In this document: positions 1-64,000 of the stretch, piece after piece
Layout: the number at the start of each line of letters is the position of its first letter
How positions within the stretch are numbered: the stretch's first letter is position 1
IMG/VR virus record: IMGVR_UViG_3300038424_000251
Coordinates: 62,001 to 126,000 of that record
Reading direction: 5' to 3' (one strand)
Length of the DNA: 64,000 bases
Program-made: the position numbers and the translations under genes
Notes under the pieces: model-generated
Told to the model about the DNA's origin: nothing
What the model saw: the letters and a program-made list of their open reading frames with translations, nothing else
The model's database searches: none

Positions 1-153
1 TTCAACACCATTACAACCGATAAGAAAAGACAGTTGACGTTAAGAGAACTATTTTATATAATGTATGGAAAAGATGCACAATTTATTGATGTTGAGAATG
101 TTATGGAGATTGCTAGAACCATCAATAAACTTTTTTTATTGAGAGAAGTATAA
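1..153 (+). CDS. 3' end of a gene truncated by the window edge (…MYGKDAQFIDVENVMEIARTINKLFLLREV*), possibly a vWA/CobT-like C-terminus
   Basis: Frame 1 is open from base 1 to TAA at 151-153; the product guess is weak. Confidence 0.55.
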   Translation, partial: FNTITTDKKRQLTLRELFYIMYGKDAQFIDVENVMEIARTINKLFLLREV

Positions 154-160
154 ATAGATG

Positions 161-189
161 TTGACAAAACAAAGAATTTATGATATAGT
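161..189 (+). promoter_or_regulatory. sigma70-like promoter TTGACA-17-TATAGT with extended -10 TG
   Basis: Direct motif match upstream of ORF 241. Confidence 0.75.
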
Positions 190-240
190 GATTATAATAT
201 AAGTTCTATATTTAATAGAGCACAACAAGAAGGTATAGTT

Positions 241-642
241 ATGAGTATTAGAAAAACACAACGTAAAAATAAAACAAAGCAAGTTATTTCTTGGCCACCA
301 CACGATTCATATTTTACTATTGATAGTTTGGTAGAAATAAATCCTCATATGCTTACATCATCAGGTTCAGATATCACTCTGAGAGTTCGATTGAACAAAG
401 CAACAGATGAAGAAGGATTGGTAGCAGTAATAGGCCAAAAAAATTGTGGTAAAGGAAGACCGCAAAAAGTTTGGGCTATGCGACCTGTTAAACAATCTGC
501 TATTGACAAAGCAAAAGCTGATGGCATTTCTTTAGATATACCAAAAATTATGACCGTTATGGAAATTTCCACACAAACAGCTACTCCTGCCGTAACACCC
601 GTTACAAATATAGCGTCAACCGCCAAGACAGTAAATGCTTAA
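241..642 (+). CDS. putative winged-helix DNA-binding protein
   Basis: ITLRVRL helix followed by GKGRPQKVW wing-like motif; low-complexity Thr/Ala tail. Confidence 0.5.
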   Translation: MSIRKTQRKNKTKQVISWPPHDSYFTIDSLVEINPHMLTSSGSDITLRVRLNKATDEEGLVAVIGQKNCGKGRPQKVWAMRPVKQSAIDKAKADGISLDIPKIMTVMEISTQTATPAVTPVTNIASTAKTVNA

Positions 643-665
643 TCATATTAAAAAATATCATACAT

Positions 666-860
666 ATGAAAAGAAAAAAGATTGCGAAAAAGAAATCGCA
701 TTTGATTGACTTACATATGTATGGTATTTTTGATGTCAAGAGAAATACAATAATCAAAATTAGCCTTGACCCAACAGAAATACAAATGGAAATAGCCCTT
801 TCAGGTGGGTTAAATGAAAATCTTACAGAATGTGAATTTAACGTTAAACTAGCTATTTAA
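666..860 (+). CDS. hypothetical protein
   Basis: 64 aa ORF in operon position. Confidence 0.55.
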   Translation: MKRKKIAKKKSHLIDLHMYGIFDVKRNTIIKISLDPTEIQMEIALSGGLNENLTECEFNVKLAI

Positions 861-1369
861 CTTTTTCCTTTGTAAGTCATAAAAAGTTTGAAGGAATTTT
901 TAACTGCAATGTCTTCTTTATAGTAAAAAATAGTTGATGTTTTACTAATTTTATTTATTACTGCTTGAATTCTTTGATTAGACCCATAGGCCAAAGGCAT
1001 ACCAAATTCATCGTCAAATATCACCGATAAAACAGGACTGATTTTGAAATGATGATAGAAGAATTTATTAGGGTCCAGATAATGATATCTTAATGGTGGT
1101 TTTTGATGTAAGCCTTCTCCTTTGATTTCTATATATTTATTTGGTCCTTTTTCAAAAAACATTTGAGAATTCAATTCATAGTAAAACACAAAAGAATTTG
1201 GAGGAAGTTTGGTAGATTTTATAATAGCTATTGAACCTATCACAATAGGCATATCCATTTTAGCATCAAACAAAGCATCATTAGTCTCACTAAGTTTAAA
1301 ACAATGATAATATTTTGGTTTCGGTTGTTTTTTTATAACTTCTTTATCATTGACTTTATTTGTTGGCAT
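857..1369 (-). CDS. hypothetical protein with internal duplication (YHCFKLS…FDAKMDMPIVIGS / YHHFKIS…FDDEFGMPLAYGS)
   Basis: 170 aa ORF with two similar ~80 aa halves. Confidence 0.7.
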   Translation of the reverse strand: MPTNKVNDKEVIKKQPKPKYYHCFKLSETNDALFDAKMDMPIVIGSIAIIKSTKLPPNSFVFYYELNSQMFFEKGPNKYIEIKGEGLHQKPPLRYHYLDPNKFFYHHFKISPVLSVIFDDEFGMPLAYGSNQRIQAVINKISKTSTIFYYKEDIAVKNSFKLFMTYKGKS

Positions 1370-1377
1370 AATACAAT
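1350..1377 (+). promoter_or_regulatory. sigma70-like promoter TTGACT-16-TACAAT, 6 nt before the ATG at 1384 (leaderless)
   Basis: Motif match; lies inside the start of the divergent gene. Confidence 0.6.
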
Positions 1378-1383
1378 ATAAGT

Positions 1384-2724
1384 ATGAGTGAAGAATCTTT
1401 TTTCAATTTTGAACCACGGTCTGATGATATCAAGAAGAAAATATCAGAAGAAAGAAAAAAGATGAATGAGCCATTGGGGAAATATGCAAACAATGACATC
1501 GTTAAATCTACAACGGGAGAAGATATTTTTAATTTTGAAAAAAATAAGCAGAAACTTATAGATGATTTGAATTGGTTAAAATCTCTCAAAGTTGAAGAAT
1601 TTACATTTCGTAAAAAATTTGAAGAAATTCAATTGGTAAATGATTTTATTAAAAAATATGATACTAGAGCAAAAGCTAGAATATGGGAACCGACAAATAT
1701 CAATGATGAAGAACTTACCATTAAGGAAATCAACATTCTTCAACCGAAAGTAATTGTTGTTGTTGATGAATTTCAAGAACGGCTTTGGACTACTTTGAGA
1801 ATTTATTGCAGCACAGCAGAATATAACCAAGCACCCGGACGATTCATAAAATTCCTAATGATAGATAATATATCAAATCAAGTGTTGGGTATAGCTTCTA
1901 TTGCTAGTGATGTTATTTCTATATCTGCCAGAGATAAATTTATTGGTTGGACATCAGAAGATAAATTACAACACAAAATGTTGAAATATTCTGCTATAGG
2001 AACTACTATTGTTCCTACACAGCCACTTGGAATAAATTTTTTAGGTGGAAAACTTATAGCAGCATTGGTGACTTCTGATGTAGTTAGAAATGAATGGGAA
2101 AATGAAGATTTAGATAAAACAAAATCTAAACCCTGTAAGTTAGTTGGAATGACAACTACCAGCTTATATGGTCGTCCCTCTATGTATGATGCCATGAAAT
2201 GGTGGAAAGGTGTTGGACTTTCAAAGGGTAAAATACCCATTAAACCCTATGAAGATGTTTATAAAGATTGGCATGATTGGTTAAAGCAATATAAAAAAGA
2301 AAAGTATGATGAAGCTATGAAACAGAAAGAAGGCGTATCTGGCCCAGTTACAGGCGCAAAAATGAGAGTATTGTCGATGATATTTGATGCTTGCGACATT
2401 AAGCAATCAGAATATTGCCATGGATATGAAAGAGGTGTTTATTATTCGTGTTTTTATGAAAATACAAAAGAATTTCTCTGTAGAAAAATTACAGAGAATA
2501 AATTAGTTATGAAACCACTATTTAAAGATGGGGTAAAAGCTATTTTGGAATGGTGGCGACCAAAAGCTATACAAAGATATAAAAAATTGAAAGCAGAAGG
2601 AAGATTGAATCCGAACAAACTGTTTTATAATGAAATGGATAGAAATATAGTTTATCCTTCCATGACGGATAAAGAGGCATATAATGAAGTAAAGAAAAAA
2701 TTCTTCATTGATGTAGGCCGATAA
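1384..2724 (+). CDS. DUF4338/DruA-like protein (GNAT/Mom-related fold), long form
   Basis: PGRFIKFL…LGIASIASD…RDKFIGW…IVPTQPLG.NFLGGKLIA…TTSLYG motifs typical of DUF4338. Confidence 0.8.
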   Translation: MSEESFFNFEPRSDDIKKKISEERKKMNEPLGKYANNDIVKSTTGEDIFNFEKNKQKLIDDLNWLKSLKVEEFTFRKKFEEIQLVNDFIKKYDTRAKARIWEPTNINDEELTIKEINILQPKVIVVVDEFQERLWTTLRIYCSTAEYNQAPGRFIKFLMIDNISNQVLGIASIASDVISISARDKFIGWTSEDKLQHKMLKYSAIGTTIVPTQPLGINFLGGKLIAALVTSDVVRNEWENEDLDKTKSKPCKLVGMTTTSLYGRPSMYDAMKWWKGVGLSKGKIPIKPYEDVYKDWHDWLKQYKKEKYDEAMKQKEGVSGPVTGAKMRVLSMIFDACDIKQSEYCHGYERGVYYSCFYENTKEFLCRKITENKLVMKPLFKDGVKAILEWWRPKAIQRYKKLKAEGRLNPNKLFYNEMDRNIVYPSMTDKEAYNEVKKKFFIDVGR

Positions 2725-2735
2725 TAATAAACCCT

Positions 2736-2909
2736 ATGGGAAGAACATACAGAAAAAATGACAGGTGGAAGAAGGACCGAAGGGACCAAAACTTCAAGAA
2801 AAGTAAAAAATTCAAAAAATTTAAAAATGGTAAATTTAAACCATCTAAATTAAATCTGCCAAAAGTAGAAAATGAACTAACCGATACAGATGATTCTATT
2901 GATTCTTAA
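2736..2909 (+). CDS. small highly basic protein (57 aa, MGRTYRKNDRWKKDRR…), not on the ORF track
   Basis: ATG 2736 to TAA 2909 fills the intergenic gap; K/R-rich with acidic tail. Confidence 0.6.
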   Translation: MGRTYRKNDRWKKDRRDQNFKKSKKFKKFKNGKFKPSKLNLPKVENELTDTDDSIDS

Positions 2910-3258
2910 AATTTTAATTTGGATATTACTTTGCGGAATAATATATTATCTACTGTTGCGTATCCAAAAACTAAAAATACGTTTGGATGCGTTCACATAT
3001 GCTACATTGATATCCAATGGAAAAGATTTGAAAAGTATTTGTGACAAATGTAAAAAATATGGATTAACTAGAGATGAAATAGAATCAGTTGTTAGTGTAT
3101 ATAACTTACATACCAATATAAATTCTTTACATAAGAGTCAAAAAGTGTTAGTGTCATCTATTAAAGAGTTATACAGAGTATTAAGAAGGTATGATAAAAA
3201 TTTCAGACGACAAATCAAAATCGACATTGGTAAAGAAACGAGGACGGAAGAAACTTGA
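2890..3258 (+). CDS. hypothetical membrane-anchored protein
   Basis: N-terminal hydrophobic helix. Confidence 0.6.
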   Translation: MILLILKILIWILLCGIIYYLLLRIQKLKIRLDAFTYATLISNGKDLKSICDKCKKYGLTRDEIESVVSVYNLHTNINSLHKSQKVLVSSIKELYRVLRRYDKNFRRQIKIDIGKETRTEET

Positions 3259-3727
3259 AAACCCGACAATAAAAGGAATAGGGTTGTTTGACCATGTTAA
3301 ACATATTCGTTCTATTCAAAACTCCGATTACTTTAAAAGTTTGACTGAATTAGACGTGAAATCGTTTAATCATTTTATGATACTTAAAGCATTAAGTATG
3401 AATCCCGCTCTTTTAGAAGATATTTCTACTTTATTCAGATATTTTGATAAAATACCATCACCACAATTTTATCAACTTCTTATCGGTTTAATTCCTCCAG
3501 ATAAAAGATTTTATCCTTGGGTTAAAGCTAAAAAAGTTCCGTTCAATGTAAAATTGATTGAATTGATATCAATGTATTTTGAAATTTCTCAAAAAGAAGC
3601 TGCAGAATACGCAACGTTGTTATTCTCAACTGATAAAGGTAAAAAAGAATTGGAAAACCTTTGTAGAGCTTATGGATTGACGGATAAGGAAGTTGAAGAA
3701 ATTATGAAAGGATATGATGATGAATAA
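3191..3727 (+). CDS. clamp loader small subunit, T4 gp62-like
   Basis: FNHFMILKALS…QFYQLLIGLIPPDKRFYPWVKAK…LISMYFEISQKEAAEY pattern matches the gp62 family. Confidence 0.75.
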   Translation: MIKISDDKSKSTLVKKRGRKKLENPTIKGIGLFDHVKHIRSIQNSDYFKSLTELDVKSFNHFMILKALSMNPALLEDISTLFRYFDKIPSPQFYQLLIGLIPPDKRFYPWVKAKKVPFNVKLIELISMYFEISQKEAAEYATLLFSTDKGKKELENLCRAYGLTDKEVEEIMKGYDDE

Positions 3728-4133
3728 AAGTATTATAACTAAGAAAATAATAACAGATTCTAAACCAAGTTTTGTAATTAAAGATTCGGGTAATAGGCAA
3801 AAATATATTACTGGTGCTCAAAGAGATACGCAAGAAGGAAAAGGTAGATTTGACCTTCTTCCTGTTCATGCTATAACTAGGCTTGCCCAACATTTTGAAA
3901 ATGGTGCAAAAAAATATGATGCAGATAATTGGAGAAGAGGAATACCTCTTAATCGTTATTTAGATTCTGCTCTTAGACATTTGTTTGAATTTGCTGATGG
4001 CGAAAAGGATGAAGACCATGCTATTGCTGCTGCGTGGAATATTCTTTGTCTTGTAGAAACGGAATATATGATTAAAAAAGGTATTCTCCCAAAAGAATTG
4101 AATACTCTTAGAAAATTACCAAAAGAAAATTAA
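3714..4133 (+). CDS. dATP/dGTP diphosphohydrolase-domain protein (DUF5664)
   Basis: GKGRFDLLP…GAKKYDADNWRRGI…DSALRHL…EDHAIAAAWN. Confidence 0.85.
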   Translation: MMMNKSIITKKIITDSKPSFVIKDSGNRQKYITGAQRDTQEGKGRFDLLPVHAITRLAQHFENGAKKYDADNWRRGIPLNRYLDSALRHLFEFADGEKDEDHAIAAAWNILCLVETEYMIKKGILPKELNTLRKLPKEN

Positions 4134-4136
4134 ATC

Positions 4137-4877
4137 ATGTCTGTTGAAGTTTCTTTTTTTGATATCAAAGTAAAACCTAATTCTCCTGTATATTTGGTGG
4201 AATGTGATTCACCAGAACAAAACAAGATTTTCAGAAATACCATTGATAATTTTCACAGTTATGTAAAATATACCGATTCTCCTACACGAAATCTTAGATG
4301 GTTAGTCTATGAAACAGAGTCAGGCAATCAAATAGGCGCAATTGGGCTATCTTCTGCTACTATTGCTGTATCAATCAGAGATAAATTTATAGGTTGGGAT
4401 AATAAAACCAAAATAAAAAACTTATGTAACTTAGCAAATAATTCACGATTTTGTTTAGCTCAACCTAGGATTTCCATAAAGAATGCTGCATCTTCAACTC
4501 TTAAACAATTGAGGATTGAGGGAGCTAAACGGTGGAAAGAAAAATATGGAGATGAACTTATTTTATTAGAAACTTTTGTTCAACCTGAAAGAGATGAAGA
4601 ATATCAAGGAAACAAAACTCGTCGTGGTTCATGTTATCGTGCTGATAATTGGATGGAGTTAGGTCTTACCAGTGGAAGTTCTTTCAAAAAATGTCCATTA
4701 TTACTATGGCAAAAGGAAACTGGAGAAAGAGGAAGAATTGCAAGAGAGAATCCTAAACTTGCTATGGAAACGTATGGAAATTATGGTGGTAAACAATATA
4801 TTGTAACTCAATCTAAGCAAAAACTAATGTTTATAAAACCCCTAGTTAAAAATTGGAAAAAAAGACTAACCCAATAG
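4137..4877 (+). CDS. DUF4338/DruA-like protein, short form
   Basis: HSY…RNLRWLV…IGAIGLSS…RDKFIGW…ANNSRFC…LETFV…GSCYRADNW. Confidence 0.85.
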   Translation: MSVEVSFFDIKVKPNSPVYLVECDSPEQNKIFRNTIDNFHSYVKYTDSPTRNLRWLVYETESGNQIGAIGLSSATIAVSIRDKFIGWDNKTKIKNLCNLANNSRFCLAQPRISIKNAASSTLKQLRIEGAKRWKEKYGDELILLETFVQPERDEEYQGNKTRRGSCYRADNWMELGLTSGSSFKKCPLLLWQKETGERGRIARENPKLAMETYGNYGGKQYIVTQSKQKLMFIKPLVKNWKKRLTQ

Positions 4878-4881
4878 AAGA

Positions 4882-5169
4882 TTATCGTGAAAGTGTAGAA
4901 ATTATCTGATTGTTGAGATAAAATTGTATTCTATTGTCATTAGTTTTGGATAATAATGTATAAGCAAAATTTTGTGACCTACATGCAAAAGCAGTATAAT
5001 GCCGTTTACATTGGTTGTATCTATCTTGTTTTGCTTGTGGTGGTTCACAGGCACACATACGGACTAATATATCCATACATGTAACTAGATTTTGAGATTC
5101 AGGACACATTCCTGCTAATCCATTTCTTATTAGGAAATTATATAAATCATTGGGACCGTTTATATTCAT
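4882..5169 (-). CDS. hypothetical Cys-rich protein
   Basis: 95 aa ORF, coupled to the upstream gene. Confidence 0.6.
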   Translation of the reverse strand: MNINGPNDLYNFLIRNGLAGMCPESQNLVTCMDILVRMCACEPPQAKQDRYNQCKRHYTAFACRSQNFAYTLLSKTNDNRIQFYLNNQIISTLSR

Positions 5170-5540
5170 GTTGAAAATTTAATTAATCCATTAATAATTC
5201 CGTATGTTATAAGTGATAAAATACATACTGTAGGGATTAATACCAAAATGTAGAAATCTAACAAGGTAATAGAGATTATTGAGCATAATATTATTGATAA
5301 CCATACTGATAAGCATAATGGACATGATAACATTTTAGTAATGAAATTATGATATTTTATGTCAAGAAAATGTGGATAATCAATCATTAATGAATTTTCT
5401 TCACGCTTCATTGAGTAAAACTCATTTACTTTTAACAATTTTGATAAACCTAGCAATGAACCCCATTCAATTATTGCATCGGATTTTAGCCATACTAACA
5501 TTATGAGTGTTATTAGATTTACTAAGTAAAATAATTCCAT
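5166..5540 (-). CDS. membrane protein with CPLCLSVW motif (DUF1360-like)
   Basis: Three hydrophobic segments, CxxC; preceded by TATTTAT motif. Confidence 0.6.
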   Translation of the reverse strand: MELFYLVNLITLIMLVWLKSDAIIEWGSLLGLSKLLKVNEFYSMKREENSLMIDYPHFLDIKYHNFITKMLSCPLCLSVWLSIILCSIISITLLDFYILVLIPTVCILSLITYGIINGLIKFST

Positions 5541-5576
5541 TGTATCAATAAATAGATTATGTGCAATTAAAAAAAC

Positions 5577-5604
5577 TTGTAACGTGAAAAGTTTGTGTTA
5601 AAAT
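5577..5604 (+). promoter_or_regulatory. sigma70-like promoter TTGTAA-16-TAAAAT for the rfbH/epimerase pair
   Basis: Motif match with TG extension. Confidence 0.45.
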
Positions 5605-5617
5605 TATAATTTAAAAT

Positions 5618-6916
5618 ATGAATCAACGTTCTCCGAAAGACAAAATAAGGGATTTAATATCAGATTTAAAAAAAGATGCATCTATACCTCAATTTTGTTA
5701 TAATATAAATAGCAAAAATGATTCTGTGTATTATGGTGGCCCATTATATGATGACGAAGAATTGACAGAAGCTATATACACATTATTATTTGGAAAGTGG
5801 TTAGTATCAGGTGAAAATGTGAACAAATTTGAGAAAGAGTTTTCTGTTTATATAAATTTAAAATATTCTCTCATGGTAAATTCTGGAAGTTCTGCTAACT
5901 TACTTATTGTTTTAACTCTTAAAAAATATCTCGGATGGAAAGACAATGATGAAATAATAGTATCATCTGTTGGATTTCCTACTACTGTAAATCCAATTAT
6001 TCAATCTAATTTAAAACCTGTCTTTTGTGATATAGAATTAGATACATTGAATTTTGACATAAATGAGATAAAGAAAAAAATAAACAAAAAAACAAAGGCT
6101 ATCATAGTCTCCCCTGTATTGGGAAATCCACCCAATATGACAGAATTGAAATCTTTGTGTAAAAATCATGATATCATAATGATAATGGATGGGTGTGACT
6201 CTTTGGGAAGTAAGTGGGATGATAAACATTTGGCTGAGTATGGTATAATGTCCAGTTGTTCTTTTTATCCAGCACACCATATCACGACAGGAGAAGGAGG
6301 TATGATATCAACCAATAATGAAGAGTTGATTAATTTATCAAGAAGTTTAGCTTGGTGGGGAAGAGGATGTCATTGTGTTGGTCCTGCTAATTTATTAAAA
6401 AATGGAAGTTGTGGAAGTAGATTTTCAAATTGGATACCAGAATTAGACTTTATAACAGACCATAGATATTTTTATCCCAATATAGGATACAATCTAAAAC
6501 CATTAGATTTACAGGGTGCAATTGGATTAGCTCAATTGAAAAAACTAAATTATATACACTCCAAAAGAACAGAATATAAGAATAGAATTCAAAAAATTTT
6601 ATCAAGGGTAAAAAAATTATCATTTCCAAAGCAATATAATAATGCATATGTATCTTGGTTTGGAGTTCCAATAATTTGTGAATCGTCAGGTGTAAAAGAA
6701 AGATTTGTGAAGTATTTGGAATCTAATAGAATACAGACTAGAAATTATTTTGCAGGTAATTTACTTTTGCATCCTGCATATAAGCATTTAGATAACTGGA
6801 AATTGTATCCGAATGCTAATATGGTATTGGAAAAAATATTTTTCATAGGATGTTCTCCAACTATGACAGACAAAAATATAGATTACATTGAAGAAGTAAT
6901 ATCAAAATATGAATAA
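5618..6916 (+). CDS. rfbH: CDP-4-keto-6-deoxyglucose 3-dehydratase (E1, DegT/DnrJ family)
   Basis: VNSGSSAN, SFYPAHHITTGEGG (His in place of the PLP Lys), GRGCHC…SCG Fe-S cysteines, GYNLKPLDLQGA. Confidence 0.85.
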   Translation: MNQRSPKDKIRDLISDLKKDASIPQFCYNINSKNDSVYYGGPLYDDEELTEAIYTLLFGKWLVSGENVNKFEKEFSVYINLKYSLMVNSGSSANLLIVLTLKKYLGWKDNDEIIVSSVGFPTTVNPIIQSNLKPVFCDIELDTLNFDINEIKKKINKKTKAIIVSPVLGNPPNMTELKSLCKNHDIIMIMDGCDSLGSKWDDKHLAEYGIMSSCSFYPAHHITTGEGGMISTNNEELINLSRSLAWWGRGCHCVGPANLLKNGSCGSRFSNWIPELDFITDHRYFYPNIGYNLKPLDLQGAIGLAQLKKLNYIHSKRTEYKNRIQKILSRVKKLSFPKQYNNAYVSWFGVPIICESSGVKERFVKYLESNRIQTRNYFAGNLLLHPAYKHLDNWKLYPNANMVLEKIFFIGCSPTMTDKNIDYIEEVISKYE

Positions 6917-7751
6917 AATAGATTTATTTGGTGGAACAGGTTTTATAGGTTCTCATTTTAAGAAGTTATATGGTGATGATGTGTATGTTCATCCAAGAAA
7001 TTCTGCCAAACCAGTTACAGACAACGTGTTATACATGATAAGTACCACCGACAATTATAATGTATATAGCGACTTGATGGTGGATATTGATACAAATTTG
7101 ACTCACTTATTAAGAGTTTTGGATTATTATAGAGATGATGAATCATTAAGAAAAAATTCTATTTTTAATTTTGTAAGTTCGTGGTTTGTGTATGGAAAAA
7201 TTTATGATTTACCTGCTAAAGAAACGTCTATTTGTAATCCCAAAGGATTTTATTCCATAACTAAAAAATGCGCAGAAGATTTATTAATATCTTTTTGTGA
7301 AACATATGATTTGAAGTACAGAATTTTTAGATTATGTAATGTCTATGGTATAGGTGATAAAGACGTATCGAAAAGAAAAAATGCTTTACAATACTTAATA
7401 AATGAAATAAAAAATAATAGACCTATACAATTATATTATGGTGGGAATTTTATCAGGGATTATATGGATGGAGATGATATTTGTAGAGCTATTAATTTGT
7501 GTATGAACGTTTCTAATGTCAATCAAATCATAAACATAGGAAGCGGAATACCACAAAATTTTGGAGAAATTATACATTCTGTAGTTAAAGAAACCGGTTC
7601 GACCAGTTTAATAACTGCTATAGACCCTTCTGATTTCCACAAGCATGTTCAAGTGAAAGATATGTATTTAGATATTACTAAACTTAAAAATTTGGGATTT
7701 ATACAACAGGTCAAAATATTTGATGGCATTAAAAAGATTTTAAATTCGTAA
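6909..7751 (+). CDS. NAD-dependent epimerase/reductase (nucleotide-sugar SDR)
   Basis: GGTGFIG, YSITK (YxxxK), RLCNVYG, RDY. Confidence 0.85.
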   Translation: MNKIDLFGGTGFIGSHFKKLYGDDVYVHPRNSAKPVTDNVLYMISTTDNYNVYSDLMVDIDTNLTHLLRVLDYYRDDESLRKNSIFNFVSSWFVYGKIYDLPAKETSICNPKGFYSITKKCAEDLLISFCETYDLKYRIFRLCNVYGIGDKDVSKRKNALQYLINEIKNNRPIQLYYGGNFIRDYMDGDDICRAINLCMNVSNVNQIINIGSGIPQNFGEIIHSVVKETGSTSLITAIDPSDFHKHVQVKDMYLDITKLKNLGFIQQVKIFDGIKKILNS

Positions 7752-8496
7752 CAGGGTCATGTTTTGGATAACTACCCCATTTATATTTGAAATACTCAAA
7801 TCCTTCTACTTCTTTTTTTCTTGTATTTTCTGCTTGTTCAGATGACCTAGTTCCAATACTGACAAAATGGTAAAAATTACAGTTGTAATTTCTATTCAAA
7901 TTCATTTTACATAAATTACATTTTAAGAAAAAGTCCCAATCAACAACGTTTCCACTAGGATATGTTTCATCCCAACCACCAACTTTTAGATAATTGGTTT
8001 TGGACATTAAAAACGGCAATGTTGACCCGCAAGAATCAACTTTATTTTGTCGCATTGTAGATTCCAATCTATAAAAATTATTCAAGTCAAATGTTTTTGC
8101 ATTTGTTCCAAAATCATATTTTATGAACTGCTTGAACATACTGTCATAAGGCTCTATTTGATTTGGACTTACAACATCGGTTTCCTTGTTGAAATTCTCT
8201 AGCAAAATTTTATCCCATTCTTTAGGGAATACGTTATCATCGTTGACAACTAAAATATTTTCAAAAGATGCATTATATACTCCAAAATTGGTTGACTTTG
8301 ATTGTCCATAATTACTTTCAAATATAATTGGAATTATTTGACTCTCATACTTTTTCAATATAGAATTGTTTATATCCAACGTTCCATCTATAACTACAAT
8401 TATCTCATTCTTGTAAATTTGGCTGCTTAATGCAGACCTGATGCACAAATCAAGATAATCGGGTTCTTTGTATGTTGGAATTATTACAGAAATCAT
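7729..8496 (-). CDS. glycosyltransferase family 2
   Basis: ISVIIPTY, VVIDG, NDDN, VGGWDE…DWDF. Confidence 0.85.
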   Translation of the reverse strand: MISVIIPTYKEPDYLDLCIRSALSSQIYKNEIIVVIDGTLDINNSILKKYESQIIPIIFESNYGQSKSTNFGVYNASFENILVVNDDNVFPKEWDKILLENFNKETDVVSPNQIEPYDSMFKQFIKYDFGTNAKTFDLNNFYRLESTMRQNKVDSCGSTLPFLMSKTNYLKVGGWDETYPSGNVVDWDFFLKCNLCKMNLNRNYNCNFYHFVSIGTRSSEQAENTRKKEVEGFEYFKYKWGSYPKHDPVTNLKSF

Positions 8497-9200
8497 AAAA
8501 TCTCATTGTCCCAATTTATTAGTGGCGCTAACCAAGGCAAATCGCCATGTGTGGAATAACTTGGAATCGGTGTTATCAATGTTCTTCCTTTGTCTCTTAA
8601 TTTCAAGAACATTCTGAAATCTTCGGGATAAGAACCAACTGTCCATTTTCTAAGTATAGGTTCATCTTCTCGTAATGTCTTTAATTTAGCTGCAAATGTC
8701 ATTGTTGTGGAATTGGTAAGTTTCCAATGACAGGATTTGCTTAGAAATACTTTGGTTATTTCACCACCATTTTCAATAAAAGGATTTCCACCTTTATCAC
8801 CATTCAAATATTTGTCAGGATGGTCATATAAGGAAATATAATCTGTACCTATATCAAATCCTTCTTCCATTATTGACTTTGAATTTTTACGGTGGATATA
8901 ATCATTTTCAACAAAATAGATTATTTCATCATCATTTTTTTGTTTTAATGCTAAATCTAACACTCTGTTGAAAGTCTGTGCGCTACTGCCCAAATTTGAT
9001 GAAATAATTGTATCTGCTGAAACTATATCTTGGACCATTTTATAAGTCTCATCGCAAACTCTATCAACTAAAATAAAAAAATTGTTGAGTTTATTATTGA
9101 GGAAATTTCGCTTAAAATTTTCGAGACAATTTTTATTGTTTATAAGGGGATGTTTTATTTTCTTATAACCAGCATCACTTAATCTGTAAAATATTATCAT
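8493..9200 (-). CDS. putative GT-A fold glycosyltransferase
   Basis: IIYFVENDYIH (DxD-like); cluster context. Confidence 0.6.
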   Translation of the reverse strand: MIIFYRLSDAGYKKIKHPLINNKNCLENFKRNFLNNKLNNFFILVDRVCDETYKMVQDIVSADTIISSNLGSSAQTFNRVLDLALKQKNDDEIIYFVENDYIHRKNSKSIMEEGFDIGTDYISLYDHPDKYLNGDKGGNPFIENGGEITKVFLSKSCHWKLTNSTTMTFAAKLKTLREDEPILRKWTVGSYPEDFRMFLKLRDKGRTLITPIPSYSTHGDLPWLAPLINWDNEIL

Positions 9201-9837
9201 AACTTTTATTTTTAAATATCAAATCTTCCTGTAATAGTTCACCATTCAAATAATGAGAATAAGGACTATCAACTACTATAAAATTTATATATTTCAAATA
9301 ATTTACAACCTCATCTTTTAATGGAGCGCCTTCGTTACAACTTTTTAAGGAAACTTCCAACAATAGATATTTTGATTTTTTTATGGTGTTTATTCCACCT
9401 TTTATGATATCTAATTCAGAACCTTGAGTATCTATTTTTATCAAATCGTATGTATCAGTTACAAGATTATCTAATATATTCATTGGAAGATATATAATTT
9501 CACAATTTTTATCATTAAAAAATTCTGATATTTCTCTATAAATTGAATTTCCTGTTGAACCTCTTTCTGTTTTATTGATATAGAATTTAACACTTGATTT
9601 CTCTTTATCTCCTAATAATGCTATTATGTAATGAATGCCCATACTCTTTAAAGCGTTTTCAAAAAAAGGATTAGCTTCAATCATTGTAAAACTAGCAGCC
9701 GGCCATACAGTTTTACATAAATTTGTAAACCATCCATTACTAGCACCAATATCCAAAATAGTATTTGGTGTAAAATTGAATTTATTTTTTATACCGTGTA
9801 AAGCACTTAAATCCATATTATACTTTTGTTTTATCAA
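9175..9837 (-). CDS. FkbM-family SAM methyltransferase
   Basis: LDIGASNG, EANP, LIKIDTQGSELDIIKG. Confidence 0.9.
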   Translation of the reverse strand: MIKQKYNMDLSALHGIKNKFNFTPNTILDIGASNGWFTNLCKTVWPAASFTMIEANPFFENALKSMGIHYIIALLGDKEKSSVKFYINKTERGSTGNSIYREISEFFNDKNCEIIYLPMNILDNLVTDTYDLIKIDTQGSELDIIKGGINTIKKSKYLLLEVSLKSCNEGAPLKDEVVNYLKYINFIVVDSPYSHYLNGELLQEDLIFKNKSYDNILQIK

Positions 9838-10765
9838 TCACATATTTTACTATATGTTCTGTTGTTAAATTATTTGTTAAATATGTATGTAGTTTATCAT
9901 TGATTTCGTGATATTTGTCATAATCAATTTCTATATCATTGAAAGTATTCAAGTCAAAATTTGTTATAGCATTTTTATCATTATATATGAATTTATTTTC
10001 TAATACAGTTTTATCAAATCCTTTGAATATATTAAAAACTTCTTCCAATGTTTTCTTAGGAAGCTTTTGTAAACTTTGTTTTGGACAATGTTTTATGTCT
10101 ATAAACAGTGGAATACATTTATTCATTATTATTTCATAATGACGAAGAGAATCCCAAGATGCTTTCTTCCAAGTATATCCAAACATAGATTGTTGGTAAT
10201 CTTCATAATAAGATTTTTCATCATTAAATACTAATGTTTCTATTATTCCCGGAATATTAGTTCCTATTAATTTATTTTTCTGTAATTCTCCTATATATAT
10301 TTTTTCTTTTGGTATTGAAAAATTTATAGGAATGACATCTTTTGTCTCATTTTCTATAAATGTTTTAAAATACAAACCTTTATTTAGTAGAGAATAATTC
10401 ACATCTGATGTATCACTACCATCTATAAAAACTATTTTATTTTTATCATAACAAGAAAATACTAAATCAATCAAATCCAAATTTCTATAAATTGCTCCAT
10501 AAATAACCAAGTCAAAATATTTATTTTTTATTTTATTTTCTATGTCTGTCCTATCTATGTTGTCGGATTTTTTCACAGTTCCACATAAAGTAAAACCTCT
10601 TCCATGAAAAGTATTAATTAGTGAAGATTTATTTATGTCATCATACATATACCATTGCGGATATAAGTCTATTATATCATCACCAAATAGAGATTTCAAT
10701 CCATGAAACAGAGAATCTGCCATGAAATCACTCATATGAAATTTAAAGATGTATAATATTTTCAT
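9818..10765 (-). CDS. putative glycosyltransferase (GT-B/exostosin-like)
   Basis: YYEDYQQSMFG…KKASWDSLRHYEIIMNKCIP; cluster context. Confidence 0.55.
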   Translation of the reverse strand: MKILYIFKFHMSDFMADSLFHGLKSLFGDDIIDLYPQWYMYDDINKSSLINTFHGRGFTLCGTVKKSDNIDRTDIENKIKNKYFDLVIYGAIYRNLDLIDLVFSCYDKNKIVFIDGSDTSDVNYSLLNKGLYFKTFIENETKDVIPINFSIPKEKIYIGELQKNKLIGTNIPGIIETLVFNDEKSYYEDYQQSMFGYTWKKASWDSLRHYEIIMNKCIPLFIDIKHCPKQSLQKLPKKTLEEVFNIFKGFDKTVLENKFIYNDKNAITNFDLNTFNDIEIDYDKYHEINDKLHTYLTNNLTTEHIVKYVIDKTKV

Positions 10766-10791
10766 TATAATTTACATTATATAGCATATTT

Positions 10792-11529
10792 TTATTTCCT
10801 GTATAGTTTAAATTCTGTTATACTTTGCCATTCTGTTAAGTCACCGTAATATTTTTTGAACATATCTGTTGGCACATGTTTATAACTTGAGTCGTTAAAT
10901 GGGATAGTGTATGTATAGTTTCCCCACTTTTTTGTAACATATTCAGCATTGTATGTTCTGGTTTCTGATGGAATCGGTGAGTTAAGATAAGTGGATGAAT
11001 TTCCGTTAAAGTAATGGGGTATGTTTAAACTGATTACTTTTACATCATTTAATTTACAACGGTATTTATAATCATTATCCTCACATCCAGCAAATAAAAA
11101 ATTTTCATCAAATCTTCCTACGGTGTTCCATGTATCTTTGTGTATTCCATATAAAGAGAATTCAAAAGAATTATCATAGGTTCCACATAATACTTTAGGA
11201 GATGTTTGTATGGTTATTTCATTTAAAATTTCTTCTGAAAATCTAGCATCTTCTTCTCCTATTATTATCTTATCTAACTTCATTGTATTAAATGCTATAT
11301 CACAGATTAAATTCCAACCAGCAGAACAGCAAATTTTCTTTGTGGTAAGATAGATGACATTATTTTTAATGTAATCAGGTATTTTTTGTTGGCCATTATC
11401 TATGAAGTACATTTTTGTATTTGGATTATCTTCATGTTTATACCATTCACAAAAATAGTCCACGGCATTATATCCTAATATGAATAAATTATTTTTTATA
11501 TTAAATTCTCTCATAACATGCCCAAGCAA
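10792..11529 (-). CDS. GT2-like glycosyltransferase
   Basis: FIDNG, SAGWN, EED, VGRFDENF..AGCEDNDY. Confidence 0.75.
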   Translation of the reverse strand: MLGHVMREFNIKNNLFILGYNAVDYFCEWYKHEDNPNTKMYFIDNGQQKIPDYIKNNVIYLTTKKICCSAGWNLICDIAFNTMKLDKIIIGEEDARFSEEILNEITIQTSPKVLCGTYDNSFEFSLYGIHKDTWNTVGRFDENFLFAGCEDNDYKYRCKLNDVKVISLNIPHYFNGNSSTYLNSPIPSETRTYNAEYVTKKWGNYTYTIPFNDSSYKHVPTDMFKKYYGDLTEWQSITEFKLYRK

Positions 11530-12133
11530 CTTGCTTAAAATCTGTTTTTGTATATTCTTTCAGATTATTTTTGGTTATAATATCTTTTATATTCTCATAT
11601 CTTATTTCTATCCAACCCCAACCTGAATATGGACCATAATCATGAGCCATTATAACATCTTGTGACTTTAGGAAATCTGCAAAATGATTAAATTCTTTTG
11701 GTTTGTCGCCACCGTCACACAATAAGCATACTTTTTTATTTGATGCTAGTATATCTTTTATGTATTTAATCGATGCTTCGGAAAAACAATCGTCATAAAT
11801 GCCTTTTATATTATTTTTATCAAAATATTCACGCAATCTATCTGAATATTCTTTACTCATATCTGTCATTTTTGTGGTATCATATAAATGGATATCAAAT
11901 GTATGAATATTATACGAAAGATTATGCTTTCTCTTTATTTCATTTAATATTATCGTAAGACCGCCTTTATTGGTTCCAATTTCTATTACTTCATCAAATT
12001 TCTTATCTATCATCAATTTCTCAAAATAATCAATTACAATAAACATTTGAGAAGCAATCCATTCTTCTTTGGAGTTTTTGATTGTAAAACCAAATCCTCC
12101 TCCAGTTCCCCATTTACTAATAATTTCTTCCAT
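11501..12133 (-). CDS. class I SAM-dependent methyltransferase (CmcI/Methyltransf_24-like)
   Basis: VIEIGTNKGG, TFDI, CDGG, AHDY. Confidence 0.75.
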   Translation of the reverse strand: MEEIISKWGTGGGFGFTIKNSKEEWIASQMFIVIDYFEKLMIDKKFDEVIEIGTNKGGLTIILNEIKRKHNLSYNIHTFDIHLYDTTKMTDMSKEYSDRLREYFDKNNIKGIYDDCFSEASIKYIKDILASNKKVCLLCDGGDKPKEFNHFADFLKSQDVIMAHDYGPYSGWGWIEIRYENIKDIITKNNLKEYTKTDFKQVAWACYERI

Positions 12134-12143
12134 AAAATATATT

Positions 12144-13037
12144 TTATTTCATTATTTTTTTAATTTCATCAATAACTTCATCGTCTGTTAAATACGGGTC
12201 CAATACTATATGCCTTTTATCTTTAAAATAATAAATAGGTCCAAGTTTCGGTTCTTTTATTTTTTTTATCACTCCATTCCATCCGTATAGTTGAAGGACA
12301 AAATCGCCCGTTGTAATAGTTCTGCATCCAACGCCACAAGCCATATTACACAGACCGCCTTCTGCTCCAAGGAAAACATCACAATGCTTCATCAAAGAGC
12401 ACTCAAATAAAAGAGATTTCTGATTGCCATCTGTAATGGAAATAGTAGATACTTGTGGTGTTTTTGGGGGAAACCCTATTTCAACAAAATTGAATGTGTC
12501 AGATAAACAAGATAAAATATAGTTTGTATTTCTGTGTTTTCCACCATAACCGAAATCAGGAACATCAATTCCTAATTCATATTCTTTTTTTGTGAATAGA
12601 AAACTTCTTTCAGACCAATTGGCAGCATGTGCTACCACTTTTTTACCATTCTTTCTTAGTTCATCTATAATGTTTTTTGCTACTTCATCATAGGATGAGT
12701 CTGTATAGACAGTAAATTCTGTATCTGGATTTTTTACACTAGCCCATTTTTGGCACTCTAATGGTGGTGGTTCTAAGAAAGAAAACGGTTTCATGTTTAT
12801 TACTTCATCATAATTTTCTAATATGTCTTCGGGAACAGTTGGATATGGCGTTGGAAAAGGAAGTAATCTTACTTTGTCTATGTATGGATTATTAGATAAG
12901 AGTCTGTAAATTTGAGGGAAGGCTATCACATACTCTATTTCATCAAATTTCTTTTCTTCTTTTAATTTTTTAGCAATTGAACTCTGGAAAAAGATATCTC
13001 CAAAATATCCAAAAGTTATTATCAAACATTTATGCAT
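12144..13037 (-). CDS. GT9 (heptosyltransferase-like) glycosyltransferase
   Basis: FGDIF, LSNNPYIDKV, CDVFLGAEGGLCNMACGVG. Confidence 0.75.
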   Translation of the reverse strand: MHKCLIITFGYFGDIFFQSSIAKKLKEEKKFDEIEYVIAFPQIYRLLSNNPYIDKVRLLPFPTPYPTVPEDILENYDEVINMKPFSFLEPPPLECQKWASVKNPDTEFTVYTDSSYDEVAKNIIDELRKNGKKVVAHAANWSERSFLFTKKEYELGIDVPDFGYGGKHRNTNYILSCLSDTFNFVEIGFPPKTPQVSTISITDGNQKSLLFECSLMKHCDVFLGAEGGLCNMACGVGCRTITTGDFVLQLYGWNGVIKKIKEPKLGPIYYFKDKRHIVLDPYLTDDEVIDEIKKIMK

Positions 13038-13395
13038 ATGACTTTTCTTCTATTAGATTAGAATTGGTTTTTTCGTTGATTACTCTTTTTATCCATGATC
13101 TTGCATCATTATTGATATAAATTGTTCTAGCTATTTCAATAAATTCTTTATCAAATAATTGTTGGTCTTCCTTATATCGTATTTTATCTTCGGCATCCCA
13201 TAATATTTTGTTTACTGTTTTTAACGAAACTAAGAAAGAATTAATAGTAGGGTCTTCTAAATTAAAAATGGATTTTAATTGTTCTAGTTCTTTCAATACA
13301 TTTTTTCGTTTTTCTTCGTCGGTTATATTCTCTAATTTAATCATTAAAATAGATATTTTGTCAAGTATTTCTCCATTTGATACTTCAATCTTCAT
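13030..13395 (-). CDS. DUF6165-family protein
   Basis: EVSNGEILDKISIL.IK…LWDAEDKIR…IYINNDAR..IKR.IN…EEKSY. Confidence 0.8.
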   Translation of the reverse strand: MKIEVSNGEILDKISILMIKLENITDEEKRKNVLKELEQLKSIFNLEDPTINSFLVSLKTVNKILWDAEDKIRYKEDQQLFDKEFIEIARTIYINNDARSWIKRVINEKTNSNLIEEKSYA

Positions 13396-13399
13396 AAAA

Positions 13400-14119
13400 T
13401 TAAAATTTTATATTTATATTGTTTATTTTTAACCACTTAACGTTTTCCAAATCTGATTCAAATTTAGAAACATTACAAGAAGAATCATTAATGCCTTTCT
13501 TCCGTGAATATTCTCTATTTGCAAGAATAGCTCTATTTCGTAATTCATCGGGGTCATTTTGTGGTGGTTCGCTATTTGGATGATATAGAGAGTAAAACAA
13601 ACCTTCCTTGTTTCTATGCCATGCGTAACCATTTTCTATCAGTCTGTCTCTTGTATCCATATCGGAACATCCCCAACCAATAAAACATGGATTTAATCCA
13701 TTCATCTTATAGAATACTTTTCTACTAAATATGAATACCCCACCATAATGTTGACTAGCATCGTATTTAAAATGTTTATATCCACCGGGTATTTTAGATT
13801 CATCTAGTTCTTCACCATTTTCATTTAAAAAAATTACCTGCCTCACGGGTGACATGGGCGTATCTTCGTTTGGTAAATCATAACTTACATTATCAGAAGG
13901 AACATAATCTACATCGTGGAATATTAATGTATCACCAGTGGCAAAAGAGGCACCTGTATTATATAACGCATGCTTCTTGAATATTTCTTTGTCATCTTGT
14001 TCACATATGATTATTTCATAATTTTTATCTTTAAACTTAGTCTGAAATACAGGTAGAATAGTTTGTAAATGTGATTCCCTGTCCCTATATGAAATTATTA
14101 TTGAATATTTGTTATTCAT
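13400..14119 (-). CDS. GT7-like galactosyltransferase
   Basis: SYRDRESHL, EQDD, FHDVD, GGV, MNG…GWG..D. Confidence 0.8.
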   Translation of the reverse strand: MNNKYSIIISYRDRESHLQTILPVFQTKFKDKNYEIIICEQDDKEIFKKHALYNTGASFATGDTLIFHDVDYVPSDNVSYDLPNEDTPMSPVRQVIFLNENGEELDESKIPGGYKHFKYDASQHYGGVFIFSRKVFYKMNGLNPCFIGWGCSDMDTRDRLIENGYAWHRNKEGLFYSLYHPNSEPPQNDPDELRNRAILANREYSRKKGINDSSCNVSKFESDLENVKWLKINNINIKF

Positions 14120-14969
14120 ACTTCTTGTTTATCATTTTATTCAATTCTTCCACTCTATCATATTGGTGAATAATACAATATGGTTCATTATTATTTCGAC
14201 AATAAATTATACCATCTTTGATTTCAGATATGTTGGACAACTGATTGATTTTTGTTCCTATTTGTAACGCCCAAGAGTCTTTAAAATTAACGACTTGGCA
14301 ATTATCTTTCAAAATACCTCTTGTTAAAATATTAAAAGATGGCTGATCACAATGACCAACCCCAACCGACATCAAATACATTATTAAGCAAAAATCAGGC
14401 ATTAATTTGGCATCACAAGCAAAAGTTCCTACATTACATGCTTCTTCATATTTGAGAAAATATTCATAAAGATATATCCCAAAATTTTTAATTAGGTTAT
14501 CTTTATTCCACGGTTCTGATTCATAAGTTATTCCTTCGGATGGAACCAATATAGGTTTATTACAATTTTTAGTTAACCAATCGCTGGGATTAATTTGAAA
14601 TATTATATCTCTACTATCGGTGTTTATGACATATCTATACAAAATTTGGCACTCTTTCAAATATTGCCATATATGGAACAAACGAACGTTGTGTATCAAC
14701 AAATGTGAATTTTGAGGCGTCACCAAACCACTATGCCATATGAAGTTTGTACCAATTTCATTACCTCTCATATCAGATGTAGGTATTAAGATATTTTTTA
14801 CATTCAATTCCTGTAGTTTCTGAATATATTCGTGATTATTGTTTTCAAAATTGTATGCAAGAATAAGAATATCTCCTGAATAGCTTGTATCTATTAAAGA
14901 GCGAATCCAATTTCGAATTTCACTCCATTGATAATTTTGGCTTATTGTAGTTATTACCAAATCCTTCAT
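14112..14969 (-). CDS. putative GT-A glycosyltransferase
   Basis: TDSRDIIFQINP, NVGT, DQPSFN, IIHQYDR. Confidence 0.65.
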   Translation of the reverse strand: MKDLVITTISQNYQWSEIRNWIRSLIDTSYSGDILILAYNFENNNHEYIQKLQELNVKNILIPTSDMRGNEIGTNFIWHSGLVTPQNSHLLIHNVRLFHIWQYLKECQILYRYVINTDSRDIIFQINPSDWLTKNCNKPILVPSEGITYESEPWNKDNLIKNFGIYLYEYFLKYEEACNVGTFACDAKLMPDFCLIMYLMSVGVGHCDQPSFNILTRGILKDNCQVVNFKDSWALQIGTKINQLSNISEIKDGIIYCRNNNEPYCIIHQYDRVEELNKMINKKYE

Positions 14970-16705
14970 AAACCTAACGATTTTATTATATTGTTTGTAA
15001 TATTTGGATATGATAGATTTTTAATATACCACTCTCTAGCATTTTTAGCAATATAATCTAAAAATTCATTATCCTTGATAACTTTCTTATATTTTTCACA
15101 AATATCTGATGCAAGTTTTTCTGGATTTTTATATCTAAATTTTTCATCAAGTTCTGCATCGACAGAAATATAATGGTAATCAGGTATCAATGGGTCAAAG
15201 TTTTTTGTTATATATTTTGGCCGTATTGTAGGGATACCAATTCCATATAGTTCAATATCTCTGAGGCAATGGTCCCCGCATGTATAACCACCACCAACTC
15301 CCGAACAAAGTATTAATTTGAAACCCAAACATTCATTAATATAACTGTCAAATGGCGTAGGAAAATTTCCAAAATGAAATTCGTGTTTTAATATTTGTGA
15401 TATGATTTTTATATATTCTCTACATTTATATTCTACTTGAGAAGGATTTTCATATATTGACCCTCGCCAACACAAATTATTATTCAAATCGGTTGATTTT
15501 CTATATTGTTGTATTGCTTCATAATTTGTTATTCCAAATTGCCAGAAAGTTTCAGGATACGGACCCGGATTTATATTTTTTCTTAGATTACTATCTTTTA
15601 TTGTTTCATCCCATAATGTTTCATTATATTGTCCTATTGAAGCTCCTATAAAATTTTTTGATTTAGAAAGTTTAACAGATAATGTTGGAGCATCCCCAAA
15701 ATCATAGGTTTTGAAATGCTTTGTATCATTAAATTCAATAATAGATATTGACCCTTGATTTATTAAAACTTCACAGTCATTTTTATAAGTAAACTTATCG
15801 ATTCCGTCCAAATTTTGCCAGTTTACTTTATACCCCTTTTCTTCCAGATGTTCTATAAACTTTCTAGTAGAATATTGGTCAAATCTTTCATCTATTATGC
15901 TTCTATGAAAGGTATATAAGTTTATAATATTAGTTTTTTGATTGTATCTCCTTAATACCTTTTTCCATGTATCTGTTGCTTTTTTTGTTGGGTTATAAAC
16001 AGCCCAAGGCCTACTAAAACCGCAATGTTTACAAAATACAGAGAATGATTCAATCATTTTTTCAAGAGTTACATCCTTCAATTCAGTAGCAACTGGAGGG
16101 AAATTAAATACACGAGATGCAGCTGCAGCATTTGTACACACAAAAAATCCCTCAGAGTTTAAAGCTTGTCCACAATCAACAGGACTATTACATCCGAGGG
16201 TATATGGTTCATCCATATCTTCTGGGCTATAAAGATGTGGTAAATGTTTAATACTCTTTGCTATATATGGTGTCTTATTCACTGTAAAAATTTCGAAGTT
16301 AAATTCTTTAACAATTTCTATTCCTTTTTTTACTTCATCGCCATATCCGCCTGTACACAAAATTAATTTTACATTAGGATTTGATTCTGCTTTATAGTCT
16401 GACAGTATTTTGCATATTTCTCTTAATCGAGGATGTAAAGCAGATTCTCCACCGTGAAGAACCAACCATTCCCATTTCCAATTTAATTTTTTGGAATCAT
16501 CCACTAATTTTTGTATTTGTTCCACGGTCATTTCTTTGTTGGTTGGAGCTTGCCACGTTAAACTTATACAATTTGGACATTTTAGTGTACACCTATAGGT
16601 AAGATGAATTTCTAAACGATTTAGTGTTGGAACACAATTTAATCTAGCAGTTGGTCCCATATAGAAATTGTTTGGTTTCGTTGGGTCATTTGGAATAGCT
16701 GGCAT
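14966..16705 (-). CDS. radical SAM domain fused to a C-terminal glycosyltransferase-like domain
   Basis: CTLKCPNC, GGES, extra Cys cluster (C…C…C…CKHC); C-terminal WRGS…LRDIELYGIG…PLIPDYHY…IAKNAREWY. Confidence 0.7.
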   Translation of the reverse strand: MPAIPNDPTKPNNFYMGPTARLNCVPTLNRLEIHLTYRCTLKCPNCISLTWQAPTNKEMTVEQIQKLVDDSKKLNWKWEWLVLHGGESALHPRLREICKILSDYKAESNPNVKLILCTGGYGDEVKKGIEIVKEFNFEIFTVNKTPYIAKSIKHLPHLYSPEDMDEPYTLGCNSPVDCGQALNSEGFFVCTNAAAASRVFNFPPVATELKDVTLEKMIESFSVFCKHCGFSRPWAVYNPTKKATDTWKKVLRRYNQKTNIINLYTFHRSIIDERFDQYSTRKFIEHLEEKGYKVNWQNLDGIDKFTYKNDCEVLINQGSISIIEFNDTKHFKTYDFGDAPTLSVKLSKSKNFIGASIGQYNETLWDETIKDSNLRKNINPGPYPETFWQFGITNYEAIQQYRKSTDLNNNLCWRGSIYENPSQVEYKCREYIKIISQILKHEFHFGNFPTPFDSYINECLGFKLILCSGVGGGYTCGDHCLRDIELYGIGIPTIRPKYITKNFDPLIPDYHYISVDAELDEKFRYKNPEKLASDICEKYKKVIKDNEFLDYIAKNAREWYIKNLSYPNITNNIIKSLGL

Positions 16706-16725
16706 ATATTTTTTATGTTAAATTT

Positions 16726-17715
16726 TTATGTTAAAAAGATTTCTTTGTATTTATTAATGACATTTTTTTCATTAAATCTATTTGAATACATATCCCAATT
16801 ATTGTTTTCAATAAAGGATTTATTTATACTATATAGTGTATCCATTAGTTCTTGCTCATCTTTATATAAAATTGCTTTCTCTCCTAATATTTCTATATGA
16901 TTTTTATCATATGTTGGGTCGCCCTCTCCTGTCCAAGTAATGACAGGTTTATTAGCAGCAGAAAATTCTCCACATGCAAGTCCAAATGTTTCTCCACCAA
17001 TTCTTCCATGTAACATAACATCACATGAATGAATAAAATTAAATATTTTTTCCTCTGTTCCTTCCCACGGTAAATAAATTATTCTTTCGTGTTCATAAAA
17101 TTTATTTGTAGCTAAAAATATAAAATATATGTCCTTACGAAAATTAAGTATTTGTTTAACACAATTTTGAACAAATGGTACATTAAAACTATCATATCCT
17201 CCATGACGACCAACAATAAGAGAATCGTCTGATATATTAAGTTCCTTTCTCAAATTTTTTGTTGGATTATAATTTTTAACAATATGAGGAACATATAGTG
17301 TTTGCCCAAATTTTCTAGCAAGATATTCTGACACACCAGCATATACAGTACCATGTGGTTCATGCATAAGAAAAACACAATGAACTCCTGATTTGCAATT
17401 GAAAGGAACTATATTGTCATATTGCCCGGATTTTATTAGATGAATAAAATCTATGTTATTTTCTTCTATAATTTTTTCTATTAGATAATTGGTTTCTATT
17501 TGACCTTGTTGAGATTGATTGTGTATTGGTGGTCTGTCATAAACAATAACTTCAAATTGAGATTTGAGTTTGTCTAGCCCCTCATTTTTGTTTTGAAGTG
17601 ATGTGACAAAAATAATATCATGTTTTAGAAGGTTTCTTAATCCTATACCATAATCGTATGAAAGTCTTGTAGAACCTCTACCATCAAATTGATTACAATG
17701 TATTACTATTTTCAT
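16726..17715 (-). CDS. GT4-like glycosyltransferase
   Basis: VGRHGG, FIHSCDVMLHGRIGGETFGLACGEF…KPVIT. Confidence 0.8.
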   Translation of the reverse strand: MKIVIHCNQFDGRGSTRLSYDYGIGLRNLLKHDIIFVTSLQNKNEGLDKLKSQFEVIVYDRPPIHNQSQQGQIETNYLIEKIIEENNIDFIHLIKSGQYDNIVPFNCKSGVHCVFLMHEPHGTVYAGVSEYLARKFGQTLYVPHIVKNYNPTKNLRKELNISDDSLIVGRHGGYDSFNVPFVQNCVKQILNFRKDIYFIFLATNKFYEHERIIYLPWEGTEEKIFNFIHSCDVMLHGRIGGETFGLACGEFSAANKPVITWTGEGDPTYDKNHIEILGEKAILYKDEQELMDTLYSINKSFIENNNWDMYSNRFNEKNVINKYKEIFLT

Positions 17716-17718
17716 ACT

Positions 17719-19149
17719 TTACCTCAAAACTGAACCTATTACATTATTAAATTTAACTCTAGTGTTGGTTATATTAACATTATTTGTAATATCTAATTTA
17801 AATTTTACTTCCTGCTCAACAATATCCCTACATTTTACTATTTCTTCTGAATTTATAAAATCTGTAAATACATAAGACTTATAATTTCTCGGTATTCCTT
17901 TATAAAATTGTGAAGTTTTTGAATAATCTATATTTATAGAATACAATTTATCTTTTGTTTTCATTGCTTCATATTCCCATACATCATCATATTTGTGCGT
18001 TGATAAATCATAATAATGACTTCCGGGATATGGAGTTATTATAGACAAGTCCATATCTTCTACTTTATTGGTTATTAACCAATCTTTAATATCTAATATT
18101 GATTTTTTTGTTTCACCGGGATGACCACAAGACATCAATGCTTTTATTTTGATATTGTATTTTTTGCATAGACGCACAACATTCTCATTATCTTCTTTAT
18201 TTGATTTTTTGTTTATATTTACCAAAATTCTATCATTGGCAGATTCAAATCCACATAATAACCATCTGAATCCACAAATTTCCATTAAAGAAGCTTGTTC
18301 CTCATTAAAAAGTTCAGATTTTATAAATCCTCTAAAAGTAAATTTTATATTTAATGTATTTTGAAATTCTATAAGTTTTTTTAACAGTAATGGTAGATTC
18401 TTATTGACATTTAATTCATCATCATAAAACATAAATGATTTATAACCATACGTCTTGTATAAGAATTCTACCTCTTTAACTACAGAATCTACTGACCTAT
18501 TTCTGATTTTTCTTAGGTTATTGCTAAATCTTCCACAACAAAAAGCACAATTAAACGGACATCCTAGTTGAGATATTATGCTAGTACAAGGTTCTTCATC
18601 TATAAAAAAATGATATGATTTTAAATCAACCAAATTCCTATTTGAAAATGGTAATTTATCTAATTGAACATTAGTTAAAAACAATCGTTTATCTGTATTA
18701 GCGTCTATAATTTTGTTATCAAACAACTTATTATTTAAATAATTAAGTATTGATAATTCTCCATCTCCAATAAAAATCGTATCAAAATTATTTAACATAT
18801 GATTCTTATTAGTTTCTATTCGTTGATTTTGATTCTGTGGTGAAAAACACGATGTAGCATGTGGACCACCCAATATTTTTTTAACTTCTTGAGGAATATG
18901 TTTAATTAGTTCTATAACGTGTGGATATTGTGGAGTGCTGGATGTAAATCCGATTATATCAAACTTTTTATGATTTAATACAATAGAAAATGTTTCTTCA
19001 TAATTTTCTATTCCTGACAAATCTAAAACATTAATAGGATATTCTGTATAAGTTTTTGTAACATTAGCTACACTAAGTATTCCAAGATGTGGCAGTGACT
19101 TTTCATCAATTAAGAATGGTGACGGTGGTATTACAAATAAGATGTTCAT
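17719..19149 (-). CDS. cobalamin-binding radical SAM protein (class B methyltransferase-like)
   Basis: PHLG, ILGGPHAT, GDGE, GCPFNCAFC, YDDE, GFESAN, PGET, PYPGS. Confidence 0.9.
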   Translation of the reverse strand: MNILFVIPPSPFLIDEKSLPHLGILSVANVTKTYTEYPINVLDLSGIENYEETFSIVLNHKKFDIIGFTSSTPQYPHVIELIKHIPQEVKKILGGPHATSCFSPQNQNQRIETNKNHMLNNFDTIFIGDGELSILNYLNNKLFDNKIIDANTDKRLFLTNVQLDKLPFSNRNLVDLKSYHFFIDEEPCTSIISQLGCPFNCAFCCGRFSNNLRKIRNRSVDSVVKEVEFLYKTYGYKSFMFYDDELNVNKNLPLLLKKLIEFQNTLNIKFTFRGFIKSELFNEEQASLMEICGFRWLLCGFESANDRILVNINKKSNKEDNENVVRLCKKYNIKIKALMSCGHPGETKKSILDIKDWLITNKVEDMDLSIITPYPGSHYYDLSTHKYDDVWEYEAMKTKDKLYSINIDYSKTSQFYKGIPRNYKSYVFTDFINSEEIVKCRDIVEQEVKFKLDITNNVNITNTRVKFNNVIGSVLR

Positions 19150-19160
19150 TATTGGATATC

Positions 19161-19832
19161 CTATATTACATTATGACCTTTATTATCTTCAACACTAAAC
19201 AGTTGATTATATCTTAGATTGGTTTGTATTTGTTTTTCTATTGTTTTGTCATGATAAAGAGCTAAATCTTCATCTGCTGGTAGAAAAGCATATTGGTCAT
19301 GGCCAACAATTTTCTCGTGTAATTTTCTATCCCATTTGATTTTTTCTGGAATTCTTTTGTAAATACGACTTTGAAAATCAGGCCAATTAACTATATATCT
19401 GTTTTCACAAAATGGAGAAAATGTTAATCTCCATCCCCATTGTTTAGCATGTTCAGTTGTAACGCCTCTAAAATCATTAATTCTTGGAACGTATATCAAT
19501 TCCACATTTAAATTAGTAGAAATGATGTCCCTCACGTTGAAAATTAATGTTTCAGATGGTAGTTCATCTCCGTCAATTTGGAAAACCCAATCACCAGAAC
19601 ATTTTTCATTTCCATAATTTTTATGTGACCCATAATCATTATTTAGTAAATGCTGAAATACGGTTATTTTTCCCTTAGCTTTGTTTATAATTTTTTTGGT
19701 TTCTTCATTATCTGAAAAATCATCCAATACAACAATTTCATCATCATCAAACTTATTATTTATTAATCGTTCCAAAAGTTTGATTAAAGTATCGGTTTCA
19801 TTATGAATAGTAACTAGGTAAGATATTTTCAT
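19161..19832 (-). CDS. glycosyltransferase family 2
   Basis: ISYLVTIHNE, VLDDFS, FQIDGDE, WPDFQSR, LHE. Confidence 0.85.
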   Translation of the reverse strand: MKISYLVTIHNETDTLIKLLERLINNKFDDDEIVVLDDFSDNEETKKIINKAKGKITVFQHLLNNDYGSHKNYGNEKCSGDWVFQIDGDELPSETLIFNVRDIISTNLNVELIYVPRINDFRGVTTEHAKQWGWRLTFSPFCENRYIVNWPDFQSRIYKRIPEKIKWDRKLHEKIVGHDQYAFLPADEDLALYHDKTIEKQIQTNLRYNQLFSVEDNKGHNVI

Positions 19833-21217
19833 AGTACCGAGCTAGTTACTGAATTGGTTGCTTCAGAACTTGAACTTGTTATTGGTGAAGGTGGATTTAT
19901 AGGTTTTAATTTCGGTAATTCTATCTTTTTCAATTTTGGTAAAATTAGCTTTTGTTCTGTAGCAAATTTAGGAACGTATTTTTCCAGAAGTTCGTAAAAT
20001 CTTTTATCCATAGCTTGAATAGAAAATTCTTCAACATTTTTTTTGCGAAGTTGTTCAGCTTTTTCAAGGAATGCTTTATAAAAATTAAAACAATTTCTCA
20101 TAGATTCCATTGCTTTAGGATAATCAACTGTAAACCATGATGATTCTTTAATCAGCCATTCATTTGCGCAATCTTCTGGAATTTTTTTTATTTCACCATG
20201 TAATAATTTACAAAATTTTGAGTCAAGAAAATCCAAATGACCGCTCCAATTAGAAGCTAATACAGGTTTACCACTTAAAGTAGAAAGCAATAATGGAAGA
20301 CCAAATCCTTCACCATGAGTGAAAGAAATATGTGCTTTAATCTTTGGATGATTATAGAGAGCATTCATTTCTGATTCCGTTAATTCGCCATATAGAATAT
20401 AAACGTTGGGAAGGTCTTTGGTATTTTTTTCCTGTTCAACTATGGACCTAACGGATTTTAATCGGTTAATCATATCGTGTTTATCCATGTTACATATTGC
20501 TGCTCCATTAGTCTTAATAACCAGAGCTGGTTTTCTTTTAGGTCCCATATTGGAAAATGTTATTAAGAAGGTTTTAATCAAATTACCAATATCTTTTCTG
20601 TCATTAAACAAACCACCACTTGTCCATTGACCAACAAAAAGAAAACAAAAATCTTCTTTAATAACAGACAATTCTTCTTCAATTCTTGGTTCAAATGATT
20701 TGTCATTTCCGTAAATTGATGTATCTGCTCCCCAAAATAACACTTCTATTGGTTTTATAGATTTTAATATTATAGGTGATTGGTTTGGTGCGGCTGGTTT
20801 TTGATATAATGGTTCTTCAAATACACTTTTAGCATGATTTGAAGTAACAATATTAAAATTCATTCTATTCAATCCTTCAATCCAATCTGTTCTGGCTAAG
20901 GTCGTCTCAATACCAGCAGTTATACCAATATTATATTTTGCTGGTGGTTGAAATTCATTAGGAATAGAACACTGAATAAATAATTCTGGTTGTTTAGACA
21001 ATGGTTGTCTAACAATTCTTTTGTATAATTCTTGCTCTGCAGAATCAGTTACATCTGAAAATAAATATTTTCTACTGCAATTACCCCAACGAGTAGGAAC
21101 TATCATCAAGTCATATTTGTCATATCTGAGCAAGCTTTTAGCTAAGGCTAATCCCAGATCACCATAGCCTGACCTAGTCCAAACCGGGGATTGAAAAATA
21201 CATATTGGTTTGTTCAT
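19829..21217 (-). CDS. GT4 glycosyltransferase
   Basis: SGYG, FLFVGQW…RKD, HGEGFGLP…KPVLASNWSGHLDF. Confidence 0.85.
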   Translation of the reverse strand: MNKPICIFQSPVWTRSGYGDLGLALAKSLLRYDKYDLMIVPTRWGNCSRKYLFSDVTDSAEQELYKRIVRQPLSKQPELFIQCSIPNEFQPPAKYNIGITAGIETTLARTDWIEGLNRMNFNIVTSNHAKSVFEEPLYQKPAAPNQSPIILKSIKPIEVLFWGADTSIYGNDKSFEPRIEEELSVIKEDFCFLFVGQWTSGGLFNDRKDIGNLIKTFLITFSNMGPKRKPALVIKTNGAAICNMDKHDMINRLKSVRSIVEQEKNTKDLPNVYILYGELTESEMNALYNHPKIKAHISFTHGEGFGLPLLLSTLSGKPVLASNWSGHLDFLDSKFCKLLHGEIKKIPEDCANEWLIKESSWFTVDYPKAMESMRNCFNFYKAFLEKAEQLRKKNVEEFSIQAMDKRFYELLEKYVPKFATEQKLILPKLKKIELPKLKPINPPSPITSSSSEATNSVTSSVL

Positions 21218-21227
21218 ATTATGATAC

Positions 21228-21926
21228 TCATTTCTCTCTTTCTTTTATCATGGTTTCATATTTTTTTGGAGCGGGGATTTCTGATGCTCCTGTTTTCTTC
21301 CATCTATCCATTAAATTATTAGCTTCTTTAGGAGATTCAATTTTTTTTTCTGTAATATGAATAGTATTGGTACCACTGCTGCCAAATCCACCAGAACCAC
21401 GTTCGGTAGTTGTCAAGTCAGCAACTACAACCCAATCAATGGGGTTTGTTACTTCTGACACAAGTTGACCGATTTTGTCGCCTTTTTTGTAGATTTTTTC
21501 CATATTGATTTTACCTCTTAAAGTTTTTCTTCCCCAACCAAATTCTTTTGTATTTACAGTTTCATTAATTGGAACAACACAAGAAAACATGTCATCCGGT
21601 TGCCAGATATATTTAAAACAAAGAAGTAATTCGCCTCTATAATCATTATCAATTAACCCAATACTGTTTGCTAGAATCAAATTATATTTTCTCAAGCTTG
21701 AACGTGGAAAAATAAGCGTATGATAATTTTGATTGTATGTGTCTGTTTGTGGAGAAATGAATAACCCTGTTTTATATTCAATATAATCTATTGATTTCCA
21801 ATCATCTCCGTCTTGTTTTCCAATAATTTTGGGGTCTTCCAATGCTATAACGTCATAGCCAGAAGATTGTGAAGTAGCTGCTTGAGGTATAACTAAACCA
21901 TCTGAATTTTTAACGTGTATTTTCAT
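21228..21926 (-). CDS. dut: trimeric dUTPase
   Basis: SSGYD, PRSS, GLIDNDYRGEL, GDKIGQL, RGSGGFGSSG. Confidence 0.95.
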   Translation of the reverse strand: MKIHVKNSDGLVIPQAATSQSSGYDVIALEDPKIIGKQDGDDWKSIDYIEYKTGLFISPQTDTYNQNYHTLIFPRSSLRKYNLILANSIGLIDNDYRGELLLCFKYIWQPDDMFSCVVPINETVNTKEFGWGRKTLRGKINMEKIYKKGDKIGQLVSEVTNPIDWVVVADLTTTERGSGGFGSSGTNTIHITEKKIESPKEANNLMDRWKKTGASEIPAPKKYETMIKEREK

Positions 21927-21933
21927 GTAACCA

Positions 21934-21961
21934 ATTATATCGTAAAAATTGGATTATTCAA
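21934..21961 (-). promoter_or_regulatory. sigma70-like promoter TTGAAT-16-TATAAT, 7 nt before the dut ATG
   Basis: Motif match on the minus strand. Confidence 0.65.
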
Positions 21962-21965
21962 GTTT

Positions 21966-22172
21966 CTATAATTTTATTTCTAAAAGGTCTATGGTTGTAG
22001 ATGATTTATCATATATGATAATAGGTAATTTTTTGTTACTAATTCCTATTTCTTTTGACATTTCATCACCTATTTTATTGGCATATTTTTTATAATCTTC
22101 CTGTTTTCCGAAACGATTACTATCAAGACCTATCAATAAAACCGTCTTAGTTTTGGGTTTTATTTTTTTCAT
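21966..22172 (-). CDS. hypothetical protein
   Basis: 68 aa ORF coupled to the upstream GT. Confidence 0.55.
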   Translation of the reverse strand: MKKIKPKTKTVLLIGLDSNRFGKQEDYKKYANKIGDEMSKEIGISNKKLPIIIYDKSSTTIDLLEIKL

Positions 22173-23671
22173 ATATTTGCACTTTCTATTTGTTGTTTAA
22201 TTTTTTCTTGGTCAAATTTGGGAATTTCAAATCCCATTCCACCCGGCATCAAATTACCTACATAATCATTTTCGGTAAAAATACTAAAAGGTTTTACGGA
22301 CTTGAAATTATTCAAAGTATAATCCATACATTTGATAAATTCATTACACATGTTTTCAGAATTGATACCACCTTCATTCATTGCCCATCTTCTTCCTTCT
22401 TCACCACATTTTGTTCTTTTTTCATCTCCCATCAAATACCAGTACATTAATCCTTCAGCCGCATCTTCCCAACGTGTCATATCATCAAAAATATATGGTG
22501 TTGGAATAGAACCCTGAATGCATTGAACGAGTGGATATACAGGATACGCCCATATACCATGTTTCTTATATTTACCTATATTATTAGAACCAAAATGTAA
22601 ATCAAATTCTATGGGTGAACCATCATCCTTGGTTTGCCCTATTTGGTCTTGAAGTCCACCAGTTACAGCTGTAATAATAGGTGTGCCAGCCATAAGTGAT
22701 TCTGCAGTTGAAAGACCAAATCCTTCATTTGATGACAGATTAATAGTGACATCAGCAATGTTATATAATAAGTTTAAATCTTCTGGTGGATATTTTGCTG
22801 TTGAAAACATAACATCATAGTTTGGACAGAAGGCTTCTTTAACGGCCAGCAAATCTGTTCCAGCTTCTTGACGAACTTCTGTATGTAATATCAATATACA
22901 TTTTTCTGATTCTTCTTTTGGAAGATTGTCACAAAATGCTTTATAGGCTAACATGATATTACTTGTTCTCTTTCTTTGAACATTTCGTGAATTGTAAAAG
23001 ATTATGAAGTTATAATCCTTATTATGAAACATATCTTTGCGTCGTTTTTGTAAATTGGTATCATCTTTTGGAAGAGGATGGAATATTTTACTATTAATTC
23101 CATGAGGAACATAATGTAATACAGTCTTATTATCTGTATCTTTAGAATCGATGGTGGAAACTTTATCTGGTCCTAACACCCATTTGTTTATGTTATACGT
23201 TTGTTTGCTGATTGACATTAATAAATCACATGATTCGTAGTATGGTCTGTTGTACATTGGAAATGGGATATCATCCCAAATATTCAAGTAAGTTAAGGGC
23301 ATTTTAGAACGAATTTGCCTTTCTATAGCATATAACCATCCCCAGAATCTTGGATCTGTAAAATGAAGAAGTGCATCAGGTTTTTCTCTCTCAACAATAC
23401 TAAATAAAATTTCTTCATTTCCATAACCATCAACAGGATATAAAGTTACTTTTGCATCTTTAATGCCTGAAATTTGTGCGGTAGCTGCATCCATGTTGAC
23501 TATTTTACCTTTTTCAGGATGTTGAATTGCACCGGCAATCTGAACCCAATCATAATGTTTGACGGTCCCTAAAACGACTTCTCTTGTCATAGTAGCCACA
23601 CCTGAATGCATCCTCAAGTCATCGGACAAACATATTATTTTTGGTTTAGCCATAATGATTTTAAGAACCAA
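22169..23671 (-). CDS. GT4 glycosyltransferase
   Basis: HSGVA, VPHG, SRNVQRK, YNIADVTINLSSNEGFGLSTAESLMAGTP. Confidence 0.9.
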   Translation of the reverse strand: MVLKIIMAKPKIICLSDDLRMHSGVATMTREVVLGTVKHYDWVQIAGAIQHPEKGKIVNMDAATAQISGIKDAKVTLYPVDGYGNEEILFSIVEREKPDALLHFTDPRFWGWLYAIERQIRSKMPLTYLNIWDDIPFPMYNRPYYESCDLLMSISKQTYNINKWVLGPDKVSTIDSKDTDNKTVLHYVPHGINSKIFHPLPKDDTNLQKRRKDMFHNKDYNFIIFYNSRNVQRKRTSNIMLAYKAFCDNLPKEESEKCILILHTEVRQEAGTDLLAVKEAFCPNYDVMFSTAKYPPEDLNLLYNIADVTINLSSNEGFGLSTAESLMAGTPIITAVTGGLQDQIGQTKDDGSPIEFDLHFGSNNIGKYKKHGIWAYPVYPLVQCIQGSIPTPYIFDDMTRWEDAAEGLMYWYLMGDEKRTKCGEEGRRWAMNEGGINSENMCNEFIKCMDYTLNNFKSVKPFSIFTENDYVGNLMPGGMGFEIPKFDQEKIKQQIESANI

Positions 23672-23876
23672 ATGAACCAGTAGAACTTAGAACAGGAACA
23701 ATATAATTGTTTATAAGTGTTCTGAATGATGAAGAAGAGGAAGTATCGCCTACATAAAGGTGTACACATTTCTCAACGAATGTTTGAAGGGTAAGATTAT
23801 TTTGAATACCTAATATCTTAAAAGAATCATAAAGGCTCTTTTCAATCTTTACCGTAGTAGCTGTTTTTGTTTTCAT
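23661..23876 (-). CDS. putative ribbon-helix-helix regulator (start reassigned to MKTKTATTVKI)
   Basis: TTVKIEKSLYDSFK…LTLQTFVEKCV beta-alpha-alpha pattern; upstream inverted repeat. Confidence 0.55.
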   Translation of the reverse strand: MKTKTATTVKIEKSLYDSFKILGIQNNLTLQTFVEKCVHLYVGDTSSSSSFRTLINNYIVPVLSSTGSFGS

Positions 23877-23935
23877 ATGTATGTAAACGTTTTTACGTTT
23901 GACTATACATATTAGTAATTTTTGGATATGATAAT

Positions 23936-24466
23936 TTATATTTTGGGAATGTGTTTCCACATTCGGCCTTTAGCAATCTTACATACTAATCCTCTGGAAA
24001 TATTGAATTTTTGACCTATTTGGGAATAAGAAAAATTGTTCTTTTTTATAAGTTTATTGATTTGAATAACTTTTTTATCATTTAATTTTTTAACAGATGA
24101 TTTCTGTTTTTTAGAAGTAGATTTTTCTATATTTTCTTTATGTGTTATGTATTCAAGATTTTTATAGAAATTATTTCTTGAATTTTCATCTTTGTGATTT
24201 ATATCAAATGAATTTTTACATAAAGGACAATATGAATTGCCTGAAAGAAATGCATCGGCAACAAGTTTGTGGACATTATAAGTTTTACTTTGACCATCTT
24301 TACATAAAGTGATAAGAGCGTAATTACCTTTTGAAGATTGTTTTAACATTTTAGGTTTTTTGTTGGCCACGAGTCTGTGAATATAAGAAATTCTTTTTAT
24401 GTTTCCTATAGAGGAAACTTGATACAGACCCTCATATCCCTTTACATCTTTCCAAATCTCATTCAT
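23936..24466 (-). CDS. NUMOD4-HNH homing endonuclease with C-terminal HTH
   Basis: EIWKDVKGYEGLYQVSSIG (NUMOD4), VHKLVADAF, INHKDENSRNN..NLEY. Confidence 0.9.
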   Translation of the reverse strand: MNEIWKDVKGYEGLYQVSSIGNIKRISYIHRLVANKKPKMLKQSSKGNYALITLCKDGQSKTYNVHKLVADAFLSGNSYCPLCKNSFDINHKDENSRNNFYKNLEYITHKENIEKSTSKKQKSSVKKLNDKKVIQINKLIKKNNFSYSQIGQKFNISRGLVCKIAKGRMWKHIPKI

Positions 24467-24473
24467 AATACTA

Positions 24474-24503
24474 ACATTACAGCATTATTTATTCGATTGT
24501 CAA
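24474..24503 (-). promoter_or_regulatory. sigma70-like promoter TTGACA-18-TAATGT, 7 nt before the NUMOD4-HNH ATG
   Basis: Motif match on the minus strand. Confidence 0.45.
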
Positions 24504-24531
24504 TTTTATATTCGTCAAATTGAAAAATTGC

Positions 24532-25077
24532 TTATTTTATTCTTTTCGGATAAAGCTTTGGTGGCAACTTATTTCTGAGAGCTTTTATATTACCACGAAG
24601 AATATAAGCGTATTTATGAAATCCTGTTTTGGATTTACCAAGATATATTGCGTTGGTGGCTTGATAAACTGTTCCAATATGACCAGCTTTTTCATTGGCA
24701 TTTGTTATCACCACTTTTACGTTGGGTTCGTCTTGTTTTAGGAGTTTTAGTGTTTGTGCGATAACATAAGATTCCAGATTAGGAATACCAACGTCAGCAA
24801 GATATAATCTTTTCAAATCCAACACTTCTCCCGACATAGCTTCTGGGCTTAGAAATTTTGAAGCAGAATACATTGGAAGTCCATATATAGCCATCCCAAT
24901 TGCCATCTTTTGTTGGCCATGAGGATATTTGTATCTCACGACATATATTCTTTTGACGCGAGCTGGTATAGTATGAAGATAATGTTTCTTAGCTAGTTGT
25001 ATTATTGCTTCCCTTGTAGCAGGAACAACCTCTACTTCATCTTGTAATCCTTCAATAATAAGCTTTTTAAGATTCAT
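24532..25077 (-). CDS. Mom-like (GNAT fold) DNA modification protein
   Basis: KHYL, IGMAIYG.P, LKRLY…PNLES..IAQTLK, GHIGTVYQATN..YLG. Confidence 0.75.
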   Translation of the reverse strand: MNLKKLIIEGLQDEVEVVPATREAIIQLAKKHYLHTIPARVKRIYVVRYKYPHGQQKMAIGMAIYGLPMYSASKFLSPEAMSGEVLDLKRLYLADVGIPNLESYVIAQTLKLLKQDEPNVKVVITNANEKAGHIGTVYQATNAIYLGKSKTGFHKYAYILRGNIKALRNKLPPKLYPKRIK

Positions 25078-26425
25078 ACCCTTTCATCTGTTGTTCAGAA
25101 GTTTGAATAAGTTTTTTGATAATATCTTCTGCTTTACCACCACCCAATAAAACCTCTTTTATATGTGGTATGGATAATCTGTAAAAAAGTTTTTTAACAA
25201 TAGGGAGATATTCTATTTTATCTGCTGGTATCAATTGTCGGAGTCTATTATCCAAACCCGGACCTGCTAGAAATTGTTTTAATTCATCACTCAATGGTTC
25301 CACATCCAATTCTTTTTGAGAAGCAATATCCATAGAAAGATACTCACCTATACCTTTAACTAATTCATGAATCAATAATACAAAATTTCTTCCTCTAACT
25401 TTAATAGTATATTTGTCACCTGTAGGAATTATTTCTTCACTTCCAACCGCAGCAGTATCTACAAACATTCTAGTAAATCGTATTTTGGGTAATCTATAAT
25501 TGAGAACCAGAGATACAGCCGATACAAGTCCATATTTTTGTGGTAAGGTTCGGTCTATTTTTTGTAATTCCTCATTTACTTCATTAAAAAGGAAAAATTT
25601 GTTAAGAGCATCTCCTTGAGTGATATAATTTGCCAAAGTTCTTCTTAATTTACTTTCAATGTCTCCCGATAATGCTGAATAAATTTGAGCATTAAGATTT
25701 TCAGCAACAGTCAGTTCATTACCCATCATTTGGTTCATTTCATCTTCAGCAATAGCATTTGTCAAATCAGCAGAAGCTAGTTTAACGTCTATAATGATTT
25801 CTCCCGACTGAACAAGTTGTTTTATGAATTTATACTCTCGAAGATTTAGAACCAAATTGACGGCAAGTTTTTCAAGTTGTGATTTTCTATTTCTTTCTAT
25901 ATCTTCAATTTGGATTGCTGTTGTCATAAGTAATTCCAACATAGATGGTAGAGTTGGAAACAATCTTTGAAGATTTGCTACAGGTTGTTCGACATAATGA
26001 GCAAGTCTATCTACTGCTTTACGATAACCTTCACTTGTAATAATTTCAAGGTATTTATCTGCATTACTTCCAAGATTTGGAAATATTGCTTCAACATAAT
26101 CAGTTTCATTTTCTATTGCTGCTCTTTTTTCAGGATGAATGAAATCTGGGTAGTCTCCAATATTTATGGTTTCTTTTATACCTTTTCTTGCGTTTATGAA
26201 TAATTGAACATCGTGTGATAAAGCTTTTGGTTTAGGACGAATGCCCGGTCTTGTTGGTTGAAGTGGATGGGGTGTTTTTGGAGTAGGCGGCTGAATAGGA
26301 GTAGGTTGTCTAACTGGAGATGGAGCAGGTTTAGTTGGTGGTGGTGGTGCAGTTGTTTGTTCGTTGGGTGATAAAGTCTCTTCAACTACTAACTTGATTA
26401 TATTCCTCAACTGACTTCTTTTCAT
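25067..26425 (-). CDS. putative internal virion protein (start reassigned to MKRSQLRNIIKLVVEE)
   Basis: K..L..II..V.EE leader, Pro-rich linker, VLLIHELVKG motif; ATG at 26425 avoids overlap with the divergent gene. Confidence 0.6.
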   Translation of the reverse strand: MKRSQLRNIIKLVVEETLSPNEQTTAPPPPTKPAPSPVRQPTPIQPPTPKTPHPLQPTRPGIRPKPKALSHDVQLFINARKGIKETINIGDYPDFIHPEKRAAIENETDYVEAIFPNLGSNADKYLEIITSEGYRKAVDRLAHYVEQPVANLQRLFPTLPSMLELLMTTAIQIEDIERNRKSQLEKLAVNLVLNLREYKFIKQLVQSGEIIIDVKLASADLTNAIAEDEMNQMMGNELTVAENLNAQIYSALSGDIESKLRRTLANYITQGDALNKFFLFNEVNEELQKIDRTLPQKYGLVSAVSLVLNYRLPKIRFTRMFVDTAAVGSEEIIPTGDKYTIKVRGRNFVLLIHELVKGIGEYLSMDIASQKELDVEPLSDELKQFLAGPGLDNRLRQLIPADKIEYLPIVKKLFYRLSIPHIKEVLLGGGKAEDIIKKLIQTSEQQMKGYES

Positions 26426-26441
26426 AATATGTACATATAAC

Positions 26442-27959
26442 ATGAAATTGTTTGAGTTAAAGTCATTGATAGAAAGCATCGTTTCTGAGGAAATAAATAA
26501 AGAACAGTTAAACTCTGTAGCTAAAACTTTACATATTCCTGTTGGTAAATTGAACGCATGGGTAAAAGGTGTTGACCCTACTTCAAGGCAATCTTTTTCT
26601 GTATGGATACTTCGGATGCTAAAAAATCAACAAATAAGATTTGAAGACAGTCTTAGAGTAGGAAGTGCTATAAACCGATTTATTCAACTTAGAAATGCTA
26701 ATAGGATAGAAGACATAATGAGATTTCCAACAATTCATGAATTGGAAACAAGAATGGACCAACTAGAAGGTCAGGGTTCAAAAAGACAGGGATTTGCTGG
26801 GGTAAATCCATTAACTCTTCCGGGAGTTGAAATATTGGAAAAGAGACCTGATATAACATTCTATAAGGTAACTAATCCAAGTTCATTGGCAAAAATGGGA
26901 GAGGGAACAAAATGGTGTACTAGATTTTCTTTTAATAAAAGTATAAGTACTGCAAAAGGATATATAGATAGATACGGATATTTGGTAATTGGATATAAAG
27001 ATGGAAAACCTTATGTTCAATACAACCCCGATTACAGTCAAGTAATGGATGTTAATGATGTAAGTTTTCATCATGTTAGTAGAGAAATAGCAAAACAATT
27101 AAATCTTCCACCACCAGAAATTATTAAAAGACCTCTGCCTAAAATAGACCCAAGTAAATATCCACCACTTCGTACTACAAAAAAAAGAGAATTTAAACCT
27201 GAAACTCCTGCTCAAACTAAATTAAGAAGTTGGTTAAAATTTACGACTCAACGAAAACCAGAATGGGAAAAATTTATTAAATCTAAATCTGACCGCAAGA
27301 GTACAAAAGGAAAAGATATAGATTATGAACAAAGGGTTGCTAGAGCAATTACAAGAAGTACTCATCCATTTCATATTGACCGAGTAATGTATTATTTTGT
27401 AGATTATGCTAAAAAGGAAATTCCCGGAGAACGTTCTCCTGTAATAGAAAAAGCAATATTGGAAAAAGACTTTAAACCAACTATGGTGGCAGGAAAAGGA
27501 GGACGTGGTTCTGGTTCAAGAACTCGAATACCCGGTATTGATGGCATAATATTTTATGTTAAAAATAATATTAAATCAAATTGGCCTGAATTTGAACAAA
27601 AAATACAAAATGATGCAGCCAATTCTGTAAAATATTATACGAATACTGGATTAAATCCAGATAATATACCTGATGGAATAGTAAAAGATATGGTATTATT
27701 TGTAAAATTTATCAAGGATAAACACATTACACCATCAAAAGAAAAATTTGAAGCATCTATAGTAGATTTCATTTCAAGAGCAAGAAATCAGTTTAAATAT
27801 GGTCAATTTTCTCCTATTTTATATAATGTTATTATTCCATACATGGAATTGGTTAAAAAACCATTAATAAGAATTGTTGGTTCTAAATTATACAACATTC
27901 TTACACGTAGTAATGCAACATTTAGGGGTGTTGTAAAAAGAACGGAAAATGGATTTTAG
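26442..27959 (+). CDS. putative internal virion protein with GTKWC motif
   Basis: MKLFELKSLIESIVSEE leader; MGEGTKWCT motif of the kind seen in large-phage proteins. Confidence 0.6.
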   Translation: MKLFELKSLIESIVSEEINKEQLNSVAKTLHIPVGKLNAWVKGVDPTSRQSFSVWILRMLKNQQIRFEDSLRVGSAINRFIQLRNANRIEDIMRFPTIHELETRMDQLEGQGSKRQGFAGVNPLTLPGVEILEKRPDITFYKVTNPSSLAKMGEGTKWCTRFSFNKSISTAKGYIDRYGYLVIGYKDGKPYVQYNPDYSQVMDVNDVSFHHVSREIAKQLNLPPPEIIKRPLPKIDPSKYPPLRTTKKREFKPETPAQTKLRSWLKFTTQRKPEWEKFIKSKSDRKSTKGKDIDYEQRVARAITRSTHPFHIDRVMYYFVDYAKKEIPGERSPVIEKAILEKDFKPTMVAGKGGRGSGSRTRIPGIDGIIFYVKNNIKSNWPEFEQKIQNDAANSVKYYTNTGLNPDNIPDGIVKDMVLFVKFIKDKHITPSKEKFEASIVDFISRARNQFKYGQFSPILYNVIIPYMELVKKPLIRIVGSKLYNILTRSNATFRGVVKRTENGF

Positions 27960-27961
27960 AG

Positions 27962-28873
27962 TTAATCACGTTCTTCTTTTGGAATATCTGAAATTGCGTT
28001 ACAATTTATACCCTTATGGGGACAATAACGGCAATTCTTTTTTCCTTTTCCGGGATTTTTTAAGTAAATTTTGGAATCCTCTATAAAATTACCCTCGGGT
28101 GTAAAACATTCCGCAACAAATTCAGCAAATCTATTCAATGCTTTAGCTACAGATTGTTGATTATTTTTTGGAATGAATGTTTGAATACGACTTTGAGGAA
28201 ATGCATAATTTTCCCAAAGTTTTCTTCTGAGGATGAAAAATTCAACGTCAATCATATTAATATCAACATTATATTTCCTACTGAAAAATGCTTTGTATAA
28301 AAGAATTTGAGAAATTTTAGCTTCATCATCTCTTTGATAATGATTCCATCCACTTGTGGAAGTTTTAATATCAATAATTTTGTATCTACCTGTTGCTTTT
28401 TCTTTTAGAACAACATCAATGTAACAAATAAATTCCACATTGTTTTTAATTGGCATTATAATTTCATCTTCAATGGCAATAAATTCATATTTACCTGACG
28501 GGAAATGTTTAATACGGTTAGTAATATTAGTAAATGCAATAATGATATTATCACCGTCTTCATAATATTCTTTCTTGATTGCCGGTTCGACCACAACTTT
28601 TGTTTTTTCTAATTCTCTATCAAAAGCAATTTTGAATATTTCATAAAGGTTATGTGCATCAGCATCTTTTGCAGATTTTTTATATAAAGTTTTAATGTAT
28701 AATTGAGTAGCTTCGTGCATCGCTGTGCCGAAACAAGTATTTACATTATCTTCAAATTCACGCAATCCTTTTACGTGGTCGAGATACCATCTGTGTCGGC
28801 AATTAAACCAGTTAGAAAATTGAGAGAAACTGACGCGCTTTTTTCCATTGGTTGGTGTAGAATTTCTTTCCAT
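27962..28873 (-). CDS. PD-(D/E)XK exonuclease, Cas4/RecB-like (start reassigned to MERNS)
   Basis: SFSQ…C, FGTAMHE, YIDVV…IIDIKT, QILLY, C-terminal CRYCP….C. Confidence 0.85.
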   Translation of the reverse strand: MERNSTPTNGKKRVSFSQFSNWFNCRHRWYLDHVKGLREFEDNVNTCFGTAMHEATQLYIKTLYKKSAKDADAHNLYEIFKIAFDRELEKTKVVVEPAIKKEYYEDGDNIIIAFTNITNRIKHFPSGKYEFIAIEDEIIMPIKNNVEFICYIDVVLKEKATGRYKIIDIKTSTSGWNHYQRDDEAKISQILLYKAFFSRKYNVDINMIDVEFFILRRKLWENYAFPQSRIQTFIPKNNQQSVAKALNRFAEFVAECFTPEGNFIEDSKIYLKNPGKGKKNCRYCPHKGINCNAISDIPKEERD

Positions 28874-28880
28874 TGATGTT

Positions 28881-28909
28881 ACTTTATCAATATTAGAGAT
28901 ACTTGTCAA
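28881..28909 (-). promoter_or_regulatory. sigma70-like promoter TTGACA-17-TAAAGT, 7 nt before the ATG at 28873
   Basis: The TTG start on the ORF track is the -35 box. Confidence 0.7.
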
Positions 28910-28959
28910 ATATTTATACTATATGAAAACCATGTTATTTTATATGGTATTATAATACA

Positions 28960-28987
28960 TTGACTTTTCCTTAAAACGTGATATAAT
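28960..28987 (+). promoter_or_regulatory. sigma70-like promoter TTGACT-16-TATAAT (TG-extended) for the polymerase operon
   Basis: Motif match, 9 nt before the ATG at 28997. Confidence 0.7.
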
Positions 28988-28996
28988 TTATCTATA

Positions 28997-29299
28997 ATGA
29001 GAATTAGTCAACTCCAATCACTGACACAAGAAGAACTTCAACTTCTTTTTTACATAATAAACGTAATAGAACCATTGACTTCTCCTAAAATAGAAATAGG
29101 TTCTAAAGAAATTTTATGGTTTAAACATGATACGTTAGTTTGGAAACTTTCTAAACAAGAATCAAAATTAACTCCCGAAGGAAAAACTATATTTCAGGGG
29201 TTAATGACTAAACTAAACAAAATAGCAACACAAGAAGCGAAAGAATATTATGAATGTGCCTCAAATTCAACATCTACACAGCCAGAATTTCAATTCTGA
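28997..29299 (+). CDS. hypothetical protein
   Basis: 100 aa ORF at the head of the polymerase operon. Confidence 0.65.
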   Translation: MRISQLQSLTQEELQLLFYIINVIEPLTSPKIEIGSKEILWFKHDTLVWKLSKQESKLTPEGKTIFQGLMTKLNKIATQEAKEYYECASNSTSTQPEFQF

Positions 29300-29588
29300 A
29301 TTCGTAGAATTTGTTTGGCAGTTTCCTGCCAGAGAAGATTTACAAGAACAAGTAATCTTACAAGTTTATAAAAATGGTACCCTATATATCGAAGGCGGTA
29401 TTATCAATGCTGATGGAAATTATACATCAGAACATGCGGAGAGTGATTATGCCGTTTCTGAAATTACTGTAGATTGGCTTAAAAGTACTCAATTTAATTC
29501 ACTCATCAACTATATCAAGAAATTTTTCTCTCTTGAAAAAGAACTTGCCGAATTGGTTGAAGAAACTGTAAAATATTTAAAAGAATAA
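29250..29588 (+). CDS. hypothetical protein
   Basis: 112 aa ORF; TAATG coupling to the polymerase. Confidence 0.65.
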   Translation: MNVPQIQHLHSQNFNSEFVEFVWQFPAREDLQEQVILQVYKNGTLYIEGGIINADGNYTSEHAESDYAVSEITVDWLKSTQFNSLINYIKKFFSLEKELAELVEETVKYLKE

Positions 29589-32185
29589 TGTATCAAAATA
29601 TATACATCAACAGGAAAGATTGGATTGTTCATCTTTGGGATGATATTAAAGGTTATTCATCATTCCCGTATCCAAAATACGCTTATAAAAGACAAGTAGG
29701 TGGACCTGAAAAGTCAATATATGGTGATGAATTAGTAAAAGTATTTGATTATAAAGACAATGACACAGAGTTATTTGAGTCAGATGTTCCAGCAGAAACA
29801 AGAGTTCTTATGGATACTTACTCCGATTCAGATGAACCATCAATAGGTCATAGGGTGGGTGTAATTGATATTGAAGTATCAACAGAGGGTGGATTTCCAA
29901 ATATAGAAACTGCTGATAAAAAGATTACTGCTATTTCATTGTTTGATTATTTAACTAAAACTTGTTGTATATTTGTTCTTGATAAAGACCATAAAATTGA
30001 CAATAAAGAAGAGGAAGTTGACCCGTGGTTGCCAAAAGATTGGAAAATTACAACAGAAGAAATACAAAAAATAAAAATTGTTGTACGGTCATATGACGAT
30101 GAAGACAATCTTTTAATAGATTTCGTGGATAAATGGCAAGAATGTGCATTTACCATTGTTACAGGTTGGAATGTAGATTATTTTGACCTCCCTTATTTGT
30201 ATCTCCGATTAAAAAATTGTCTTGGTATAAAAGCAGCTAAATGTTTATCGCCCACTGGTGCAGCATATGTAAATGGTTTTACCAAAAAACTAACGCTTGG
30301 TGGTATATCGGTTCTTGATTATATCCTACTATATAAGAAGTTTTCTGGAAAGATGGAACCAACTTATGCTTTAGGTCCTATTGGTTTAAAAACTGTTGGT
30401 ATCGGTAAAATTCAATATCACGGTAATTTAGACGATTTATACAAATCAGATATAAACAAATTTTTAGAATATAACATGACCGATGTTAAAATTATTGTTG
30501 CATTGGATAAAAAACTTAAATTTATTGATTTAGCTAGAAATATTTGTCATGTAGGCCACGTTCCATATGATAATTTTCATATGTCATCACGATATCTTGA
30601 TGGAGCTACATTGATTTATTTGAAACGAAATGGCGGTCTTATTTCTCCAAATAAACCAGCAGAGGGAAAAGAAGAATATACTGAAAGGTTGGAAGAAGGA
30701 GAAGAAGGATTTTCTGGTGCATTTGTCAAGGAGCCCGTGCCGGGAAGATATAATTGGGTTTTTGACCTTGATTTAACTTCAATGTATCCCAATATTATTA
30801 TTTCCCTGAATATATCTCCAGAAACGAAAGTAGGTAAAATAGAAAATTATTCACTCGAAAAGCGTATAAAAGGAGAGACTACAATGTATGAAATTGGTCA
30901 AACAAATTATACACCTGATGAGTTTGAAGAGTTGGTTGAAAAATCAAATTATTCTATTAGTTCTAACGGTATATTATATCGTACAGATAAAGCCGGTGTA
31001 ATTCCTACTCTTTTGTCGTTATGGTTTCAACAGCGCAAGAATATGAGGAAAAAAGCTGCTGAATTCAAAAAAGCTGGTGATATGGAACAATATAATTTCT
31101 ACAACCAACGTCAAGCGGTTTGGAAAATTTTACTCAATTCATTTTACGGAGTATTAGGGTTGCCTTTATTCCGATTTTATGATGTGGATAATGCTGAAGC
31201 AGTAACTACTACAGGTGTAGATATTATTCAAACTACTGCCAAGGCAATTAACATCTATTACAAACAAGCATTGGAAACTGATGAAGATGGTGATTGGGTT
31301 ATTTATAGTGATACCGATTCGTGTTTTGTTGATTCAATTCCCATTATTAAAAAGAGATTTCCAGATATAGATTTGAATAATGAAGATGAAATGACTAAAG
31401 CCATTATGAGCGTGACTACGGAAGTTCAGAGTTATGTGAATCAATTTTATCATGTGATGGCTAAAAAATTCTTCAATTTAAATAAACACACATTTGATGC
31501 TAAGCAGGAAGTAATTAGTAAATCATCGTTTTGGCTTGCTAAGAAACGATATGCGCAATGGATTATTCATGAAGAAGGTGCCTTATTAAAACAACCAAGA
31601 TTGGAAGTAAAAGGTATCGACGTTGTCCGAACATCATTTCCAGCTTCATTTCGGACATTTATGGATTCTTTCTTGAGAAAATTATTGACTGCAGCTCCAA
31701 AAAAGGAACTTGATGATATGATTCTCAAATTCAGAGAAGATATAAAAACACTTGATGTTCTTGATATTGCAAAAAATACTTCTGTAAAATTTGTAAGTCA
31801 GGACGGTGTTCATAACTATAATCCAGATAATAGAAGGCCTCTTCAATTTGTCAAAGGAACGCCGGCACAAGTAAAAGCATGCTTAGCTTACAATGATTTG
31901 TTAATTAAAATGAAGTTAGAAAAACAATTTGAACCAATTCATCATGGTCAGAAAATCAAATGGGTATATTTACAAGATAATCAATATAACTTAGATGCTT
32001 TAGCTTTAAAAGGTGATGGAAATGACCCCGATGAAATATTGGAAATAGTTAATCGGTTAGTTGATAGGAAGAAAATGTTCGAACAGGAATTAAAGAGTAA
32101 ACTAATAGATTTTTACAATGTATTTAAGTGGACATTTCCAAATTCGTCAATGGAAACTGCAAGCCAATTTTTTGATTTTTCTTAA
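29588..32185 (+). CDS. family B DNA polymerase (T4 gp43-like)
   Basis: ExoI DIEV, ExoII GWNVDYFD, ExoIII YNMTD; DLTSMYP, KILLNSFYG, YSDTDS, KKRY. Confidence 0.97.
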   Translation: MYQNIYINRKDWIVHLWDDIKGYSSFPYPKYAYKRQVGGPEKSIYGDELVKVFDYKDNDTELFESDVPAETRVLMDTYSDSDEPSIGHRVGVIDIEVSTEGGFPNIETADKKITAISLFDYLTKTCCIFVLDKDHKIDNKEEEVDPWLPKDWKITTEEIQKIKIVVRSYDDEDNLLIDFVDKWQECAFTIVTGWNVDYFDLPYLYLRLKNCLGIKAAKCLSPTGAAYVNGFTKKLTLGGISVLDYILLYKKFSGKMEPTYALGPIGLKTVGIGKIQYHGNLDDLYKSDINKFLEYNMTDVKIIVALDKKLKFIDLARNICHVGHVPYDNFHMSSRYLDGATLIYLKRNGGLISPNKPAEGKEEYTERLEEGEEGFSGAFVKEPVPGRYNWVFDLDLTSMYPNIIISLNISPETKVGKIENYSLEKRIKGETTMYEIGQTNYTPDEFEELVEKSNYSISSNGILYRTDKAGVIPTLLSLWFQQRKNMRKKAAEFKKAGDMEQYNFYNQRQAVWKILLNSFYGVLGLPLFRFYDVDNAEAVTTTGVDIIQTTAKAINIYYKQALETDEDGDWVIYSDTDSCFVDSIPIIKKRFPDIDLNNEDEMTKAIMSVTTEVQSYVNQFYHVMAKKFFNLNKHTFDAKQEVISKSSFWLAKKRYAQWIIHEEGALLKQPRLEVKGIDVVRTSFPASFRTFMDSFLRKLLTAAPKKELDDMILKFREDIKTLDVLDIAKNTSVKFVSQDGVHNYNPDNRRPLQFVKGTPAQVKACLAYNDLLIKMKLEKQFEPIHHGQKIKWVYLQDNQYNLDALALKGDGNDPDEILEIVNRLVDRKKMFEQELKSKLIDFYNVFKWTFPNSSMETASQFFDFS

Positions 32186-32224
32186 CATTCTATATTATGA
32201 TGGAATGAATAATCTATTATAATA

Positions 32225-32253
32225 TTGACGTAACTTTGAAAAGAAGTTACAAT
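32225..32253 (+). promoter_or_regulatory. sigma70-like promoter TTGACG-17-TACAAT with overlapping inverted repeat GTAACTT-N7-AAGTTAC
   Basis: Direct sequence; precedes the R-M pair. Confidence 0.7.
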
Positions 32254-32289
32254 AATACGATGTTGAAAATAAAACAAAGTATATAAATT

Positions 32290-33012
32290 ATGAATTATCC
32301 AACTGAAAAAGAACTCAAAGACTTACTAGAATCAGACCTAGAACTTAATGCTATTGCTCAATCAGGCCCTTCTCTTGAAAAGGGACATCATGTTGCTCCA
32401 GAGGTTGAAAGAATTGTCCGTGAAAAATTGTATAATGCTTATGGGGGCAAATATGAAGAATTTATTGACATATATAAAATAGGTCCCAATAAAGGCCAAC
32501 CAAAACCTAAGAAGCAAGGAAAGGGAGTTAGAAAGGAACCAGATTACAAACTAAAAGATTTTCCTGACCAACCGGGTAATGTAAAAGCAGCATGTGTGTC
32601 TGAAAAAGATGGTGGACCTAATCTTTCATCTCTCTCTAAATACGCTACCCAATATATCGATGGTCAAATAAAAGCTTATTGGTTTCTTATTGTCAATTTA
32701 ATAGATGGTAAAGTTTCTGTCAACTTTCATGAATTGTTTAGTGAACTTCTTCCAGTTTGCCGATTTGATTTTGGTCATGGACAATTAATGCTTGATAAAA
32801 GTAGATATTACAAATGGTTAAAAGAACCAAATCATACAAAACTTTCGCCAACAGAATCTATTGATTATTTATTGGAACTTATATCCAAACCAAAAAGAGA
32901 AAAATTTTACGAAAAAAGAGAAAAGAAATATTCCAAACTTGAAGAGAATTTACTTAAGAAAAAATTGGCGTTGAAACCTTCTTATGAGAACACGGAAGCA
33001 CCAAAGGAATAA
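32290..33012 (+). CDS. putative type II restriction endonuclease
   Basis: EPDY…GNVK PD-(D/E)XK-like pattern; overlaps the MTase gene. Confidence 0.55.
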   Translation: MNYPTEKELKDLLESDLELNAIAQSGPSLEKGHHVAPEVERIVREKLYNAYGGKYEEFIDIYKIGPNKGQPKPKKQGKGVRKEPDYKLKDFPDQPGNVKAACVSEKDGGPNLSSLSKYATQYIDGQIKAYWFLIVNLIDGKVSVNFHELFSELLPVCRFDFGHGQLMLDKSRYYKWLKEPNHTKLSPTESIDYLLELISKPKREKFYEKREKKYSKLEENLLKKKLALKPSYENTEAPKE

Positions 33013-34594
33013 TAAACGTCAAATGGGTCAATTTATGACCCCCAGATTATTGGCACAGAAAGTAATAGGAAATGACATTAAGAAAGAAGAGAATATTTTA
33101 GAGCCATCTTTCGGTGATGGCTCTTTTATTATAGAGATAGCAAAAAAATTGATGCCCATATATGACTATAATCTGGATAATGTATTTGACCACATATACG
33201 GCATAGAATTAGACCCAATTCTTTATAACAAGTGTTTACTGAATATAAAAAAAGAATTTGGTAAAATACCTGAAAAACACCATCTTATTAATGAGGATTT
33301 TTTACTGCATAATTTTGATGGAATATTTTTCAAACATATTTTGGGAAATCCACCGTTTGGGGGAACTATACCAATTAAATATCAAAATAAATTAGAAGAA
33401 TTATATGGTAAAAGATATGGAAAAACTATAAAAAGAGAAAGTTATTCATATTTTTTAGTAAAAAGTGTAGGAATGTTGGAAGTAGAAGGAAAATTATCAT
33501 TTATATGTAGTGATACTTTTCTTACAATAAAAACCATGTGCGGATTACGGAATTTTTTAATGCAAGAAGGACTTGTGTCAATCAAAGAATTGCCTGAATT
33601 TTCAGAGGAAACCAATTATGGCATGGTAATTATTGATTTCATAAAATCAAATAAAAAAGAATCTAACTATATTGAAGTCTTTGGACAAAAAATCTTCAAA
33701 AAGGATATGGAAAAAATAGGGAATTTGTCTTGGGGAAATGTTAATGAATACATGAAATATTTTATAGGCCCTCATTTATCAACTTATATTATTTGTAGTA
33801 GTGGGATGACTATAGGAAAAAATGAATATTTTGTCAGAGAAATAGTTGATGATAAAATAATAGAGCCATACAACTTTACATTTTATAATAAACCGATTAC
33901 ATTAAAAGATGAATTGAATAGAGCACATTTTAATAAGTTATCAGAATCACAAAAAGTAAAAATCACACACAAAGAACAAATGGGAGAAACAAAAAAAGAT
34001 GTCAAAATTGAACCTTTAACAGTACCTGAATCAATAATGATTCCAAATGATTACTATAAATATTATAATAAAATGGTCCCCGGTGATGTATATGTAGAAC
34101 CAAAATATGTAATTTATTGGAGAAATGATGGTGAAGCGGTTAAAATGTTTAAAAAAAATGGAAATTGGTATCTTCATGGTATAGGGGGATTGCCCTTCTT
34201 TGGAAGAGAAGGAATTACATGGAATCTAATAGGTTCTAAAATCAACCCAAGATATTTGCCAAAAGGTTATATTTTGGATAGTGGGTGCCCATGTGGATTT
34301 CTGAAAAATGGTGTTGAAAAAGACGAATTATTCTTTATTATGGGGTGGCTTTTAACTTCCATGGCAAATGATATTCTCAAAAATGTTATAAATCATACCA
34401 GAAATATTCAGGGAAAAGATGTTGAAAAACTTCCATATCCTATATGGGTTTCAGATTCTACAAAACATAAAATAATAGATTATGTTAAGTCGATTATTGA
34501 TTTAAAGAAAAATGGAACTCCGTTGGAAAATAGTTATGTTGAAGTTCTAACAGAGTTATTTGATTTTCAGATTGAAAAAAGTGGTGTTGACTAA
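32984..34594 (+). CDS. amino (N6-adenine-type) DNA methyltransferase, gamma class (TaqI/Eco57I-like)
   Basis: GQFMTP, LEPSFGDGSF, YGIELD, GNPPF, C-terminal TRD. Confidence 0.9.
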   Translation: MRTRKHQRNNKRQMGQFMTPRLLAQKVIGNDIKKEENILEPSFGDGSFIIEIAKKLMPIYDYNLDNVFDHIYGIELDPILYNKCLLNIKKEFGKIPEKHHLINEDFLLHNFDGIFFKHILGNPPFGGTIPIKYQNKLEELYGKRYGKTIKRESYSYFLVKSVGMLEVEGKLSFICSDTFLTIKTMCGLRNFLMQEGLVSIKELPEFSEETNYGMVIIDFIKSNKKESNYIEVFGQKIFKKDMEKIGNLSWGNVNEYMKYFIGPHLSTYIICSSGMTIGKNEYFVREIVDDKIIEPYNFTFYNKPITLKDELNRAHFNKLSESQKVKITHKEQMGETKKDVKIEPLTVPESIMIPNDYYKYYNKMVPGDVYVEPKYVIYWRNDGEAVKMFKKNGNWYLHGIGGLPFFGREGITWNLIGSKINPRYLPKGYILDSGCPCGFLKNGVEKDELFFIMGWLLTSMANDILKNVINHTRNIQGKDVEKLPYPIWVSDSTKHKIIDYVKSIIDLKKNGTPLENSYVEVLTELFDFQIEKSGVD

Positions 34595-34615
34595 ATACAT
34601 TATTTGTGATATAAT
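34587..34615 (+). promoter_or_regulatory. strong sigma70-like promoter TTGACT-17-TATAAT (TG-extended), 8 nt before the ATG at 34624
   Basis: Near-consensus motif. Confidence 0.8.
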
Positions 34616-34623
34616 GTACTATT

Positions 34624-34812
34624 ATGAATATGACACCTTTAATCAATCGACAAGCGATTAAACGAATGGCTCTTAAATTGAGTAAATCAATCAGAGCAGG
34701 TAGATTTACTAGAGTTGGTAGTGAATTTTTTATTCGCGTGAATTCACGGTTGGATGCAATTATTCGTGAAGAAGTTCACAAACATCCAAGCATTGGAAAG
34801 ACATTGAAATGA
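34624..34812 (+). CDS. small basic protein with histone-fold-like pattern
   Basis: LINRQAIKRMA (a1) … RVGSEF (L1) … long a2 … GKTL (L2); 62 aa. Confidence 0.55.
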   Translation: MNMTPLINRQAIKRMALKLSKSIRAGRFTRVGSEFFIRVNSRLDAIIREEVHKHPSIGKTLK

Positions 34813-35150
34813 AAAAACATGGGAAAACATATAAGCCTGTAGGTAGGTTAAAAATTCCTACAACGATTCCTATCTTGATTTCAGGAGTAGGTATGATTAA
34901 TACAAATAAAAATATGAAAATAACAATTGAATGTGAAATGAAAGATAAGTGGGTTCCTCATTTTTTGGGAATGCTTTATCATATGGAAAAATTGGGTAAA
35001 CTGGGAAGTTCAAGAAGAATATCAATATATGCAGATGGTGATGGCGATTTTAGACCAAGATTTAAGTGTATTCAATCAAGTGAACCACTTCCTTTGCCTG
35101 CTAAACCTGTTGAGGAAATTGATGGCAATACGATATTTGATGCTGGTTAA
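34809..35150 (+). CDS. hypothetical protein (YADGDGDFRP motif)
   Basis: ORF in operon; the true start may be downstream (MKITIEC). Confidence 0.6.
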   Translation: MKKHGKTYKPVGRLKIPTTIPILISGVGMINTNKNMKITIECEMKDKWVPHFLGMLYHMEKLGKLGSSRRISIYADGDGDFRPRFKCIQSSEPLPLPAKPVEEIDGNTIFDAG

Positions 35151-35152
35151 TT

Positions 35153-35638
35153 ATGTCAGATAAAATTTTCAATTTTGATGACCAATTAAAAATCGGTAAC
35201 AATGGAGAAACCGATTTTATGAGGATTTATGAAAAGCTTGAACCTAAAAAAAGTTTAGATAATTTTCGTATTGACTTTCTTCTTAATAATGGTAAGACTA
35301 TAGAATTAAAGACTGATAATTATGACATGAATAAAACCCCAAATTTTTTCATGGAACAATATACAGTTTCAGGAAATAAAAGTGATTTGGGTGGTCCTTG
35401 GCGTTCAAAAGAACATAACGTTGATTATTTTGTTTATTATTTTATTAAAAATAAAGTATTCTTTTGGTTTGACCCTGTTTCATTGTGTGAATGTTTGGAT
35501 AAGTTCATAAGAGAAAATGAACTCAAACAAATTTCAATACCAAATGTAGATAAGAATGGTGGATGTTATAAAGCGTTGGGATTTAAGATTCCAAGAGATA
35601 GTTTAAAATCTGTTCTTCTTAAAGAACATAAAATATGA
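35153..35638 (+). CDS. PD-(D/E)XK nuclease-like protein
   Basis: GE..F, IDF…TIELKTD…NFFME, GGPW, DYFVYYF. Confidence 0.7.
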   Translation: MSDKIFNFDDQLKIGNNGETDFMRIYEKLEPKKSLDNFRIDFLLNNGKTIELKTDNYDMNKTPNFFMEQYTVSGNKSDLGGPWRSKEHNVDYFVYYFIKNKVFFWFDPVSLCECLDKFIRENELKQISIPNVDKNGGCYKALGFKIPRDSLKSVLLKEHKI

Positions 35639-35868
35639 AAATAAAAAGTAAAAAATTAAGTAAAATTGAAAAAGAAATTGGTAAATGTATGGAAAAGTAT
35701 ATAGGAGAGCCTATAGATGATATCACTTTGTCAAAAATTGAAAAATCAGTCCAAAAATTAATAAATAATTGTTTTCCAAATCAATATAAAGTTATAATGG
35801 ACAGGTCAAATAATTCTCCAAAAAATATAGACAATCAAATTTTAAATATTGACCTAATTTTAAAATGA
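35635..35868 (+). CDS. mini-protein resembling the contractile tail sheath C-terminal domain
   Basis: IGEPIDDIT…YKVIMDRSNNSPKNIDNQILNIDLILK compared with the sheath consensus FEPND..T…V.CDE.NNTP..ID.N.L..DI. Confidence 0.55.
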   Translation: MKIKSKKLSKIEKEIGKCMEKYIGEPIDDITLSKIEKSVQKLINNCFPNQYKVIMDRSNNSPKNIDNQILNIDLILK

Positions 35869-36662
35869 AGTTTGATTACACAATCAAAGAAGTAAATAAA
35901 TTTACCGCAGCTAAATTAGTTCAACAACATCACTATTCCAAGGTAATGCCTAAACTTACCAAGCATTATCTTGGTGTATTTATTGGTGATAAGATGGTTG
36001 GTGTACTAACTCTTGGATGGGGAACGCAACCCCGCCAAACTATCAATAAACTTTTTCCCGGTCTTACAACCAAGGACTATTATGAAATTGGTAAGATGTG
36101 TATGCTTCCTGAAATGCCCAAAAATTCTGAATCACAAATGTTATCTGCAATTATCAAATGGATAAAAATACATTTGCCAGAAAAGCTATTTCTATATACA
36201 TGGGCTGATGGTATTGTTGGTAAAGTTGGTTATGTGTATCAATCAGCAAATTTCTATTATGGTGGTTTCATTTGGACGGATATTTATATTAGCCCTGATG
36301 GGGAGAAAATTCATCCAAGAACCTCACATAATCTTTGTATAGAGAATGCTAAGTTTTGTAATAAAGAAAAGATATTCTGGTTGACCCGAGATTTTATGAA
36401 ATTGAAAGGAATCACTAGAATAAGAGGAAAACAATTCAGATATATTATGCCTTTATCTAAAATGGCTAGAAAAATGCTTGACAAATCTACTGTTAGATGG
36501 ACAATAGATTATCCTAAAGAAGAAGATTTAGAATGGAAAAAACAAATTGATGGTGGTTATGAACTAATTAAAGAATTGCCAAAAATTGATTTGGGAATGG
36601 TCAATATAAATAAAAAGAATGTCAATTCTTATAAAAGGGAAGAAAATCAATTTTTTGGATAA
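35865..36662 (+). CDS. Mom-like (GNAT fold) DNA modification protein
   Basis: HHYS, VGVLTLG, EIGKMC…PKNSESQMLS, TWAD….GYVYQSANFYYGG. Confidence 0.8.
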   Translation: MKFDYTIKEVNKFTAAKLVQQHHYSKVMPKLTKHYLGVFIGDKMVGVLTLGWGTQPRQTINKLFPGLTTKDYYEIGKMCMLPEMPKNSESQMLSAIIKWIKIHLPEKLFLYTWADGIVGKVGYVYQSANFYYGGFIWTDIYISPDGEKIHPRTSHNLCIENAKFCNKEKIFWLTRDFMKLKGITRIRGKQFRYIMPLSKMARKMLDKSTVRWTIDYPKEEDLEWKKQIDGGYELIKELPKIDLGMVNINKKNVNSYKREENQFFG

Positions 36663-36673
36663 TAAAAGGAAAT

Positions 36674-36991
36674 ATGCATTATAAAGATGGAACAGAAGCA
36701 ATGGTTGGAGATATAGCTCGTGGTAAAGGATTTAATATTCCTTATGAAATTGTAGCTCCAGTGACAAAATTAAAACCTGAAGGTGGTAAATGCAATCTTG
36801 AACTTAAAGTTGTTAAAGCTACACTGATACCGGGATACAATGATGGTGATGGTGGAATCGGATGGATTCCCGAACAATGGACTTTTGATATGATTGACGA
36901 ATATGGTGACGTTTCTGAATTTGAATTGATTTACCGAAAAGGTTGGAAGAGAGTTCAATCCCGTAATCTTGTTTGGGAAAAAAGCTGTTAA
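36674..36991 (+). CDS. hypothetical protein (MHYKDG.EA.VGD motif)
   Basis: SD-like AAGGA upstream; 105 aa ORF. Confidence 0.65.
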   Translation: MHYKDGTEAMVGDIARGKGFNIPYEIVAPVTKLKPEGGKCNLELKVVKATLIPGYNDGDGGIGWIPEQWTFDMIDEYGDVSEFELIYRKGWKRVQSRNLVWEKSC

Positions 36992-37002
36992 TTATAGTTT
37001 TA

Positions 37003-37548
37003 ATGAGTGAAAAATTTACAATAGGTTATAAATCCATTTTTGATACACCTGCTGATGCTTATGTCAATACCATTAACTGTGTGGGTATAATGGGCGCTGG
37101 TATTGCTTTGGAGTTTAAGAAACGTTATCCTTTGATGTTTGAACATTATAAAGAACTATGCTCTAAACATGCAATTCGTCCCGGTGATTGTTACACTTAT
37201 TTTGACCACGAACATCAGATTTATCTTCTTGGATTAGCAGTAAAAAATGATTGGCATTATTGGAGTACTCTTGAATGGATTGAATCATCAATTAAATCGT
37301 TAAAACTTGCTATATTGGAGAATGACATTAAATCAGTAAATATGCCTTTACTCGGAGGAAAGAATGGAAGAAGAGGCCCATATGGAAAAGTGGAGGGATT
37401 TACACCGCCGCCAGACAGAATTGAATTGAAAAAATTGATTGAAGAAGAACTTAAACCATTCGCTGAAAAATTTCAGATAATTATCAATTTGTGTTTACCT
37501 GATGAACAACCAAAAAAACAAGAAGTTACATTGGATTCATTTATATGA
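37003..37548 (+). CDS. macro domain ADP-ribose hydrolase (DarG/Poa1p-like)
   Basis: VNTINCVGIMGAGIALEFKKRYP, K..W…S.LEWI, MPLLG. Confidence 0.85.
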   Translation: MSEKFTIGYKSIFDTPADAYVNTINCVGIMGAGIALEFKKRYPLMFEHYKELCSKHAIRPGDCYTYFDHEHQIYLLGLAVKNDWHYWSTLEWIESSIKSLKLAILENDIKSVNMPLLGGKNGRRGPYGKVEGFTPPPDRIELKKLIEEELKPFAEKFQIIINLCLPDEQPKKQEVTLDSFI

Positions 37549-37967
37549 ACAGAGAAATAAAATTTAGAGTTTGGGATGATGTTGAAAAGAAAATGCTTTA
37601 TCCAAAGGATATTTTTAATGAACAGAGTATTTTTTATGAAGATGATGAAAATGGTAATCTTTTGATAAATAGAGTTATTGATAGTTATGGTGTAAGGCGA
37701 AGTCTGGCCATCCAACAATATACCGGTCTTAAAGATAAACATAGCAAAGAAATTTATGAAGGAGATATCATAGAAACTATATACCAATCCAAAGGTTCAA
37801 TAATTTACTTAAACGAATTTGGTGGATTTAGAATTATAGTCAATGAAATATGTCTTCCTATTGTGACGGTTAGATTTATTGATGAAAAACCAAATGGATT
37901 ATTATTAGTTGTTGATAAAATAATAGGTAACATTTTTGAAACACCAGAATTACTAAATAAAATATAA
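37545..37967 (+). CDS. YopX family protein
   Basis: REIKFRVWD…QYTGLKDK..KEIYEGDI…IGNIFETPELL. Confidence 0.9.
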   Translation: MNREIKFRVWDDVEKKMLYPKDIFNEQSIFYEDDENGNLLINRVIDSYGVRRSLAIQQYTGLKDKHSKEIYEGDIIETIYQSKGSIIYLNEFGGFRIIVNEICLPIVTVRFIDEKPNGLLLVVDKIIGNIFETPELLNKI

Positions 37968-37971
37968 AAAA

Positions 37972-38007
37972 TAGACAAAGAATAAAACGTATGGTAATAT
38001 ATTACCA
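37972..38007 (+). promoter_or_regulatory. promoter TAGACA-17-TAATAT overlapped by the perfect 16-bp palindrome TGGTAATATATTACCA
   Basis: Direct sequence; upstream of the clamp/clamp-loader genes. Confidence 0.6.
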
Positions 38008-38025
38008 AAATTGGAGAATATAAAT

Positions 38026-38778
38026 ATGGAAAAGAAACACATTGAAACATTTATTAAAAAATATAATTTGGGCGGTACCATCGAGGGCGTTCTTTGGTCT
38101 AATAATAACAACGATTTGTCAGTAACCGCGATGACTTCTGATAGGAAGTTGTTCACTTCTGTTCAGTTGGAAAAAGCGGCTACATTCTTTAGCGGTATAG
38201 AAATAGGTATATCAGACACCAACAAACTTAAAAAAATGTTGTCGCCTCTCGCAGATAATATTGCCTTATCGTTGGATATTGATGAAAACGATGTGACAAG
38301 AGTTCGTCAACTAATTGCCGAAGATGGAAAAATCGGAATCAACTATGTAACAGCTGGCGTTGATGTTATTGACCCTGTTCCAACTATGAAGAATGTTCCA
38401 CCATTTACGGTAGAAATTGTTTTTACACCTGAATTTATTGATGCTTTTAATAAATCATTTGGTGCTATTGATGATAAGGATGCCTTATTTACCCTTATTA
38501 TGAGTAAAAAGAAACAGAAATTGGAAATGGTATTAGGTTATAAACAAAAAAATTTGTCAGATAGAATTGCTATGGAAGTCACTGCTACTGCTGGTAAAGA
38601 TATAGTGAAAAATCCAATAAGTTTTAGTGCCAAGCATCTTAAAGAAATTTTATCTGCTAATGGTGAAGTGAATAATCCAGTTCTAAACGTGTCAGAAGCT
38701 GGATTGGCTAGTATAGCTTTTAATGATAGTGGATTTAAGAGTCAATATTATTTAGTTAAAATTGATGTAGAAGATTAA
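38026..38778 (+). CDS. DNA sliding clamp (gp45/PCNA-like)
   Basis: ~250 aa, two-domain beta-rich pattern, IGISD..KLKKML, F.AKHLKEIL, YYLV C-terminus; adjacent to the clamp loader. Confidence 0.75.
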   Translation: MEKKHIETFIKKYNLGGTIEGVLWSNNNNDLSVTAMTSDRKLFTSVQLEKAATFFSGIEIGISDTNKLKKMLSPLADNIALSLDIDENDVTRVRQLIAEDGKIGINYVTAGVDVIDPVPTMKNVPPFTVEIVFTPEFIDAFNKSFGAIDDKDALFTLIMSKKKQKLEMVLGYKQKNLSDRIAMEVTATAGKDIVKNPISFSAKHLKEILSANGEVNNPVLNVSEAGLASIAFNDSGFKSQYYLVKIDVED

Positions 38779-38792
38779 AAAATGGAATAAAT

Positions 38793-38969
38793 ATGAAAAT
38801 AAATAAAAATACACAAAAATACTATGGTTTGTTTTACAAGAGTCACGGTGAGTGGATTGGCCCGTGGTTTCAAGAAATTCTTACAAAGAAACAAATAAGA
38901 GAAGAACTACCCGGACTCAGACGTGTTCTGAAATCCAAAGTCATTGCTAAAAAAGTTAAGTTCGTGTAA
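38793..38969 (+). CDS. small hypothetical protein (58 aa, YGLFYKSHGEWIGPW), not on the ORF track
   Basis: ATG to TAA exactly fills the gap between clamp and clamp loader. Confidence 0.65.
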   Translation: MKINKNTQKYYGLFYKSHGEWIGPWFQEILTKKQIREELPGLRRVLKSKVIAKKVKFV

Positions 38970-38971
38970 TT

Positions 38972-39955
38972 ATGGATTTCTTGGTTGAATATAGTAAACC
39001 CCTCAAAAAAGACCATTCATTGTGGGTGGAAAAATATAGACCATCCACAATGGATGAATATATTGGGAATGAAAGTGTTAAAGAGAAAATCAATCAATAT
39101 ATTCAGAAGAATGACATTCCGCATATTCTTTTATTTGGCCCTGCTGGAACAGGTAAAACTTCACTGGCTAAGCTTCTAACAAAAAATATTAATTGTGATT
39201 ATCTTTATATTAATGCTTCAGACCAAAATGGAGTTGAAGATGTAAGAATCCAAATGAAGAATTATGCTTCTTCAGCAGGGTTTAAGCCTCTTAAAGTTAT
39301 TATTCTTGATGAAGCTGATAGATTAACTGCTGATGCTCAAGGTGTTCTTAGAAATATGCTGGAGGCTTATTCAGCTCATACAAGATTTATTCTCACATGT
39401 AATTTTGTGGAAAAAATGATTGCTCCAATTTCTTCTAGGGTTCAATCATTTGAAATTAAACCAATATCAAAAAAAGATGTAGCTTTAAGGTTGGTGGAAA
39501 TTTTACAAAGTGAAAATATATCGTTTACACAAGAAGATATTATTTTTATAATAAATACTTATTATCCTGATATTAGAAAAATAATTAACTTTGCTCAACA
39601 ATCAACAGTAGAAACAAAAGATGAAAATGGAAATGTTTCTCTCAAAATTAAGATTTCTAAAGAAAATGCTGTAGAGATGGATATGTTGAATAAATTAGTA
39701 GATTTATTGAAAAACCCCAATAAAGCTGGGGTATTTAATGAAATTCGTCAAATGACTACGGAATTTGATGCAGGTTCGTTAGAAACAGTATATAGATATT
39801 TATTTGATAAAGTAGAAGAATATGCTAAAGGAAAAGAAGCATTGATTATATATGAGTTAGCTGATTCTATATATCAAGCAGAGTTAGTTATACCAAAAGC
39901 TAGAGATATAACATTTTTAGCATGTATATATAAAATACTTAAACATTTAAAATAA
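38972..39955 (+). CDS. clamp loader AAA+ subunit (gp44/RFC small subunit-like)
   Basis: LWVEKYRP, GPAGTGKT, INASD, ILDEAD, FILTCN, SR. Confidence 0.95.
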   Translation: MDFLVEYSKPLKKDHSLWVEKYRPSTMDEYIGNESVKEKINQYIQKNDIPHILLFGPAGTGKTSLAKLLTKNINCDYLYINASDQNGVEDVRIQMKNYASSAGFKPLKVIILDEADRLTADAQGVLRNMLEAYSAHTRFILTCNFVEKMIAPISSRVQSFEIKPISKKDVALRLVEILQSENISFTQEDIIFIINTYYPDIRKIINFAQQSTVETKDENGNVSLKIKISKENAVEMDMLNKLVDLLKNPNKAGVFNEIRQMTTEFDAGSLETVYRYLFDKVEEYAKGKEALIIYELADSIYQAELVIPKARDITFLACIYKILKHLK

Positions 39956-39963
39956 AGGAAAAT

Positions 39964-40212
39964 ATGGAATTACCACGCACATTACCAAAAGGTAGAGAAC
40001 AAAAAAGAATTCTTGGTGAATTTTATGACCTCTATAAAGATAGAAAATGGTTATCTAGAGCTGAATTAATTGAAATGCATCCTGTACATTTGAAACCGAC
40101 ACTCCAAATTTATTGTGAATATGAACCCGCATTAGAAAGAAGAGAATTAGTTCAATTTTCTGCTCTCTATAATTTAGCATTGGAAATTTTTATTCGTTCA
40201 AATCAAGCATAA
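39964..40212 (+). CDS. hypothetical protein, paralog A
   Basis: Shares LGEFYD…W..RAE.IE.HP.H.KPTL.IYC.Y.P.LE…LALEI..RS with the next ORF. Confidence 0.75.
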   Translation: MELPRTLPKGREQKRILGEFYDLYKDRKWLSRAELIEMHPVHLKPTLQIYCEYEPALERRELVQFSALYNLALEIFIRSNQA

Positions 40213-40239
40213 CATTGTCAATTTAAAATAAGAAAAATT

Positions 40240-40521
40240 ATGGATAATCAACCAGAACAAACAACCCAAATAGAATTACCACACTATTACAAACAGTTAC
40301 CAGATAGATTTAGATTAGCCTTAGGCGAATTTTACGATAATTCCAAAACTAAACAGTGGTTTCGCAGGGCAGAAATTATTGAAAATCATCCTACACATAT
40401 GAAACCTACTCTTGAAATTTACTGTGATTATAATCCGGTATTGGAAATGAAGGACATACTTCAATTTATTGACAAGTATGGTTTAGCGTTGGAAATTATT
40501 GCTCGTTCACACCAAGGGTAA
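40240..40521 (+). CDS. hypothetical protein, paralog B
   Basis: Tandem paralog of 39964..40212. Confidence 0.75.
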   Translation: MDNQPEQTTQIELPHYYKQLPDRFRLALGEFYDNSKTKQWFRRAEIIENHPTHMKPTLEIYCDYNPVLEMKDILQFIDKYGLALEIIARSHQG

Positions 40522-40552
40522 AAATAAGTTTTAGTAAATATTTAGCATAATT

Positions 40553-41092
40553 GTGAAAAATCTATTATACAGAACAAAAACGTACTTAGTAGGTCCAATG
40601 CAATATAAGAACGGGGAAGATTGGAGAAATAAAATTACGGTTATATTGAAAAAAATGGGGGTTGTAGTTTTCAATCCTTATCACAAACCATTCTTAAAAG
40701 ACATAAAAGAAGACGATAATACAAGAAAACATATTAGTGAATTGATGGAAGAAGAAAAATACGATGAAGTTCAAGAGAGAATGAGAGAAGTTCGTGCGTA
40801 TGATTTAAACTTGGTTGATAGGTCAGATTTTATTATAGCATATATTGACCCAAAAACTCCCACTTTTGGTGCAGTAGAAGAATTGGTCACTGCTGTAAGA
40901 ATGAAGCGGCCAACTTTCATTGCTGTTGAAGGGGGTAAAAAACTTTGCCCTTATTGGTTACTTGGGATGTTTCCACACAAATACATCTATGATAGCGTAG
41001 ATAATATATCAAAGATGTTGATTAAAATTGATAATGGTAAAAAAGAAATTGACTCTGATAGATGGCGTTTATTAAAAAAAGAATATAGATAA
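40553..41092 (+). CDS. nucleoside 2-deoxyribosyltransferase-like / nucleotide N-glycosidase
   Basis: YLVGPM, WR, VFNP, DL..VDRSD.IIA, T.G…EL..A. Confidence 0.8.
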   Translation: MKNLLYRTKTYLVGPMQYKNGEDWRNKITVILKKMGVVVFNPYHKPFLKDIKEDDNTRKHISELMEEEKYDEVQERMREVRAYDLNLVDRSDFIIAYIDPKTPTFGAVEELVTAVRMKRPTFIAVEGGKKLCPYWLLGMFPHKYIYDSVDNISKMLIKIDNGKKEIDSDRWRLLKKEYR

Positions 41093-41094
41093 TT

Positions 41095-41187
41095 ATGATA
41101 ATAAAAATTTTATTAGCGTGTGGAATATTGCTTTTTCTTACTTGGTTGTTAAATAGAAAACCAAATTCTCCATCAGAAGGAATATGA
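41095..41187 (+). CDS. 30-aa single-TM peptide (MIIKILLACGILLFLTWLLNRKPNSPSEGI)
   Basis: Fills the gap between two genes; hydrophobic helix. Confidence 0.45.
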   Translation: MIIKILLACGILLFLTWLLNRKPNSPSEGI

Positions 41188-41190
41188 GGA

Positions 41191-41499
41191 ATGAAAACCG
41201 GAGTCCAGATAATAGAAGAAGAACGCCAACGACAAATTTTAGTTGAGGGTTGGACTCCAGAACATGATGATACACATACATTAGCAAGCATGACAATGGC
41301 TGCTATTTCTTATGCTGTTATTGCTGCCTCCAAATCTGGTCGTTCAATTACTGGAGATTGGAATGGACTTTCTGAAATAATGTGGCCAGTAGAATGGGAT
41401 AAAAAATGGTGGAAACCAACTGATAACCCAATCCGAAATCTTGCTAAAGCTGGCGCTCTCATTGCTGCAGAAATTGATAGACTTCAAAGATTACATTAA
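41191..41499 (+). CDS. conserved phage hypothetical protein (ERQRQ…EGWTPEHDD…KAGALIAAEIDRL)
   Basis: Recognisable widespread phage domain; GAGGA SD. Confidence 0.75.
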   Translation: MKTGVQIIEEERQRQILVEGWTPEHDDTHTLASMTMAAISYAVIAASKSGRSITGDWNGLSEIMWPVEWDKKWWKPTDNPIRNLAKAGALIAAEIDRLQRLH

Positions 41500-41543
41500 G
41501 TAATTCTTACCTTAAATAGACAAAGTTTTAGACAATGCCATAC

Positions 41544-41551
41544 TATTTATA
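41544..41551 (+). promoter_or_regulatory. putative late-promoter motif TATTTATA immediately before the ATG
   Basis: Same motif recurs at 42346, 52938, 53566, 5548-5554(-) and 49780-49786(-). Confidence 0.6.
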
Positions 41552-41554
41552 TGC

Positions 41555-42304
41555 ATGGCAAAAAAAGTCATTAAAAGAGTTATTAAGGAAAATACCTTTG
41601 AAGCAGGACCATCAGGGGGAACGGGCGCAACAAACTACCAAACTCCCTACGGTACTCCAAGCGGTGGAAATACCACACAAGGTCCATCTCATTTTTCTTC
41701 TTCCGATAAAGCAGACCATTTTTATCCTAATACTCCTTCTGGTTCTGCTATGCCTTCTTCATCTGATGAAACAGGTAATAGAAGCAAAATAAAAACAGGA
41801 TATCCAGATGGTAAAATAGTTGATATGGACAAAAGTGAAACTGATGATGGTGAAGGAATAGCTGGGAAAAATATGGGAACTCAGATTATGAGTCCTGCTG
41901 GAGCAGCTGGCAATAAACAAGCAGACAGACCTTTAAATCCAGACCAACGTTTTGACCCACAGGTTGACAAACTATTTCAAGGAAAAAGACATACTCCATC
42001 TCCCGATGAAATAATGTCAGCACTTCAATACGAATTAAGTCAGATGGTTAAGAAAGATAAATCTATAGCTAAACAAACAGTATTGAAAAATCTTAAAACC
42101 GACCCACATTACTACAGTAGGCTACTTATGTTAAATATTGATGATAAAAAAATGAAAGTTGATGAAACCACTTTTTCTAAAACTAAAGCAGTTCTTGATG
42201 AAATGATTGCTGCTAAAAAGAAAAATAGAGCAGTAGAAAATTCTCCTGAAATAACCGAAATCTTTAAGGATTTATACGATAAAAGAAATGCCTTAAGAAA
42301 ATAA
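41555..42304 (+). CDS. putative internal head protein with DUF5661-like helical domain
   Basis: MAKKVIKRVIKE leader, G/S/T-rich region, AKQTVLKNLKTDPHYYSRL. Confidence 0.6.
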   Translation: MAKKVIKRVIKENTFEAGPSGGTGATNYQTPYGTPSGGNTTQGPSHFSSSDKADHFYPNTPSGSAMPSSSDETGNRSKIKTGYPDGKIVDMDKSETDDGEGIAGKNMGTQIMSPAGAAGNKQADRPLNPDQRFDPQVDKLFQGKRHTPSPDEIMSALQYELSQMVKKDKSIAKQTVLKNLKTDPHYYSRLLMLNIDDKKMKVDETTFSKTKAVLDEMIAAKKKNRAVENSPEITEIFKDLYDKRNALRK

Positions 42305-42330
42305 ACCAACCTTAATATTTTGTTGGTTTT
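42303..42330 (+). terminator. possible intrinsic terminator AAACCAAC…GTTGGTTT
   Basis: 8-bp stem directly after the stop codon. Confidence 0.4.
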
Positions 42331-42359
42331 AACAAAACAAATGAATATTTATATACATT

Positions 42360-44207
42360 ATGGAATATCGAGATTTCTTCAAAAATAAAAAGGCAACTGT
42401 GAAAGACATTGAACAACTTCTACCAGAAGGTGTTGACCCAAAAGAATTTCAAAAAGGCATCATTGCTGAATTTAAGCATACCGAAGATGAATTTACCGCT
42501 GCAAAAATTGCAAGTAAAAATCTACAAGAGGATGCAAATTACTATTCTAAAATTCAAGAATCAATCGAAGATGAAGAAGAATGCGTAGGAGAAGGTTGTG
42601 AAGAAGAAGAAGAATGCGCAGAATGTATAGATGATAATGGTGGACTTCCTCTTATGGGTGGTGCTCTAAATATTCCCCATCATGGCCAACCTATTCGCCT
42701 TGGTAAAATTATTCAAGTGGGTAAAGAATTTGGTGGTCCAGCTAGTGGTGAATTATCAGGTATGACTAAAACAGGAGTAACTAAAGACAGGGGTGGTGTT
42801 CCAGCCATTGAACCCGGTGATAAAGAACCTATAACAGCTGCAGGTAAAGGAACTAATAAGAGTTCTATTGCTTCTAAATCTGTTGGTGGTACTGTAGTAC
42901 CGGGAGAAGGTCAGAAACAAGGCGGTCTAAATACTAAAGGAACTATTGCTAGCACACCTAGATTAGATGAAAATAAAAAACAAGTTCGTGAAATTGTCAA
43001 GGAAGTTTTAAAAGAAGTTAGATTTGATGAAAATTCAGGTAAATGGGTAAAAATTGATGAAGGCAAACACAAACCCGGATGTAAATGTGCATTTTGTATG
43101 AATAAAGGAAAATTTGGTAAGAAATCTAAAACGGATAATGAAAAAGAAGATGTTGATGAAAGTACAGTTGATATGAAAATGGGACCATCTTACAAAGTTG
43201 TTCAACCTACATTAGCAAAAACTTCTGAACCAGACTTCTTTGCAAGAACTAATCAGTATGACCCAGAAATAAGTGAAATGTATGATGAAGAAGAAGAATG
43301 CAAGATGAATAATCGTTATGTTGAATTGGCAAATGCACAACGTAATCTTAATGAAAATGAATTATCCGAATTAAAGTCTCTTCGTGAAAAAATTGATAGA
43401 CTGGAAGAAAAGAAAAGAAAAAAAAGATTTCTCAAACAAGCAATCAAAAAATCCCATAAGGGATATTGCACGCCTATGACCAAGCCAACTTGTACCCCAC
43501 ATAGAAAAGCGCTAGCAAAACGATTGAAACCGGGCGGGGACCTTTATCAAAAAGCTCATGGTAAAGAAGAACAGCAAGAAACTTTTAAAAAAACAATGGA
43601 ACCACATTTTGGTTCTGATTGGGCAGAAGAAGAAGAAGAAGAAGGATATGAAGAAGATGAAGGACTTTCTCTTGAAGAAATAGTCAATATGAAGATGGGT
43701 CCAGCCTATAAAGTGGTTCAACCTACATTAGCAAAAACATCTGAACCGGATTTCTTTGCTAGAACAAATGAATACGACCCAGAAGTAAGTGAAGCTATAG
43801 GGGAAGAAGGTGGTGTTGAAAAAGGTCATAAAGGACAAGCTGGATTTAATTTATGGCTATGTCGTGACCCTAAATGTCGCCAAGAAGTAACAGCAAAAGA
43901 AAAACCAGAAGATATTAAATGGAATGATGGTCATGTATGCCGTTTTGAAAAAATAGAAGAAGAATCGGTAGAAGAAGTTGGTGGACAAGCTGTTCAACAT
44001 AGTTCTTATAGAACCGTTGGTCATGGTAATCTTCCACAAAGCGGAAAACAAAGATGGGCTGATGATTTAGATGAAGCAAAAAAAAGAAGTAAAGTAGTTA
44101 AGACCATCCAAAAAGGTATGAAATCAAAAACAGCTACATTTGCTCAAAAATTAAAACACCAACCACCTAAAAAAACAACCAGTGGTGTTCATAAAAGAAA
44201 GCCGTAA
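42360..44207 (+). CDS. putative internal head polyprotein: DUF5661-like N-terminus, acidic linkers, repeated peptide
   Basis: GIIAEFKHT…AAKIASKNLQEDANYYSKI; many (L/V/I)xE sites; preceded by TATTTATA. Confidence 0.65.
   Translation: MEYRDFFKNKKATVKDIEQLLPEGVDPKEFQKGIIAEFKHTEDEFTAAKIASKNLQEDANYYSKIQESIEDEEECVGEGCEEEEECAECIDDNGGLPLMGGALNIPHHGQPIRLGKIIQVGKEFGGPASGELSGMTKTGVTKDRGGVPAIEPGDKEPITAAGKGTNKSSIASKSVGGTVVPGEGQKQGGLNTKGTIASTPRLDENKKQVREIVKEVLKEVRFDENSGKWVKIDEGKHKPGCKCAFCMNKGKFGKKSKTDNEKEDVDESTVDMKMGPSYKVVQPTLAKTSEPDFFARTNQYDPEISEMYDEEEECKMNNRYVELANAQRNLNENELSELKSLREKIDRLEEKKRKKRFLKQAIKKSHKGYCTPMTKPTCTPHRKALAKRLKPGGDLYQKAHGKEEQQETFKKTMEPHFGSDWAEEEEEEGYEEDEGLSLEEIVNMKMGPAYKVVQPTLAKTSEPDFFARTNEYDPEVSEAIGEEGGVEKGHKGQAGFNLWLCRDPKCRQEVTAKEKPEDIKWNDGHVCRFEKIEEESVEEVGGQAVQHSSYRTVGHGNLPQSGKQRWADDLDEAKKRSKVVKTIQKGMKSKTATFAQKLKHQPPKKTTSGVHKRKP
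43167..43793 (+). repeat. two copies of a 37-codon repeat (43167-43277 and 43683-43793)
   Basis: VDMKMGPSYKVVQPTLAKTSEPDFFARTNQYDPEISE vs VNMKMGPAYKVVQPTLAKTSEPDFFARTNEYDPEVSE. Confidence 0.9.
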
Positions 44208-44215
44208 TTTTCAAT

Positions 44216-45844
44216 GTGGGTCTTAAAAAATCACAAAAAAATGTAAGTGCTTATCGCTCTCATATGGAGATGCGAGAAGGTCTTAGTTTTAGTGATTATT
44301 TTGATGATTCTGTTCCTTACGAAGTAAAACCTCTTCCTCCGGTTACTCCAACTATGGAAGAAGATGATAATAAGTTTGTTGGACATTCTGATTTTCCTAC
44401 TCAAGCCAAAGATTTATTTAAAGGTCTTTGGGAAACCGAAAATTTATTAAACAGTAAATATGACTCTTTTTGGTTAGATAAAATAGGGAAATTTTATTCT
44501 GCTGGTAGTTCACATTTCCACTGGGCCCAAATGTATTTAAGACAAAATAATGTTGTGCATGGCGAATATACAGTGTCAGAAAAAATGTTTGAGTTGGGAT
44601 TTATTAAAGTTTCATTGTTTAGATTATACAAAAAGCTTAATTTTGAATATGATAGAAAAATAGGTCCTCCAAATTATCGTCAAATGGCAAAATTAAAAAA
44701 TGCAGCAATAGAGTTAGGATATACTTTACATGATACTATAACAAATAAATCAATAGAACTTACAGAGTCACTTTTACTTAAAAATATCTTAAATTGTCCA
44801 AAAACCAATAAATTGATTTTGAAAGAAGCAGCAAGAATTCTATCTCCAAATACACACTACTTTTTGGATCCCCAAGGAGAATTTCACAACGTTGACATAG
44901 AAGGCAGTCATATGAACTGGACTAAAAAATATATGGCTTCTAAAGGACTTACGTATCATAGTGAAGGAAATCCATACGCAGCAGCATTCAAATTAGGATT
45001 AATTAGAATAGTAACTGATGAAAATATGATGGTTATTGACCATTCAAAAGAAGTATTGCCCACCGAACTTCAATTAAAGATATTAAAAGATACGGCTAAA
45101 AAATCTGGGTTAATTCTGTTTGATAATACTCTTAATAAGACTATAAACCTTACAGAATCATCAAATTTACTTGATAATAGAAGGATTAAAGACCTATTTA
45201 TAGAAGGTATGATGCCCGATGACATAGATACATTTAAATCGCACTTGGTACAGTTATTTGCTCATTTACAAAAAGAGTTAAAATTCAAAATTGTTCCAAA
45301 AGTAAAACTGTTGTCAAATGACAAGAATGCTGCAAAAGTTTTAGGCAAAACAGCTTATTATGACCCTGATACTAGAACAATTAATTTATATGTAACCGAT
45401 AGACATCAAAAGGATATTCTTCGTTCTTTTTCCCATGAAACAGTTCATCATTGGCAACATGAGAATGAAAAATTTCAAACGAGTAGAACCGGAGGTAAGG
45501 CTGGTGAAGACCCCCAATATGCTCAACACAATCCTTGGTTGCGACAGATGGAAAAACAAGCATACTTACTTGGTAATATAATCTTTCGTGATTGGGAAGA
45601 CCAGAAAAAAGCTAAAGACCGAAAAAGTGGTAAAAAAATGGTTGAACTGCATGGGAAGAATAATGTATCCAAAGATTCTCATACTCCTATAATGAAAAAA
45701 TATTATCGTCCATCTCACCCCTATAGAAAGCATACAGAAGGTCCGTATCCTAATCCTGAAGGAGATGATGGCGAATGTATTAGTGAAAAAACATATTTAC
45801 TTGGTAAGGAATATCCACGGAAAAAAATGGATTATAGTGGATAA
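44216..45844 (+). CDS. multidomain protein: duplicated ~100-aa domain plus C-terminal HExxH metallopeptidase-like domain
   Basis: Repeats ending NK.I.LTES; TAYYDP…LRSFSHETVHHWQ…MEKQAY. Confidence 0.7.
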   Translation: MGLKKSQKNVSAYRSHMEMREGLSFSDYFDDSVPYEVKPLPPVTPTMEEDDNKFVGHSDFPTQAKDLFKGLWETENLLNSKYDSFWLDKIGKFYSAGSSHFHWAQMYLRQNNVVHGEYTVSEKMFELGFIKVSLFRLYKKLNFEYDRKIGPPNYRQMAKLKNAAIELGYTLHDTITNKSIELTESLLLKNILNCPKTNKLILKEAARILSPNTHYFLDPQGEFHNVDIEGSHMNWTKKYMASKGLTYHSEGNPYAAAFKLGLIRIVTDENMMVIDHSKEVLPTELQLKILKDTAKKSGLILFDNTLNKTINLTESSNLLDNRRIKDLFIEGMMPDDIDTFKSHLVQLFAHLQKELKFKIVPKVKLLSNDKNAAKVLGKTAYYDPDTRTINLYVTDRHQKDILRSFSHETVHHWQHENEKFQTSRTGGKAGEDPQYAQHNPWLRQMEKQAYLLGNIIFRDWEDQKKAKDRKSGKKMVELHGKNNVSKDSHTPIMKKYYRPSHPYRKHTEGPYPNPEGDDGECISEKTYLLGKEYPRKKMDYSG

Positions 45845-45857
45845 AAAAATTGATAAT

Positions 45858-46322
45858 ATGCTTCTTAATGAAATAGTAAAAGGAGTGATATTGGAAAGAA
45901 AAGCAAGTTCCTTCCTTAAATTTTATCACGAATTGGAAAAAGGATATGACCCTGATGATGCTATTTTGTTTGACTGTTTGATGACTTTAAAAGAATACTA
46001 TGAAGATTATATTGATTGGTATGATAAATATCCAGACAAAAGAAAAACAGATATGGAAGTATATCCACATTTTAAAAAACGACTGGAAGAAATAAATGTG
46101 GCTTTGGAATCAGATGATATAAAGAAAAAAATAATAGCTATTGATAATGGAATTAACCAATGGCATTTAGATTTTCCCGTAGTTTGGCATTTATGGATGG
46201 ATGCTGGTGGTGAGAATGAAGAAGGAAACGAATGGGAACAAGTTAGGGATTTATTAATAAATCTGGATAAATTGCCAAGTGAAAGTCCATATGAAAGAAT
46301 TTATGAACCAACGGCTGTTTAG
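45858..46322 (+). CDS. hypothetical protein with MLLNEIVKGVILE leader (start reassigned)
   Basis: ATG at 45858 avoids overlap; leader resembles the other putative head proteins. Confidence 0.6.
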   Translation: MLLNEIVKGVILERKASSFLKFYHELEKGYDPDDAILFDCLMTLKEYYEDYIDWYDKYPDKRKTDMEVYPHFKKRLEEINVALESDDIKKKIIAIDNGINQWHLDFPVVWHLWMDAGGENEEGNEWEQVRDLLINLDKLPSESPYERIYEPTAV

Positions 46323-46333
46323 GAAATTATTTT

Positions 46334-46756
46334 ATGACCGACTTCAATCAAAGTGAAAATCAGTTGAGTTTGGGATTTGAAGAATATCCAGATTTAAAGA
46401 CTAGCATTATTCCCGACTTTAATCAAGTAATCACCAAGAAAATAGAGACAATCAAAAGTAAGTTTGACCCTTACCAAATAATGATTCAGAAAAAGAAAAT
46501 AAATGATGGTGAAACTGAATATACCACCCCGAAGCAAACTTGGCTTGAAAAAGATATAAAAGTATTAGAAGACTTTTGCGAGCAACATGGGATTATTGGA
46601 TTCAATTGTGGTAGAATGTCACCTATTGCTGCTTTAGCATTTCTTAAGCAAGAACTTGGTATTGTTGATACTCCGTTGAAAGAAAAAATAAACGGTAATA
46701 ATCCAAATTATCCATATACAAATGCAATAAAGAAAAAGATGATTTTGAATAGTTAA
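46334..46756 (+). CDS. hypothetical protein with N-terminal QLSLGF motif
   Basis: 140 aa ORF. Confidence 0.65.
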   Translation: MTDFNQSENQLSLGFEEYPDLKTSIIPDFNQVITKKIETIKSKFDPYQIMIQKKKINDGETEYTTPKQTWLEKDIKVLEDFCEQHGIIGFNCGRMSPIAALAFLKQELGIVDTPLKEKINGNNPNYPYTNAIKKKMILNS

Positions 46757-47649
46757 TCGGATAACACAAATTTTTCCATATCACTGTAGTAATTTTTAAC
46801 CCACTCTTCTCCAACTTTTATTTGCTTATCAGAAAATTTTGCTAAAGAAAAATTTTCTTTTACAGTTGGATTTATACTCAAATAATTTTTTCCAAAAATT
46901 TGTTTCAATTGATAATCGGTTTCTTGTGAACCACTTTCAAACATTACCGAAACAGTTCTAATAATATTCATCAATGCTCCACAATGTATAAAACGAAGAG
47001 GATTCCACCGTTGAGGATATTGGCCGCAATGAAGTGTTAAAATCCTCATATTTTTTACTTTATATTTTAACTTAATAGCATCAGCGTATGTACACATACC
47101 CGGATTATTTGAGTTGGTGTCTCCGCCATCCCAAAATACATTATTACCATCCCTGAATGCTGGAAAATAAAATTGAGCAGAAGATGAAGCTCTAACTGCT
47201 TTCCATAATAAAGTATTATCTCCCTCATACGATTTAAAGAAGAATGGTTCATCGGTTGTCAGATTAAACGCTGGAATTAATATTTCAGTTTTACAATCTT
47301 TGAGAGTTTTATTATCAAATTTTTCTTTCAATAGTTTTTCTATCACTTTATCTGAATACATTGGATAGAAGAATCCAAAAGGATTCCACCATTTTTGATT
47401 ATACCATTTTCTTTTAAAGATTATGGGAGCATCTTCTATAAAAAAATTCATACATTCTTGAGCTGTTTTATCACTTGCTAATAATGCAGCTACTATAGCT
47501 CCAATAGATGTGCCTCCTATCAAATCGAAAATTTCATGGCATTTTTTCCCTGTTTTCTTTTCTAATTTGGCTAATAAACAGCAATACATGTATCCTTTGC
47601 ATCCGCCGCCTTCCAAATTCAAAATCCTTAATATTTTTTTATCTTTCAT
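46753..47649 (-). CDS. patatin-like phospholipase
   Basis: GGGCKG, GTSIG, RASSSA..YF, DGG. Confidence 0.9.
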   Translation of the reverse strand: MKDKKILRILNLEGGGCKGYMYCCLLAKLEKKTGKKCHEIFDLIGGTSIGAIVAALLASDKTAQECMNFFIEDAPIIFKRKWYNQKWWNPFGFFYPMYSDKVIEKLLKEKFDNKTLKDCKTEILIPAFNLTTDEPFFFKSYEGDNTLLWKAVRASSSAQFYFPAFRDGNNVFWDGGDTNSNNPGMCTYADAIKLKYKVKNMRILTLHCGQYPQRWNPLRFIHCGALMNIIRTVSVMFESGSQETDYQLKQIFGKNYLSINPTVKENFSLAKFSDKQIKVGEEWVKNYYSDMEKFVLSD

Positions 47650-47672
47650 TTTAGAAATTTTTGTAATTAAAT

Positions 47673-47708
47673 AACCAAAAAACGGATAGAATAATTATTC
47701 TATCCGTT
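47673..47708 (-). terminator. intrinsic terminator: perfect 28-bp palindrome AACGGATAGAATAATTATTCTATCCGTT followed by a U tract on the minus strand
   Basis: Direct sequence. Confidence 0.75.
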
Positions 47709-47733
47709 ATTGATTGTTCATTTATTGTTATTA

Positions 47734-48243
47734 TTAGTGTTTTATAATAGATGGTCTTCCTACATATGGTTTTGCAATTCTTAACATAGAAACCGTATTT
47801 GTATTATTACTTGTTCCCAAAGCTTCATCAAAACCAGTTGTAATAGCATCTAAAAATGTTACCGCAACAGCATTACTATTGACCTGACTGATTACATATT
47901 GACTGTAAAATCCATCATAAACTACAATCGTTGAATCTATAGCCAATTGTATCCATTGATTTTTTAAGTTAGGACTAATCGCATTTAAGTCTGATTCAAA
48001 TGTTGAGGGACTTAAATCTTTACCTGTAGCAAAAGTTTTGATAGCCGAATCAGCTAAAGAAAACCACACAACATTATTTGTATTTTGTTGAATAGCATAT
48101 TCAGCCCCCATATAGGCTGCTTGTTGAATTACTACGGCTGCAGCATTGATTTGAGATTGATTGTCCGTGGTTACGCAACCAGTGAAGGTAAATAATCCTA
48201 GAACCATTGCTACTAAACTTATATAAGTTGACATTTTTTTCAT
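47734..48243 (-). CDS. lipoprotein
   Basis: MKK-hydrophobic-FTGC lipobox. Confidence 0.75.
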   Translation of the reverse strand: MKKMSTYISLVAMVLGLFTFTGCVTTDNQSQINAAAVVIQQAAYMGAEYAIQQNTNNVVWFSLADSAIKTFATGKDLSPSTFESDLNAISPNLKNQWIQLAIDSTIVVYDGFYSQYVISQVNSNAVAVTFLDAITTGFDEALGTSNNTNTVSMLRIAKPYVGRPSIIKH

Positions 48244-48285
48244 TTATTTTCCTTTTATTTGTTTGTTTGTTTTTCCTCACCGTTG

Positions 48286-49074
48286 TTATATATCTTTCAC
48301 AACAGTCCAAAAATCAGATGCTAAGTTTTGATTTGTAATATAACTATAAGGCATCATAAAATATCCATTATCATTTAATCCCCAACCAGTTCCCCACGAA
48401 TTTCTAATAAGAAATGTTTGTTGAGTATCATCATATCCGACAGCCATTACAGCATGACCACCAATTGCTTGTTCATTAGGTTGAGGCATCTTTAATATTC
48501 CCGTTGATGCCATTTCCGAAGATTCAAAATAGTCATAAACGTTGAATCCGAACACAAAACATTGACCATTGGCCAAACACGTTTTCATATCAGTTATGGT
48601 ATTTAGAGAATAATAACTGTGAATAACATTTGGTAAAGCATCGGTATAACATTGACTTGAAGGCATCTGAGTAAAATTGGCTTCTATATAAGGCCATTCA
48701 CTTTCAATACAAACGCCTTGGTCGGCTAAAGCTTTTGCTCCATCTCTTAATTCAGCACCAGAATCTTGACTAACAGTTCCTTCAATTACCCTTTCATTGT
48801 AATAAATAAATAGGCGACTTAAATCATTGTATGACCCACTACCATTTTGGTTGTTTTTATTCTCATTATATTGAAGTAATCCTGCCCAAGCATTAGATGT
48901 ACAAGACCCTAATTGTCCTTGGTCTTCAACTGGAGAACACCATTGTATATTACTGACAACAGGCGGTAAATCACGAAACAAAAGTTTTTTTAAACTAACC
49001 ATTCTTCCGAAATGATAATCCCTAACATCATCTTTGGATTTCTTCCAACCATATTTTCTTTGTGTTGTTTTCAT
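48286..49074 (-). CDS. papain-like C1 cysteine peptidase
   Basis: DQGQLGSC, LSRLFIYY, GGHAV.AVGY, RNSWG..WG..GYF. Confidence 0.92.
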   Translation of the reverse strand: MKTTQRKYGWKKSKDDVRDYHFGRMVSLKKLLFRDLPPVVSNIQWCSPVEDQGQLGSCTSNAWAGLLQYNENKNNQNGSGSYNDLSRLFIYYNERVIEGTVSQDSGAELRDGAKALADQGVCIESEWPYIEANFTQMPSSQCYTDALPNVIHSYYSLNTITDMKTCLANGQCFVFGFNVYDYFESSEMASTGILKMPQPNEQAIGGHAVMAVGYDDTQQTFLIRNSWGTGWGLNDNGYFMMPYSYITNQNLASDFWTVVKDI

Positions 49075-49110
49075 TTTTATTTTTAACTGATAGTTGTTAT
49101 CATAACTTTA

Positions 49111-49776
49111 TTAGTCTAAATCTAATCTTGTAGCATATGTTTTATATCTGTTTTGACTGCCAAACATGCCAAGGAATCCAGAACCATTACCATATTTGAG
49201 TCCAATATGCGCACCACCTAAGATATCAATTCCAGCTCGGTCAGATGTATTGCATATAGCATATCCAACCCCAGCTTCAAATCTTGACCCTATCACCCAA
49301 TTTTTTTCTTGTCCAGTAAAAGAAAAATTGGCTACTTCACTTCTAGTAAAATTCCATGCTGCACCATCTCCTACAAACGTTCTTACAATTCCTATAAATG
49401 GAATATGATTAGTTATTCCAAATTGCAAGTTTGCATTTGCATCAGCCCAATCTGAACCAATATGATATCCGCCAAAACCAACTGCGGTATGAGTACTGGT
49501 TGGAATGGATAGTAATACTGCTTCAATAGGCTCTTTTGTTTGTGTATTAATACCTCCACCGAATTGAAGATGAGCTTCTCCATTAGTTGTAAATGGTTGA
49601 ATAGTTAAAAATGATTCAACCAAATCAGTACCAAATTTTGACAAATCTGACCCTAACATTTTACTTTTCATCACAACTTTTACTGGTGGAGTATTTGTTT
49701 GCTGTTGAGCATAACCTGAAAATCCTAACGTCAACAATATTGTCGTTACTATAACTAATTTTAGAATCATATACAT
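49111..49776 (-). CDS. secreted / outer-membrane beta-rich protein
   Basis: Signal peptide (…GYA|QQQTNTPP); alternating Gly/aromatic beta strands. Confidence 0.6.
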   Translation of the reverse strand: MYMILKLVIVTTILLTLGFSGYAQQQTNTPPVKVVMKSKMLGSDLSKFGTDLVESFLTIQPFTTNGEAHLQFGGGINTQTKEPIEAVLLSIPTSTHTAVGFGGYHIGSDWADANANLQFGITNHIPFIGIVRTFVGDGAAWNFTRSEVANFSFTGQEKNWVIGSRFEAGVGYAICNTSDRAGIDILGGAHIGLKYGNGSGFLGMFGSQNRYKTYATRLDLD

Positions 49777-49915
49777 GAAATAAATATCAGCACCATAAAA
49801 GAAAACAATTTATTTGTTGATTATATAATATAAATGATGCTTTTCCAATATAAAAACTTGTAATATACACAATCTTAATACATAATGCCAATATTGACAC
49901 TACATATAGTGTGAT

Positions 49916-50212
49916 ATGAATAGATTCTATATACAGGATTCAACGATAGGTAAGTTTGTCACCTTCCCAACGGTGCCTGAACTTGTTAAATATTTGAGTG
50001 ATATGATTCCTCGAGCATTTCATATACCAAGGGAGCAATATGTTCAAAATCTTATAGATTTAGGATATGGTTATGATGACCCTGATGGTGCTATGCTTAC
50101 TCGTGCAATATCTGAAGAATTTAATATTGGAGTTATTAGTAAAGACAACATCTACGTAAAAACTGACGTTCACACAGCCGCTGCCTTCCAAAAAGAAGAA
50201 TACGGTGATTAA
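49916..50212 (+). CDS. hypothetical protein
   Basis: 98 aa ORF. Confidence 0.65.
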   Translation: MNRFYIQDSTIGKFVTFPTVPELVKYLSDMIPRAFHIPREQYVQNLIDLGYGYDDPDGAMLTRAISEEFNIGVISKDNIYVKTDVHTAAAFQKEEYGD

Positions 50213-50236
50213 CAAGTGTAGGTCATTTGTTAAAGA

Positions 50237-51892
50237 ATGATAAACTTGGATATTCAGTGGAGCGATCCTTATCAATGGGAAAATAAAGACGGTGAACTTG
50301 TGTGGCGCCGTGTTTGGAAAATTCCTGTAGAATACCGTCCACCGTTTTTTGCTTTTTGGAACAAAGCTAAATATAAATTGTGGGGTGAAGGTTTCTCTGT
50401 TGCCAAAGTTGATGACGATTGGTGTCTTTATGAAACCAAAGTTTGTATAGAAAATTTTAGTGAGCTTGATGGCCAGAAGCCACCCTCCCCCCCTTTAGAG
50501 GCTGAAGATTTCTGGCTACCCCCCTACAAGGTTGAAAATGAGAAAGGTCTTAGGTCTTGGCAGATAGAATCTGTGAGTAAGCTAGTTACTGCTATTAATA
50601 AAACCGGTTGTGCAATAGATGGTTCTGATACAGGTGTTGGTAAGACTTATGTAGCTTGTGCTGTTGCCAGAGAACTTAAAATGAAAATGCTTGTAGTATG
50701 TCCAAAAGCTGTAATGGAACCTTGGAAACGAGTAATAGTTAATCATTTTAAGATGAAGGATTTATTGATTGGTATTATTAATTATGAACAAATACGAATA
50801 GGTAAAATAGATTCTCCATTTGCTTCATATATTGAAAGCAAAAAAACTCATAAACGAAAATTTATATGGAAAATTCCAAAAGATACGTTGATTATTTGGG
50901 ATGAATCACAAAAACTTAAAAATTGGAAAACTAAAAATTCGAAGACGTGCATTGAAGCACTCAAGCAAAACTATAAGATGTTATTCTGTTCAGCTACTAA
51001 TGCAACCAATCCCCTCGAACTTAGAACAGTGGGCACTTGTTTAAAATTATTTAAGGGCGCAACAGCCTATTATCAGTGGTGTTATGAACATGGAGTTTAT
51101 AAAGGTCGTTTTGGTTTAGAGTTTACTTCTGATATGAAACTTAGGCAAAAAGTTTTAAAAAAATTACATACAGATATTTTCATTAATAGGGGAGTTCGGT
51201 TGACCCGTGATACAATTCCTAATTTTCCTGAATCTGAAATTATTGCTGAATGTTATAACATGGATGACGAAGATGTTAAGAAAATTAACAAGTGTCATGA
51301 GGAAATGCAGAAAGAATTAAAAGAATTAGCCAAGTTGACCAAGGCTGATAAGGCTAGTGAATTGACTGCAATCCTGCGCGCGCGTCAAGGTATAGAATTA
51401 GTGAAAGTTCCTCTATTTATGGACATGATTGAAGAGGGGTTAGAAGATGGAATGTCTGTAGTGGTCTTTGTCAATTTTACTGAAACTCTTCGAGCTATAG
51501 CGAAAAGATTAAATACTCTATGTATTTTTGATGGTAAAACCAAGGATGAAGTTCGTCAACAAAGTGTAGATGATTTTCAATCTGGCAAAGAAAAGGTGAT
51601 TTTGGTGAATATAGCTAGTGGGGGTGCGGGCTTGTCTCTTCATGATATAAATGGTATGAATCCACGTTTAACCTTGATATCACCAAGTTATTCTGCTGTA
51701 TTGATGAGGCAAGCTACTGGTAGAGTGTGGAGAGAAAATGCAAAAAGTAAAAGTGTTCAAAAAATAGTATTTGTAGCTGGAACAGTTGAAGAGCAAGTTT
51801 GTGACAATGTTAGAGAAAAACTTAAAAATCTTGACCTTCTAAATGATGGAGATTTAAAATATGAAAAAAGATATGAAAGCGTCAGCGCTTAA
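50237..51892 (+). CDS. SF2 (SNF2-like) helicase
   Basis: SDTGVGKT, WDESQ, SAT, GGAGLSL, QATGRVWR. Confidence 0.9.
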   Translation: MINLDIQWSDPYQWENKDGELVWRRVWKIPVEYRPPFFAFWNKAKYKLWGEGFSVAKVDDDWCLYETKVCIENFSELDGQKPPSPPLEAEDFWLPPYKVENEKGLRSWQIESVSKLVTAINKTGCAIDGSDTGVGKTYVACAVARELKMKMLVVCPKAVMEPWKRVIVNHFKMKDLLIGIINYEQIRIGKIDSPFASYIESKKTHKRKFIWKIPKDTLIIWDESQKLKNWKTKNSKTCIEALKQNYKMLFCSATNATNPLELRTVGTCLKLFKGATAYYQWCYEHGVYKGRFGLEFTSDMKLRQKVLKKLHTDIFINRGVRLTRDTIPNFPESEIIAECYNMDDEDVKKINKCHEEMQKELKELAKLTKADKASELTAILRARQGIELVKVPLFMDMIEEGLEDGMSVVVFVNFTETLRAIAKRLNTLCIFDGKTKDEVRQQSVDDFQSGKEKVILVNIASGGAGLSLHDINGMNPRLTLISPSYSAVLMRQATGRVWRENAKSKSVQKIVFVAGTVEEQVCDNVREKLKNLDLLNDGDLKYEKRYESVSA

Positions 51893-52250
51893 AAAAATAG
51901 TAGTAAAATGTGCAGATTTCTGGGTGGATGAATTTGAAATCGATTCAGAAATCTTTGATGACGTTTACGTTGAAGCTGCTACTCGTGCTATTGAAAAAAG
52001 GAAAGATTTGCCGGGATTCAGAGTGACTGTTGTTATTGAATGTTGGGAAAAAAAAGATTTTAAAAAACCCGAAAAACATTTTTGTTATAATACCTATCGT
52101 GTTTTAATCAATGCTGGATTACATGGAAAAGCTGAAATGCTTCGTCTTAACTTTATGAGATTACATAATATTGACCTTCAAAAAGAAAGTTTGAGAGGAG
52201 AAAATGGAAACACAACAAACCAATCAAGTACCGGTGACAATGGAAAATAA
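51861..52250 (+). CDS. hypothetical protein
   Basis: 129 aa ORF in operon. Confidence 0.65.
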   Translation: MKKDMKASALKKIVVKCADFWVDEFEIDSEIFDDVYVEAATRAIEKRKDLPGFRVTVVIECWEKKDFKKPEKHFCYNTYRVLINAGLHGKAEMLRLNFMRLHNIDLQKESLRGENGNTTNQSSTGDNGK

Positions 52251-52929
52251 AGTTCTGGATATTGTAGTGAAGGAATTACAAGAAGTTAAAAAAAAGGTTG
52301 CTAACATTGAAAATAAAACTGTTTTAGAAGAATTACAACTTCCAGAAGAAGATTTAAAAGCTCTTGGTGTTATTAAAGATAATCCTAGAAGACTTAGAAG
52401 AGGTAGAGGCGCTAGACCACTTCTTGAATCAGAAATAAAAGAAGCTCAAGAACATTGTGATAATGCTATGGCTTGTGCTAGATATCTTAATGTAGGATAT
52501 AATTGTTATAAAAAGTGGGCAAAAACTTATAACTTGTTTAAAACAAATCCTTGGGGTAAAAATGCTAAAAAAAGATATTGGGCTCCCAATAAAGGCAAAT
52601 ATCCACTTAATCAAATACTTGAGGGCAAATTTCCAAATTATCCCATTTATAGGCTTAAAGACCTTCTTATAAGAAGTGGAATAAAAAAAGCAGAATGTGA
52701 AAACTGTGGATTTGATGAACACCGATTAACCGATAATAAAATGCCACTTCTGATAAGTTTTAAAGATGGTAATGAAAAAAATCATCTGTTAGAAAATATA
52801 GAAATATTGTGCTATAATTGTATGTTTCTTACTGGACGGGGATACATACGAAAAGGTAAAGTAGAATTTAATTTTTTAGATCCCGATAGAATTCAAGGTT
52901 CTTCCCGAAAAATCGAAGCTCGATTCTAA
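52204..52929 (+). CDS. HTH plus degenerate HNH/zinc-finger protein
   Basis: ACARYLNVGYNCYKKWAK (HTH); CENCG…DGNEKNHLLENIEILCYNC lacking the catalytic His. Confidence 0.7.
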   Translation: METQQTNQVPVTMENKVLDIVVKELQEVKKKVANIENKTVLEELQLPEEDLKALGVIKDNPRRLRRGRGARPLLESEIKEAQEHCDNAMACARYLNVGYNCYKKWAKTYNLFKTNPWGKNAKKRYWAPNKGKYPLNQILEGKFPNYPIYRLKDLLIRSGIKKAECENCGFDEHRLTDNKMPLLISFKDGNEKNHLLENIEILCYNCMFLTGRGYIRKGKVEFNFLDPDRIQGSSRKIEARF

Positions 52930-52952
52930 ATGCGTTCTATTTATAGTATAGA

Positions 52953-53393
52953 ATGCAAACAGCAAATCACATATTAGCAAAAGAAGGTATCTTAACCACA
53001 TTCTCCATAGCTAAGAAAGTTACCGCGAAGGATGTAAAAAAACTTCGTGAAAAACTGAAAACTGCTAATTTGGATTCTGATAAATTAAAAGAACTATTGA
53101 GAAACACTGTCATCAAGGAAACACAAGCTGACATTGAAGCTCATAAGATTCCGGGATTAATAATCTCTGGTTTTGAAGAAAACGAAGAGAAAAAAAGGAT
53201 AATGGAATTGACCTACTTTGCTTCTGTTATAGCTAAAAAACTATCAGAAAAGAATATAGGAAAATATCATTCCTGTTATATCATTAATGCAATTGTAAAT
53301 GTGTTAGGATTAACGGAGGAAGATTTTGATGAGTTTCACAGGAAGTTTTCAAAATTCAGAGACGGCATCAATGGCAACGATGAATTGGATTAA
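52953..53393 (+). CDS. hypothetical protein
   Basis: Preceded by TATTTATA. Confidence 0.7.
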   Translation: MQTANHILAKEGILTTFSIAKKVTAKDVKKLREKLKTANLDSDKLKELLRNTVIKETQADIEAHKIPGLIISGFEENEEKKRIMELTYFASVIAKKLSEKNIGKYHSCYIINAIVNVLGLTEEDFDEFHRKFSKFRDGINGNDELD

Positions 53394-53511
53394 CTCTGAT
53401 TGGATGAAAGAGTGGTTGCGATTAACGTTTCAGGACAAAATCAATAGGAAACGTGATGGTTACTGGTATTACGATAGCGCCGATAAAACATACAAATATG
53501 TTAGAATATGA
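53380..53511 (+). CDS. possible 43-aa aromatic-rich peptide (MNWINSDW…)
   Basis: Fills a gap; weak support. Confidence 0.35.
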   Translation: MNWINSDWMKEWLRLTFQDKINRKRDGYWYYDSADKTYKYVRI

Positions 53512-53584
53512 TAAAAAAGAACGAATCAAAACTATTTTTCTTTCTCTGTTCCAATTACTTAACTATATTTATCCAAACCCAAAT

Positions 53585-54631
53585 ATGTCTAGAAAAAATA
53601 ACAAAAATTTAGATGATGTAAGTCTGGCTATCTTTTTTAAAGATTTTGCTCACTGGATAAGGTCTAGCTGTGTAGGATTAAATGTAGCTGGATTTACCAC
53701 TGCTAAATATCTTAATAAATGCGGTATAAATGCTTCTGCATTTCCCGTTCGTCATAATGTGGATATAGTTTATACTATAGACCATTACAATGAAACACAT
53801 AAAAAACGATTGACTCATGTAGTTATTTCAGCTCCTTGGTTAAGTGTTTATGATATGAAACACTTAATAAAAAACTTTTCTGATATTCAATTTGTCATAT
53901 TATCCCATTCTAACGTTGGGTTTTTACAAGCAGACCCACATGGAGTGGAACTTTTTAGAAAATATGCTGAATTATCTAAAATACATAAAAATTTGAAAGT
54001 GGGTGGTAACTCTCCACAGTTTGTTAATTGGTTTAGAACATCATATAATGAAGAATGTGTTTGTCTTCCAAATTTATATCCTGTCTCACATATTAGTAGC
54101 AAAGTTTGGAATGGATCCTATCCAATAAAAATAGGAATATTTGGAGCTATACGGCCAGAAAAAAATTTTATGACTGCCGCTGCGGCTGCGCTGGCCATGC
54201 ATTCAATATTAAGTATTCCAGTTGAAATACACATGTCAACTGGTGGAGAAGAATGTAAATCCACTACATTGTCATCTATCATAGAGATGACAGAACATAT
54301 TAAAGGCATAACTTTAATAAAAGAAAATTGGGAAACATGGGACAAATTTATTGAACTTGTAAAACAAATGGATTTACTGATACAAGTGTCATACACAGAA
54401 TCATTCAATATGATAACCGCTGATGGAATTTCTGTTGGAGTCCCATCTGTTGTATCACCGGTCATTCGTTGGGCACCCAATTCTTGGAAAGCTGATGCAG
54501 ATGATGCTCTAGATGTTTCTAAAGTGGGTATCAAATTACTTACCACTAATCAACATCATATTGGTAGTGATACTTTGCATAAAAGTAATGAACGCAATTT
54601 AAAATATTGGTTGAACTTCTTAAGAAATTAA
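53585..54631 (+). CDS. GT4-like glycosyltransferase (start reassigned to MSRKNNK)
   Basis: IGIFGAIRPEKN, MDLLIQVSYTESFNMITAD…GVPSV; TATTTAT upstream. Confidence 0.75.
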   Translation: MSRKNNKNLDDVSLAIFFKDFAHWIRSSCVGLNVAGFTTAKYLNKCGINASAFPVRHNVDIVYTIDHYNETHKKRLTHVVISAPWLSVYDMKHLIKNFSDIQFVILSHSNVGFLQADPHGVELFRKYAELSKIHKNLKVGGNSPQFVNWFRTSYNEECVCLPNLYPVSHISSKVWNGSYPIKIGIFGAIRPEKNFMTAAAAALAMHSILSIPVEIHMSTGGEECKSTTLSSIIEMTEHIKGITLIKENWETWDKFIELVKQMDLLIQVSYTESFNMITADGISVGVPSVVSPVIRWAPNSWKADADDALDVSKVGIKLLTTNQHHIGSDTLHKSNERNLKYWLNFLRN

Positions 54632-54691
54632 AAAAAGACAAATAAAATTTTACTAAGCATGTTATAAAATTAATAATACAATTAAAAAATC

Positions 54692-54720
54692 TTTACATAT
54701 AATTTGATTCATGGTAATAT
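54692..54720 (+). promoter_or_regulatory. sigma70-like promoter TTTACA-17-TAATAT, 9 nt before gmd
   Basis: Motif match. Confidence 0.55.
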
Positions 54721-54729
54721 TTTTTATAA

Positions 54730-55878
54730 ATGAAAATAAATAAAATTCAAGATATTAAACATTCCGAAGGAACAGTAATATTTGTTACAGGTGTTACAGG
54801 TCAAGATGGTTCTTATATGGTTGATTATCTTCTTAGGGAAACAAGTGCTTTAATTGTTGGTGGTGCTCGTCGTTTAAGTGTAGAAAATCATGACAATATT
54901 AAACATCTTGAGAACGAACCAAGATTTCAATTGGTTAATTTTGATTTAACCGATTCACATTCTATATACAAAATTATAGAATATGTTAAACCAGACTATT
55001 TTATAAATTTTGCTGCTCAAAGTTTTGTGGCTTCTTCATGGGATTTTGCTCGTCAAACATGGGAATGTAATTCTACAGCAGTATTAGATTGTTTGGAGGC
55101 TATCAGGCAACTTCGACCTTCTTGTAGATTCTATAATGCTGGTTCATCCGAAGAATTTGGTAATGTAGTATATGAACCACAAGACGAAAATCATCCATTA
55201 AGACCAAGAAGCCCTTATGGCGCATCAAAAGCGGCTGCCAGAACGTTAGTGAAGGTTTATAGAGAGTCTTATGGACTTTATGCTGTCCAAGGATGGTTAT
55301 TTAATCATGAAGGACCAAGGCGTGGTGAGGAATTTGTTACAAGAAAGATTACAAAGGGTGTTGCCAATATATTTGATGCAATAATCAATAATAAGCCAAT
55401 AATTCCAATAGAATTAGGAAATCTTGATACTAAACGGGACTGGTCTGATGCAGAAGATATGATGGATGCAGTTTGGAAAATGTTAAATCAAGATAAATAT
55501 AATATGGCTTTTTTCTGTAGGTCTGATTGTTCTATGTTTCCATCACAAATAGGAAAGCACATTAAAGATTATGTTGTTGGTAGTGGAGAAAATCATACTA
55601 TTCGTGAATTTATTGAAAAGGGATTTGACTTGGTGGGAATAAAAGGATATTGGAATTATATTCCTGACAAACCAGAAAGTGAACATTTTTCACAGATAGA
55701 CTACCCTGATAGAATACTTGTTAAGATAAATCCAAAATTCTACCGTCCTGCTGAAGTAGATATATTGAGAGCTAATTCTGATAAAATTAAAAAAGAATTA
55801 GGATGGCAACCGAAAATTACATTTGACGGTATGATTGAAAAAATGATAACCAATGACCTTAAAAAATTTGATACGTGA
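54730..55878 (+). CDS. gmd: GDP-mannose 4,6-dehydratase
   Basis: TGVTGQDGSY, AAQSFV, SSEEFG, PRSPYGASK, FNHE..RRG..FVTRKI, RPAEVD. Confidence 0.95.
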   Translation: MKINKIQDIKHSEGTVIFVTGVTGQDGSYMVDYLLRETSALIVGGARRLSVENHDNIKHLENEPRFQLVNFDLTDSHSIYKIIEYVKPDYFINFAAQSFVASSWDFARQTWECNSTAVLDCLEAIRQLRPSCRFYNAGSSEEFGNVVYEPQDENHPLRPRSPYGASKAAARTLVKVYRESYGLYAVQGWLFNHEGPRRGEEFVTRKITKGVANIFDAIINNKPIIPIELGNLDTKRDWSDAEDMMDAVWKMLNQDKYNMAFFCRSDCSMFPSQIGKHIKDYVVGSGENHTIREFIEKGFDLVGIKGYWNYIPDKPESEHFSQIDYPDRILVKINPKFYRPAEVDILRANSDKIKKELGWQPKITFDGMIEKMITNDLKKFDT

Positions 55879-56867
55879 AATATAAAAAATTACTTTCTAC
55901 AATAGTTTGTTTTCTATGTTGCCTTTTCTTTGGAGAAATTTCTTTACAAGCAACACAAAATGTGACTCTTGCGTGGAATCCAAGTACTGACTCAACTGTT
56001 GCGGGATATAAAATTTATTACGGGTCAGCTAGTGGTAATTACACTAATGTAGTTGATGTTGGTAATGTAACAAATGCTACTATTAGTGGATTAGTTGAAG
56101 GTGTCACTTATTATTTTGCAGCTACCTGCTATAATAGTTCTGGTATTCAAAGTCCATTTTCAAATGAAGTCTCTTATACCGTACCAAATTTGTGTCCTAC
56201 AATAAATTCTGTAAGTAATATTTTTATTAATGAGAATGCTGGTCAACAAGTAGTTAATCTGTCCGGTATTACTGGAGGATTTGGTACATATTCAACTATT
56301 ACTATCACTGCATCTTCAGGTAATACCAATTTAATACCTAATATTACAGTAATTTATACAAGTCCAAATACAAATGGGACTTTGGTTTTTACACCGCTAA
56401 CATATGCTTATGGTGTAATTACTAATACAGTGACCGTTAAGACTGATAAAACTAATACTAATTATAATACTACTGCAACAAGTTTTATAATTACAATAAG
56501 TGCTGTTAACCAATGGCCAACATTGACTCTTCCAATTACTAATTTAACTATCAATGAGAACAACGGGTCAACAAATGTAAGCTTTTCCAATGTTACTTCT
56601 GGTGCTCCGAATGAAAGTCAAATACTTACTGTTACTAATTCATCCAGTAATACTAATTTAATTCCAAATCCAATTGTTAATTATACTAACCCATTCACAA
56701 TAGGATCCTTGACTCTTACACCAAAAACTAATATCAGTGGTTTATCTACTATTTTTGTGACTGTAAATGATGGTGGTATTACTAATAATGCTACAACAAA
56801 TAAATTTACAACAACAGTTTTACCATTGCCACCACCAAACTTTCATATTATTAGCGCAACTCAATAA
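55875..56867 (+). CDS. secreted fibronectin type III plus Ig/cadherin-like repeat protein
   Basis: Signal peptide; VTLAWNPS….AGYKIYYG…GL.EG.TYYFAAT.Y; two Thr/Asn-rich INEN…SSGNTNLIPN repeats. Confidence 0.85.
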   Translation: MKYKKLLSTIVCFLCCLFFGEISLQATQNVTLAWNPSTDSTVAGYKIYYGSASGNYTNVVDVGNVTNATISGLVEGVTYYFAATCYNSSGIQSPFSNEVSYTVPNLCPTINSVSNIFINENAGQQVVNLSGITGGFGTYSTITITASSGNTNLIPNITVIYTSPNTNGTLVFTPLTYAYGVITNTVTVKTDKTNTNYNTTATSFIITISAVNQWPTLTLPITNLTINENNGSTNVSFSNVTSGAPNESQILTVTNSSSNTNLIPNPIVNYTNPFTIGSLTLTPKTNISGLSTIFVTVNDGGITNNATTNKFTTTVLPLPPPNFHIISATQ

Positions 56868-56872
56868 TTTTA

Positions 56873-56901
56873 TTGACATCATTGTTAGATTATAGTATCC
56901 T
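56873..56901 (+). promoter_or_regulatory. sigma70-like promoter TTGACA-17-TATCCT, 6 nt before the ATG at 56908
   Basis: Motif match. Confidence 0.65.
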
Positions 56902-56907
56902 TATAAT

Positions 56908-57618
56908 ATGAAAAGTGGACTTACATATATTATATTTGTCATTGACCGTTCAGGTTCAATGCACATAATTTGCAACGACATGATTGGTGGATTTAATTCA
57001 TTCATCAAGACACAACAGGAAGCTAAACTCGGTGATTGCCGTGTTTTTGCTTATAAATTTGATACCGAATATGAAACAATGTTCGAAAATATTGACTTGA
57101 ATCAAGTTCCTCTTTTGGATAGAAATAATTATATTCCAAGAGGCAATACTGCTCTCTATGATTCCCTTGGCAAAACCATTAACGATATTGGAGTTCGTTT
57201 AACTGCTATGCCCGAAGAGGAAAGACCTGAAAAAGTTTTAATAGTCACTATCACTGACGGTGAAGATAATGACCATTTGGAAAAACCCGAAGATGCTATT
57301 AAATACGATTCCGATAGTGTAAAGGAAATGGTTGAACATCAAAGAAATAAATACAATTGGGATTTTGCTTATATTGGTGCTAATCAGGATTCTTGGGCGG
57401 TAGGGTCAAGCATGGGATACATGAAAGGTACTACGCTTAACTATGTAGCAGATTCGGAAGGGACTGCTGTAGCTTTTGATACTTTAGATAGAAGTGTTAC
57501 AAGCTATCGTGCTGCTGCTAAGGGTACAAGATTTAGTTTTTCACCCAAAGATGCAGACACACAGCTTAAAACGTCTGTAAAAACTTCCAAGAAGACTACT
57601 GCAAACAAAACAATTTAA
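56908..57618 (+). CDS. vWA domain protein
   Basis: MIDAS DRSGSM, TALYD, ITDGEDN, YIGANQD. Confidence 0.9.
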   Translation: MKSGLTYIIFVIDRSGSMHIICNDMIGGFNSFIKTQQEAKLGDCRVFAYKFDTEYETMFENIDLNQVPLLDRNNYIPRGNTALYDSLGKTINDIGVRLTAMPEEERPEKVLIVTITDGEDNDHLEKPEDAIKYDSDSVKEMVEHQRNKYNWDFAYIGANQDSWAVGSSMGYMKGTTLNYVADSEGTAVAFDTLDRSVTSYRAAAKGTRFSFSPKDADTQLKTSVKTSKKTTANKTI

Positions 57619-57640
57619 GATTGTTTATACACAAAAAATC

Positions 57641-57667
57641 AAAACCCCCGTTTTCACGGGGGTTTTT
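57641..57667. terminator. bidirectional intrinsic terminator AAAACCCCCG-TTTTCA-CGGGGGTTTT
   Basis: GC stem with A/T tracts between convergent genes. Confidence 0.9.
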
Positions 57668-57677
57668 GTTTATTATT

Positions 57678-58340
57678 TTAATCTTCAACCAAATGCGGAA
57701 GATGTGGCTTCCAATCTGGGTGTTTCACTTCTCTAATTAAATTAGATAAAGGAATAGGTCGTGGAGCTTTCGGTTCACGAATTAATTTCAAACCAATTTC
57801 ATTATTAAGCTTATTACCTTTCTTGGAATTAATTTCCTTAGCTGTTAAGGCAAGATTTTCCCAAGTGTGTTGACCACCCCTAGATTGAGGAATAACGTGG
57901 TCAATGGTAGCTTCATCACGTCTTAATTTTTTACCAGTGTATTGGTCAATACCACCATCACGAATCCAAATAGCATCCTTGGATGGTTTGCCTTTGAAAG
58001 TTTTCTTTGGCATCCTAGCAAAGTTTTTAGCAATAATGACTGTGGGAGCTCTTATAGTTTTTTCACCATTTCTACCATAATGAATAGCATCATCAAAAGG
58101 ACGAACAGGCAATGTAATCCATTCTTCCCAAGTCACAGGACGAGGCCATGATTGACCAGACGGCCAATCATTTTCATCAAGAATGTATTCGCCCCTTTCA
58201 TTCTTTTCATATTCAATGTCAAGCGCCAAAGCGCATTTACCCGCAGCCAAGTCAACCAAAGCTTTACCAACGGTGGATTGACCCACAGCTTGCCAAGCTT
58301 TATTTAACTTTAAGACCTGCGTTCTGTTAATGATGCTCAT
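57678..58340 (-). CDS. HNH endonuclease (McrA/HNH_5-like)
   Basis: VLKLN, RDGGIDQYTG, TIDHVIPQSRGG..TWENL….N..KGN. Confidence 0.9.
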   Translation of the reverse strand: MSIINRTQVLKLNKAWQAVGQSTVGKALVDLAAGKCALALDIEYEKNERGEYILDENDWPSGQSWPRPVTWEEWITLPVRPFDDAIHYGRNGEKTIRAPTVIIAKNFARMPKKTFKGKPSKDAIWIRDGGIDQYTGKKLRRDEATIDHVIPQSRGGQHTWENLALTAKEINSKKGNKLNNEIGLKLIREPKAPRPIPLSNLIREVKHPDWKPHLPHLVED

Positions 58341-58399
58341 ATTATCTTTGTTGTTCTATTTCATATGGTTATATATTTTAGTTTTAATGTTACATTATA

Positions 58400-58427
58400 A
58401 TTATACTACTTCTAAAAGAAATGTCAA
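58400..58427 (-). promoter_or_regulatory. sigma70-like promoter TTGACA-16-TATAAT upstream of the HNH gene
   Basis: Consensus boxes on the minus strand. Confidence 0.7.
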
Positions 58428-58461
58428 TACCAAAAATATAAAAACCCGCACGGCATTAATA

Positions 58462-59082
58462 TTAATTCAATATTCTTAAATTTAATGGGGGGAAGAGTAA
58501 AGAATTTGTTAATCCGGGAATAGAAATTACCGTCAAATTTAAACGTGTCCCCCTCCAAGGAGGGTCAATAATGAAGTAAGAGCTATTAGTGGTAAGAGTT
58601 GACATTCGTAAATTAAGAAAGTTATGGCCAGCATTAATTGCGGATTGCACTGCAGAAGTCAAATCTAAAGTGTGAATACCATAATCATCCCCAAAACTTT
58701 GATAAAATATTCCTTCATTCCAATCATTTGTCTGAATCGTTGATTCATCATAAAAAGTAAATATATCTATAATTGATTTTTCACCATTTTGCTGATTTTG
58801 AATAAAAAATGTTAATGTCGCGTTTGAAACAGATGTAGCTGAAATACTACTCAGGTCAAAATCAATAATTGTCCTATCTTCCATCGGATAAGACGATGAG
58901 TTAATAACACCACCATACCCCCAACCACAAGCAAAAGGTGCTATTCCATATATAGTCCTAAGATTATCTTCTTGTATAGGAGTAAGAATCACTGTTTGTC
59001 CTCCTATTATTAAACAATACAAAAAAGATATAACAAATAAAATTAAATATTTATATCTTTTCGTGTATATCGTCTGCTTCAT
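58462..59082 (-). CDS. secreted beta-sandwich protein (DNRLRE/CBM96-like)
   Basis: Hydrophobic N-terminus; RTIIDFDLSSI….VSNATLTF, LDLTSAVQ; C-terminal PPLNLRI. Confidence 0.55.
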   Translation of the reverse strand: MKQTIYTKRYKYLILFVISFLYCLIIGGQTVILTPIQEDNLRTIYGIAPFACGWGYGGVINSSSYPMEDRTIIDFDLSSISATSVSNATLTFFIQNQQNGEKSIIDIFTFYDESTIQTNDWNEGIFYQSFGDDYGIHTLDLTSAVQSAINAGHNFLNLRMSTLTTNSSYFIIDPPWRGTRLNLTVISIPGLTNSLLFPPLNLRILN

Positions 59083-59878
59083 GTATTGTAAGTTGTTTAT
59101 TTTCATAAATAGCATAATATTTGGAGCCGGGATGAAAATCCAAACATAAATTGTAAGAATTTTTATCCGTTAATATTGGATTAGACACTTCTTCTAAAGA
59201 AAGAGTCTTGAAGCTACTTTCATTTTCATCAACAATATGCCAAGTAAGTTTAAAATCAGGAGTATGACCTACTATTTGATGAATACCACGAATAGGATGA
59301 AATTCATTATTCCAATCGCACCATGTGATACCACCATAATAAGGACAACTAGACCTAGAAAATCCCGGCATAGCAAACCAATGCATACTGTTTGCATAAA
59401 ATAATTTTTTCGCTTCAGCAGATTCACCGATTAATCTCCGATTGATAGCACGAAGAGAATATTCACTTATTACATTTGGCTTAAATTTTGATGATTCTAT
59501 CCAACTTGGATGAACACCTGCATGACTTAATAACCATCGGTTATCAAGAATATAGAAAAATTTTAACTTTTCCCAGTCCTGTTTAGTAACAAAATCATTA
59601 ATAGTTACAGATTTGAATTGTTCGTAACCAGAACAACGCATGTTCTTATTATCTTTGAACCAATAATGAAGGTCGTGATTTCCGCAAACATGAACACGGT
59701 CTTTTTGGTTCACAGAATGATGAAACCAATCGGCCACATCTGCAATGATATGCGGATTATCCCCGAAATCGTCAAAATAATCGCCAAGAAAAATCGTCTT
59801 ATCGGGCTTTACTGATTTGATGATTTTCTCTACTTTTTCCCAACGATTGTGGACATCTGGTAATATTAGATACTTCAT
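59051..59878 (-). CDS. calcineurin-like metallophosphoesterase
   Basis: DVH, LGDYFD, GNHD, SHAG, QIVGHT. Confidence 0.9.
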   Translation of the reverse strand: MKYLILPDVHNRWEKVEKIIKSVKPDKTIFLGDYFDDFGDNPHIIADVADWFHHSVNQKDRVHVCGNHDLHYWFKDNKNMRCSGYEQFKSVTINDFVTKQDWEKLKFFYILDNRWLLSHAGVHPSWIESSKFKPNVISEYSLRAINRRLIGESAEAKKLFYANSMHWFAMPGFSRSSCPYYGGITWCDWNNEFHPIRGIHQIVGHTPDFKLTWHIVDENESSFKTLSLEEVSNPILTDKNSYNLCLDFHPGSKYYAIYENKQLTIHEADDIHEKI

Positions 59879-59884
59879 TCTATA

Positions 59885-59912
59885 ATGATAACACAGTAAT
59901 TATAAAAGTCAA
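59885..59912 (-). promoter_or_regulatory. sigma70-like promoter TTGACT-16-TATCAT, 6 nt before the phosphoesterase ATG
   Basis: Motif match on the minus strand. Confidence 0.6.
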
Positions 59913-60121
59913 GCGTCAACAAATTCAGCTATTAGTTTGTCCATTTCTTCGTATGTTTTTTCGTCTAAAATAAAATTATTTTCCTTTTTACAATAAAAAC
60001 ATCTTTGTATCTGATTAATATAAATAATTATTTTTCCATCTTCTATGGATTGTGAGATAAGAACATTTTCTGCGCCACAGTGTTCACAATATCTTTTAAC
60101 AGTTTTAATAATTTTAGTCAT
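59909..60121 (-). CDS. small zinc-ribbon protein
   Basis: CEHC…CFYC. Confidence 0.65.
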   Translation of the reverse strand: MTKIIKTVKRYCEHCGAENVLISQSIEDGKIIIYINQIQRCFYCKKENNFILDEKTYEEMDKLIAEFVDA

Positions 60122-60612
60122 TATGAGAGAGTAATGATTCTACTAGGTTCTTTTTTAACCCATCCTGCTCTTTCCATATCTTCTTCGGGCATTATTGAAA
60201 TGTCATCATCAGATTGCATAAACAAAATACAAACATGTTTTTCTTTTAATTTTTCTATTCTTGGTTCAAAAACCTGTTTAGTAATAATGCGCTGCATCAT
60301 CTGAATACGAAATGGGTCATCAATTTTTAATTTAACCAATACCACAGCATTTTGTGGAATATTGTCAAAATTCAATGTATTACCCCATTTGACTATATCC
60401 CCTAATAGGGGAGGGGGGTTTGGTGGGGATGGTACTGCTGGTAAATCGGATAGTGGATGCCAACATATTCCACCCACTTCTTTAACATAAATCCATTCTC
60501 CACTATCGTTGGAAACTTTTTCATTAAGTTCATCAATGAGTTTTAACGTTTTATCTGTAGGTTCATTTTCTGGTATTACTGCTGCTTCTATATCAATTAC
60601 TTCATTTTCCAT
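60121..60612 (-). CDS. hypothetical protein
   Basis: 163 aa ORF. Confidence 0.65.
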   Translation of the reverse strand: MENEVIDIEAAVIPENEPTDKTLKLIDELNEKVSNDSGEWIYVKEVGGICWHPLSDLPAVPSPPNPPPLLGDIVKWGNTLNFDNIPQNAVVLVKLKIDDPFRIQMMQRIITKQVFEPRIEKLKEKHVCILFMQSDDDISIMPEEDMERAGWVKKEPSRIITLS

Positions 60613-60630
60613 ATTTTTTACTTTTTGTTA

Positions 60631-62883
60631 CTACATAAAATCTGTTAAGTCTAATCGTTGTTTCCCATCCCACATATAACCAACTTTTTTCCAACCTGAA
60701 TGGTTGGGGTCTAAAGCATCTGCGCAAATTATATTATGATTTAAGATATCCCATATTTCTTTATCAGATTTTCCTAGTGATAACCGGTGTTTACATTCCT
60801 CAATATTTGTTTCATTTATATCAACTCCATATATTGTTTGAAGAGCATCTAAATGAGTTATTCCATTTAACATTTTTCTTTGAAGAACTTCAAGAAGAAA
60901 ATTTCCATTACCACATGAGATATCGCTATCTATTTTAGAATCTATTACATTCGACGTATCCATTATTTTTCTAACAAACGATATGGGTGTAAATACTTCC
61001 CCATTTTTCTTTATATTTTCTATAGTGTGATATTTGTGACCATTTTCATTACTTTCTTGATTATTACATAATCTTTTATCCATCGTGGAAAAATAATTGT
61101 CTATAAATTTTTCTTCTTCATTGGTTAATTGAAAATCTTTTGATATTCGTGGAAGATTTTTCCAAGTGTACATTGAAATCTGATAATTAGAATAAAGACA
61201 TATTTTTAACAAAAATTGAATGATTTTAGAATTTAAAATATCAATCAGTGTTTTGGCTTCATTTTCGTCTTTAACTACTATATAAGGAAAATGACTTGTA
61301 GTTCCTATATTTTCTGCGTAAAATGGTTCAATGGATAAACTATCGGAAACTATTACTTTTTTCTTATCAAAATCTTTAGATTTTTTCTGTAAAAATATTC
61401 TTTTCTTATTAGTAAATATGTGTTCAAATTTATATTTATTATCCTTTACATTTATGTGGTCTTTATAACCAAGGTTATCTCTTTTAAATTCTAATTTATC
61501 ATATTTTTCTAATCTGCTTAATAACGATTTAACACACTCATTATAAACATTAGGAAGAAATTTTATATTATTAGATATTAAACAATTGGCTATAGTCCCA
61601 TCTTCTGATTTTATAATCGTTGGTGTTTTTAATTTAGTCTTTTGACAAATATACCAGTCAATTTTTGTACCTACAGAAGACCCATTAGGATATTTAAATT
61701 TTTTTCTATATTCTGAATTTAACTCTAGATAAATAAAATTATAATTTTTTAAATATAACTCTAAAATTTTATTTGGTTTTTCCCTCCAATTCATAGGATG
61801 AATCATGTATAAAACTCCATTATCTTCTAAATATTTATCTGCTTGAATAATAAATTCTTTCCACAATTCATTTCCTTTACCACCCGTATTGTCTTCTTTA
61901 AATTTTTGATAGGGTGGATTGCTGTAAATTCTTGTAGCTTTCAATTTTTTTCTCCATTTTGAAAAATCTTTAATAACTATCATTTTCCCATTACATATTT
62001 CATTATTAAATTTTTCAGCTAATTTCCGTTTTCTATAATTTTTGGAAATAAAACCTATAGTATTATTAGTAAAATCATATCCATATAAATAAAACCACTC
62101 TAAAAGCTCAAAAGTATCACTTATAATAAGTGTTTCATTTTGCGGTAATCCTCTATATTTTAAATCGGTTTCTATTATTTGTTTGCATAAGTCTGATGGT
62201 GTATGAACATTTTGAATAGATGTTTCTTTTCCATTATTGACTCCATTTACCATTTCATAACTACTAATATACAACTCTCTTTTAGAATGTAAAGAAAATT
62301 TATTAGTGTTTTTATCGTACTTTAAACTTTTTATATAGTCATCATCATTGTCACACTCAAAATATGGAGAATTACAATTTTCATTGTTCATCAAAAACAA
62401 ATTTTTGTTTATAGCTTCTTCTATAGTTTCTAACATTAAGTTACTATGAATATTTAAAATAATGATGTAATCTCTTATCTTTTTGTCTTTTAATAAATCA
62501 TTCATCAATAATTTGTCTTTATAAGCAGACGAAGATGAAATACTCCAATTATACGGACCGTTTAAATAATTTAATACTACAATTGATGGTAATAAAAAGC
62601 AATAAAACTTTGTTCCTCCGAAAAGCATTGTAGGTAATTTTTTATATTTATCTTGATACTCCTTTTTTAAATAATGAATTTGTTGAGCAATAATTTTGTG
62701 ATAATTTCTTTCAAGATATTTATATTCACACATTATCTCATTGTTTTTATATTCAAAATTATTATCTTTTTTGCCTTTAGCGTGAATACAAATTTTTAAT
62801 TTTTTTTCAAAAGCAATTGCATAGGCAAATTTAACTTCATCTTCATTAGAGGCAATTTTAAGTTTTTTATAAAAATTTAGCAT
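60631..62883 (-). CDS. fused restriction-modification-like protein (nuclease-like N-terminus, NPPY MTase region, TRD, C-terminal SAM-binding module)
   Basis: NEDEVK…D…CEYK…AQ..HY; SNPPYQ; GEVFTP, DISCGNGNFL, IYGVDI, NIICADAL. Confidence 0.75.
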   Translation of the reverse strand: MLNFYKKLKIASNEDEVKFAYAIAFEKKLKICIHAKGKKDNNFEYKNNEIMCEYKYLERNYHKIIAQQIHYLKKEYQDKYKKLPTMLFGGTKFYCFLLPSIVVLNYLNGPYNWSISSSSAYKDKLLMNDLLKDKKIRDYIIILNIHSNLMLETIEEAINKNLFLMNNENCNSPYFECDNDDDYIKSLKYDKNTNKFSLHSKRELYISSYEMVNGVNNGKETSIQNVHTPSDLCKQIIETDLKYRGLPQNETLIISDTFELLEWFYLYGYDFTNNTIGFISKNYRKRKLAEKFNNEICNGKMIVIKDFSKWRKKLKATRIYSNPPYQKFKEDNTGGKGNELWKEFIIQADKYLEDNGVLYMIHPMNWREKPNKILELYLKNYNFIYLELNSEYRKKFKYPNGSSVGTKIDWYICQKTKLKTPTIIKSEDGTIANCLISNNIKFLPNVYNECVKSLLSRLEKYDKLEFKRDNLGYKDHINVKDNKYKFEHIFTNKKRIFLQKKSKDFDKKKVIVSDSLSIEPFYAENIGTTSHFPYIVVKDENEAKTLIDILNSKIIQFLLKICLYSNYQISMYTWKNLPRISKDFQLTNEEEKFIDNYFSTMDKRLCNNQESNENGHKYHTIENIKKNGEVFTPISFVRKIMDTSNVIDSKIDSDISCGNGNFLLEVLQRKMLNGITHLDALQTIYGVDINETNIEECKHRLSLGKSDKEIWDILNHNIICADALDPNHSGWKKVGYMWDGKQRLDLTDFM

Positions 62884-62910
62884 TGCTTTTGATTTTTGTT
62901 TGACTTACTT

Positions 62911-63381
62911 TTACTTAATTATCACTTTGTCAACTTCATCTTTTGTTGGACGTTCGTATTTATTTAAAAATTTATCAATAATTTCTGGCCCAACATGGCG
63001 TTCACGTTTAGCATCTCTTCTCAAAAGTTCATCTCTTGGAACTTCAAATGTAACAGCTATAATGAATGCTCCGTGACTTTTTCCTAAGTTAATCCAATCT
63101 CTTCTAGCTTTTCTACTGACACTAGTAGCATCAATCATTACACTTTTATCTGCACTCAATGCTGATGAAACTCTTTGTCTGGCTATTCCGAAGGCTGCAG
63201 CTGAAACAGTCTGGTCATCTTCTCCTGAGCCAATCTCACTCCTTATTTTGTCGGTAGAAACATAAACAATACCATTATCTAAAGCAAATTTTTTCCCCCA
63301 AGTTGATTTACCACTTGCAGGTGGTCCAACAAGAATAATCAAAGCTTTTTCTTCATCATCAATGTCAATTAATTTATTCAC
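62911..63381 (-). CDS. AAA_33 / polynucleotide kinase-like P-loop kinase
   Basis: GPPASGKST, STDKIR, IDAT, R..KR. Confidence 0.85.
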   Translation of the reverse strand: MNKLIDIDDEEKALIILVGPPASGKSTWGKKFALDNGIVYVSTDKIRSEIGSGEDDQTVSAAAFGIARQRVSSALSADKSVMIDATSVSRKARRDWINLGKSHGAFIIAVTFEVPRDELLRRDAKRERHVGPEIIDKFLNKYERPTKDEVDKVIIK

Positions 63382-63736
63382 AAATTTCTTCTTTATCTCT
63401 GTAAGTGGATAAAATCATATTTATATTAGCTCTACCTACGGGGTTAAACGAATGAACTCTCCATTCTGGTAATGGCTTACCTAATTTCATACAATGTTCA
63501 ATCAACCATTTAGCACAATCATATCCCGTTTTTTCTTTATAGTTTTCATAATCGACAGGCTGATTATAATGTTCTTCATCTAAATCATGGTCAAATGATA
63601 TTAAGTCAGGCAAACCTTTTTCAATAATTGTTTCTATAAATTGTTCATAATTGCGAACTACATACCATTCACCTAATTCAGCGTTAAGAAATGAAACAGG
63701 TTCGCGGTTGTCATCAAGGAATAAATTATAGCTCAT
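63374..63736 (-). CDS. cyclic-phosphate processing receiver-domain protein
   Basis: LFLDDNR, VRNY, ISFDHDL, TGYDCAKWL, HSFNPVGR. Confidence 0.85.
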   Translation of the reverse strand: MSYNLFLDDNREPVSFLNAELGEWYVVRNYEQFIETIIEKGLPDLISFDHDLDEEHYNQPVDYENYKEKTGYDCAKWLIEHCMKLGKPLPEWRVHSFNPVGRANINMILSTYRDKEEICE

Positions 63737-63971
63737 TGCCTTCTATTATATCTATAAAGCCAGCATTTGTCAATTCTTTTAATGCTTCTTCATGCGTTCC
63801 ACCATATTCATAAAGCACCGTCAAAGGAACGTTAAGAAATGATCGTGGTATTAAATTATCAAAATCATAATCATCTTGACCCATGAATTCATACCAATAA
63901 ATGAGTTTTCCATTATAAAACTTTTTTCTAGAATGGAAAATTACCGTAATATCTGATGCTTTCTTGTCCAT
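63726..63971 (-). CDS. hypothetical protein
   Basis: 81 aa ORF with AAGGA SD. Confidence 0.6.
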   Translation of the reverse strand: MDKKASDITVIFHSRKKFYNGKLIYWYEFMGQDDYDFDNLIPRSFLNVPLTVLYEYGGTHEEALKELTNAGFIDIIEGNEL

Positions 63972-64000
63972 ATTATCCTTCTCATAATTAGGTGCGTCAT

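What the first reader, a model, noticed from the sequence alone, without database searches (positions are those of the whole stretch)
1384..36662. Candidate clamp-tethered GNAT DNA-modification system: DruA-like and Mom-like enzymes share the polymerase's terminal peptide
Seen: the polymerase ends in SQFFDFS*. The Mom-like protein 35865-36662 ends in ENQFFG*. The two DUF4338/DruA-like proteins begin MSEESFFNFE (1384) and MSVEVSFFDI (4137). Looser matches occur at the macro-domain C-terminus (TLDSFI*), the R-M fusion C-terminus (LDLTDFM*), the MTase tail (ELFDF) and the nuclease N-terminus (KIFNF). Established: T4-type polymerases dock on the gp45 clamp through a short hydrophobic C-terminal peptide, and Mu Mom is a GNAT-fold adenine-modifying enzyme. 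DUF4338 and Mom share HY/HS and G..Y.A.N(W/F) motifs, visible here in the short DruA-like and both Mom-like proteins. Inference: the phage loads several base-modifying and DNA-protecting enzymes onto its own sliding clamp to modify DNA during replication. This would also give stand-alone phage DruA a biochemical role.
Basis: partly seen in the sequence, partly recalled or inferred. Interest (0 to 1): 0.85.

Follow-up and report, generated by a model that had tools for sequence, protein, structure and literature searches.

The report
Clamp-docking peptides on phage DNA-modifying enzymes
In this jumbo phage, several enzymes that modify or repair DNA carry at one end the same short peptide that the DNA polymerase probably uses to hold the sliding clamp, which suggests, without yet proving, that they travel on the clamp during replication.

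Summary
The domain calls hold: two DruA/DUF4338 proteins, a Mom-family protein, PolB and a macro domain. ORF 38026-38778 is a sliding clamp (AF2 pLDDT 96.5, PCNA fold, profile hits only gp45 clamps).

The terminal peptides are not chance:
- Aromatic-acidic peptides are kept in about 80% of 119 homologs of each DruA protein and 48% of 120 Mom homologs, while the adjacent linkers vary.
- They are missing from Mom homologs of two phages of other types, one of them Mu-like.
- Their flavour follows the polymerase tail of the same genome in five genomes of two lineages (Melnitz: pol TTLEDFFG*, Mom ATLEGFF*).
- The Mom gene lies directly after PolB in three related contigs.
- DruA-like genes lie beside clamp-loader genes in this clade and in cyanophages.

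The macro protein is DarG-like and has a conserved TLDxF tail. The clamp loader and a 100-aa protein carry similar peptides.

Still unproven:
- Physical binding to the clamp.
- DruA-Mom/GNAT homology (hhalign E 0.1-0.24).
- The methyltransferase tails.

T4 alpha-glucosyltransferase-gp45 binding and the N-terminal PIP box of T4 RNase H are precedents, so this is a new variant of a known principle.

The parts
1384..2724 (+). Long DruA/DUF4338-like protein (446 aa). It has an N-terminal SFFNFE (nt 1396-1413) and a second copy, DIFNFE (nt 1522-1539).
   Evidence: Pfam DruA 5.6e-26. PADLOC DruA 5.6e-24. The N-terminal aromatic-acidic motif is present in 78% of 119 homologs against 11% of interior windows.
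3191..3727 (+). gp62-like small subunit of the clamp loader. It lies between the two DruA-like genes.
   Evidence: Pfam Phage_clamp_A 1.9e-6. PHROG 225 'clamp loader of DNA polymerase' 4.4e-15. The same DruA/gp62 neighbourhood occurs in L031, in a third contig, and in cyanophages S-SSM7 and S-CAM9.
3714..4133 (+). MazZ-like protein with the N-terminal domain of dATP/dGTP diphosphohydrolase. Listed as context only.
   Evidence: Pfam dGTP_diPhyd_N 1.5e-23.
4137..4877 (+). Short DruA/DUF4338-like protein (246 aa) with an N-terminal SFFDI (nt 4152-4166).
   Evidence: Pfam DruA 1.9e-22. FF lies in the first 20 aa in 68% of 119 homologs against 0% of interior windows; the relaxed motif is present in 81%. 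In the Atlas structural search, run on the model of the closest Atlas cluster (a viral DruA protein of 237 aa, not this protein), bacterial DruA-domain models align from residue 10-11 of that model, so the peptide is probably an add-on.
24532..25077 (-). Second Mom-like protein (181 aa). It has no terminal motif.
   Evidence: Pfam Mom 1.3e-23. Local HMM 7e-9. Termini.
28997..29299 (+). 100-aa protein of unknown fold with a conserved C-terminal QPEFQF* (nt 29279-29296).
   Evidence: The tail Q[SP][EN]F[QS]F* is kept in orthologs of 50-73% identity while the preceding residues vary. It is absent in L026 and L027. No family was found.
29588..32185 (+). Family-B DNA polymerase, gp43-like, with the C-terminal tail QFFDFS* (nt 32165-32182).
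   Evidence: Pfam DNA_pol_B 8.3e-37. The tail [QNEK]FF[DEN]F is kept in relatives down to 44% identity, including Microcystis phage Mel-JY01 (KFFNFK*). Compare RB69 gp43 ...ASLFDMFDF* and T4 ...SLDFLFG*.
32984..34594 (+). N6-adenine methyltransferase (Eco57I/type IIG-like) with ELFDF 9 residues from its end.
   Evidence: Pfam Eco57I and N6_Mtase. PADLOC MTase_II/PglX. Only identical orthologs were found, so conservation could not be tested.
35153..35638 (+). 161-aa protein, possibly of the PD-(D/E)XK fold, with an N-terminal KIFNFDDQ (nt 35162-35185).
   Evidence: [IV]FNF[DN]DQ is kept in orthologs of 68-76% identity. The fold lead comes only from Atlas structural neighbours (PDDEXK_5, TM 0.53).
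35865..36662 (+). Mom-family DNA modification enzyme (265 aa) with the C-terminal tail NQFFG* (nt 36645-36659).
   Evidence: Pfam Mom 3.5e-54. The xFFG* tail is invariant in orthologs from related loci. Aromatic tails follow a variable linker in 57 of 120 homologs.
37003..37548 (+). DarG-like macro-domain protein (181 aa from the ATG) with the C-terminal tail TLDSFI* (nt 37528-37545).
   Evidence: Pfam Macro 1.8e-8. PADLOC DarG 7.5e-34. The tail TL[DE]xF[ILMFA] is kept in all 8 distinct orthologs. Macro proteins of phage isolates match only the core.
38026..38778 (+). Sliding clamp subunit (PCNA/gp45-like, 250 aa). It is the proposed docking platform.
   Evidence: AF2 with a 134-sequence alignment gives pLDDT 96.5 and pTM 0.92. 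Foldseek against the PDB gives PCNA with probability 1.00 and TM 0.73. The sequence profile against the PDB hits only phage clamps: RB69 gp45 at 2.4e-4 and T4 gp45 at 0.025. The gene lies immediately upstream of the clamp loader.
38972..39955 (+). gp44-like AAA+ large subunit of the clamp loader, with N-terminal MDFLVE.
   Evidence: Pfam AAA and DNA_pol3_delta2. The N-terminus is MDF[LVIM][VI]E in close relatives, and MNDFFEDES or MNNFFEDDS in L026 and L027.
60631..62883 (-). 750-aa methyltransferase fusion ending LDLTDFM*.
   Evidence: Pfam N6_Mtase 9.1e-7. Only 100% identical copies were retrieved, so conservation could not be tested.

Best explanation
The window comes from a jumbo phage; an identical stretch lies on a 365-kb contig. 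It has a T4-type replisome: a family-B polymerase, a PCNA/gp45-like clamp, and a gp44/gp62-like clamp loader.

The polymerase ends in a short aromatic-acidic peptide (QFFDF) of the kind that T4 and RB69 gp43 use to dock in the hydrophobic pocket of the clamp. The same kind of peptide has been added, through a short variable linker, to one extreme end of several enzymes that act on DNA:
- a Mom-family base-modifying enzyme (C-terminus);
- two DruA/DUF4338-like proteins (N-terminus);
- a DarG-like macro domain, which would remove ADP-ribose from DNA (C-terminus);
- probably a small PD-(D/E)XK-like protein (N-terminus) and a 100-aa protein of unknown function (C-terminus).

The most likely mechanism is that these proteins compete for the three peptide-binding pockets of the trimeric clamp. 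They are thereby concentrated on newly replicated DNA, so that modification and repair of the phage genome are coupled to replication.

Shown here: the motifs, their conservation, their co-variation with the polymerase tail, the gene neighbourhoods, and the identity of the clamp.

Inferred: that the peptides bind the clamp, and what chemistry the Mom-like and DruA-like enzymes perform.
For: 1. The clamp is real, and the clamp-loader subunits are present.

2. The motif is terminal and conserved while the flanks vary:
- Short DruA homologs have FF in the first 20 aa in 68%, against 0% of interior windows.
- Long DruA homologs have it in 63%, against 1.8%.
- Mom homologs have FF in the last 10 aa in 37%, against 0.6% (alignments).

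3. The peptide is an add-on. Mom homologs of 48-50% identity in the Mu-like Psychrobacter phage Y8A and in an Edwardsiella phage stop at the core (...HNFQKY*). In the Atlas structural search, run on the model of the closest Atlas cluster, bacterial DruA-domain models align only from residue 10-11. Macro homologs in isolates lack the tail region.

4. The Mom tail follows the polymerase tail of the same genome:
- window: pol QFFDFS, Mom NQFFG;
- L026: pol NFFEF, Mom KQFFDY;
- L027: pol EFFDF, Mom EQFFDYEKQ;
- L028, a classic T4-like contig: pol NLEAFFS, Mom SLYKFFE;
- Melnitz: pol TTLEDFFG, Mom ATLEGFF.

5. Gene neighbourhood. The Mom gene lies directly downstream of PolB in L026-L028. The DruA-like gene lies next to gp62 in this window and in two other metagenomic clades, and between gp44 and gp62 in cyanophages S-SSM7 and S-CAM9.

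6. A protein that must touch the clamp, the gp44-like loader subunit, carries the same N-terminal peptide (MNDFFEDES, MNNFFEDDS, MDFLVE).

7. Precedents. The C-terminal PIP peptide of T4/RB69 gp43 and the N-terminal PIP peptide of T4 RNase H bind gp45 in a hydrophobic pocket flanked by basic residues (PMC3012046). T4 alpha-glucosyltransferase co-purifies with gp45 (PMC13216743).
Against:
- The motif is only 3-5 residues long and was defined after seeing the data. The genome is AT-rich, though F is only 4.7% of residues.
- About half of the listed Mom homologs lack a clear tail. One subfamily ends ...NVNAHKK*.
- The second Mom-like protein of the window has no motif.
- DruA-like proteins of cultured cyanophages and pelagiphages do not show a clean FF[DE] N-terminus, although they lie next to clamp-loader genes.
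- The peptides do not fit the canonical PIP box Qxx[LIM]xx[FY][FY].
- The co-variation rests on two lineages, so on few independent events.
Confidence: 0.6

Rival explanations
1. The peptides are real interaction motifs but dock on a different replisome hub, not the clamp. Candidates are the gp44/gp62 clamp loader, the single-strand-binding protein, or the polymerase itself, as with the acidic tails ending in F of T7 gp2.5 and gp4, which bind T7 polymerase.
For: DruA-like genes are linked specifically to clamp-loader genes, not to the clamp gene. The motifs are aromatic and acidic, like other replisome tails; the T7 case is from my own knowledge. No binding partner was tested.
Against: The polymerase carries the same peptide at the position where T4-type polymerases carry their clamp-binding tail. 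The Mom tail copies the polymerase tail of its own genome. The clamp loader also has the motif, which fits a shared target, the clamp, better than the loader being the target.
Confidence: 0.15
2. The terminal peptides serve some purpose other than tethering to the replisome. They could be a packaging or capsid-targeting signal, like the N-terminal targeting sequences of T4 internal proteins, so that the enzymes are injected with the DNA. They could be a degradation signal. Or they could be a structural element of each fold.
For: The N-terminal location in both DruA-likes and in the small nuclease-like protein fits this. In one Mom subfamily the FF[DE] pattern lies in what is probably the first beta-strand (MKYFFDIKEI), which shows that such patterns can be structural.
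Against: The same motif is on the polymerase and the clamp loader, which are not expected to be packaged. The peptides sit beyond variable-length linkers outside the conserved cores. The C-terminal and N-terminal versions share one sequence pattern. The tails are absent from core-only homologs that are otherwise intact.
Confidence: 0.12
3. It is coincidence. Short F-rich strings appear by chance in an AT-rich phage proteome and were picked out after the fact.
For: FF is not rare: it occurs 39 times in 20,185 residues, and 2.5 terminal cases are expected by chance. The looser matches may well be chance. ELFDF in the methyltransferase is not terminal, and LDLTDFM* and ELFDF could not be tested for conservation.
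Against: For the polymerase, Mom, both DruA-likes and the macro protein, the motif is kept across 50-85% identical homologs while neighbouring residues and linker lengths change. It also tracks the polymerase tail between lineages.
Confidence: 0.05

Closest known systems
Clamp-binding (PIP-like) peptides of T4/RB69: the gp43 C-terminus, the gp55 C-terminus and the RNase H N-terminus on the gp45 clamp
   Same: These are short hydrophobic or aromatic peptides with acidic residues at an extreme terminus, on proteins that work on DNA behind the clamp. T4 gp43 ends ...SLDFLFG*, gp55 ends ...SLDFLYEAND* and RB69 gp43 ends ...ASLFDMFDF*. Both C-terminal and N-terminal placement are known (PMC3012046).
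   Different: Here the carriers are base-modifying or DNA-repair enzymes (Mom-like, DruA-like, DarG-like macro), not core replication or transcription factors. Binding has not been shown. The local consensus is FF[DE]F, xFFG or TLDxF.
T4 alpha-glucosyltransferase binding to gp45 (Sommer et al. 2004; confirmed in PMC13216743)
   Same: A phage DNA-modifying enzyme is physically associated with the phage's own sliding clamp, and was proposed to modify DNA together with replication.
   Different: The enzyme class is different: a glycosyltransferase acting on hmC. No terminal peptide was mapped in the text I read. The 2026 paper attributes most of the alpha/beta ratio to expression and activity rather than to clamp affinity.
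Eukaryotic PCNA clients with terminal PIP boxes (DNMT1, UNG2, DNA ligase I)
   Same: Maintenance-modification and repair enzymes are recruited to new DNA by a short aromatic peptide. DNA ligase I and UNG2 carry it at the N-terminus, ending in ...SFF. This is from my own knowledge and was not tested here.
   Different: The eukaryotic motif is the canonical Qxx[LIM]xx[FY][FY], which the phage peptides do not match. There is no evolutionary link.
Phage Mu Mom (N6-carbamoylmethyl-adenine modification)
   Same: Same Pfam family: 184 bits, with 29% identity to Mu Mom by tblastn.
   Different: Mu Mom ends ...VQPYPK*, has no aromatic tail and is regulated by Com. The protein here has an extra C-terminal subdomain plus a linker and FFG tail, and sits in a replication module.
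DruA of the type I Druantia defence system
   Same: DruA/DUF4338 domain: Pfam 80-92 bits, with PADLOC DruA hits.
   Different: There are no DruB-E partners. The genes are phage-encoded and stand alone, next to clamp-loader genes, and the proteins carry an N-terminal peptide that probably lies outside the conserved DruA fold (the Atlas structural matches, made on a related viral model, start at residue 10-11). DruA-like proteins in Synechococcus phages were noted before, but only as structural look-alikes (10.1101/2025.08.05.668817).
Phage orphan DarG-like macrodomains (AdfM of chimalliviruses, PMC13309987)
   Same: A stand-alone macro domain related to DarG and encoded by a large phage.
   Different: AdfM is delivered to DNA by import into the phage nucleus. 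Here a conserved TLDxF tail suggests delivery by the clamp. Activity was not tested.

Membership tests
Sliding clamp (PCNA / T4 gp45 family), for ORF 38026-38778 | Two-domain processivity fold | tested here: met
   AF2 pLDDT 96.5 and pTM 0.92. Foldseek top hits are PCNA, probability 1.00, TM 0.73.
Sliding clamp (PCNA / T4 gp45 family), for ORF 38026-38778 | Sequence relationship to known phage clamps | tested here: met
   The family profile hits only RB69 gp45 (2.4e-4), T4 gp45 (0.025) and one further phage clamp in the PDB. The single sequence finds nothing.
Sliding clamp (PCNA / T4 gp45 family), for ORF 38026-38778 | Forms a closed trimeric ring that is loaded by an AAA+ loader | not testable with these tools
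   Only context is available. The gp44-like gene lies directly downstream, and a gp62-like gene is at 3191-3727.
Clamp-binding peptide clients (T4-type or PIP-like) | Short aromatic or hydrophobic peptide at an extreme terminus, outside the folded core | tested here: met
Clamp-binding peptide clients (T4-type or PIP-like) | Canonical PIP box Qxx[LIM]xx[FY][FY] | tested here: not met
   None of QFFDFS, NQFFG, SFFDI, SFFNFE or TLDSFI has the canonical spacing. T4 (SLDFLFG) and RB69 (SLFDMFDF) do not fit it strictly either.
Clamp-binding peptide clients (T4-type or PIP-like) | Conservation of the peptide in homologs and resemblance to the polymerase tail of the same genome | tested here: met
   for conservation. 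for five polymerase/Mom pairs.
Clamp-binding peptide clients (T4-type or PIP-like) | Physical binding to the clamp pocket | not testable with these tools
Mom family (PF25680), for ORF 35865-36662 | Profile match above the curated cutoff over the whole domain | tested here: met
   184 bits against a cutoff of 27.1, covering profile positions 2-194 of 202. PHROG 1384 'Mom-like DNA modification protein' 1.7e-38.
Mom family (PF25680), for ORF 35865-36662 | Makes N6-carbamoylmethyl-adenine in DNA | not testable with these tools
   Needs nucleoside LC-MS.
Druantia type I system, for the DruA-like ORFs | DruA/DUF4338 domain | tested here: met
   Pfam 91.8 and 80.2 bits against a cutoff of 27. PADLOC DruA 5.6e-24 and 1.2e-7.
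Druantia type I system, for the DruA-like ORFs | Operon with DruB, DruC, DruD and the DruE helicase | tested here: not met
   The neighbours are a gp62-like clamp-loader subunit, a MazZ-like protein and sugar-biosynthesis genes. So the proteins belong to the domain family but are not part of a Druantia system.
GNAT/Mom-like fold, for the DruA-like proteins | Significant profile-profile or structural similarity to Mom or GNAT | tested here: inconclusive
   hhalign gives E 0.24, 0.23 and 0.095, with probability below 1%. There are no Pfam cross-hits at E<=10. In favour: a collinear alignment of 4-5 motif blocks, Atlas DruA clusters in which 12-15% of members also carry PF25680, and a GNAT-phage-like neighbour at 0.87.
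DarG antitoxin, for ORF 37003-37548 | DarG-type macro domain | tested here: met
   PADLOC DarG 7.5e-34, covering profile positions 8-118 of 329. Pfam Macro 1.8e-8.
DarG antitoxin, for ORF 37003-37548 | C-terminal DarT-binding domain and an adjacent darT gene | tested here: not met
   The protein is 181 aa and matches only the macro part. Its neighbours are a 105-aa ORF and a 140-aa YopX-like ORF. It is therefore an orphan macro domain.

The most novel reading that the evidence does not exclude
Phage DruA/DUF4338 proteins are distant Mom-like acyltransferase-fold enzymes that modify DNA bases co-replicationally while held on the phage clamp or clamp loader. They include the 'T4-like gene cluster 1216' protein, which cyanophages keep between gp44 and gp62. 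By extension, bacterial DruA in type I Druantia, and the DruA domains fused to DDE transposases, would mark or read DNA by the same chemistry. That would give Druantia type I a modification-based component for telling self from non-self.
Probability: 0.2. Interest if true: 0.85.

Novelty: new variant of a known kind. Interest (0 to 1): 0.66.

Why it matters
Sliding clamps are known tool-belts for replication, repair and, in T4, late transcription. One phage DNA-modifying enzyme, T4 alpha-glucosyltransferase, is known to bind gp45.

If the peptides found here do bind the clamp, then a broad set of marine and freshwater T4-type and jumbo phages couple anti-restriction base modification (Mom-like), reversal of DNA ADP-ribosylation (DarG-like macro) and the unknown DruA activity directly to the replication fork.

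This gives three things:
- The first testable biochemical handle on phage DruA-like proteins, and indirectly on Druantia DruA.
- A simple sequence rule, matching the polymerase tail, for finding further clamp clients in phage genomes.
- An explanation for how newly made phage DNA could be protected before host nucleases or DarT reach it.

The DruA/clamp-loader gene linkage in cyanophages is a solid comparative observation whatever the peptide turns out to do.

Tried and rejected
- A single-sequence AF2 model of the clamp failed (pLDDT 37). It was rescued with a 134-sequence alignment.
- Single-sequence Pfam, PHROG, PDB and tblastn searches did not identify the clamp.
- The DruA-versus-Mom profile comparison was run three ways, including broadened alignments. 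It was never significant. Pfam at E<=10 gave no cross-hits.
- I tried to collect more polymerase/Mom tail pairs for the ...FWR and tail-less Mom subfamilies (P0035, P0062). The polymerase was not within 10 kb.
- I tried to pair DruA N-termini with polymerase tails in other clades (P0324, P0349, P0343, plus one contig-walking step). No polymerase lay in reach, and one contig had no DNA.
- Homologs of the 750-aa methyltransferase fusion were sought, but only identical copies came back. The same was true of the 536-aa methyltransferase.
- I looked for other known clamp partners (RNase H, ligase, gp55/gp33-like) in the rest of the window. None was identified.
- I rejected the reading that this is a Druantia-like defence system carried by the phage, because the partner genes are absent.
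- I rejected pure chance for the core set, because of conservation and co-variation.

Full report
**What is in the window.** The window is AT-rich (31% G+C) phage DNA. An identical stretch lies on a 365-kb IMG/VR contig (L005). The nearest cultured relative by polymerase is Microcystis phage Mel-JY01, at 44% identity.

The quoted termini are all present at the stated coordinates:
- PolB 29588-32185 ends ASQFFDFS*.
- The Mom-like protein 35865-36662 ends ENQFFG*.
- The two DruA-like proteins begin MSEESFFNFE and MSVEVSFFDI.
- The macro protein ends TLDSFI*.
- The 161-aa ORF begins MSDKIFNF.
- The 536-aa methyltransferase has ELFDF, 9 residues from its end.
- The 750-aa methyltransferase fusion on the minus strand ends LDLTDFM*.

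Pfam confirms DruA (91.8 and 80.2 bits against a cutoff of 27), Mom (184 bits), DNA_pol_B and Macro. A second Mom-like protein at 24532-25077(-) scores 84 bits and has no terminal motif.

**The clamp.** ORF 38026-38778 had no Pfam, PHROG or PDB sequence hit, and a single-sequence AF2 model failed. An exhaustive representative search gave 699 relatives. A 134-sequence alignment (A1) gave an AF2 model with pLDDT 96.5 and pTM 0.92. Its best PDB matches are PCNA rings, with probability 1.00 and TM 0.73. The family profile hits only three PDB sequences, all phage clamps: RB69 gp45 at 2.4e-4, T4 gp45 at 0.025, and 6drt. The gene lies directly upstream of a gp44-like AAA+ clamp-loader subunit. A gp62-like small subunit is at 3191-3727 (Pfam Phage_clamp_A, PHROG 225). 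The phage therefore has a T4-type replisome.

**Chance within the window.** F makes up 4.7% of residues. FF lies within 10 residues of a terminus six times, against 2.5 expected among 79 ORFs. A pattern taken from the polymerase tail, FF[DEN] followed by a hydrophobic residue, occurs four times in 20,185 residues. Three of those lie within 12 residues of a terminus (binomial p=0.003). This is suggestive, but the pattern was chosen post hoc.

- *Short DruA-like.* Among 119 homologs of 59-77% identity, FF lies in the first 20 residues in 68%, against 0% of interior windows of the same size. A relaxed aromatic-acidic pattern is present in 81%, against 9%. In the alignment the S-F-F-[DE]-hydrophobic columns stand out. 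They sit between a leader of variable length and a variable linker of about 8 residues, ahead of the conserved core. In the Atlas structural search, run on the model of the closest Atlas cluster rather than this protein, bacterial DruA-domain models align only from residue 10-11. The peptide therefore looks like a phage-specific add-on.
- *Long DruA-like.* Among 119 homologs of 52-79% identity, FF is N-terminal in 63% (against 1.8%) and the relaxed pattern in 78%. The window protein has two copies, SFFNFE at residues 5-10 and DIFNFE at residues 47-52. Shorter homologs carry them side by side, as in PFFDTDDFDFE.
- *Mom-like.* Orthologs in related loci all end xFFG*. Across 120 homologs, 57 have an aromatic pair after a linker of 5-30 variable residues, in several flavours: xFFG, QFFDY, LEQFF, FWR, TLExFF. 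A large subfamily stops at ...NVNAHKK*.
- *Polymerase.* The tail [QNEK]FF[DEN]F is kept down to Mel-JY01 (KFFNFK*).
- *Macro protein.* The tail TL[DE]xF[ILMFA] is kept in all distinct orthologs.
- *161-aa protein.* It keeps [IV]FNF[DN]DQ in relatives of 68-76% identity.

**Evidence that points to the clamp in particular.**

1. *Reference tails fetched here.* T4 gp43 ends SLDFLFG*, T4 gp55 ends SLDFLYEAND* and RB69 gp43 ends ASLFDMFDF*. The T4 replication review states three things. The gp43 C-terminal PIP peptide and the RNase H N-terminal PIP peptide both bind gp45. The RB69 peptide sits in a hydrophobic pocket. Two basic residues there contact the peptide's acidic groups (PMC3012046). That fits an aromatic-acidic motif at either terminus.

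2. *The Mom tail copies the polymerase tail of its own genome.*
   - Window: pol QFFDFS, Mom NQFFG.
   - L026: pol NFFEF, Mom KQFFDY.
   - L027: pol EFFDF, Mom EQFFDYEKQ.
   - L028, a classic T4-like contig with gp45, gp44, gp62 and regA: pol NLEAFFS, Mom SLYKFFE.
   - Cultured Methylophilales phage Melnitz: pol TTLEDFFG, Mom ATLEGFF.
   
   Cyanophage S-SSM7 gp43 ends NTLESFFS*. This is the same TLExFF flavour as the Melnitz Mom tail and the macro tail of the window.

3. *Homologs in other phage types lack the tail.* Mom homologs of 48-50% identity in the Mu-like Psychrobacter phage Y8A and in an Edwardsiella phage end at the core boundary (...HNFQKY*). Mu Mom ends ...VQPYPK*. I did not check whether the Edwardsiella phage encodes a clamp.

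4. *Gene neighbourhood.* The Mom gene directly follows PolB in L026-L028. It is 3.7 kb downstream of PolB in the window. The long DruA-like gene is followed within 0.5-2.7 kb by a gp62-like gene in the window, in L031 and in a third contig. In cyanophages S-SSM7 and S-CAM9 the DruA-like gene lies between gp44 and gp62.

5. *The clamp loader carries the motif.* The gp44-like subunit begins MDFLVE, with MDF[LVIM][VI]E in close relatives and MNDFFEDES or MNNFFEDDS in L026 and L027.

6. *A direct precedent.* T4 alpha-glucosyltransferase co-purifies with gp45 and beta-glucosyltransferase does not (Sommer 2004, reproduced in PMC13216743).

**What is not supported.**
A greedy hhalign alignment is collinear over about 180 columns. 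But the scores are not significant: E 0.24, 0.23 and 0.095, with probability below 1%. Pfam gives no cross-hits. The only outside hints are Atlas DruA clusters in which 12-15% of members also match PF25680, and a GNAT-phage-like neighbour at 0.87. I call this inconclusive.
- *Methyltransferase tails.* They could not be tested, because only identical copies exist in the viral collection.
- *Cultured cyanophage and pelagiphage DruA-likes.* These have different N-termini...VYAADKFI[ND]YFSN, MTYSW...DDQWQSW and ...LLEKQWETF.
- *No single locus.* The genes do not form one locus. A cluster of sugar-nucleotide, glycosyltransferase and radical-SAM genes at 5.6-23.7 kb lies between the DruA genes and the Mom gene.
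- *No Druantia partners.* These proteins are members of the DruA domain family but not of a Druantia system.

**Additional finding.** The macro protein matches the PADLOC DarG model at 7.5e-34 over the macro part only. Orphan DarG-like macrodomains are known phage counter-defences: AdfM is imported into the chimallivirus nucleus (PMC13309987). Neither of the two papers I searched, that one and PMC11825919 on T4-like phage antitoxin-like enzymes, mentions a clamp. Macro homologs in phage isolates match only the core, residues 1-122. The linker and TLDxF tail are therefore specific to this lineage.

**Verdict.** The best explanation, at about 0.6, is that these are clamp-interaction peptides that place DNA-modifying and DNA-repair enzymes on the phage's own sliding clamp. 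Shown here are the motifs, their conservation, their co-variation, the gene context and the identity of the clamp. Inferred are the binding and the chemistry. Because T4 supplies precedents for each element, I rate it a new variant of a known kind. Its real value lies in giving phage DruA-like proteins a testable role.

Noticed in passing
window 37003-37548 (+): The macro-domain protein matches the PADLOC DarG model at 7.5e-34 over the macro part only, and there is no darT gene nearby. It is a candidate orphan anti-DarT enzyme of the AdfM type. Its conserved C-terminal TLDxF tail is absent from macro homologs in phage isolates.
   Followed up: partly
window 28997-29299 (+): A 100-aa protein of unknown fold lies just upstream of PolB. 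Its C-terminal Q[SP][EN]F[QS]F* is conserved in the window's clade while the preceding residues vary. The tail is absent from the L026 and L027 orthologs. It may be another clamp partner, by analogy with gp33; that analogy is speculative.
   Followed up: partly
window 38972-38989 (+); L026:13595-14566; L027:14170-15141: The gp44-like clamp-loader subunit starts with the same aromatic-acidic peptide: MDFLVE in the window, and MNDFFEDES or MNNFFEDDS in L026 and L027.
   Followed up: partly
P0045-P0120 (Mom homologs); L029:10001-10786: The Mom subfamily that lacks the C-terminal tail (...NVNAHKK*) always begins MKYFF[DEN]I (33 of 120). Tail-bearing proteins never do. It is one clade, so this may be a single event. 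It is unclear whether the motif moved to the N-terminus.
   Followed up: partly
window 5618-23671, both strands: A large cluster encodes a DegT-type aminotransferase, an epimerase/dehydratase, GT2, GT7 and GT1 (GT4-conflict) glycosyltransferases and two radical-SAM enzymes, one of which gave a sub-threshold match to a B12-binding domain (23.3 bits against a cutoff of 32.1). In L026 and L027 the GT1 homolog sits beside dUTPase/DCD and the replication genes. The cluster may glycosylate DNA or a surface structure.
   Followed up: no
window 3714-4133 (+) and 40553-41092 (+): A protein with the MazZ-like N-terminal domain of dATP/dGTP diphosphohydrolase and a nucleoside 2-deoxyribosyltransferase-like protein both lie in the replication modules. 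They hint at manipulation of the nucleotide pool or at non-canonical bases.
   Followed up: no
L021:1420-2571, L022:1240-2382 (cyanophages S-CAM9, S-SSM7): In T4-like cyanophages the DruA-like gene ('T4-like GC 1216, putative cytoplasmic protein') is inserted between the clamp-loader genes gp44 and gp62.
   Followed up: yes
L016:10001-13773: In one relative the PolB match spans 3.7 kb instead of 2.6 kb. The first ORF stops after 427 aa, and a YopX-like ORF, homologous to window 37545-37967, lies inside the span. The polymerase gene appears to be interrupted by a mobile insertion.
   Followed up: no
window 62911-63736 (-): An AAA_33 kinase lies next to a cREC_REC (cyclic-phosphate processing receiver) domain protein. 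This may be an RNA-repair or signalling pair.
   Followed up: no
window 39964-40212 and 40240-40521 (+): Two adjacent small ORFs have near-identical C-termini (...ALEIFIRSNQA* and ...ALEIIARSHQG*), which suggests a tandem duplication. Their function is unknown.
   Followed up: no
Protein-atlas search result for window 4137-4877: In bacteria the DruA domain is often fused to DDE transposases (IS4, IS701, IS66, Tn5-like). That points to a role directed at DNA for the domain.
   Followed up: no

What the first reader, a model, noticed from the sequence alone, without database searches (positions are those of the whole stretch)
7729..23876. 16-kb co-directional glycosylation island in a phage
Seen: about ten GT-like genes (GT2, GT4, GT7, GT9 and unclassified), two SAM methyltransferases, DUF6165 and two radical SAM enzymes, headed by an RHH-like gene. 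No flippase, polymerase or multi-TM GT-C is present. Inference: a soluble pathway that builds a complex methylated glycan on virion proteins or on DNA, rather than host O-antigen conversion.
Basis: partly seen in the sequence, partly recalled or inferred. Interest (0 to 1): 0.6.

Follow-up and report, generated by a model that had tools for sequence, protein, structure and literature searches.

The report
Jumbo phage sugar-building gene island
A 365-kb phage from peat carries an 18-kb block of soluble sugar-adding and sugar-modifying enzymes; three of them are conserved across a whole phage lineage and the rest vary from phage to phage, and the block most likely coats the phage's own proteins rather than its DNA, though this is untested.

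Summary
Window 7729-23876 is one co-directional minus-strand block in a 365,299-bp phage genome. It holds about ten glycosyltransferase (GT)-like genes, an FkbM methyltransferase, DUF6165 and two radical SAM enzymes. No protein in it has a membrane segment.

New here:
- The island has a conserved core: an RHH-like gene, a 500-aa GT4, a 462-aa GT-B and a 223-aa GT2. This core sits beside a PD-(D/E)XK nuclease, in the same order, in about 60 viral contigs and in two cultured phages (Microcystis phage Mel-JY01 and Flavobacterium phage immuto).
- A hypervariable cassette follows the core.
- Two convergent sugar-nucleotide genes (5618-7751) belong to the island.
- One radical SAM enzyme is fused to a GT-B domain.

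DNA is an unlikely target. The genome has no ThyA-type, TET/JBP or C5-methylase gene. Published LC-MS of immuto DNA reports dA, dC, dT and fdPreQ1, and no glycosylated nucleoside.

Virion-protein glycosylation is my favoured reading (about 0.4). A real rival (about 0.3) is remodelling of the host's LPS core, which also needs only soluble GTs. The nearest cellular homologues of the core GT2 sit in LPS-core-like loci.

I rate it a new variant of a known kind, of moderate interest.

The parts
5618..6916 (+). DegT/DnrJ/EryC1-type sugar aminotransferase, convergent with the island. It makes an NDP-amino-deoxy-sugar.
   Evidence: Pfam PF01041, E 9e-79. Homologues occur in the variable cassettes of related phages.
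6909..7751 (+). Short extended-SDR NDP-sugar epimerase/reductase with an N-terminal GxxGxxG motif.
   Evidence: Pfam Epimerase and GDP_Man_Dehyd. The motif is visible in the translation.
7729..8496 (-). GT2 glycosyltransferase, last gene of the block.
   Evidence: PF00535, 75 bits. 47% identical to the last GT of the Mel-JY01 cluster.
8493..9200 (-). Probable GT-A-like protein of a very widespread, mostly unannotated family.
   Evidence: 3,798 homologues, a few carrying PF00535. Profile A7 gives a weak match to TarS (5tze, E 0.003). A homologue is present in Mel-JY01.
9175..9837 (-). FkbM-family SAM methyltransferase (sugar O-methylation).
   Evidence: PF05050, 49.5 bits.
9818..10765 (-). Conserved protein of unknown fold. 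The family has 637 members, mostly unnamed metagenomic proteins.
   Evidence: Profile A6 finds nothing in the PDB. No Pfam match.
10792..11529 (-). GT-like protein matching a PHROG 'galactosyl transferase' family.
   Evidence: phrog_29879, E 1e-13.
11501..12133 (-). Possible second SAM methyltransferase (weak evidence).
   Evidence: Methyltransf_23 and Methyltransf_24, E about 0.2.
12144..13037 (-). GT9-like (heptosyltransferase-like) lead only.
   Evidence: The ESM Atlas places it near viral clusters in which 36% of members carry PF01075. The Pfam GT9 HMM finds nothing in the genome.
13030..13395 (-). DUF6165 protein, also weakly DUF4254-like. DUF4254 sits with GT9 genes in the Bacteroidales loci examined here.
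   Evidence: PF19662, 47.5 bits; PF14063, E 9e-5. DUF4254 and GT9 each occur in 6 of 98 ORFs from 11 Bacteroidota loci.
13400..14119 (-). GT7-type (beta-4-galactosyltransferase-like) GT-A enzyme.
   Evidence: PF02709 at 47 bits and PF13733 at 45 bits, both above cut-off.
14112..14969 (-). Unclassified protein of viral families, with a faint Nucleotid_trans lead.
   Evidence: No Pfam, PHROG or NCBIfam match.
14966..16705 (-). Fusion protein. Residues 1-260 are a radical SAM domain (C39-x3-C43-x2-C46). Residues 261-579 are a GT-B-fold domain that exists elsewhere as a stand-alone 320-aa protein.
   Evidence: PF04055; motif. Homologues cover only residues 261-579. AlphaFold pLDDT 92. Best fold matches are POGLUT1/Rumi, POGLUT2 and SdgB. 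Independent contigs from two other runs span the junction without indels.
16726..17715 (-). Weak GT1/GT4-like protein.
   Evidence: PF00534, E 0.0015. Homologues lie directly after the core GT2 in two related loci.
17719..19149 (-). B12-binding (class B) radical SAM enzyme, HpnJ/BchE/PhpK-like, with motif C197-x3-C201-x2-C204. It probably C-methylates or rearranges a sugar.
   Evidence: PF04055 at 77 bits plus a B12-binding domain. TIGR03471 HpnJ at 1.6e-29, below the equivalog cut-off. Motif.
19161..19832 (-). Core GT2 (223 aa) with a D-x-D-E motif. It belongs to the GmaR-like subgroup.
   Evidence: PF00535. Present in 54 related loci. Profile A3 matches GmaR (22ao) over its full length at 1.3e-17. 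40% identical to immuto gp178.
19829..21217 (-). Core GT-B glycosyltransferase (462 aa).
   Evidence: Present in 62 related loci. AlphaFold pLDDT 88. Best fold match is chlorovirus NY-2A B736L (3oy2, E 1.4e-15). 41% identical to immuto gp180.
21228..21926 (-). Trimeric-type dUTPase with an insertion of about 40 aa. It is a nucleotide-metabolism gene embedded in the core, not a glycan enzyme.
   Evidence: PF00692; phrog_135; PDB dUTPases at 3e-14. Found at this position in 15 related loci.
21966..22172 (-). 68-aa ORF of unknown function.
22169..23671 (-). Core GT4 glycosyltransferase (500 aa). It is split into two ORFs in some relatives.
   Evidence: PF00534 at 47 bits. Present in 65 related loci. 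Profile A2 matches B736L (3oy2) at 1.8e-16. 46% identical to immuto gp181.
23664..23876 (-). Small conserved RHH-like protein heading the core. Its C-terminal tail ends in a conserved S-G-S-type motif.
   Evidence: Present in 26 related loci. RHH_4 E 0.18. The top PDB profile hits are two RHH proteins at E 0.45-0.7, which is not significant.
27962..28909 (-). PD-(D/E)XK nuclease, the conserved left neighbour of the GT core across the lineage. In this phage it is separated from the core by an inserted HNH-Mom-unknown segment.
   Evidence: PF12705. Present in 60 related loci, always just upstream of the core.

Best explanation
The island is a phage-encoded, fully cytoplasmic glycosylation system. 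It most likely O-glycosylates the phage's own (virion) proteins.

Proposed mechanism:
- A conserved module lays down an invariant inner part of the glycan on an acceptor that is conserved across the phage lineage. The module is an RHH-like regulator, a 500-aa GT4, a 462-aa GT-B and a 223-aa GmaR-like GT2.
- A hypervariable cassette then elaborates the glycan. In this phage the cassette holds six to eight more GT-like proteins, an FkbM O-methyltransferase, a B12-radical SAM enzyme and a radical SAM-GT-B fusion. A convergent aminotransferase/SDR pair supplies an amino-deoxy sugar.
- The result would be a strain-specific, methylated outer glycan.

Shown here: the gene content, the solubility of the proteins, the conserved-core-plus-variable-cassette architecture, the absence of known enzymes that create a DNA acceptor, and the folds. 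Inferred: the acceptor (protein), the order of the steps and the chemistry.
For: 1. The core triad and its order beside the PD-(D/E)XK nuclease are conserved at 38-85% identity in about 60 viral loci and in viral-looking contigs binned into MAGs. They are also conserved in two cultured phages whose hosts belong to different phyla: Mel-JY01 on Microcystis and immuto on Flavobacterium. Structural proteins are conserved to a similar degree. A conserved GT set argues for a conserved acceptor, which points to a phage-own molecule.

2. DNA is unlikely. The genome has no ThyA homologue, Tet_JBP, C5-MTase or DpdA. Immuto virion DNA gave only dA, dC, dT and fdPreQ1 (PMC10516641).

3. There are no membrane proteins, priming transferase, flippase or polymerase in the island, in the genome, or in 148 cassette ORFs from 19 relatives.

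4. The best solved relatives are enzymes of viruses or of protein glycosylation:
- chlorovirus B736L for both GT-B core enzymes;
- the flagellin O-GlcNAc transferase GmaR for the core GT2, over its full length with the D-x-D-E and H-E motifs aligned;
- the protein O-glucosyltransferases POGLUT1/2 and SdgB for the GT-B domain fused to the radical SAM enzyme.

5. The cassettes of relatives carry deoxy-, amino-, fucosyl- and methyl-sugar genes that differ from phage to phage. Glycan gene sets that differ between close relatives are reported for giant-virus capsid and fibril glycosylation; I cite this from memory, not from a paper read here.

6. Candidate acceptors exist. Seven fibre-like proteins carry long Ser-rich S-[AS]-S-[WY]-[AS] repeats. 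The same repeat is present in the immuto tail spike.

7. No integrase was found, so classical lysogenic serotype conversion is unlikely.
Against: - There is no direct evidence that any glycan sits on any virion protein of this lineage.
- GT family and fold do not fix the acceptor. Pyle et al. found DNA-acting phage GTs that resemble LPS and capsid GTs.
- The closest cellular homologues of the core GT2 (33-40% identity, closer than GmaR) lie in LPS-core-like loci.
- The island sits in the replication module beside PolB, not with the late structural genes. I found no late-promoter signal there, and expression timing is unresolved.
- The Ser-rich repeats do not track the core: they are absent from Mel-JY01 and from a complete 157-kb relative.
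Confidence: 0.4

Rival explanations
1. Host envelope remodelling of the LPS-core (lipooligosaccharide) type. During infection the soluble phage GTs add sugars to lipid A-core, or to another lipid-linked intermediate, at the cytoplasmic face of the inner membrane. The host's MsbA/Lpt or Wzx machinery exports the product. The cell surface changes, giving superinfection exclusion or keeping progeny from adsorbing to debris.
For: - Cellular homologues of the core GT2 lie in Bacteroidales, Sphingobacterium and Chryseobacterium loci rich in GT4, GT2/GT7C, GT9, DUF4254, Wzy_C (O-antigen ligase) and Kdo/WaaP-kinase genes.
- The phage cassette has the same family mix: GT7, DUF6165/DUF4254-like and a GT9-like lead.
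- From general knowledge of WaaC/F/G-type enzymes, LPS-core assembly needs no flippase, polymerase or membrane GT. The absence of these therefore does not argue against this reading.
- Many-GT clusters in large cyanomyoviruses are conventionally read this way (PMC12801897).
Against: - The core triad is conserved between phages of Cyanobacteria and Bacteroidota, whose inner LPS cores differ.
- No lipid A-, Kdo- or heptose-specific enzyme, ligase or kinase was found in the phage. The Pfam GT9 model is negative.
- The GT9-like and DUF6165 genes have no direct sequence match to the bacterial locus genes.
- The phage has no integrase.
- This interpretation of the cyanophage clusters has never been tested either.
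Confidence: 0.3
2. DNA hypermodification: the GTs build an oligosaccharide on a modified base of the phage DNA as protection against restriction.
For: - The island lies among replication and DNA-modification genes: PolB, PD-(D/E)XK, dUTPase, a Mom-family protein, an N6-methylase and an HNH endonuclease.
- Phage DNA glycans of several sugars are known.
Against: - The 365-kb genome has no ThyA-type enzyme, no Tet_JBP and no C5-MTase. All known routes need one of these (PMC13326640; bioRxiv 10.1101/2023.12.21.572611).
- The DNA of immuto, which has the same core, showed only canonical dA, dC and dT plus fdPreQ1.
- T4 beta-GT is not among the listed fold matches of the core GT-B.
Confidence: 0.06
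3. Another soluble acceptor: a free or nucleotide-linked oligosaccharide or glycoside, a host or phage non-virion protein, or an RNA. In the first case the product could be a metabolite that manipulates the host or blocks a defence.
For: - Everything is soluble.
- Radical SAM and B12-radical SAM enzymes are typical of natural-product sugar tailoring; the NCBIfam neighbours are AprD4, PhpK and HpnJ.
- The 500-aa core GT4 touches the 'GT4 in conflict systems' family exactly at its cut-off.
Against: No scaffold-forming enzyme (PKS, NRPS, aminocyclitol or nucleoside synthase) was found in the island. Ten GTs for a small molecule would be unusual.
Confidence: 0.15

Closest known systems
[quoted passage not shown]
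   Same: True orthologues. Both have the PD-(D/E)XK nuclease, a small ORF, a GT4 of about 480-500 aa, a GT-B of about 440-460 aa and a GT2 of about 210-220 aa in the same order, at 33-47% identity. A cassette of aminotransferase, methyltransferase, epimerase and further GT genes follows.
   Different: Their cassettes are shorter (about 6-11 kb), have different gene content, and have no annotated radical SAM enzyme in them. In this phage the nuclease is separated from the core by an HNH-Mom-unknown insertion. No function has been shown for any of these clusters.
'Moraphage' core glycosyltransferases (Perez-Hernandez et al. 2025, PMC12619734)
   Same: A lineage of large aquatic phages with PolB, T4-like structural genes and a dUTPase. 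Four GT orthogroups are reported in its core genome, and the predicted hosts are Bacteroidota.
   Different: I could not verify that this phage belongs to that lineage. At 365 kb it is larger than their maximum of 307 kb. The paper does not describe the core-plus-cassette architecture or a target.
Cell-wall/LPS gene clusters of large cyanomyoviruses (P-SSM2, S-SCSM1, S-SCSM2R; PMC12801897)
   Same: Many GTs (up to 13) together with NDP-sugar epimerases in one large aquatic myovirus. GT2, GT10, GT11 and GT25 families appear, and a mom gene is also present. The target is unknown.
   Different: Orthology with the core triad was not shown. Those clusters include KdsA/KdsB- and export-related genes that are absent here.
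Virion glycosylation in chloroviruses and Mimiviridae and in mycobacteriophages (Freeman et al. 2023)
   Same: Virus-encoded soluble GTs act in the cytoplasm on capsid, fibril or tail proteins. The glycans are methylated or contain amino or deoxy sugars, and the gene sets vary between strains. Both GT-B core enzymes here have chlorovirus B736L as their best solved relative.
   Different: Those viruses have a eukaryotic host, or only one or two GTs in the case of mycobacteriophages. No glycan has been shown on virions of this lineage. What I say about those systems comes partly from memory; Freeman et al. was seen only as a citation.
Phage DNA glycosylation (T4 alpha/beta-GT; RB69/DLP3 arabinosyl-5hoC; 5mYOX-linked GTs)
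   Same: Phage-encoded soluble GT-A and GT-B enzymes, sometimes several in series, sit next to replication genes.
   Different: Those systems always pair the GTs with a ThyA homologue or with a C5-MTase plus a TET-like dioxygenase. None of these is present here.
Bacteroidota LPS-core-like GT loci
   Same: They hold the nearest cellular homologues of the core GT2 and the same family mix: GT4, GT2/GT7C, GT9 and DUF4254.
   Different: The bacterial loci also hold an O-antigen-ligase-like membrane protein, a Kdo/WaaP kinase and ABC ATPases. The phage has none of these.

Membership tests
GT2 (Pfam PF00535), for 7729-8496 and 19161-19832 | HMM score above the gathering cut-off, and a GT-A D-x-D-type motif | tested here: met
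   75.4 and 57.7 bits against a cut-off of 23.3. In the core GT2 the D-x-D-E motif aligns with that of GmaR.
GT4/GT1 GT-B (PF00534), for 22169-23671 and 19829-21217 | HMM score above the cut-off, and a two-Rossmann GT-B fold | tested here: met
   22169-23671 scores 47.3 bits against a cut-off of 26.4. 19829-21217 scores only 21 bits, below the cut-off, but its model (pLDDT 88) matches GT4 structures at E 1e-15 to 1e-11.
GT7 (PF02709/PF13733), for 13400-14119 | Both the N- and C-terminal GT7 domains above their cut-offs | tested here: met
   47.2 and 45.3 bits against cut-offs of 23 and 27.
GT9 heptosyltransferase (PF01075), for 12144-13037 | HMM match to Glyco_transf_9 | tested here: not met
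   A six-frame search of the whole genome with PF01075 gives no match at E 0.001, while the control rings in 4 genomes. Only an ESM Atlas feature-space lead supports GT9.
Radical SAM superfamily, for 14966-16705 and 17719-19149 | PF04055 above the cut-off, and a CxxxCxxC cluster motif | tested here: met
   33.1 and 76.9 bits against a cut-off of 29.5. Motifs at C39/43/46 and C197/201/204. A B12-binding domain is weakly present in the second enzyme (23.3 bits, below the 32.1 cut-off).
Phage DNA glycosylation pathway | An enzyme that creates the hydroxyl acceptor: a ThyA-type hydroxymethylase or hydroxylase, or a C5-MTase plus a TET/JBP dioxygenase | tested here: not met
   PF00303, PF12851 and PF00145 have no match in the 365-kb genome. 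Caveat: the Tet_JBP control rang in no control genome. Only a ThyX-like gene is present.
Phage DNA glycosylation pathway | Glycosylated nucleosides in virion DNA | not testable with these tools
   Indirect evidence only. The orthologous-core phage immuto gave dA, dC, dT and fdPreQ1 by LC-UV-MS/MS (PMC10516641).
Wzx/Wzy- or GtrABC-type O-antigen conversion | A flippase, polymerase, polytopic Gtr/GT-C protein or priming phosphoglycosyl transferase | tested here: not met
   No hydrophobic segment in any island protein. The genome-wide maximum is 4 segments in one protein. Only 3 of 148 cassette ORFs of relatives have a single segment. No integrase.
LPS-core (LOS) type assembly | Soluble GTs acting on lipid A-Kdo, usually alongside GT9, a WaaL ligase and a core kinase | tested here: inconclusive
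   The soluble GT set is compatible. The bacterial homologues' loci have GT9, DUF4254, Wzy_C and a Kdo kinase. The phage itself lacks a ligase, a kinase and an HMM-detectable GT9. The acceptor cannot be tested in silico.
Virus-encoded virion protein glycosylation | Soluble virus-encoded GTs, and a glycan on capsid, tail or fibre proteins | not testable with these tools
   The first part is met. The second needs virion glycoproteomics.
Ribbon-helix-helix regulators, for 23664-23876 | A significant match to an RHH family, and a beta-alpha-alpha pattern | tested here: inconclusive
   RHH_4 E 0.18. The profile's two best PDB hits are RHH proteins, but at E 0.45-0.7. The conserved block has an RHH-like pattern in the alignment.

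The most novel reading that the evidence does not exclude
A lineage-wide phage protein O-glycosylation system. A conserved three-GT 'primer' module is coupled to a rapidly swapping glycan cassette that includes radical SAM and B12-dependent sugar chemistry and a radical SAM-GT fusion. It would give large aquatic and peat phages a strain-specific glycan coat on Ser-rich fibre repeats. This would be a bacterial-virus counterpart of giant-virus fibril glycosylation, and it is testable in the cultured phage immuto.
Probability: 0.3. Interest if true: 0.75.

Novelty: new variant of a known kind. Interest (0 to 1): 0.55.

Why it matters
Large GT clusters in aquatic phages are usually annotated as 'LPS genes' or assumed to be DNA glucosylation, without any test.

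This analysis shows that in one widespread lineage, reaching from peat jumbo phages to cultured Flavobacterium and Microcystis phages, three GTs are core genes in a fixed position. They are followed by a cassette that varies the way an O-antigen locus does.

Published nucleoside data for one member already argue against DNA as the target. That narrows the question to virion protein against host lipid-linked glycan, and it names a cultured phage in which the question can be settled.

If the target is the virion, glycan coats would be a general and diversifying feature of large phages, with consequences for host recognition, stability in peat and water, and antigenicity.

The radical SAM-GT-B fusion and the B12-radical SAM enzyme would also point to new sugar chemistry.

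Tried and rejected
- **Expression timing.** I found about 95 copies of a strong sigma-70-like early promoter (GCTTGAC, then a T-rich spacer, then an extended -10), mostly at 130-280 kb. None lies in the island. A T4-type late motif, TATAAATA, is only about 2-fold enriched upstream of genes. The generic promoter scan of the island found fewer sites than shuffled sequence. The island's expression class therefore stays unresolved.
- **Pattern search with the 579-aa radical SAM protein in viral contigs.** It found nothing. The word search later showed that only the C-terminal domain is widespread.
- **Profile-profile comparison of the unknown families.** Comparing A5 and A6 with each other and with the GT4 profile gave nothing. 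PDB sequence-profile searches with A5 and A6 were blank.
- **Direct sequence link between phage cassette genes and bacterial LPS-core-like loci.** I looked for a link from the phage's GT9-like and DUF6165 genes to the bacterial GT9 and DUF4254 genes and found none.
- **Ser-rich fibre repeats as a correlate of the GT core.** They are present in immuto and in one 303-kb relative. They are absent from Mel-JY01, from a complete 157-kb relative and from three T4-like controls. They are therefore not a lineage-wide partner of the core.
- **A 7-deazaguanine pathway like immuto's.** It is absent here: no TGT/DpdA and no QueC.
- **Paper on Mel-JY01.** None is in the library.
- **Not run.** I did not run complex prediction, because I claim no specific binding pair.

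Full report
**What is there**

The window is bases 62001-126000 of a 365,299-bp virus record that CheckV scores as complete. Its G+C content is 33%. The genome encodes a family B DNA polymerase whose best isolate match is Microcystis phage Mel-JY01, at 44% identity. About 53 genes are shared with that phage, including terminase, portal, prohead protease, major capsid protein, tail sheath, tail tube and baseplate genes. It is therefore a jumbo, distantly T4-like myovirus. The same DNA recurs in at least 24 peat and wetland metagenome runs from 2017-2021. No integrase was found.

**Checking the observation**

Window 7729-26479 is a single minus-strand block of 22 tightly packed genes in a genome that is mostly plus-strand.

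Pfam, PHROG, NCBIfam, PDB-profile, fold and language-model evidence give, from the 3' end to the 5' end of the block:
- GT2 (7729-8496)
- a probable GT-A protein of a very widespread family (8493-9200)
- FkbM methyltransferase (9175-9837)
- a conserved unknown (9818-10765)
- a PHROG 'galactosyl transferase' (10792-11529)
- a possible second methyltransferase (11501-12133; E about 0.2 only)
- a GT9-like lead (12144-13037)
- DUF6165 (13030-13395)
- GT7 (13400-14119)
- an unknown viral protein (14112-14969)
- a 579-aa radical SAM protein (14966-16705)
- a weak GT4-like protein (16726-17715)
- a B12-binding, HpnJ-like radical SAM enzyme (17719-19149)
- GT2 (19161-19832)
- a 462-aa GT-B (19829-21217)
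- a dUTPase (21228-21926)
- a 68-aa ORF (21966-22172)
- a 500-aa GT4 (22169-23671)
- a small RHH-like protein (23664-23876)

Beyond that lie an HNH/NUMOD4 homing endonuclease, a Mom-family protein and a 470-aa unknown. These are not glycan genes.

Convergent with the block, at 5618-7751, are a DegT-type sugar aminotransferase and a short SDR epimerase/reductase. They belong to the island functionally.

Every Pfam GT1 and GT2 match of the whole genome lies in this island. No island protein has a hydrophobic segment, and no protein of the genome has more than four.

The caveats are these:
- The GT9 call is not supported by the Pfam model.
- The second methyltransferase and the RHH assignment are weak.
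- The dUTPase and the two flanking sugar-nucleotide genes were missed.

**The radical SAM fusion**

Homologues of the 579-aa protein are all about 320 aa long and match only residues 261-579. The gene is therefore a fusion of a radical SAM domain (CxxxCxxC at residues 39-46) with a domain that is a stand-alone protein elsewhere.

That domain folds confidently (pLDDT 92) into a GT-B-like structure. Its best solved neighbours are the protein O-glucosyltransferases POGLUT1/Rumi and POGLUT2 and the SD-repeat O-GlcNAc transferase SdgB (E 6e-7 to 1e-5, TM about 0.45).

Independent contigs from two other peat runs span the junction without any insertion or deletion. The fusion is therefore not an assembly artefact.

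**Architecture across relatives**

This is the main new finding. Searches of viral contigs with the 500-aa GT4 and the 462-aa GT-B returned 65 loci. Comparing all genes of the region against these loci gave the following counts:

| Gene | Loci with a match |
|---|---|
| 500-aa GT4 | 65 |
| 462-aa GT-B | 62 |
| PD-(D/E)XK nuclease (window 27962-28909) | 60 |
| 223-aa GT2 | 54 |
| RHH-like gene | 26 |
| dUTPase | 15 |
| Each gene from 9175 to 17715 | 0 to 2 |

The order is invariant: nuclease, small gene, GT4, (dUTPase), GT-B, GT2. Identity ranges from 38% to 85%, on contigs up to 303 kb.

Downstream of the GT2, every relative continues with same-strand genes at about 90% coding density, but the content differs. 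A Pfam tally of 148 such ORFs from 19 non-redundant loci shows:
- GDP-mannose dehydratases and epimerases (12 each)
- GT2 (11)
- RmlD (9)
- Methyltransf_24 (7) and FkbM (6) methyltransferases
- DegT aminotransferases (5)
- GT11 (4) and GT10 (2) fucosyltransferases
- sugar C-methyltransferases, transketolase-type enzymes, UDP-glucose dehydrogenases, hexapeptide acetyltransferases and two radical SAM enzymes

Only 3 of the 148 ORFs have even one hydrophobic stretch.

The same core plus a different cassette is present in two cultured phages:
- Mel-JY01, at 83441-89690.
[quoted passage not shown] Its core genes are 46%, 41% and 40% identical to the three GTs here.

It is also present in viral-looking contigs binned into MAGs.

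The island is thus a conserved three-GT core followed by a hypervariable glycan cassette, much like the conserved and variable parts of a surface-polysaccharide locus, but entirely soluble.

**What the core enzymes resemble**

- The profile of the 500-aa GT4 matches the chlorovirus NY-2A glycosyltransferase B736L best (1.8e-16).
- The AlphaFold model of the 462-aa protein (pLDDT 88) is a GT-B fold, again closest to B736L (E 1.4e-15). T4 beta-glucosyltransferase is not among the listed matches.
- The profile of the 223-aa GT2 matches the Listeria flagellin O-GlcNAc transferase GmaR over its whole length (1.3e-17), with the D-x-D-E and H-E motifs aligned. SunS and chondroitin synthase match only over the N-terminal half.

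**The target: DNA**

All known phage DNA glycosylation routes start from a hydroxylated pyrimidine. That base is made by a ThyA homologue or by a C5-methyltransferase plus a TET-like dioxygenase, and these genes usually cluster with the GTs (PMC13326640; bioRxiv 10.1101/2023.12.21.572611).

Six-frame HMM searches of the whole genome find no ThyA family member, no Tet_JBP and no C5 DNA methylase. The Tet_JBP search had no positive control. Only a ThyX-like gene is present.

More tellingly, virion DNA of immuto has been analysed by LC-UV-MS/MS. The authors report canonical dA, dC and dT, with fdPreQ1 replacing dG, and no glycosylated nucleoside (PMC10516641). Immuto has the orthologous core. Our phage lacks that 7-deazaguanine pathway.

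I therefore put DNA at about 0.06. The caveat is that heavily glycosylated nucleotides can escape digestion.

**The target: host envelope**

There is no integrase and no flippase, polymerase, priming transferase or polytopic GT anywhere in the genome. This excludes the classical Gtr- and Wzy-type serotype conversion systems.

One scan of prokaryote genomes with the GT2 profile returned two kinds of hits. The first were phage-like contigs with the full core. The second were 33-40% identical homologues in Bacteroidales, Paludibacteraceae, Sphingobacterium and Chryseobacterium chromosomes.

A Pfam tally of 98 neighbouring ORFs in 11 such loci shows GT4/GT1 (17), GT2 (14), DUF4254 (6), GT9 (6), Wzy_C/O-antigen ligase (6), GT7C (4) and Kdo/WaaP kinase (3). 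The Sphingobacterium olei locus is a run of eight soluble GTs.

That is the signature of an LPS-core or lipooligosaccharide locus. From general knowledge, such cores are built by soluble or peripheral GTs directly on lipid A-Kdo and exported by host machinery. The phage cassette also has a GT7, a DUF6165/DUF4254-like protein and a GT9-like lead.

This rival deserves real weight (about 0.3). Against it:
- The core is conserved between phages of Cyanobacteria and Bacteroidota, whose inner cores differ.
- The phage has no ligase, kinase or HMM-detectable GT9.
- The GT9-like and DUF6165 genes show no direct similarity to the bacterial locus genes.

**The target: the phage's own proteins**

I favour this reading (about 0.4), for these reasons:
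- A GT set conserved across hosts of different phyla points to a phage-own acceptor, and DNA is disfavoured.
- The best solved relatives of four island enzymes come from a capsid-glycosylating virus or from protein O-glycosylation systems.
- The strain-to-strain cassette turnover resembles what is known for giant-virus and mycobacteriophage virion glycans. I cite that from memory and from citations seen.

Looking for possible acceptors, I found that seven fibre-like proteins of this genome carry long arrays of a Ser-rich S-[AS]-S-[WY]-[AS] repeat. They lie at genome coordinates 14386-19287, 298984-303053, 356970-357524 and 360634-365124. One protein has 17 copies.

The repeat also occurs in the 1054-aa tail spike gp101 of immuto and in one 303-kb relative. 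It does not occur in Mel-JY01, in a complete 157-kb relative or in three T4-like control phages. It is a candidate acceptor, not a correlate of the core.

Nothing here shows a glycan on a virion. Homology does not fix GT acceptors: Pyle et al. found DNA-acting GTs that look like LPS and capsid GTs.

**Expression**

The genome has about 95 copies of a strong sigma-70-like early promoter, none of them in the island. I could not define a late promoter. The generic scan is uninformative in this AT-rich DNA. The island's expression timing is open.

**Comparison with what is known, and novelty**

Many-GT clusters are known in large cyanomyoviruses, where they are read, without test, as cell-wall modification genes (PMC12801897). 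A recent description of 'moraphages' lists four GT orthogroups among the core genes of a lineage of large aquatic phages with Bacteroidota hosts (PMC12619734). This phage may belong near that lineage, but I could not verify it. The immuto and Mel-JY01 clusters are annotated but uncharacterised.

New here are:
- the fixed three-GT core next to the nuclease, combined with a swapping cassette, across about 60 or more phages;
- the evidence against DNA as the target;
- the LPS-core-like ancestry of the core GT2;
- the radical SAM-GT-B fusion and the B12-radical SAM enzyme in a phage glycan cassette.

I class it as a new variant of a known kind. Interest is 0.55: a specialist would not be shocked, but the target question is now directly testable in a cultured phage.

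Noticed in passing
genome G000:C1 14386-19287, 298984-303053, 356970-357524, 360634-365124 (outside the window): Seven fibre-like proteins carry arrays of a Ser-rich S-[AS]-S-[WY]-[AS] repeat, up to 17 copies in one protein. The same repeat occurs in the immuto tail spike gp101 and in one 303-kb relative. It is absent from Mel-JY01, a 157-kb relative and three T4-like controls. It is a possible O-glycosylation acceptor or a fibre structural repeat.
   Followed up: partly
window 1384-2724 and 4137-4877 (+): Two phage genes match the Druantia defence protein family DruA (PF14236; E 6e-26 and 2e-22). DruA-like genes in a phage are unexpected. They could be decoys or counter-defence genes.
   Followed up: no
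window 23936-26479 (-): An HNH/NUMOD4 homing endonuclease, a Mom-family DNA-modification protein (PF25680, 84 bits) and a 470-aa unknown are inserted between the GT core and its usual PD-(D/E)XK neighbour. The Mom homologue and the unknown are shared only with the closest relatives. This suggests an adenine modification of the phage DNA that is independent of the glycan genes.
   Followed up: partly
genome-wide, mostly G000:C1 130000-280000: About 95 copies of a very regular promoter occur, usually 36-39 nt before the ATG of small genes. It reads R-S-GCTTGAC-W-TTT, then a spacer, then an extended -10 of the form TGnTAnAnT. The -35/-10 type is that of canonical sigma-70, not the Bacteroidota sigma-A consensus. 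This bears on the unknown host.
   Followed up: partly
window 23664-23876 (-) and homologues: The small RHH-like protein ahead of the GT core ends in a conserved tail, (S/T)-S-G-S-(F/L), in most relatives. Its function is unknown. It could be a regulatory tail, or an acceptor or recognition peptide.
   Followed up: partly
window 32984-34594 (+): An Eco57I/N6-type DNA methyltransferase lies just downstream of PolB. It is shared with only two related loci.
   Followed up: no
NC_055915.1 26884-28155 (immuto): Immuto is annotated with an unusually long (423-aa) ThyA-type thymidylate synthase, although its DNA shows canonical dC and dT. Immuto also uses family A polymerases where this phage uses PolB, yet it keeps the nuclease-GT core.
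   Followed up: no
PP395634.1 4750-8430 and 11243-13162 (Mel-JY01): In Mel-JY01 a 1226-aa protein annotated 'methyltransferase FkbM' and a 639-aa 'cytidylyltransferase-like' protein sit inside the structural module, next to a structural protein and the terminase. Glycan-type enzymes are thus encoded among virion genes.
   Followed up: no

What the first reader, a model, noticed from the sequence alone, without database searches (positions are those of the whole stretch)
14966..16705. Radical SAM / glycosyltransferase-like fusion
Seen: the first ~255 aa contain CxxxCxxC and a second Cys group (Twitch/SPASM-like), joined in frame to an ~320-aa GT-B-like domain. Inference: coupled radical chemistry (oxidation, epimerisation or deoxygenation) and sugar transfer in one polypeptide, an unusual architecture. 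A recent fusion through stop-codon loss is an alternative.
Basis: partly seen in the sequence, partly recalled or inferred. Interest (0 to 1): 0.6.

Follow-up and report, generated by a model that had tools for sequence, protein, structure and literature searches.

The report
Phage radical-SAM/glycosyltransferase fusion enzyme
A 365-kb peat-bog phage carries one gene that joins a small iron-sulfur "radical SAM" enzyme (closest in shape to enzymes that oxidise sugar alcohols) directly to a sugar-transferring enzyme; the join is real DNA, unique for this transferase family, and one of many independent fusions tying this uncharacterised radical enzyme family to glycan building.

Summary
ORF 14966-16705 (-) encodes 579 aa. 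Residues 1-260 are a Twitch-type radical SAM enzyme. It has CX3CX2C (C39/C43/C46), a GGE motif, and four further invariant Cys (C172/C190/C225/C228). Its best structural matches are the sugar/cyclitol dehydrogenases SpeY and BtrN (Z 13.9 and 13.4). Residues 261-579 form a GT-B glycosyltransferase fold (Z 13-15.6).

The join has no linker and the GT half has no start codon of its own. Independent contigs from three other peat/wetland runs cross the junction without any difference, so it is not an assembly error.

About 110 relatives of the GT half are all standalone ~320-aa phage genes. The closest relatives of the rSAM half are standalone ~260-aa genes. No other protein among 1.84 billion representatives carries both halves.

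The wider rSAM family is nevertheless fused repeatedly, in both orders, to unrelated glycosyltransferases (GT2, GT4, GT32, PLOD-GT, a GT-A), methyltransferases and a sulfotransferase.

The gene sits in a 15-gene operon of soluble glycan-building enzymes in a T4-like jumbo phage. Best reading: a recent in-frame rearrangement produced a bifunctional glycan-tailoring enzyme. The exact radical reaction (oxidation or epimerisation of a sugar) and the glycan's acceptor are inferred, not shown.

The parts
14966..16705 (-). Whole fused ORF, 579 aa plus a TGA stop that overlaps the ATG of the next gene
   Evidence: It is the only copy of either family's close kin in the 365-kb record.
15926..16705 (-). 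N-terminal half, residues 1-260: a complete Twitch-type radical SAM enzyme including its normal C-terminal tail
   Evidence: Pfam PF04055 and PF13353. Standalone homologs of 254-265 aa are 55-72% identical and end at positions equal to residues 256-263. The model has pLDDT 93.0. Best fold matches are SpeY at Z 13.9 and BtrN at Z 13.4.
16568..16591 (-). CX3CX2C motif (C39, C43, C46), the site of the SAM-binding [4Fe-4S] cluster
   Evidence: Invariant in 68 of 68 family members.
16445..16453 (-). G85-G86-E87 ('GGE') SAM-binding motif
   Evidence: Invariant in 68 of 68 family members. Its role follows from general radical SAM knowledge.
16022..16192 (-). Twitch-like auxiliary cluster region: C172, C190, C225 and C228 (invariant), plus C178 (94%)
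   Evidence: The spacing fits a truncated SPASM motif with a single CX2C. There is no PF13186 SPASM hit. In BtrN the auxiliary cluster has four Cys ligands (PMC9012708, PMC10337720).
15920..15940 (-). Junction, residues 256-262, with no linker and an A6 run at 15934-15939
   Evidence: rSAM homology runs to about residue 262 and GT homology starts at residue 260/261. The two share the residues I-N, a possible microhomology join. There is no ATG, GTG or TTG in frame until residue 299. Contigs of runs X8, X10 and X12 cross the junction with 0 differences.
14969..15925 (-). C-terminal half, residues 261-579: GT-B fold glycosyltransferase of a phage-only family. It corresponds to residues 4-321 of standalone homologs.
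   Evidence: 82 clusters and 25 IMG/VR loci are all standalone ~320-aa genes. The model has pLDDT 92.7. It matches GT4-type and GT90-type enzymes.
7729..21926 (-). Context: a tightly packed 15-gene minus-strand operon of soluble glycan-building enzymes. It holds GT2 x2, a GT7-like gene, a galactosyltransferase-like gene, a GT1-like gene, an FkbM methyltransferase, a B12-binding rSAM, DUF6165, several unnamed conserved genes and a dUTPase-like gene.
   Evidence: Gaps between genes range from -29 to +26 nt, and no gene has a transmembrane-like segment.
16726..17715 (-). Upstream 329-aa conserved cluster gene. It serves as the synteny anchor.
   Evidence: It is 80% identical to the gene upstream of the standalone rSAM in L006. 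It is 68% identical to the gene directly upstream of the standalone GT in L002.
14112..14969 (-). Downstream 285-aa conserved cluster gene. It serves as the second synteny anchor.
   Evidence: It is 48% identical to the gene downstream of the standalone GT in L002.

Best explanation
The ORF is a genuine, recently formed bifunctional enzyme of a phage glycan-assembly operon.

How it arose: an in-frame deletion or recombination joined the last residues of a complete Twitch-type radical SAM gene to residue 4 of a GT-B glycosyltransferase gene. The join probably used a short shared I-N (ATH AAC) microhomology. It removed the stop codon, the GT's own start codon and whatever lay between the two genes.

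Proposed mechanism (inferred):
- The GT-B half transfers a sugar from a nucleotide sugar onto a soluble, cytoplasmic acceptor. This is most likely a growing glycan on a phage protein.
- The rSAM half cleaves SAM at the C39/C43/C46 cluster to make a 5'-deoxyadenosyl radical.
- That radical abstracts a hydrogen from a sugar carbon of the same glycan.
- The substrate radical is then resolved in one of two ways. It may be oxidised to a keto-sugar, with the Cys4 auxiliary cluster taking the electron, as in BtrN and SpeY. Or it may be quenched from the other face to give an epimer, with the extra conserved C178 as a candidate H donor.

The rSAM step is an accessory tailoring step. Most phages with this GT lack the rSAM.
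For: Shown:
- The ORF and its motifs are present.
- Both halves give confident folds.
- The rSAM half is closest to the two Twitch dehydrogenases that act on sugar or cyclitol alcohols: SpeY at Z 13.9 over 207 residues and BtrN at Z 13.4 over 183 residues. The next group scores 10.6 or less.
- The GT half matches GT-B enzymes over its whole length.
- The junction is identical in independent contigs of X8, X10 and X12. The stretch is present in 24 peat/wetland runs.
- The GT half has no start codon of its own.
- This is the only copy of the GT family in the genome.
- The window protein keeps every family-invariant residue of both halves.
- Synteny shows three arrangements.
- The rSAM family is fused independently, at either end, to 10 GT domains of at least five families, 3 methyltransferases and 1 sulfotransferase, among 30 long members scanned.
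- A second contig carries two more GT-rSAM fusions.
- An 84-member Uroviricota cluster of about 624 aa, all with a GT47 domain, matches the rSAM half with TM 0.74 by query.

Inferred:
- The acceptor, the donor sugar and the reaction type.
- The cytoplasmic acceptor follows from the absence of any membrane protein, flippase or polyprenyl transferase in the operon.
Against: - No activity, expression or protein data exist.
- The two halves were not predicted to dock (one search gave no answer).
- The Atlas model of the whole protein is poor, with pTM 0.48.
- By sequence profile the best solved relative of the rSAM half is the peptide epimerase EpeE/YydG (E 1e-10, N-terminal 107 positions only). 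A protein substrate is therefore not excluded.
- The GT family works without this rSAM in 5 of 5 other phage records searched, 3 of them complete. Coupling is therefore not obligatory.
- Only contigs, not raw reads, could be laid. Minor variants at the A6 run would be invisible. In run X14 two contigs end at the junction.
Confidence: 0.6

Rival explanations
1. The fusion is real DNA but an evolutionary accident. A deletion welded two cluster genes together, and one half is inactive or on its way to decay, most likely the accessory rSAM. The phage keeps the ORF only for the GT activity.
For: - The pairing is unique among about 110 GT relatives and about 500 rSAM relatives.
- There is no linker.
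- The GT family does not need the rSAM elsewhere.
- No docking was predicted (which is no evidence either way).
Against: - All invariant residues of both families are intact.
- The same sequence is found unchanged in contigs from samples of 2017 to 2021.
- The same rSAM family forms stable fusions with other GTs, seen in several independent assemblies.
Confidence: 0.17
2. The rSAM half acts on a protein, not on a sugar. It would epimerise or oxidise a residue of the acceptor protein, as EpeE or anSME do. The GT half would then glycosylate that protein directly.
For: - The best profile hit in the PDB is the peptide epimerase EpeE/YydG.
- anSME, a protein Cys/Ser oxidase, is the third fold match at Z 10.6.
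- Top Foldseek hits of the GT half include protein O-glycosyltransferases: POGLUT1, POGLUT2 and SdgB.
Against: - The two best fold matches, both over nearly the whole domain, are small-molecule sugar/cyclitol dehydrogenases.
- There is no RiPP-recognition element or SPASM second cluster.
- The fusion partners include sulfotransferases and methyltransferases typical of glycan tailoring.
Confidence: 0.15
3. The operon, including this enzyme, hypermodifies phage DNA with a glycan, as T4 glucosyltransferases and the 5hmC-glycan clusters do. It would not decorate a protein.
For: - The cluster lies beside replication and nucleotide genes: a dUTPase-like gene, Mom, an HNH gene and the DNA polymerase.
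- T4 AGT and BGT appear among the fold matches at Z 12.5 and 10.7.
- Phage GT clusters that build di- and trisaccharides on 5hmC are known (bioRxiv 10.1101/2023.12.21.572611).
Against: - No thymidylate-synthase/dCMP-hydroxymethylase family gene is present in the complete 365-kb record, and the control for this search was positive.
- No Tet/JBP hit was found, but that control was uninformative.
- More than nine GTs plus O- and C-methylation and deoxysugar genes exceed any known DNA glycan.
- The cited paper does not mention radical SAM enzymes.
Confidence: 0.12
4. Assembly or sequencing artefact: an indel in the A6 run, or a chimeric join, has merged two separate genes.
For: - An A6 homopolymer sits exactly at the junction.
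- A shift of one base either way gives a stop within 2-4 codons.
- In run X14 two contigs end at 15931-15939.
Against: - Independent contigs from X8 (15584-16900), X10 (15682-16900) and X12 (15858-16027) cross the junction with no difference and no gap.
- 24 runs hold the stretch.
- A one-base error would leave the GT's own ATG in place. It is absent, and the three codons in its place differ at several bases from relatives.
Confidence: 0.03

Closest known systems
BtrN (2-deoxy-scyllo-inosamine dehydrogenase, butirosin pathway; PDB 4M7T/4M7S)
   Same: - It is a very small rSAM of about 250 aa with a shortened barrel and a C-terminal Twitch domain.
- Its auxiliary [4Fe-4S] cluster has four Cys ligands.
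- It is the best Foldseek hit (E 8e-6) and scores Z 13.4 over 183 residues.
- It oxidises a secondary alcohol on a sugar-like ring (PMC9012708).
   Different: - Sequence identity is only 10-15%.
- BtrN is a standalone enzyme of a bacterial aminoglycoside pathway.
- The phage family has a fifth conserved Cys (C178).
- The phage family is embedded in, or fused to, glycosyltransferases.
SpeY (Twitch radical SAM dehydrogenase, spectinomycin pathway; PDB 7WZV)
   Same: - It is the best VIA match: Z 13.9, rmsd 3.5 over 207 residues.
- From my own knowledge, it acts on a sugar residue after the glycosylation step. That is the order of events proposed here.
   Different: - Sequence identity is 11-12%.
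- It is standalone and about 300 aa long.
- It acts on a small-molecule antibiotic intermediate.
EpeE/YydG and NeoN-type radical SAM epimerases
   Same: - They have Twitch/SPASM-type architecture.
- EpeE is the best profile-to-PDB hit (E 1.2e-10).
- These epimerases use a conserved free Cys as H-atom donor. A fifth conserved Cys (C178) exists here.
   Different: - EpeE acts on a peptide.
- The match covers only the N-terminal 107 profile positions.
- The fold Z is 8.6, below that of the dehydrogenases.
- NeoN is cited from memory and was not tested here.
GT-B glycosyltransferases of the GT4 / Glyco_trans_1_2 / GT90 (POGLUT) groups
   Same: - The GT half has the same two-Rossmann fold over its whole length. 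Matches include GlgM (Z 15.6), chlorovirus NY2A GT 3OY2 (Z 14.5), PglA (Z 14.3) and POGLUT2 (Z 13.7).
- Sequence identity is highest to POGLUT1 and POGLUT2, at 14-16%.
- Atlas neighbour clusters carry PF13524 and PF05686.
   Different: - No Pfam, NCBIfam or PDB sequence-profile hit was found.
- It is a compact 320-aa family seen only in Uroviricota contigs.
- It has its own invariant motifs: W413-R-G-S416, the G471-D483 block and H511-Y512.
Uncharacterised metagenomic rSAM-GT fusion proteins (for example P0110, P0155, P0193 and P0181, and a ~624-aa Uroviricota GT47 cluster)
   Same: - They carry the same rSAM family (28-38% identity over residues ~25-260), fused to a glycosyltransferase.
- They occur in similar clusters with a B12-rSAM and a DegT-family gene.
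   Different: - The partner GT families differ: GT2, GT4, GT32, PLOD-GT, GT47 and a GT-A.
- The domain orders differ.
- None contains the GT family found here.
- None is characterised or named.

Membership tests
Radical SAM superfamily (PF04055) | CX3CX2C motif for the SAM-binding [4Fe-4S] cluster | tested here: met
   C39, C43 and C46 are invariant in 68 of 68 relatives.
Radical SAM superfamily (PF04055) | Profile score above the curated cut-off | tested here: met
   33.1 bits against 29.5 for the whole protein, and 35.0 bits for the N-half alone.
Radical SAM superfamily (PF04055) | Partial TIM-barrel core with a GGE SAM-binding motif | tested here: met
   The model has pLDDT 93 with alternating beta/alpha units. 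G85-G86-E87 is invariant. Fold matches are radical SAM enzymes only, down to about Z 5.5.
Radical SAM superfamily (PF04055) | Reductive cleavage of SAM to 5'-deoxyadenosine | not testable with these tools
   This needs anaerobic reconstitution and an assay.
Twitch-domain radical SAM enzymes (BtrN/SpeY type) | One auxiliary cluster site C-terminal to the barrel, with Cys ligands in a truncated SPASM pattern | tested here: met
   C172-x13-G186-x3-C190 ... C225-x2-C228 are all invariant. Actual cluster binding was not tested.
Twitch-domain radical SAM enzymes (BtrN/SpeY type) | Structural similarity over the core plus the Twitch domain | tested here: met
   SpeY gives Z 13.9 over model residues 27-249. 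BtrN gives Z 13.4 over residues 24-238. Both lie about 3 Z units above the next group. BtrN is the top Foldseek hit.
Twitch-domain radical SAM enzymes (BtrN/SpeY type) | Two-electron oxidation of a secondary alcohol on a sugar or cyclitol | not testable with these tools
   This is inferred from fold neighbours only.
SPASM-domain radical SAM enzymes (two auxiliary clusters) | A seven-to-eight-Cys motif including CX2CX5CX3C, and a PF13186 hit | tested here: not met
   Only one CX2C and five Cys are present. There is no PF13186 hit.
GT-B fold glycosyltransferases | Two Rossmann-like domains with an inter-domain cleft | tested here: met
   The model has pLDDT 92.7. There are 84 chains at Z of 8 or more, and the top 43 rows are GT-B enzymes covering residues about 2-324.
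GT-B fold glycosyltransferases | Nucleotide-sugar dependent glycosyl transfer | not testable with these tools
   No assay was possible. The conserved Arg, Asp, Glu and His residues are listed.
CAZy GT4 (Pfam Glycos_transf_1) or GT90 (Pfam Glyco_transf_90) | Sequence-profile membership | tested here: not met
   There is no Pfam or NCBIfam hit at E of 1 or less and no PDB profile hit at E of 10 or less. The relationship is by fold only. Atlas look-alike clusters carry PF13524 and PF05686 in some members.
Phage DNA glucosyltransferases (T4 AGT/BGT type) | A hydroxymethyl-pyrimidine pathway in the same genome to supply the acceptor | tested here: not met
   PF00303 is absent from the complete record, with a positive control. 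The Tet_JBP search was empty but its control was uninformative.

The most novel reading that the evidence does not exclude
The ~250-aa five-Cys Twitch rSAM family is a new class of radical enzymes that edit sugars after they have been built into a glycan. The edit would be polymer-level oxidation or epimerisation. Phages would use these enzymes to make rare sugars on their virions from ordinary host nucleotide sugars. The repeated fusions to GTs, methyltransferases and sulfotransferases would mark them as on-line tailoring modules. The window's protein would be the youngest such fusion, caught just after it formed.
Probability: 0.3. Interest if true: 0.75.

Novelty: new variant of a known kind. 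Interest (0 to 1): 0.52.

Why it matters
Radical SAM enzymes that act on carbohydrates are known almost only from antibiotic pathways.

This work defines a large, unnamed family with about 500 representatives at E below 1e-10. It is tied by many independent gene fusions to glycosyltransferases and other glycan-tailoring enzymes, much of it in phage contigs.

The window's protein offers a single polypeptide with both activities, and natural split versions exist for comparison. That makes the family's chemistry directly testable.

It also documents, with three synteny states, how a phage glycan operon gains a tailoring step and then welds it to a transferase. Finally, it adds to the open question of what the large GT-rich islands of aquatic T4-like phages actually glycosylate.

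Tried and rejected
- GenBank phages: a tblastn with the whole protein found no match.
- IMG/VR scans with the rSAM half, as a single sequence and as alignment A1, found no confirmed relative. The pattern method is probably too narrow here.
- PDB sequence-profile search with the GT-half alignment gave nothing at E of 10 or less.
- hhalign of the unknown C-extension of P0102 against the GT-half profile showed no relation.
- Mixed full-length alignment A3 misaligned P0086 and was not used for folding. As a result no full-length model of my own was made, because both fold jobs went to the two halves.
- Complex prediction of the rSAM half against the GT half returned 'no answer' with score 0.00. 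I do not count this for or against binding.
- Z-base genome idea, raised by a MazZ-like gene: no PurZ/adenylosuccinate-synthetase family gene is present. Dropped.
- DNA-glycan idea: no TS/hydroxymethylase family gene is present. The Tet_JBP search was uninformative.
- Literature searches for described rSAM-GT fusions or for this family found none. They found only remarks that T4-like aquatic phages carry GT-rich variable regions with rSAM cassettes (PMC7029224; PMC12801897).
- Internal start or programmed frameshift at the A6 run was considered. There is no canonical start before residue 299 and no Shine-Dalgarno sequence at useful spacing. A -1 slip would give a near-native standalone rSAM (AAC then TAA). 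However, A6 with quick out-of-frame stops is expected by chance in DNA of 29% G+C, so it stays a curiosity.
No genetic code other than table 11 was used. Read laying was given 2,101 letters.
Full report
**Setting**

The window is bases 62001-126000 of a 365,299-bp IMG/VR virus record that CheckV rates complete. G+C is about 29-31%. A T4-type family B DNA polymerase lies at 29588-32185. Its best match in GenBank phages is only 44% identical (Microcystis phage Mel-JY01). The source is therefore a distant T4-like jumbo phage. Its DNA is found in peat and wetland metagenomes.

**The observation**

ORF 14966..16705 on the minus strand encodes 579 aa.

- Residues 35-140 match Pfam Radical_SAM (33.1 bits, cut-off 29.5) and Fer4_12.
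- NCBIfam gives only weak, generic matches of residues ~28-120 to MoaA, PqqE, viperin, NrdG and similar models, all far below their cut-offs.
- The C-terminal 325 aa have no Pfam or NCBIfam hit.

In an alignment of 68 family members:

- C39, C43 and C46 are invariant.
- G85-G86-E87 is invariant.
- C172, C190, C225 and C228 are invariant.
- C178 is present in 94% of members.
- The other Cys residues (C24, C98, C117) are not conserved.

**The two halves as folds**

The GT half was folded with 37 homologs.

- It gives pLDDT 92.7 and pTM 0.90.
- It matches GT-B glycosyltransferases over its whole length. Examples are GlgM (Z 15.6), the chlorovirus NY2A GT (Z 14.5), PglA (Z 14.3) and POGLUT2 (Z 13.7).
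- The highest sequence identities, 14-16%, are to POGLUT1 and POGLUT2.
- Atlas look-alike clusters are Uroviricota 'hypothetical proteins' and bacterial Glyco_trans_1_2/GT90 clusters.

The rSAM half was folded with 68 homologs.

- It gives pLDDT 93.0.
- Its two best matches are the Twitch dehydrogenases SpeY (Z 13.9, 207 residues) and BtrN (Z 13.4, and the top Foldseek hit).
- The next matches are anSME (10.6), ChlB, SuiB, PqqE, BlsE, MoaA, viperin, EpeE and DesII.
- By sequence profile the best solved relatives are EpeE/YydG, CteB, GDGT-MAS and SpeY, all over the N-terminal core only.

The four invariant extra Cys fit the truncated-SPASM (Twitch) pattern with a fully Cys-ligated auxiliary cluster, as described for BtrN (PMC9012708, PMC10337720). 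The full SPASM motif is absent.

**Is the fusion real?**

The junction is ...Y-N-Q-K | T-N-I | I-N-L-Y..., at window 15920-15940.

- Standalone rSAM homologs (P0084-P0086; 254-265 aa; 55-72% identical) end at positions equal to residues 256-263.
- Standalone GT homologs begin M-x-x-(I/L)-N-L-Y, so the window's GT half starts at their residue 4.
- There is therefore no linker. The last helix of the rSAM model (245-257) runs straight into the first strand of the GT model.
- The tail of P0084 (...K-I-N-T-stop) and the head of the GT (M-R-T-I-N-L-Y) share I-N at exactly the collinear position. This suggests a microhomology-mediated in-frame deletion (inference).
- The GT half has no ATG, GTG or TTG in frame before residue 299, and it contains no Met at all.

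An A6 run lies on the junction, and either one-base shift hits a stop within 2-4 codons. I therefore checked other data sets.

- 24 peat/wetland runs hold the stretch.
- I chose four runs that are not flagged as the possible source. Contigs of X8 (15584-16900), X10 (15682-16900) and X12 (15858-16027) cross the junction with no difference and no gap.
- In X14 two contigs end at 15931-15939, so that run does not bridge the junction.
- These are contigs, not raw reads, so minority variants cannot be excluded.

The ESM Atlas also holds the 579-aa sequence letter for letter. An assembly or sequencing artefact is very unlikely.

**Fused or split in relatives?**

- A word-index search with the whole protein found 82 clusters. 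All are ~320 aa and all cover only residues 261-579 at 48-80% identity.
- 25 IMG/VR loci all have an in-frame stop within about 20 codons upstream of the GT start.
- The exhaustive HMMER search of 1.84 billion representatives gave 1015 hits. None has both halves.
- The window's own protein is not shown by these tools, so near-identical copies may be hidden as well.

Synteny gives three states.

- L002: 329-aa gene (68% identical) -> GT (67%) -> 285-aa gene (48%), with no rSAM. The contig of the closest GT (P0002, 80% identical) has a gene ending 2 nt before the GT start and in another frame. No DNA was available for that contig.
- L006: 329-aa gene (80%) -> standalone rSAM (71%) -> Methyltransf_23 gene -> GT family gene (40%).
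- The window: 329-aa gene -> rSAM::GT -> 285-aa gene.

In L007 the rSAM sits between homologs of two other genes of the window's operon. Five other phage records with the standalone GT, three of them complete, have no rSAM of this family. The same model scores E 4e-87 on the window's own record.

So the rSAM is a movable accessory of these operons. The window's join is a derived, lineage-specific event. It is not simple stop-codon loss between ancestral neighbours.

**The wider rSAM family**

The exhaustive search shows a large family, with 508 hits at E of 1e-10 or less, mostly to the rSAM half. Most members are standalone proteins of 230-300 aa that cover residues ~25-258. I scanned 30 members longer than 350 aa against Pfam.

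- 10 carry a glycosyltransferase domain:
  - GT2: P0110, P0179, P0181, P0191, P0193 and P0223.
  - PLOD-GT: P0133.
  - Nucleotid_trans: P0145.
  - GT1/4: P0155.
  - Gb3_synth/GT32: P0161.
- 3 carry methyltransferase domains: P0114, P0142 and P0164.
- 1 carries a sulfotransferase domain: P0215.
- 1 carries a second rSAM-SPASM module: P0158.
- 15 have extensions with no Pfam hit.

The rSAM lies at the N-terminus in some members and at the C-terminus in others, so these are independent fusion events. Several are seen in more than one assembly.

Contig L037 carries the GT1-rSAM fusion next to a B12-rSAM, NifU, a DegT-family gene, a 715-aa Glyco_tran_28_C+rSAM+SPASM protein and three more rSAM genes. 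The Atlas lists an 84-member Uroviricota cluster of about 624 aa, all with Exostosin_GT47, whose models match the rSAM half (TM 0.74 by query).

This 'Rosetta stone' pattern is the strongest evidence that the rSAM family works on glycans alongside transferases.

**Genomic context**

The gene is the eighth of 15 tightly packed minus-strand genes at 7729-21926, with gaps from -29 to +26 nt. The operon contains:

- two GT2 genes;
- a GT7-like galactosyltransferase;
- a phrog 'galactosyl transferase';
- a weak GT1-like gene;
- an FkbM methyltransferase;
- DUF6165;
- a B12-binding rSAM, at 17719-19149;
- several conserved unnamed genes;
- a dUTPase-like gene.

A larger GT1/GT4 gene lies at 22169-23671. 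On the other strand next door are a DegT-family enzyme most like RfbH (375 bits, cut-off 423) and a short-chain epimerase/dehydratase.

None of the 22 proteins examined has a transmembrane-like segment, and no flippase, polymerase or polyprenyl-phosphate transferase is present. This suggests assembly on a soluble cytoplasmic acceptor (inference).

The complete record has no thymidylate-synthase/dCMP-hydroxymethylase family gene. That argues against a hydroxymethyl-pyrimidine DNA acceptor.

Papers on related aquatic T4-like phages note GT-rich variable regions with rSAM cassettes, but assign no function (PMC7029224; PMC12801897; PMC12619734).

**Mechanism proposed**

Shown by sequence and fold:

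- an intact SAM-cluster site;
- a SAM-binding motif;
- a Cys4 auxiliary site;
- an intact GT-B domain that keeps all family-invariant residues.

Inferred:

- The GT half adds a sugar to the operon's glycan.
- The rSAM half abstracts a hydrogen from a carbinol carbon of a sugar in that glycan.
- The substrate radical is then either oxidised to a ketone through the auxiliary cluster, as in BtrN and SpeY, or quenched to an epimer. C178 is a candidate H-atom donor, as in EpeE-type epimerases.

I put about 0.95 on the fusion being real DNA. I put about 0.7 on both halves being active in one glycan pathway. I put about 0.4-0.5 on sugar oxidation or epimerisation as the chemistry.

**Verdict**

- The thing is a new variant of known kinds, namely a Twitch rSAM plus a GT-B transferase.
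- Its main value is as an entry point to a large uncharacterised family of glycan-associated radical enzymes in phages.

Noticed in passing
window 17719-19149 (-): A B12-binding radical SAM protein of 476 aa lies two genes upstream in the same operon. Its best but sub-threshold NCBIfam matches are HpnJ, BchE, PhpK and AprD4. The same pairing, a B12-rSAM next to a GT-rSAM fusion, recurs in contig L037.
   Followed up: partly
window 5618-6916 (+) and 6909-7751 (+): A DegT/DnrJ/EryC1-family enzyme is most like RfbH, the CDP-4-keto-6-deoxyglucose 3-dehydrase type (375 bits, cut-off 423). It overlaps by 8 nt an SDR epimerase/dehydratase that lacks roughly the first 90 profile positions. These look like deoxysugar supply genes for the glycan operon.
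   Followed up: partly
window 3714-4133 (+): A MazZ-like dATP/dGTP diphosphohydrolase N-terminal domain (PF18909) is present. This domain is typical of 2-aminoadenine (Z-base) phages. However, no PurZ/adenylosuccinate-synthetase family gene exists in the 365-kb record.
   Followed up: yes
window 1384-2724 (+) and 4137-4877 (+): Two proteins match the Druantia DruA family (PF14236; E 6e-26 and 2e-22). They are encoded by the phage itself and flank the clamp-loader-like and MazZ-like genes.
   Followed up: no
window 24532-25077 (-) and 23936-24466 (-): A Mom-family protein (PF25680, E 1e-23) and a NUMOD4/HNH homing-endonuclease-like gene lie between the glycan operon and the DNA polymerase region. 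The phage probably modifies its DNA by a route unrelated to the glycan genes.
   Followed up: no
L037:1-15911 (Logan contig, 32,781 bp): A contig is unusually rich in radical SAM genes, with seven in 16 kb. They include two different GT-rSAM fusions (636 aa GT1+rSAM; 715 aa Glyco_tran_28_C+rSAM+SPASM). NifU, a DegT-family gene and a GDSL lipase are also present.
   Followed up: partly
window 15934-15939 (-), the A6 run at the junction: A -1 slip at the A6 run would read AAC then TAA. That would release a near-native standalone rSAM of about 258 aa. A +1 shift stops after four codons. This is probably chance in AT-rich DNA, but it lies exactly at the domain boundary.
   Followed up: partly
L003:153-1322 and the related loci L004 and L005: In 177-kb relatives, the homologous glycan operon (without the rSAM) is preceded by a phage-encoded S-adenosylmethionine synthetase. 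It is followed by a NUDIX gene.
   Followed up: no
window 16726-17715 (-): The conserved 329-aa upstream gene has no family hit. By eye, its C-terminal part carries a G-G-E-x-F-G...K-P-V-I stretch like the nucleotide-sugar-binding motif of GT4 enzymes, so it may be another GT-B transferase. This was not tested.
   Followed up: no
protein P0083 (331 aa): One homolog of the GT family is normal for about 210 residues and then continues into a long Gly/Ser/Thr-rich low-complexity tail. It may be a frameshifted or chimeric gene call.
   Followed up: no
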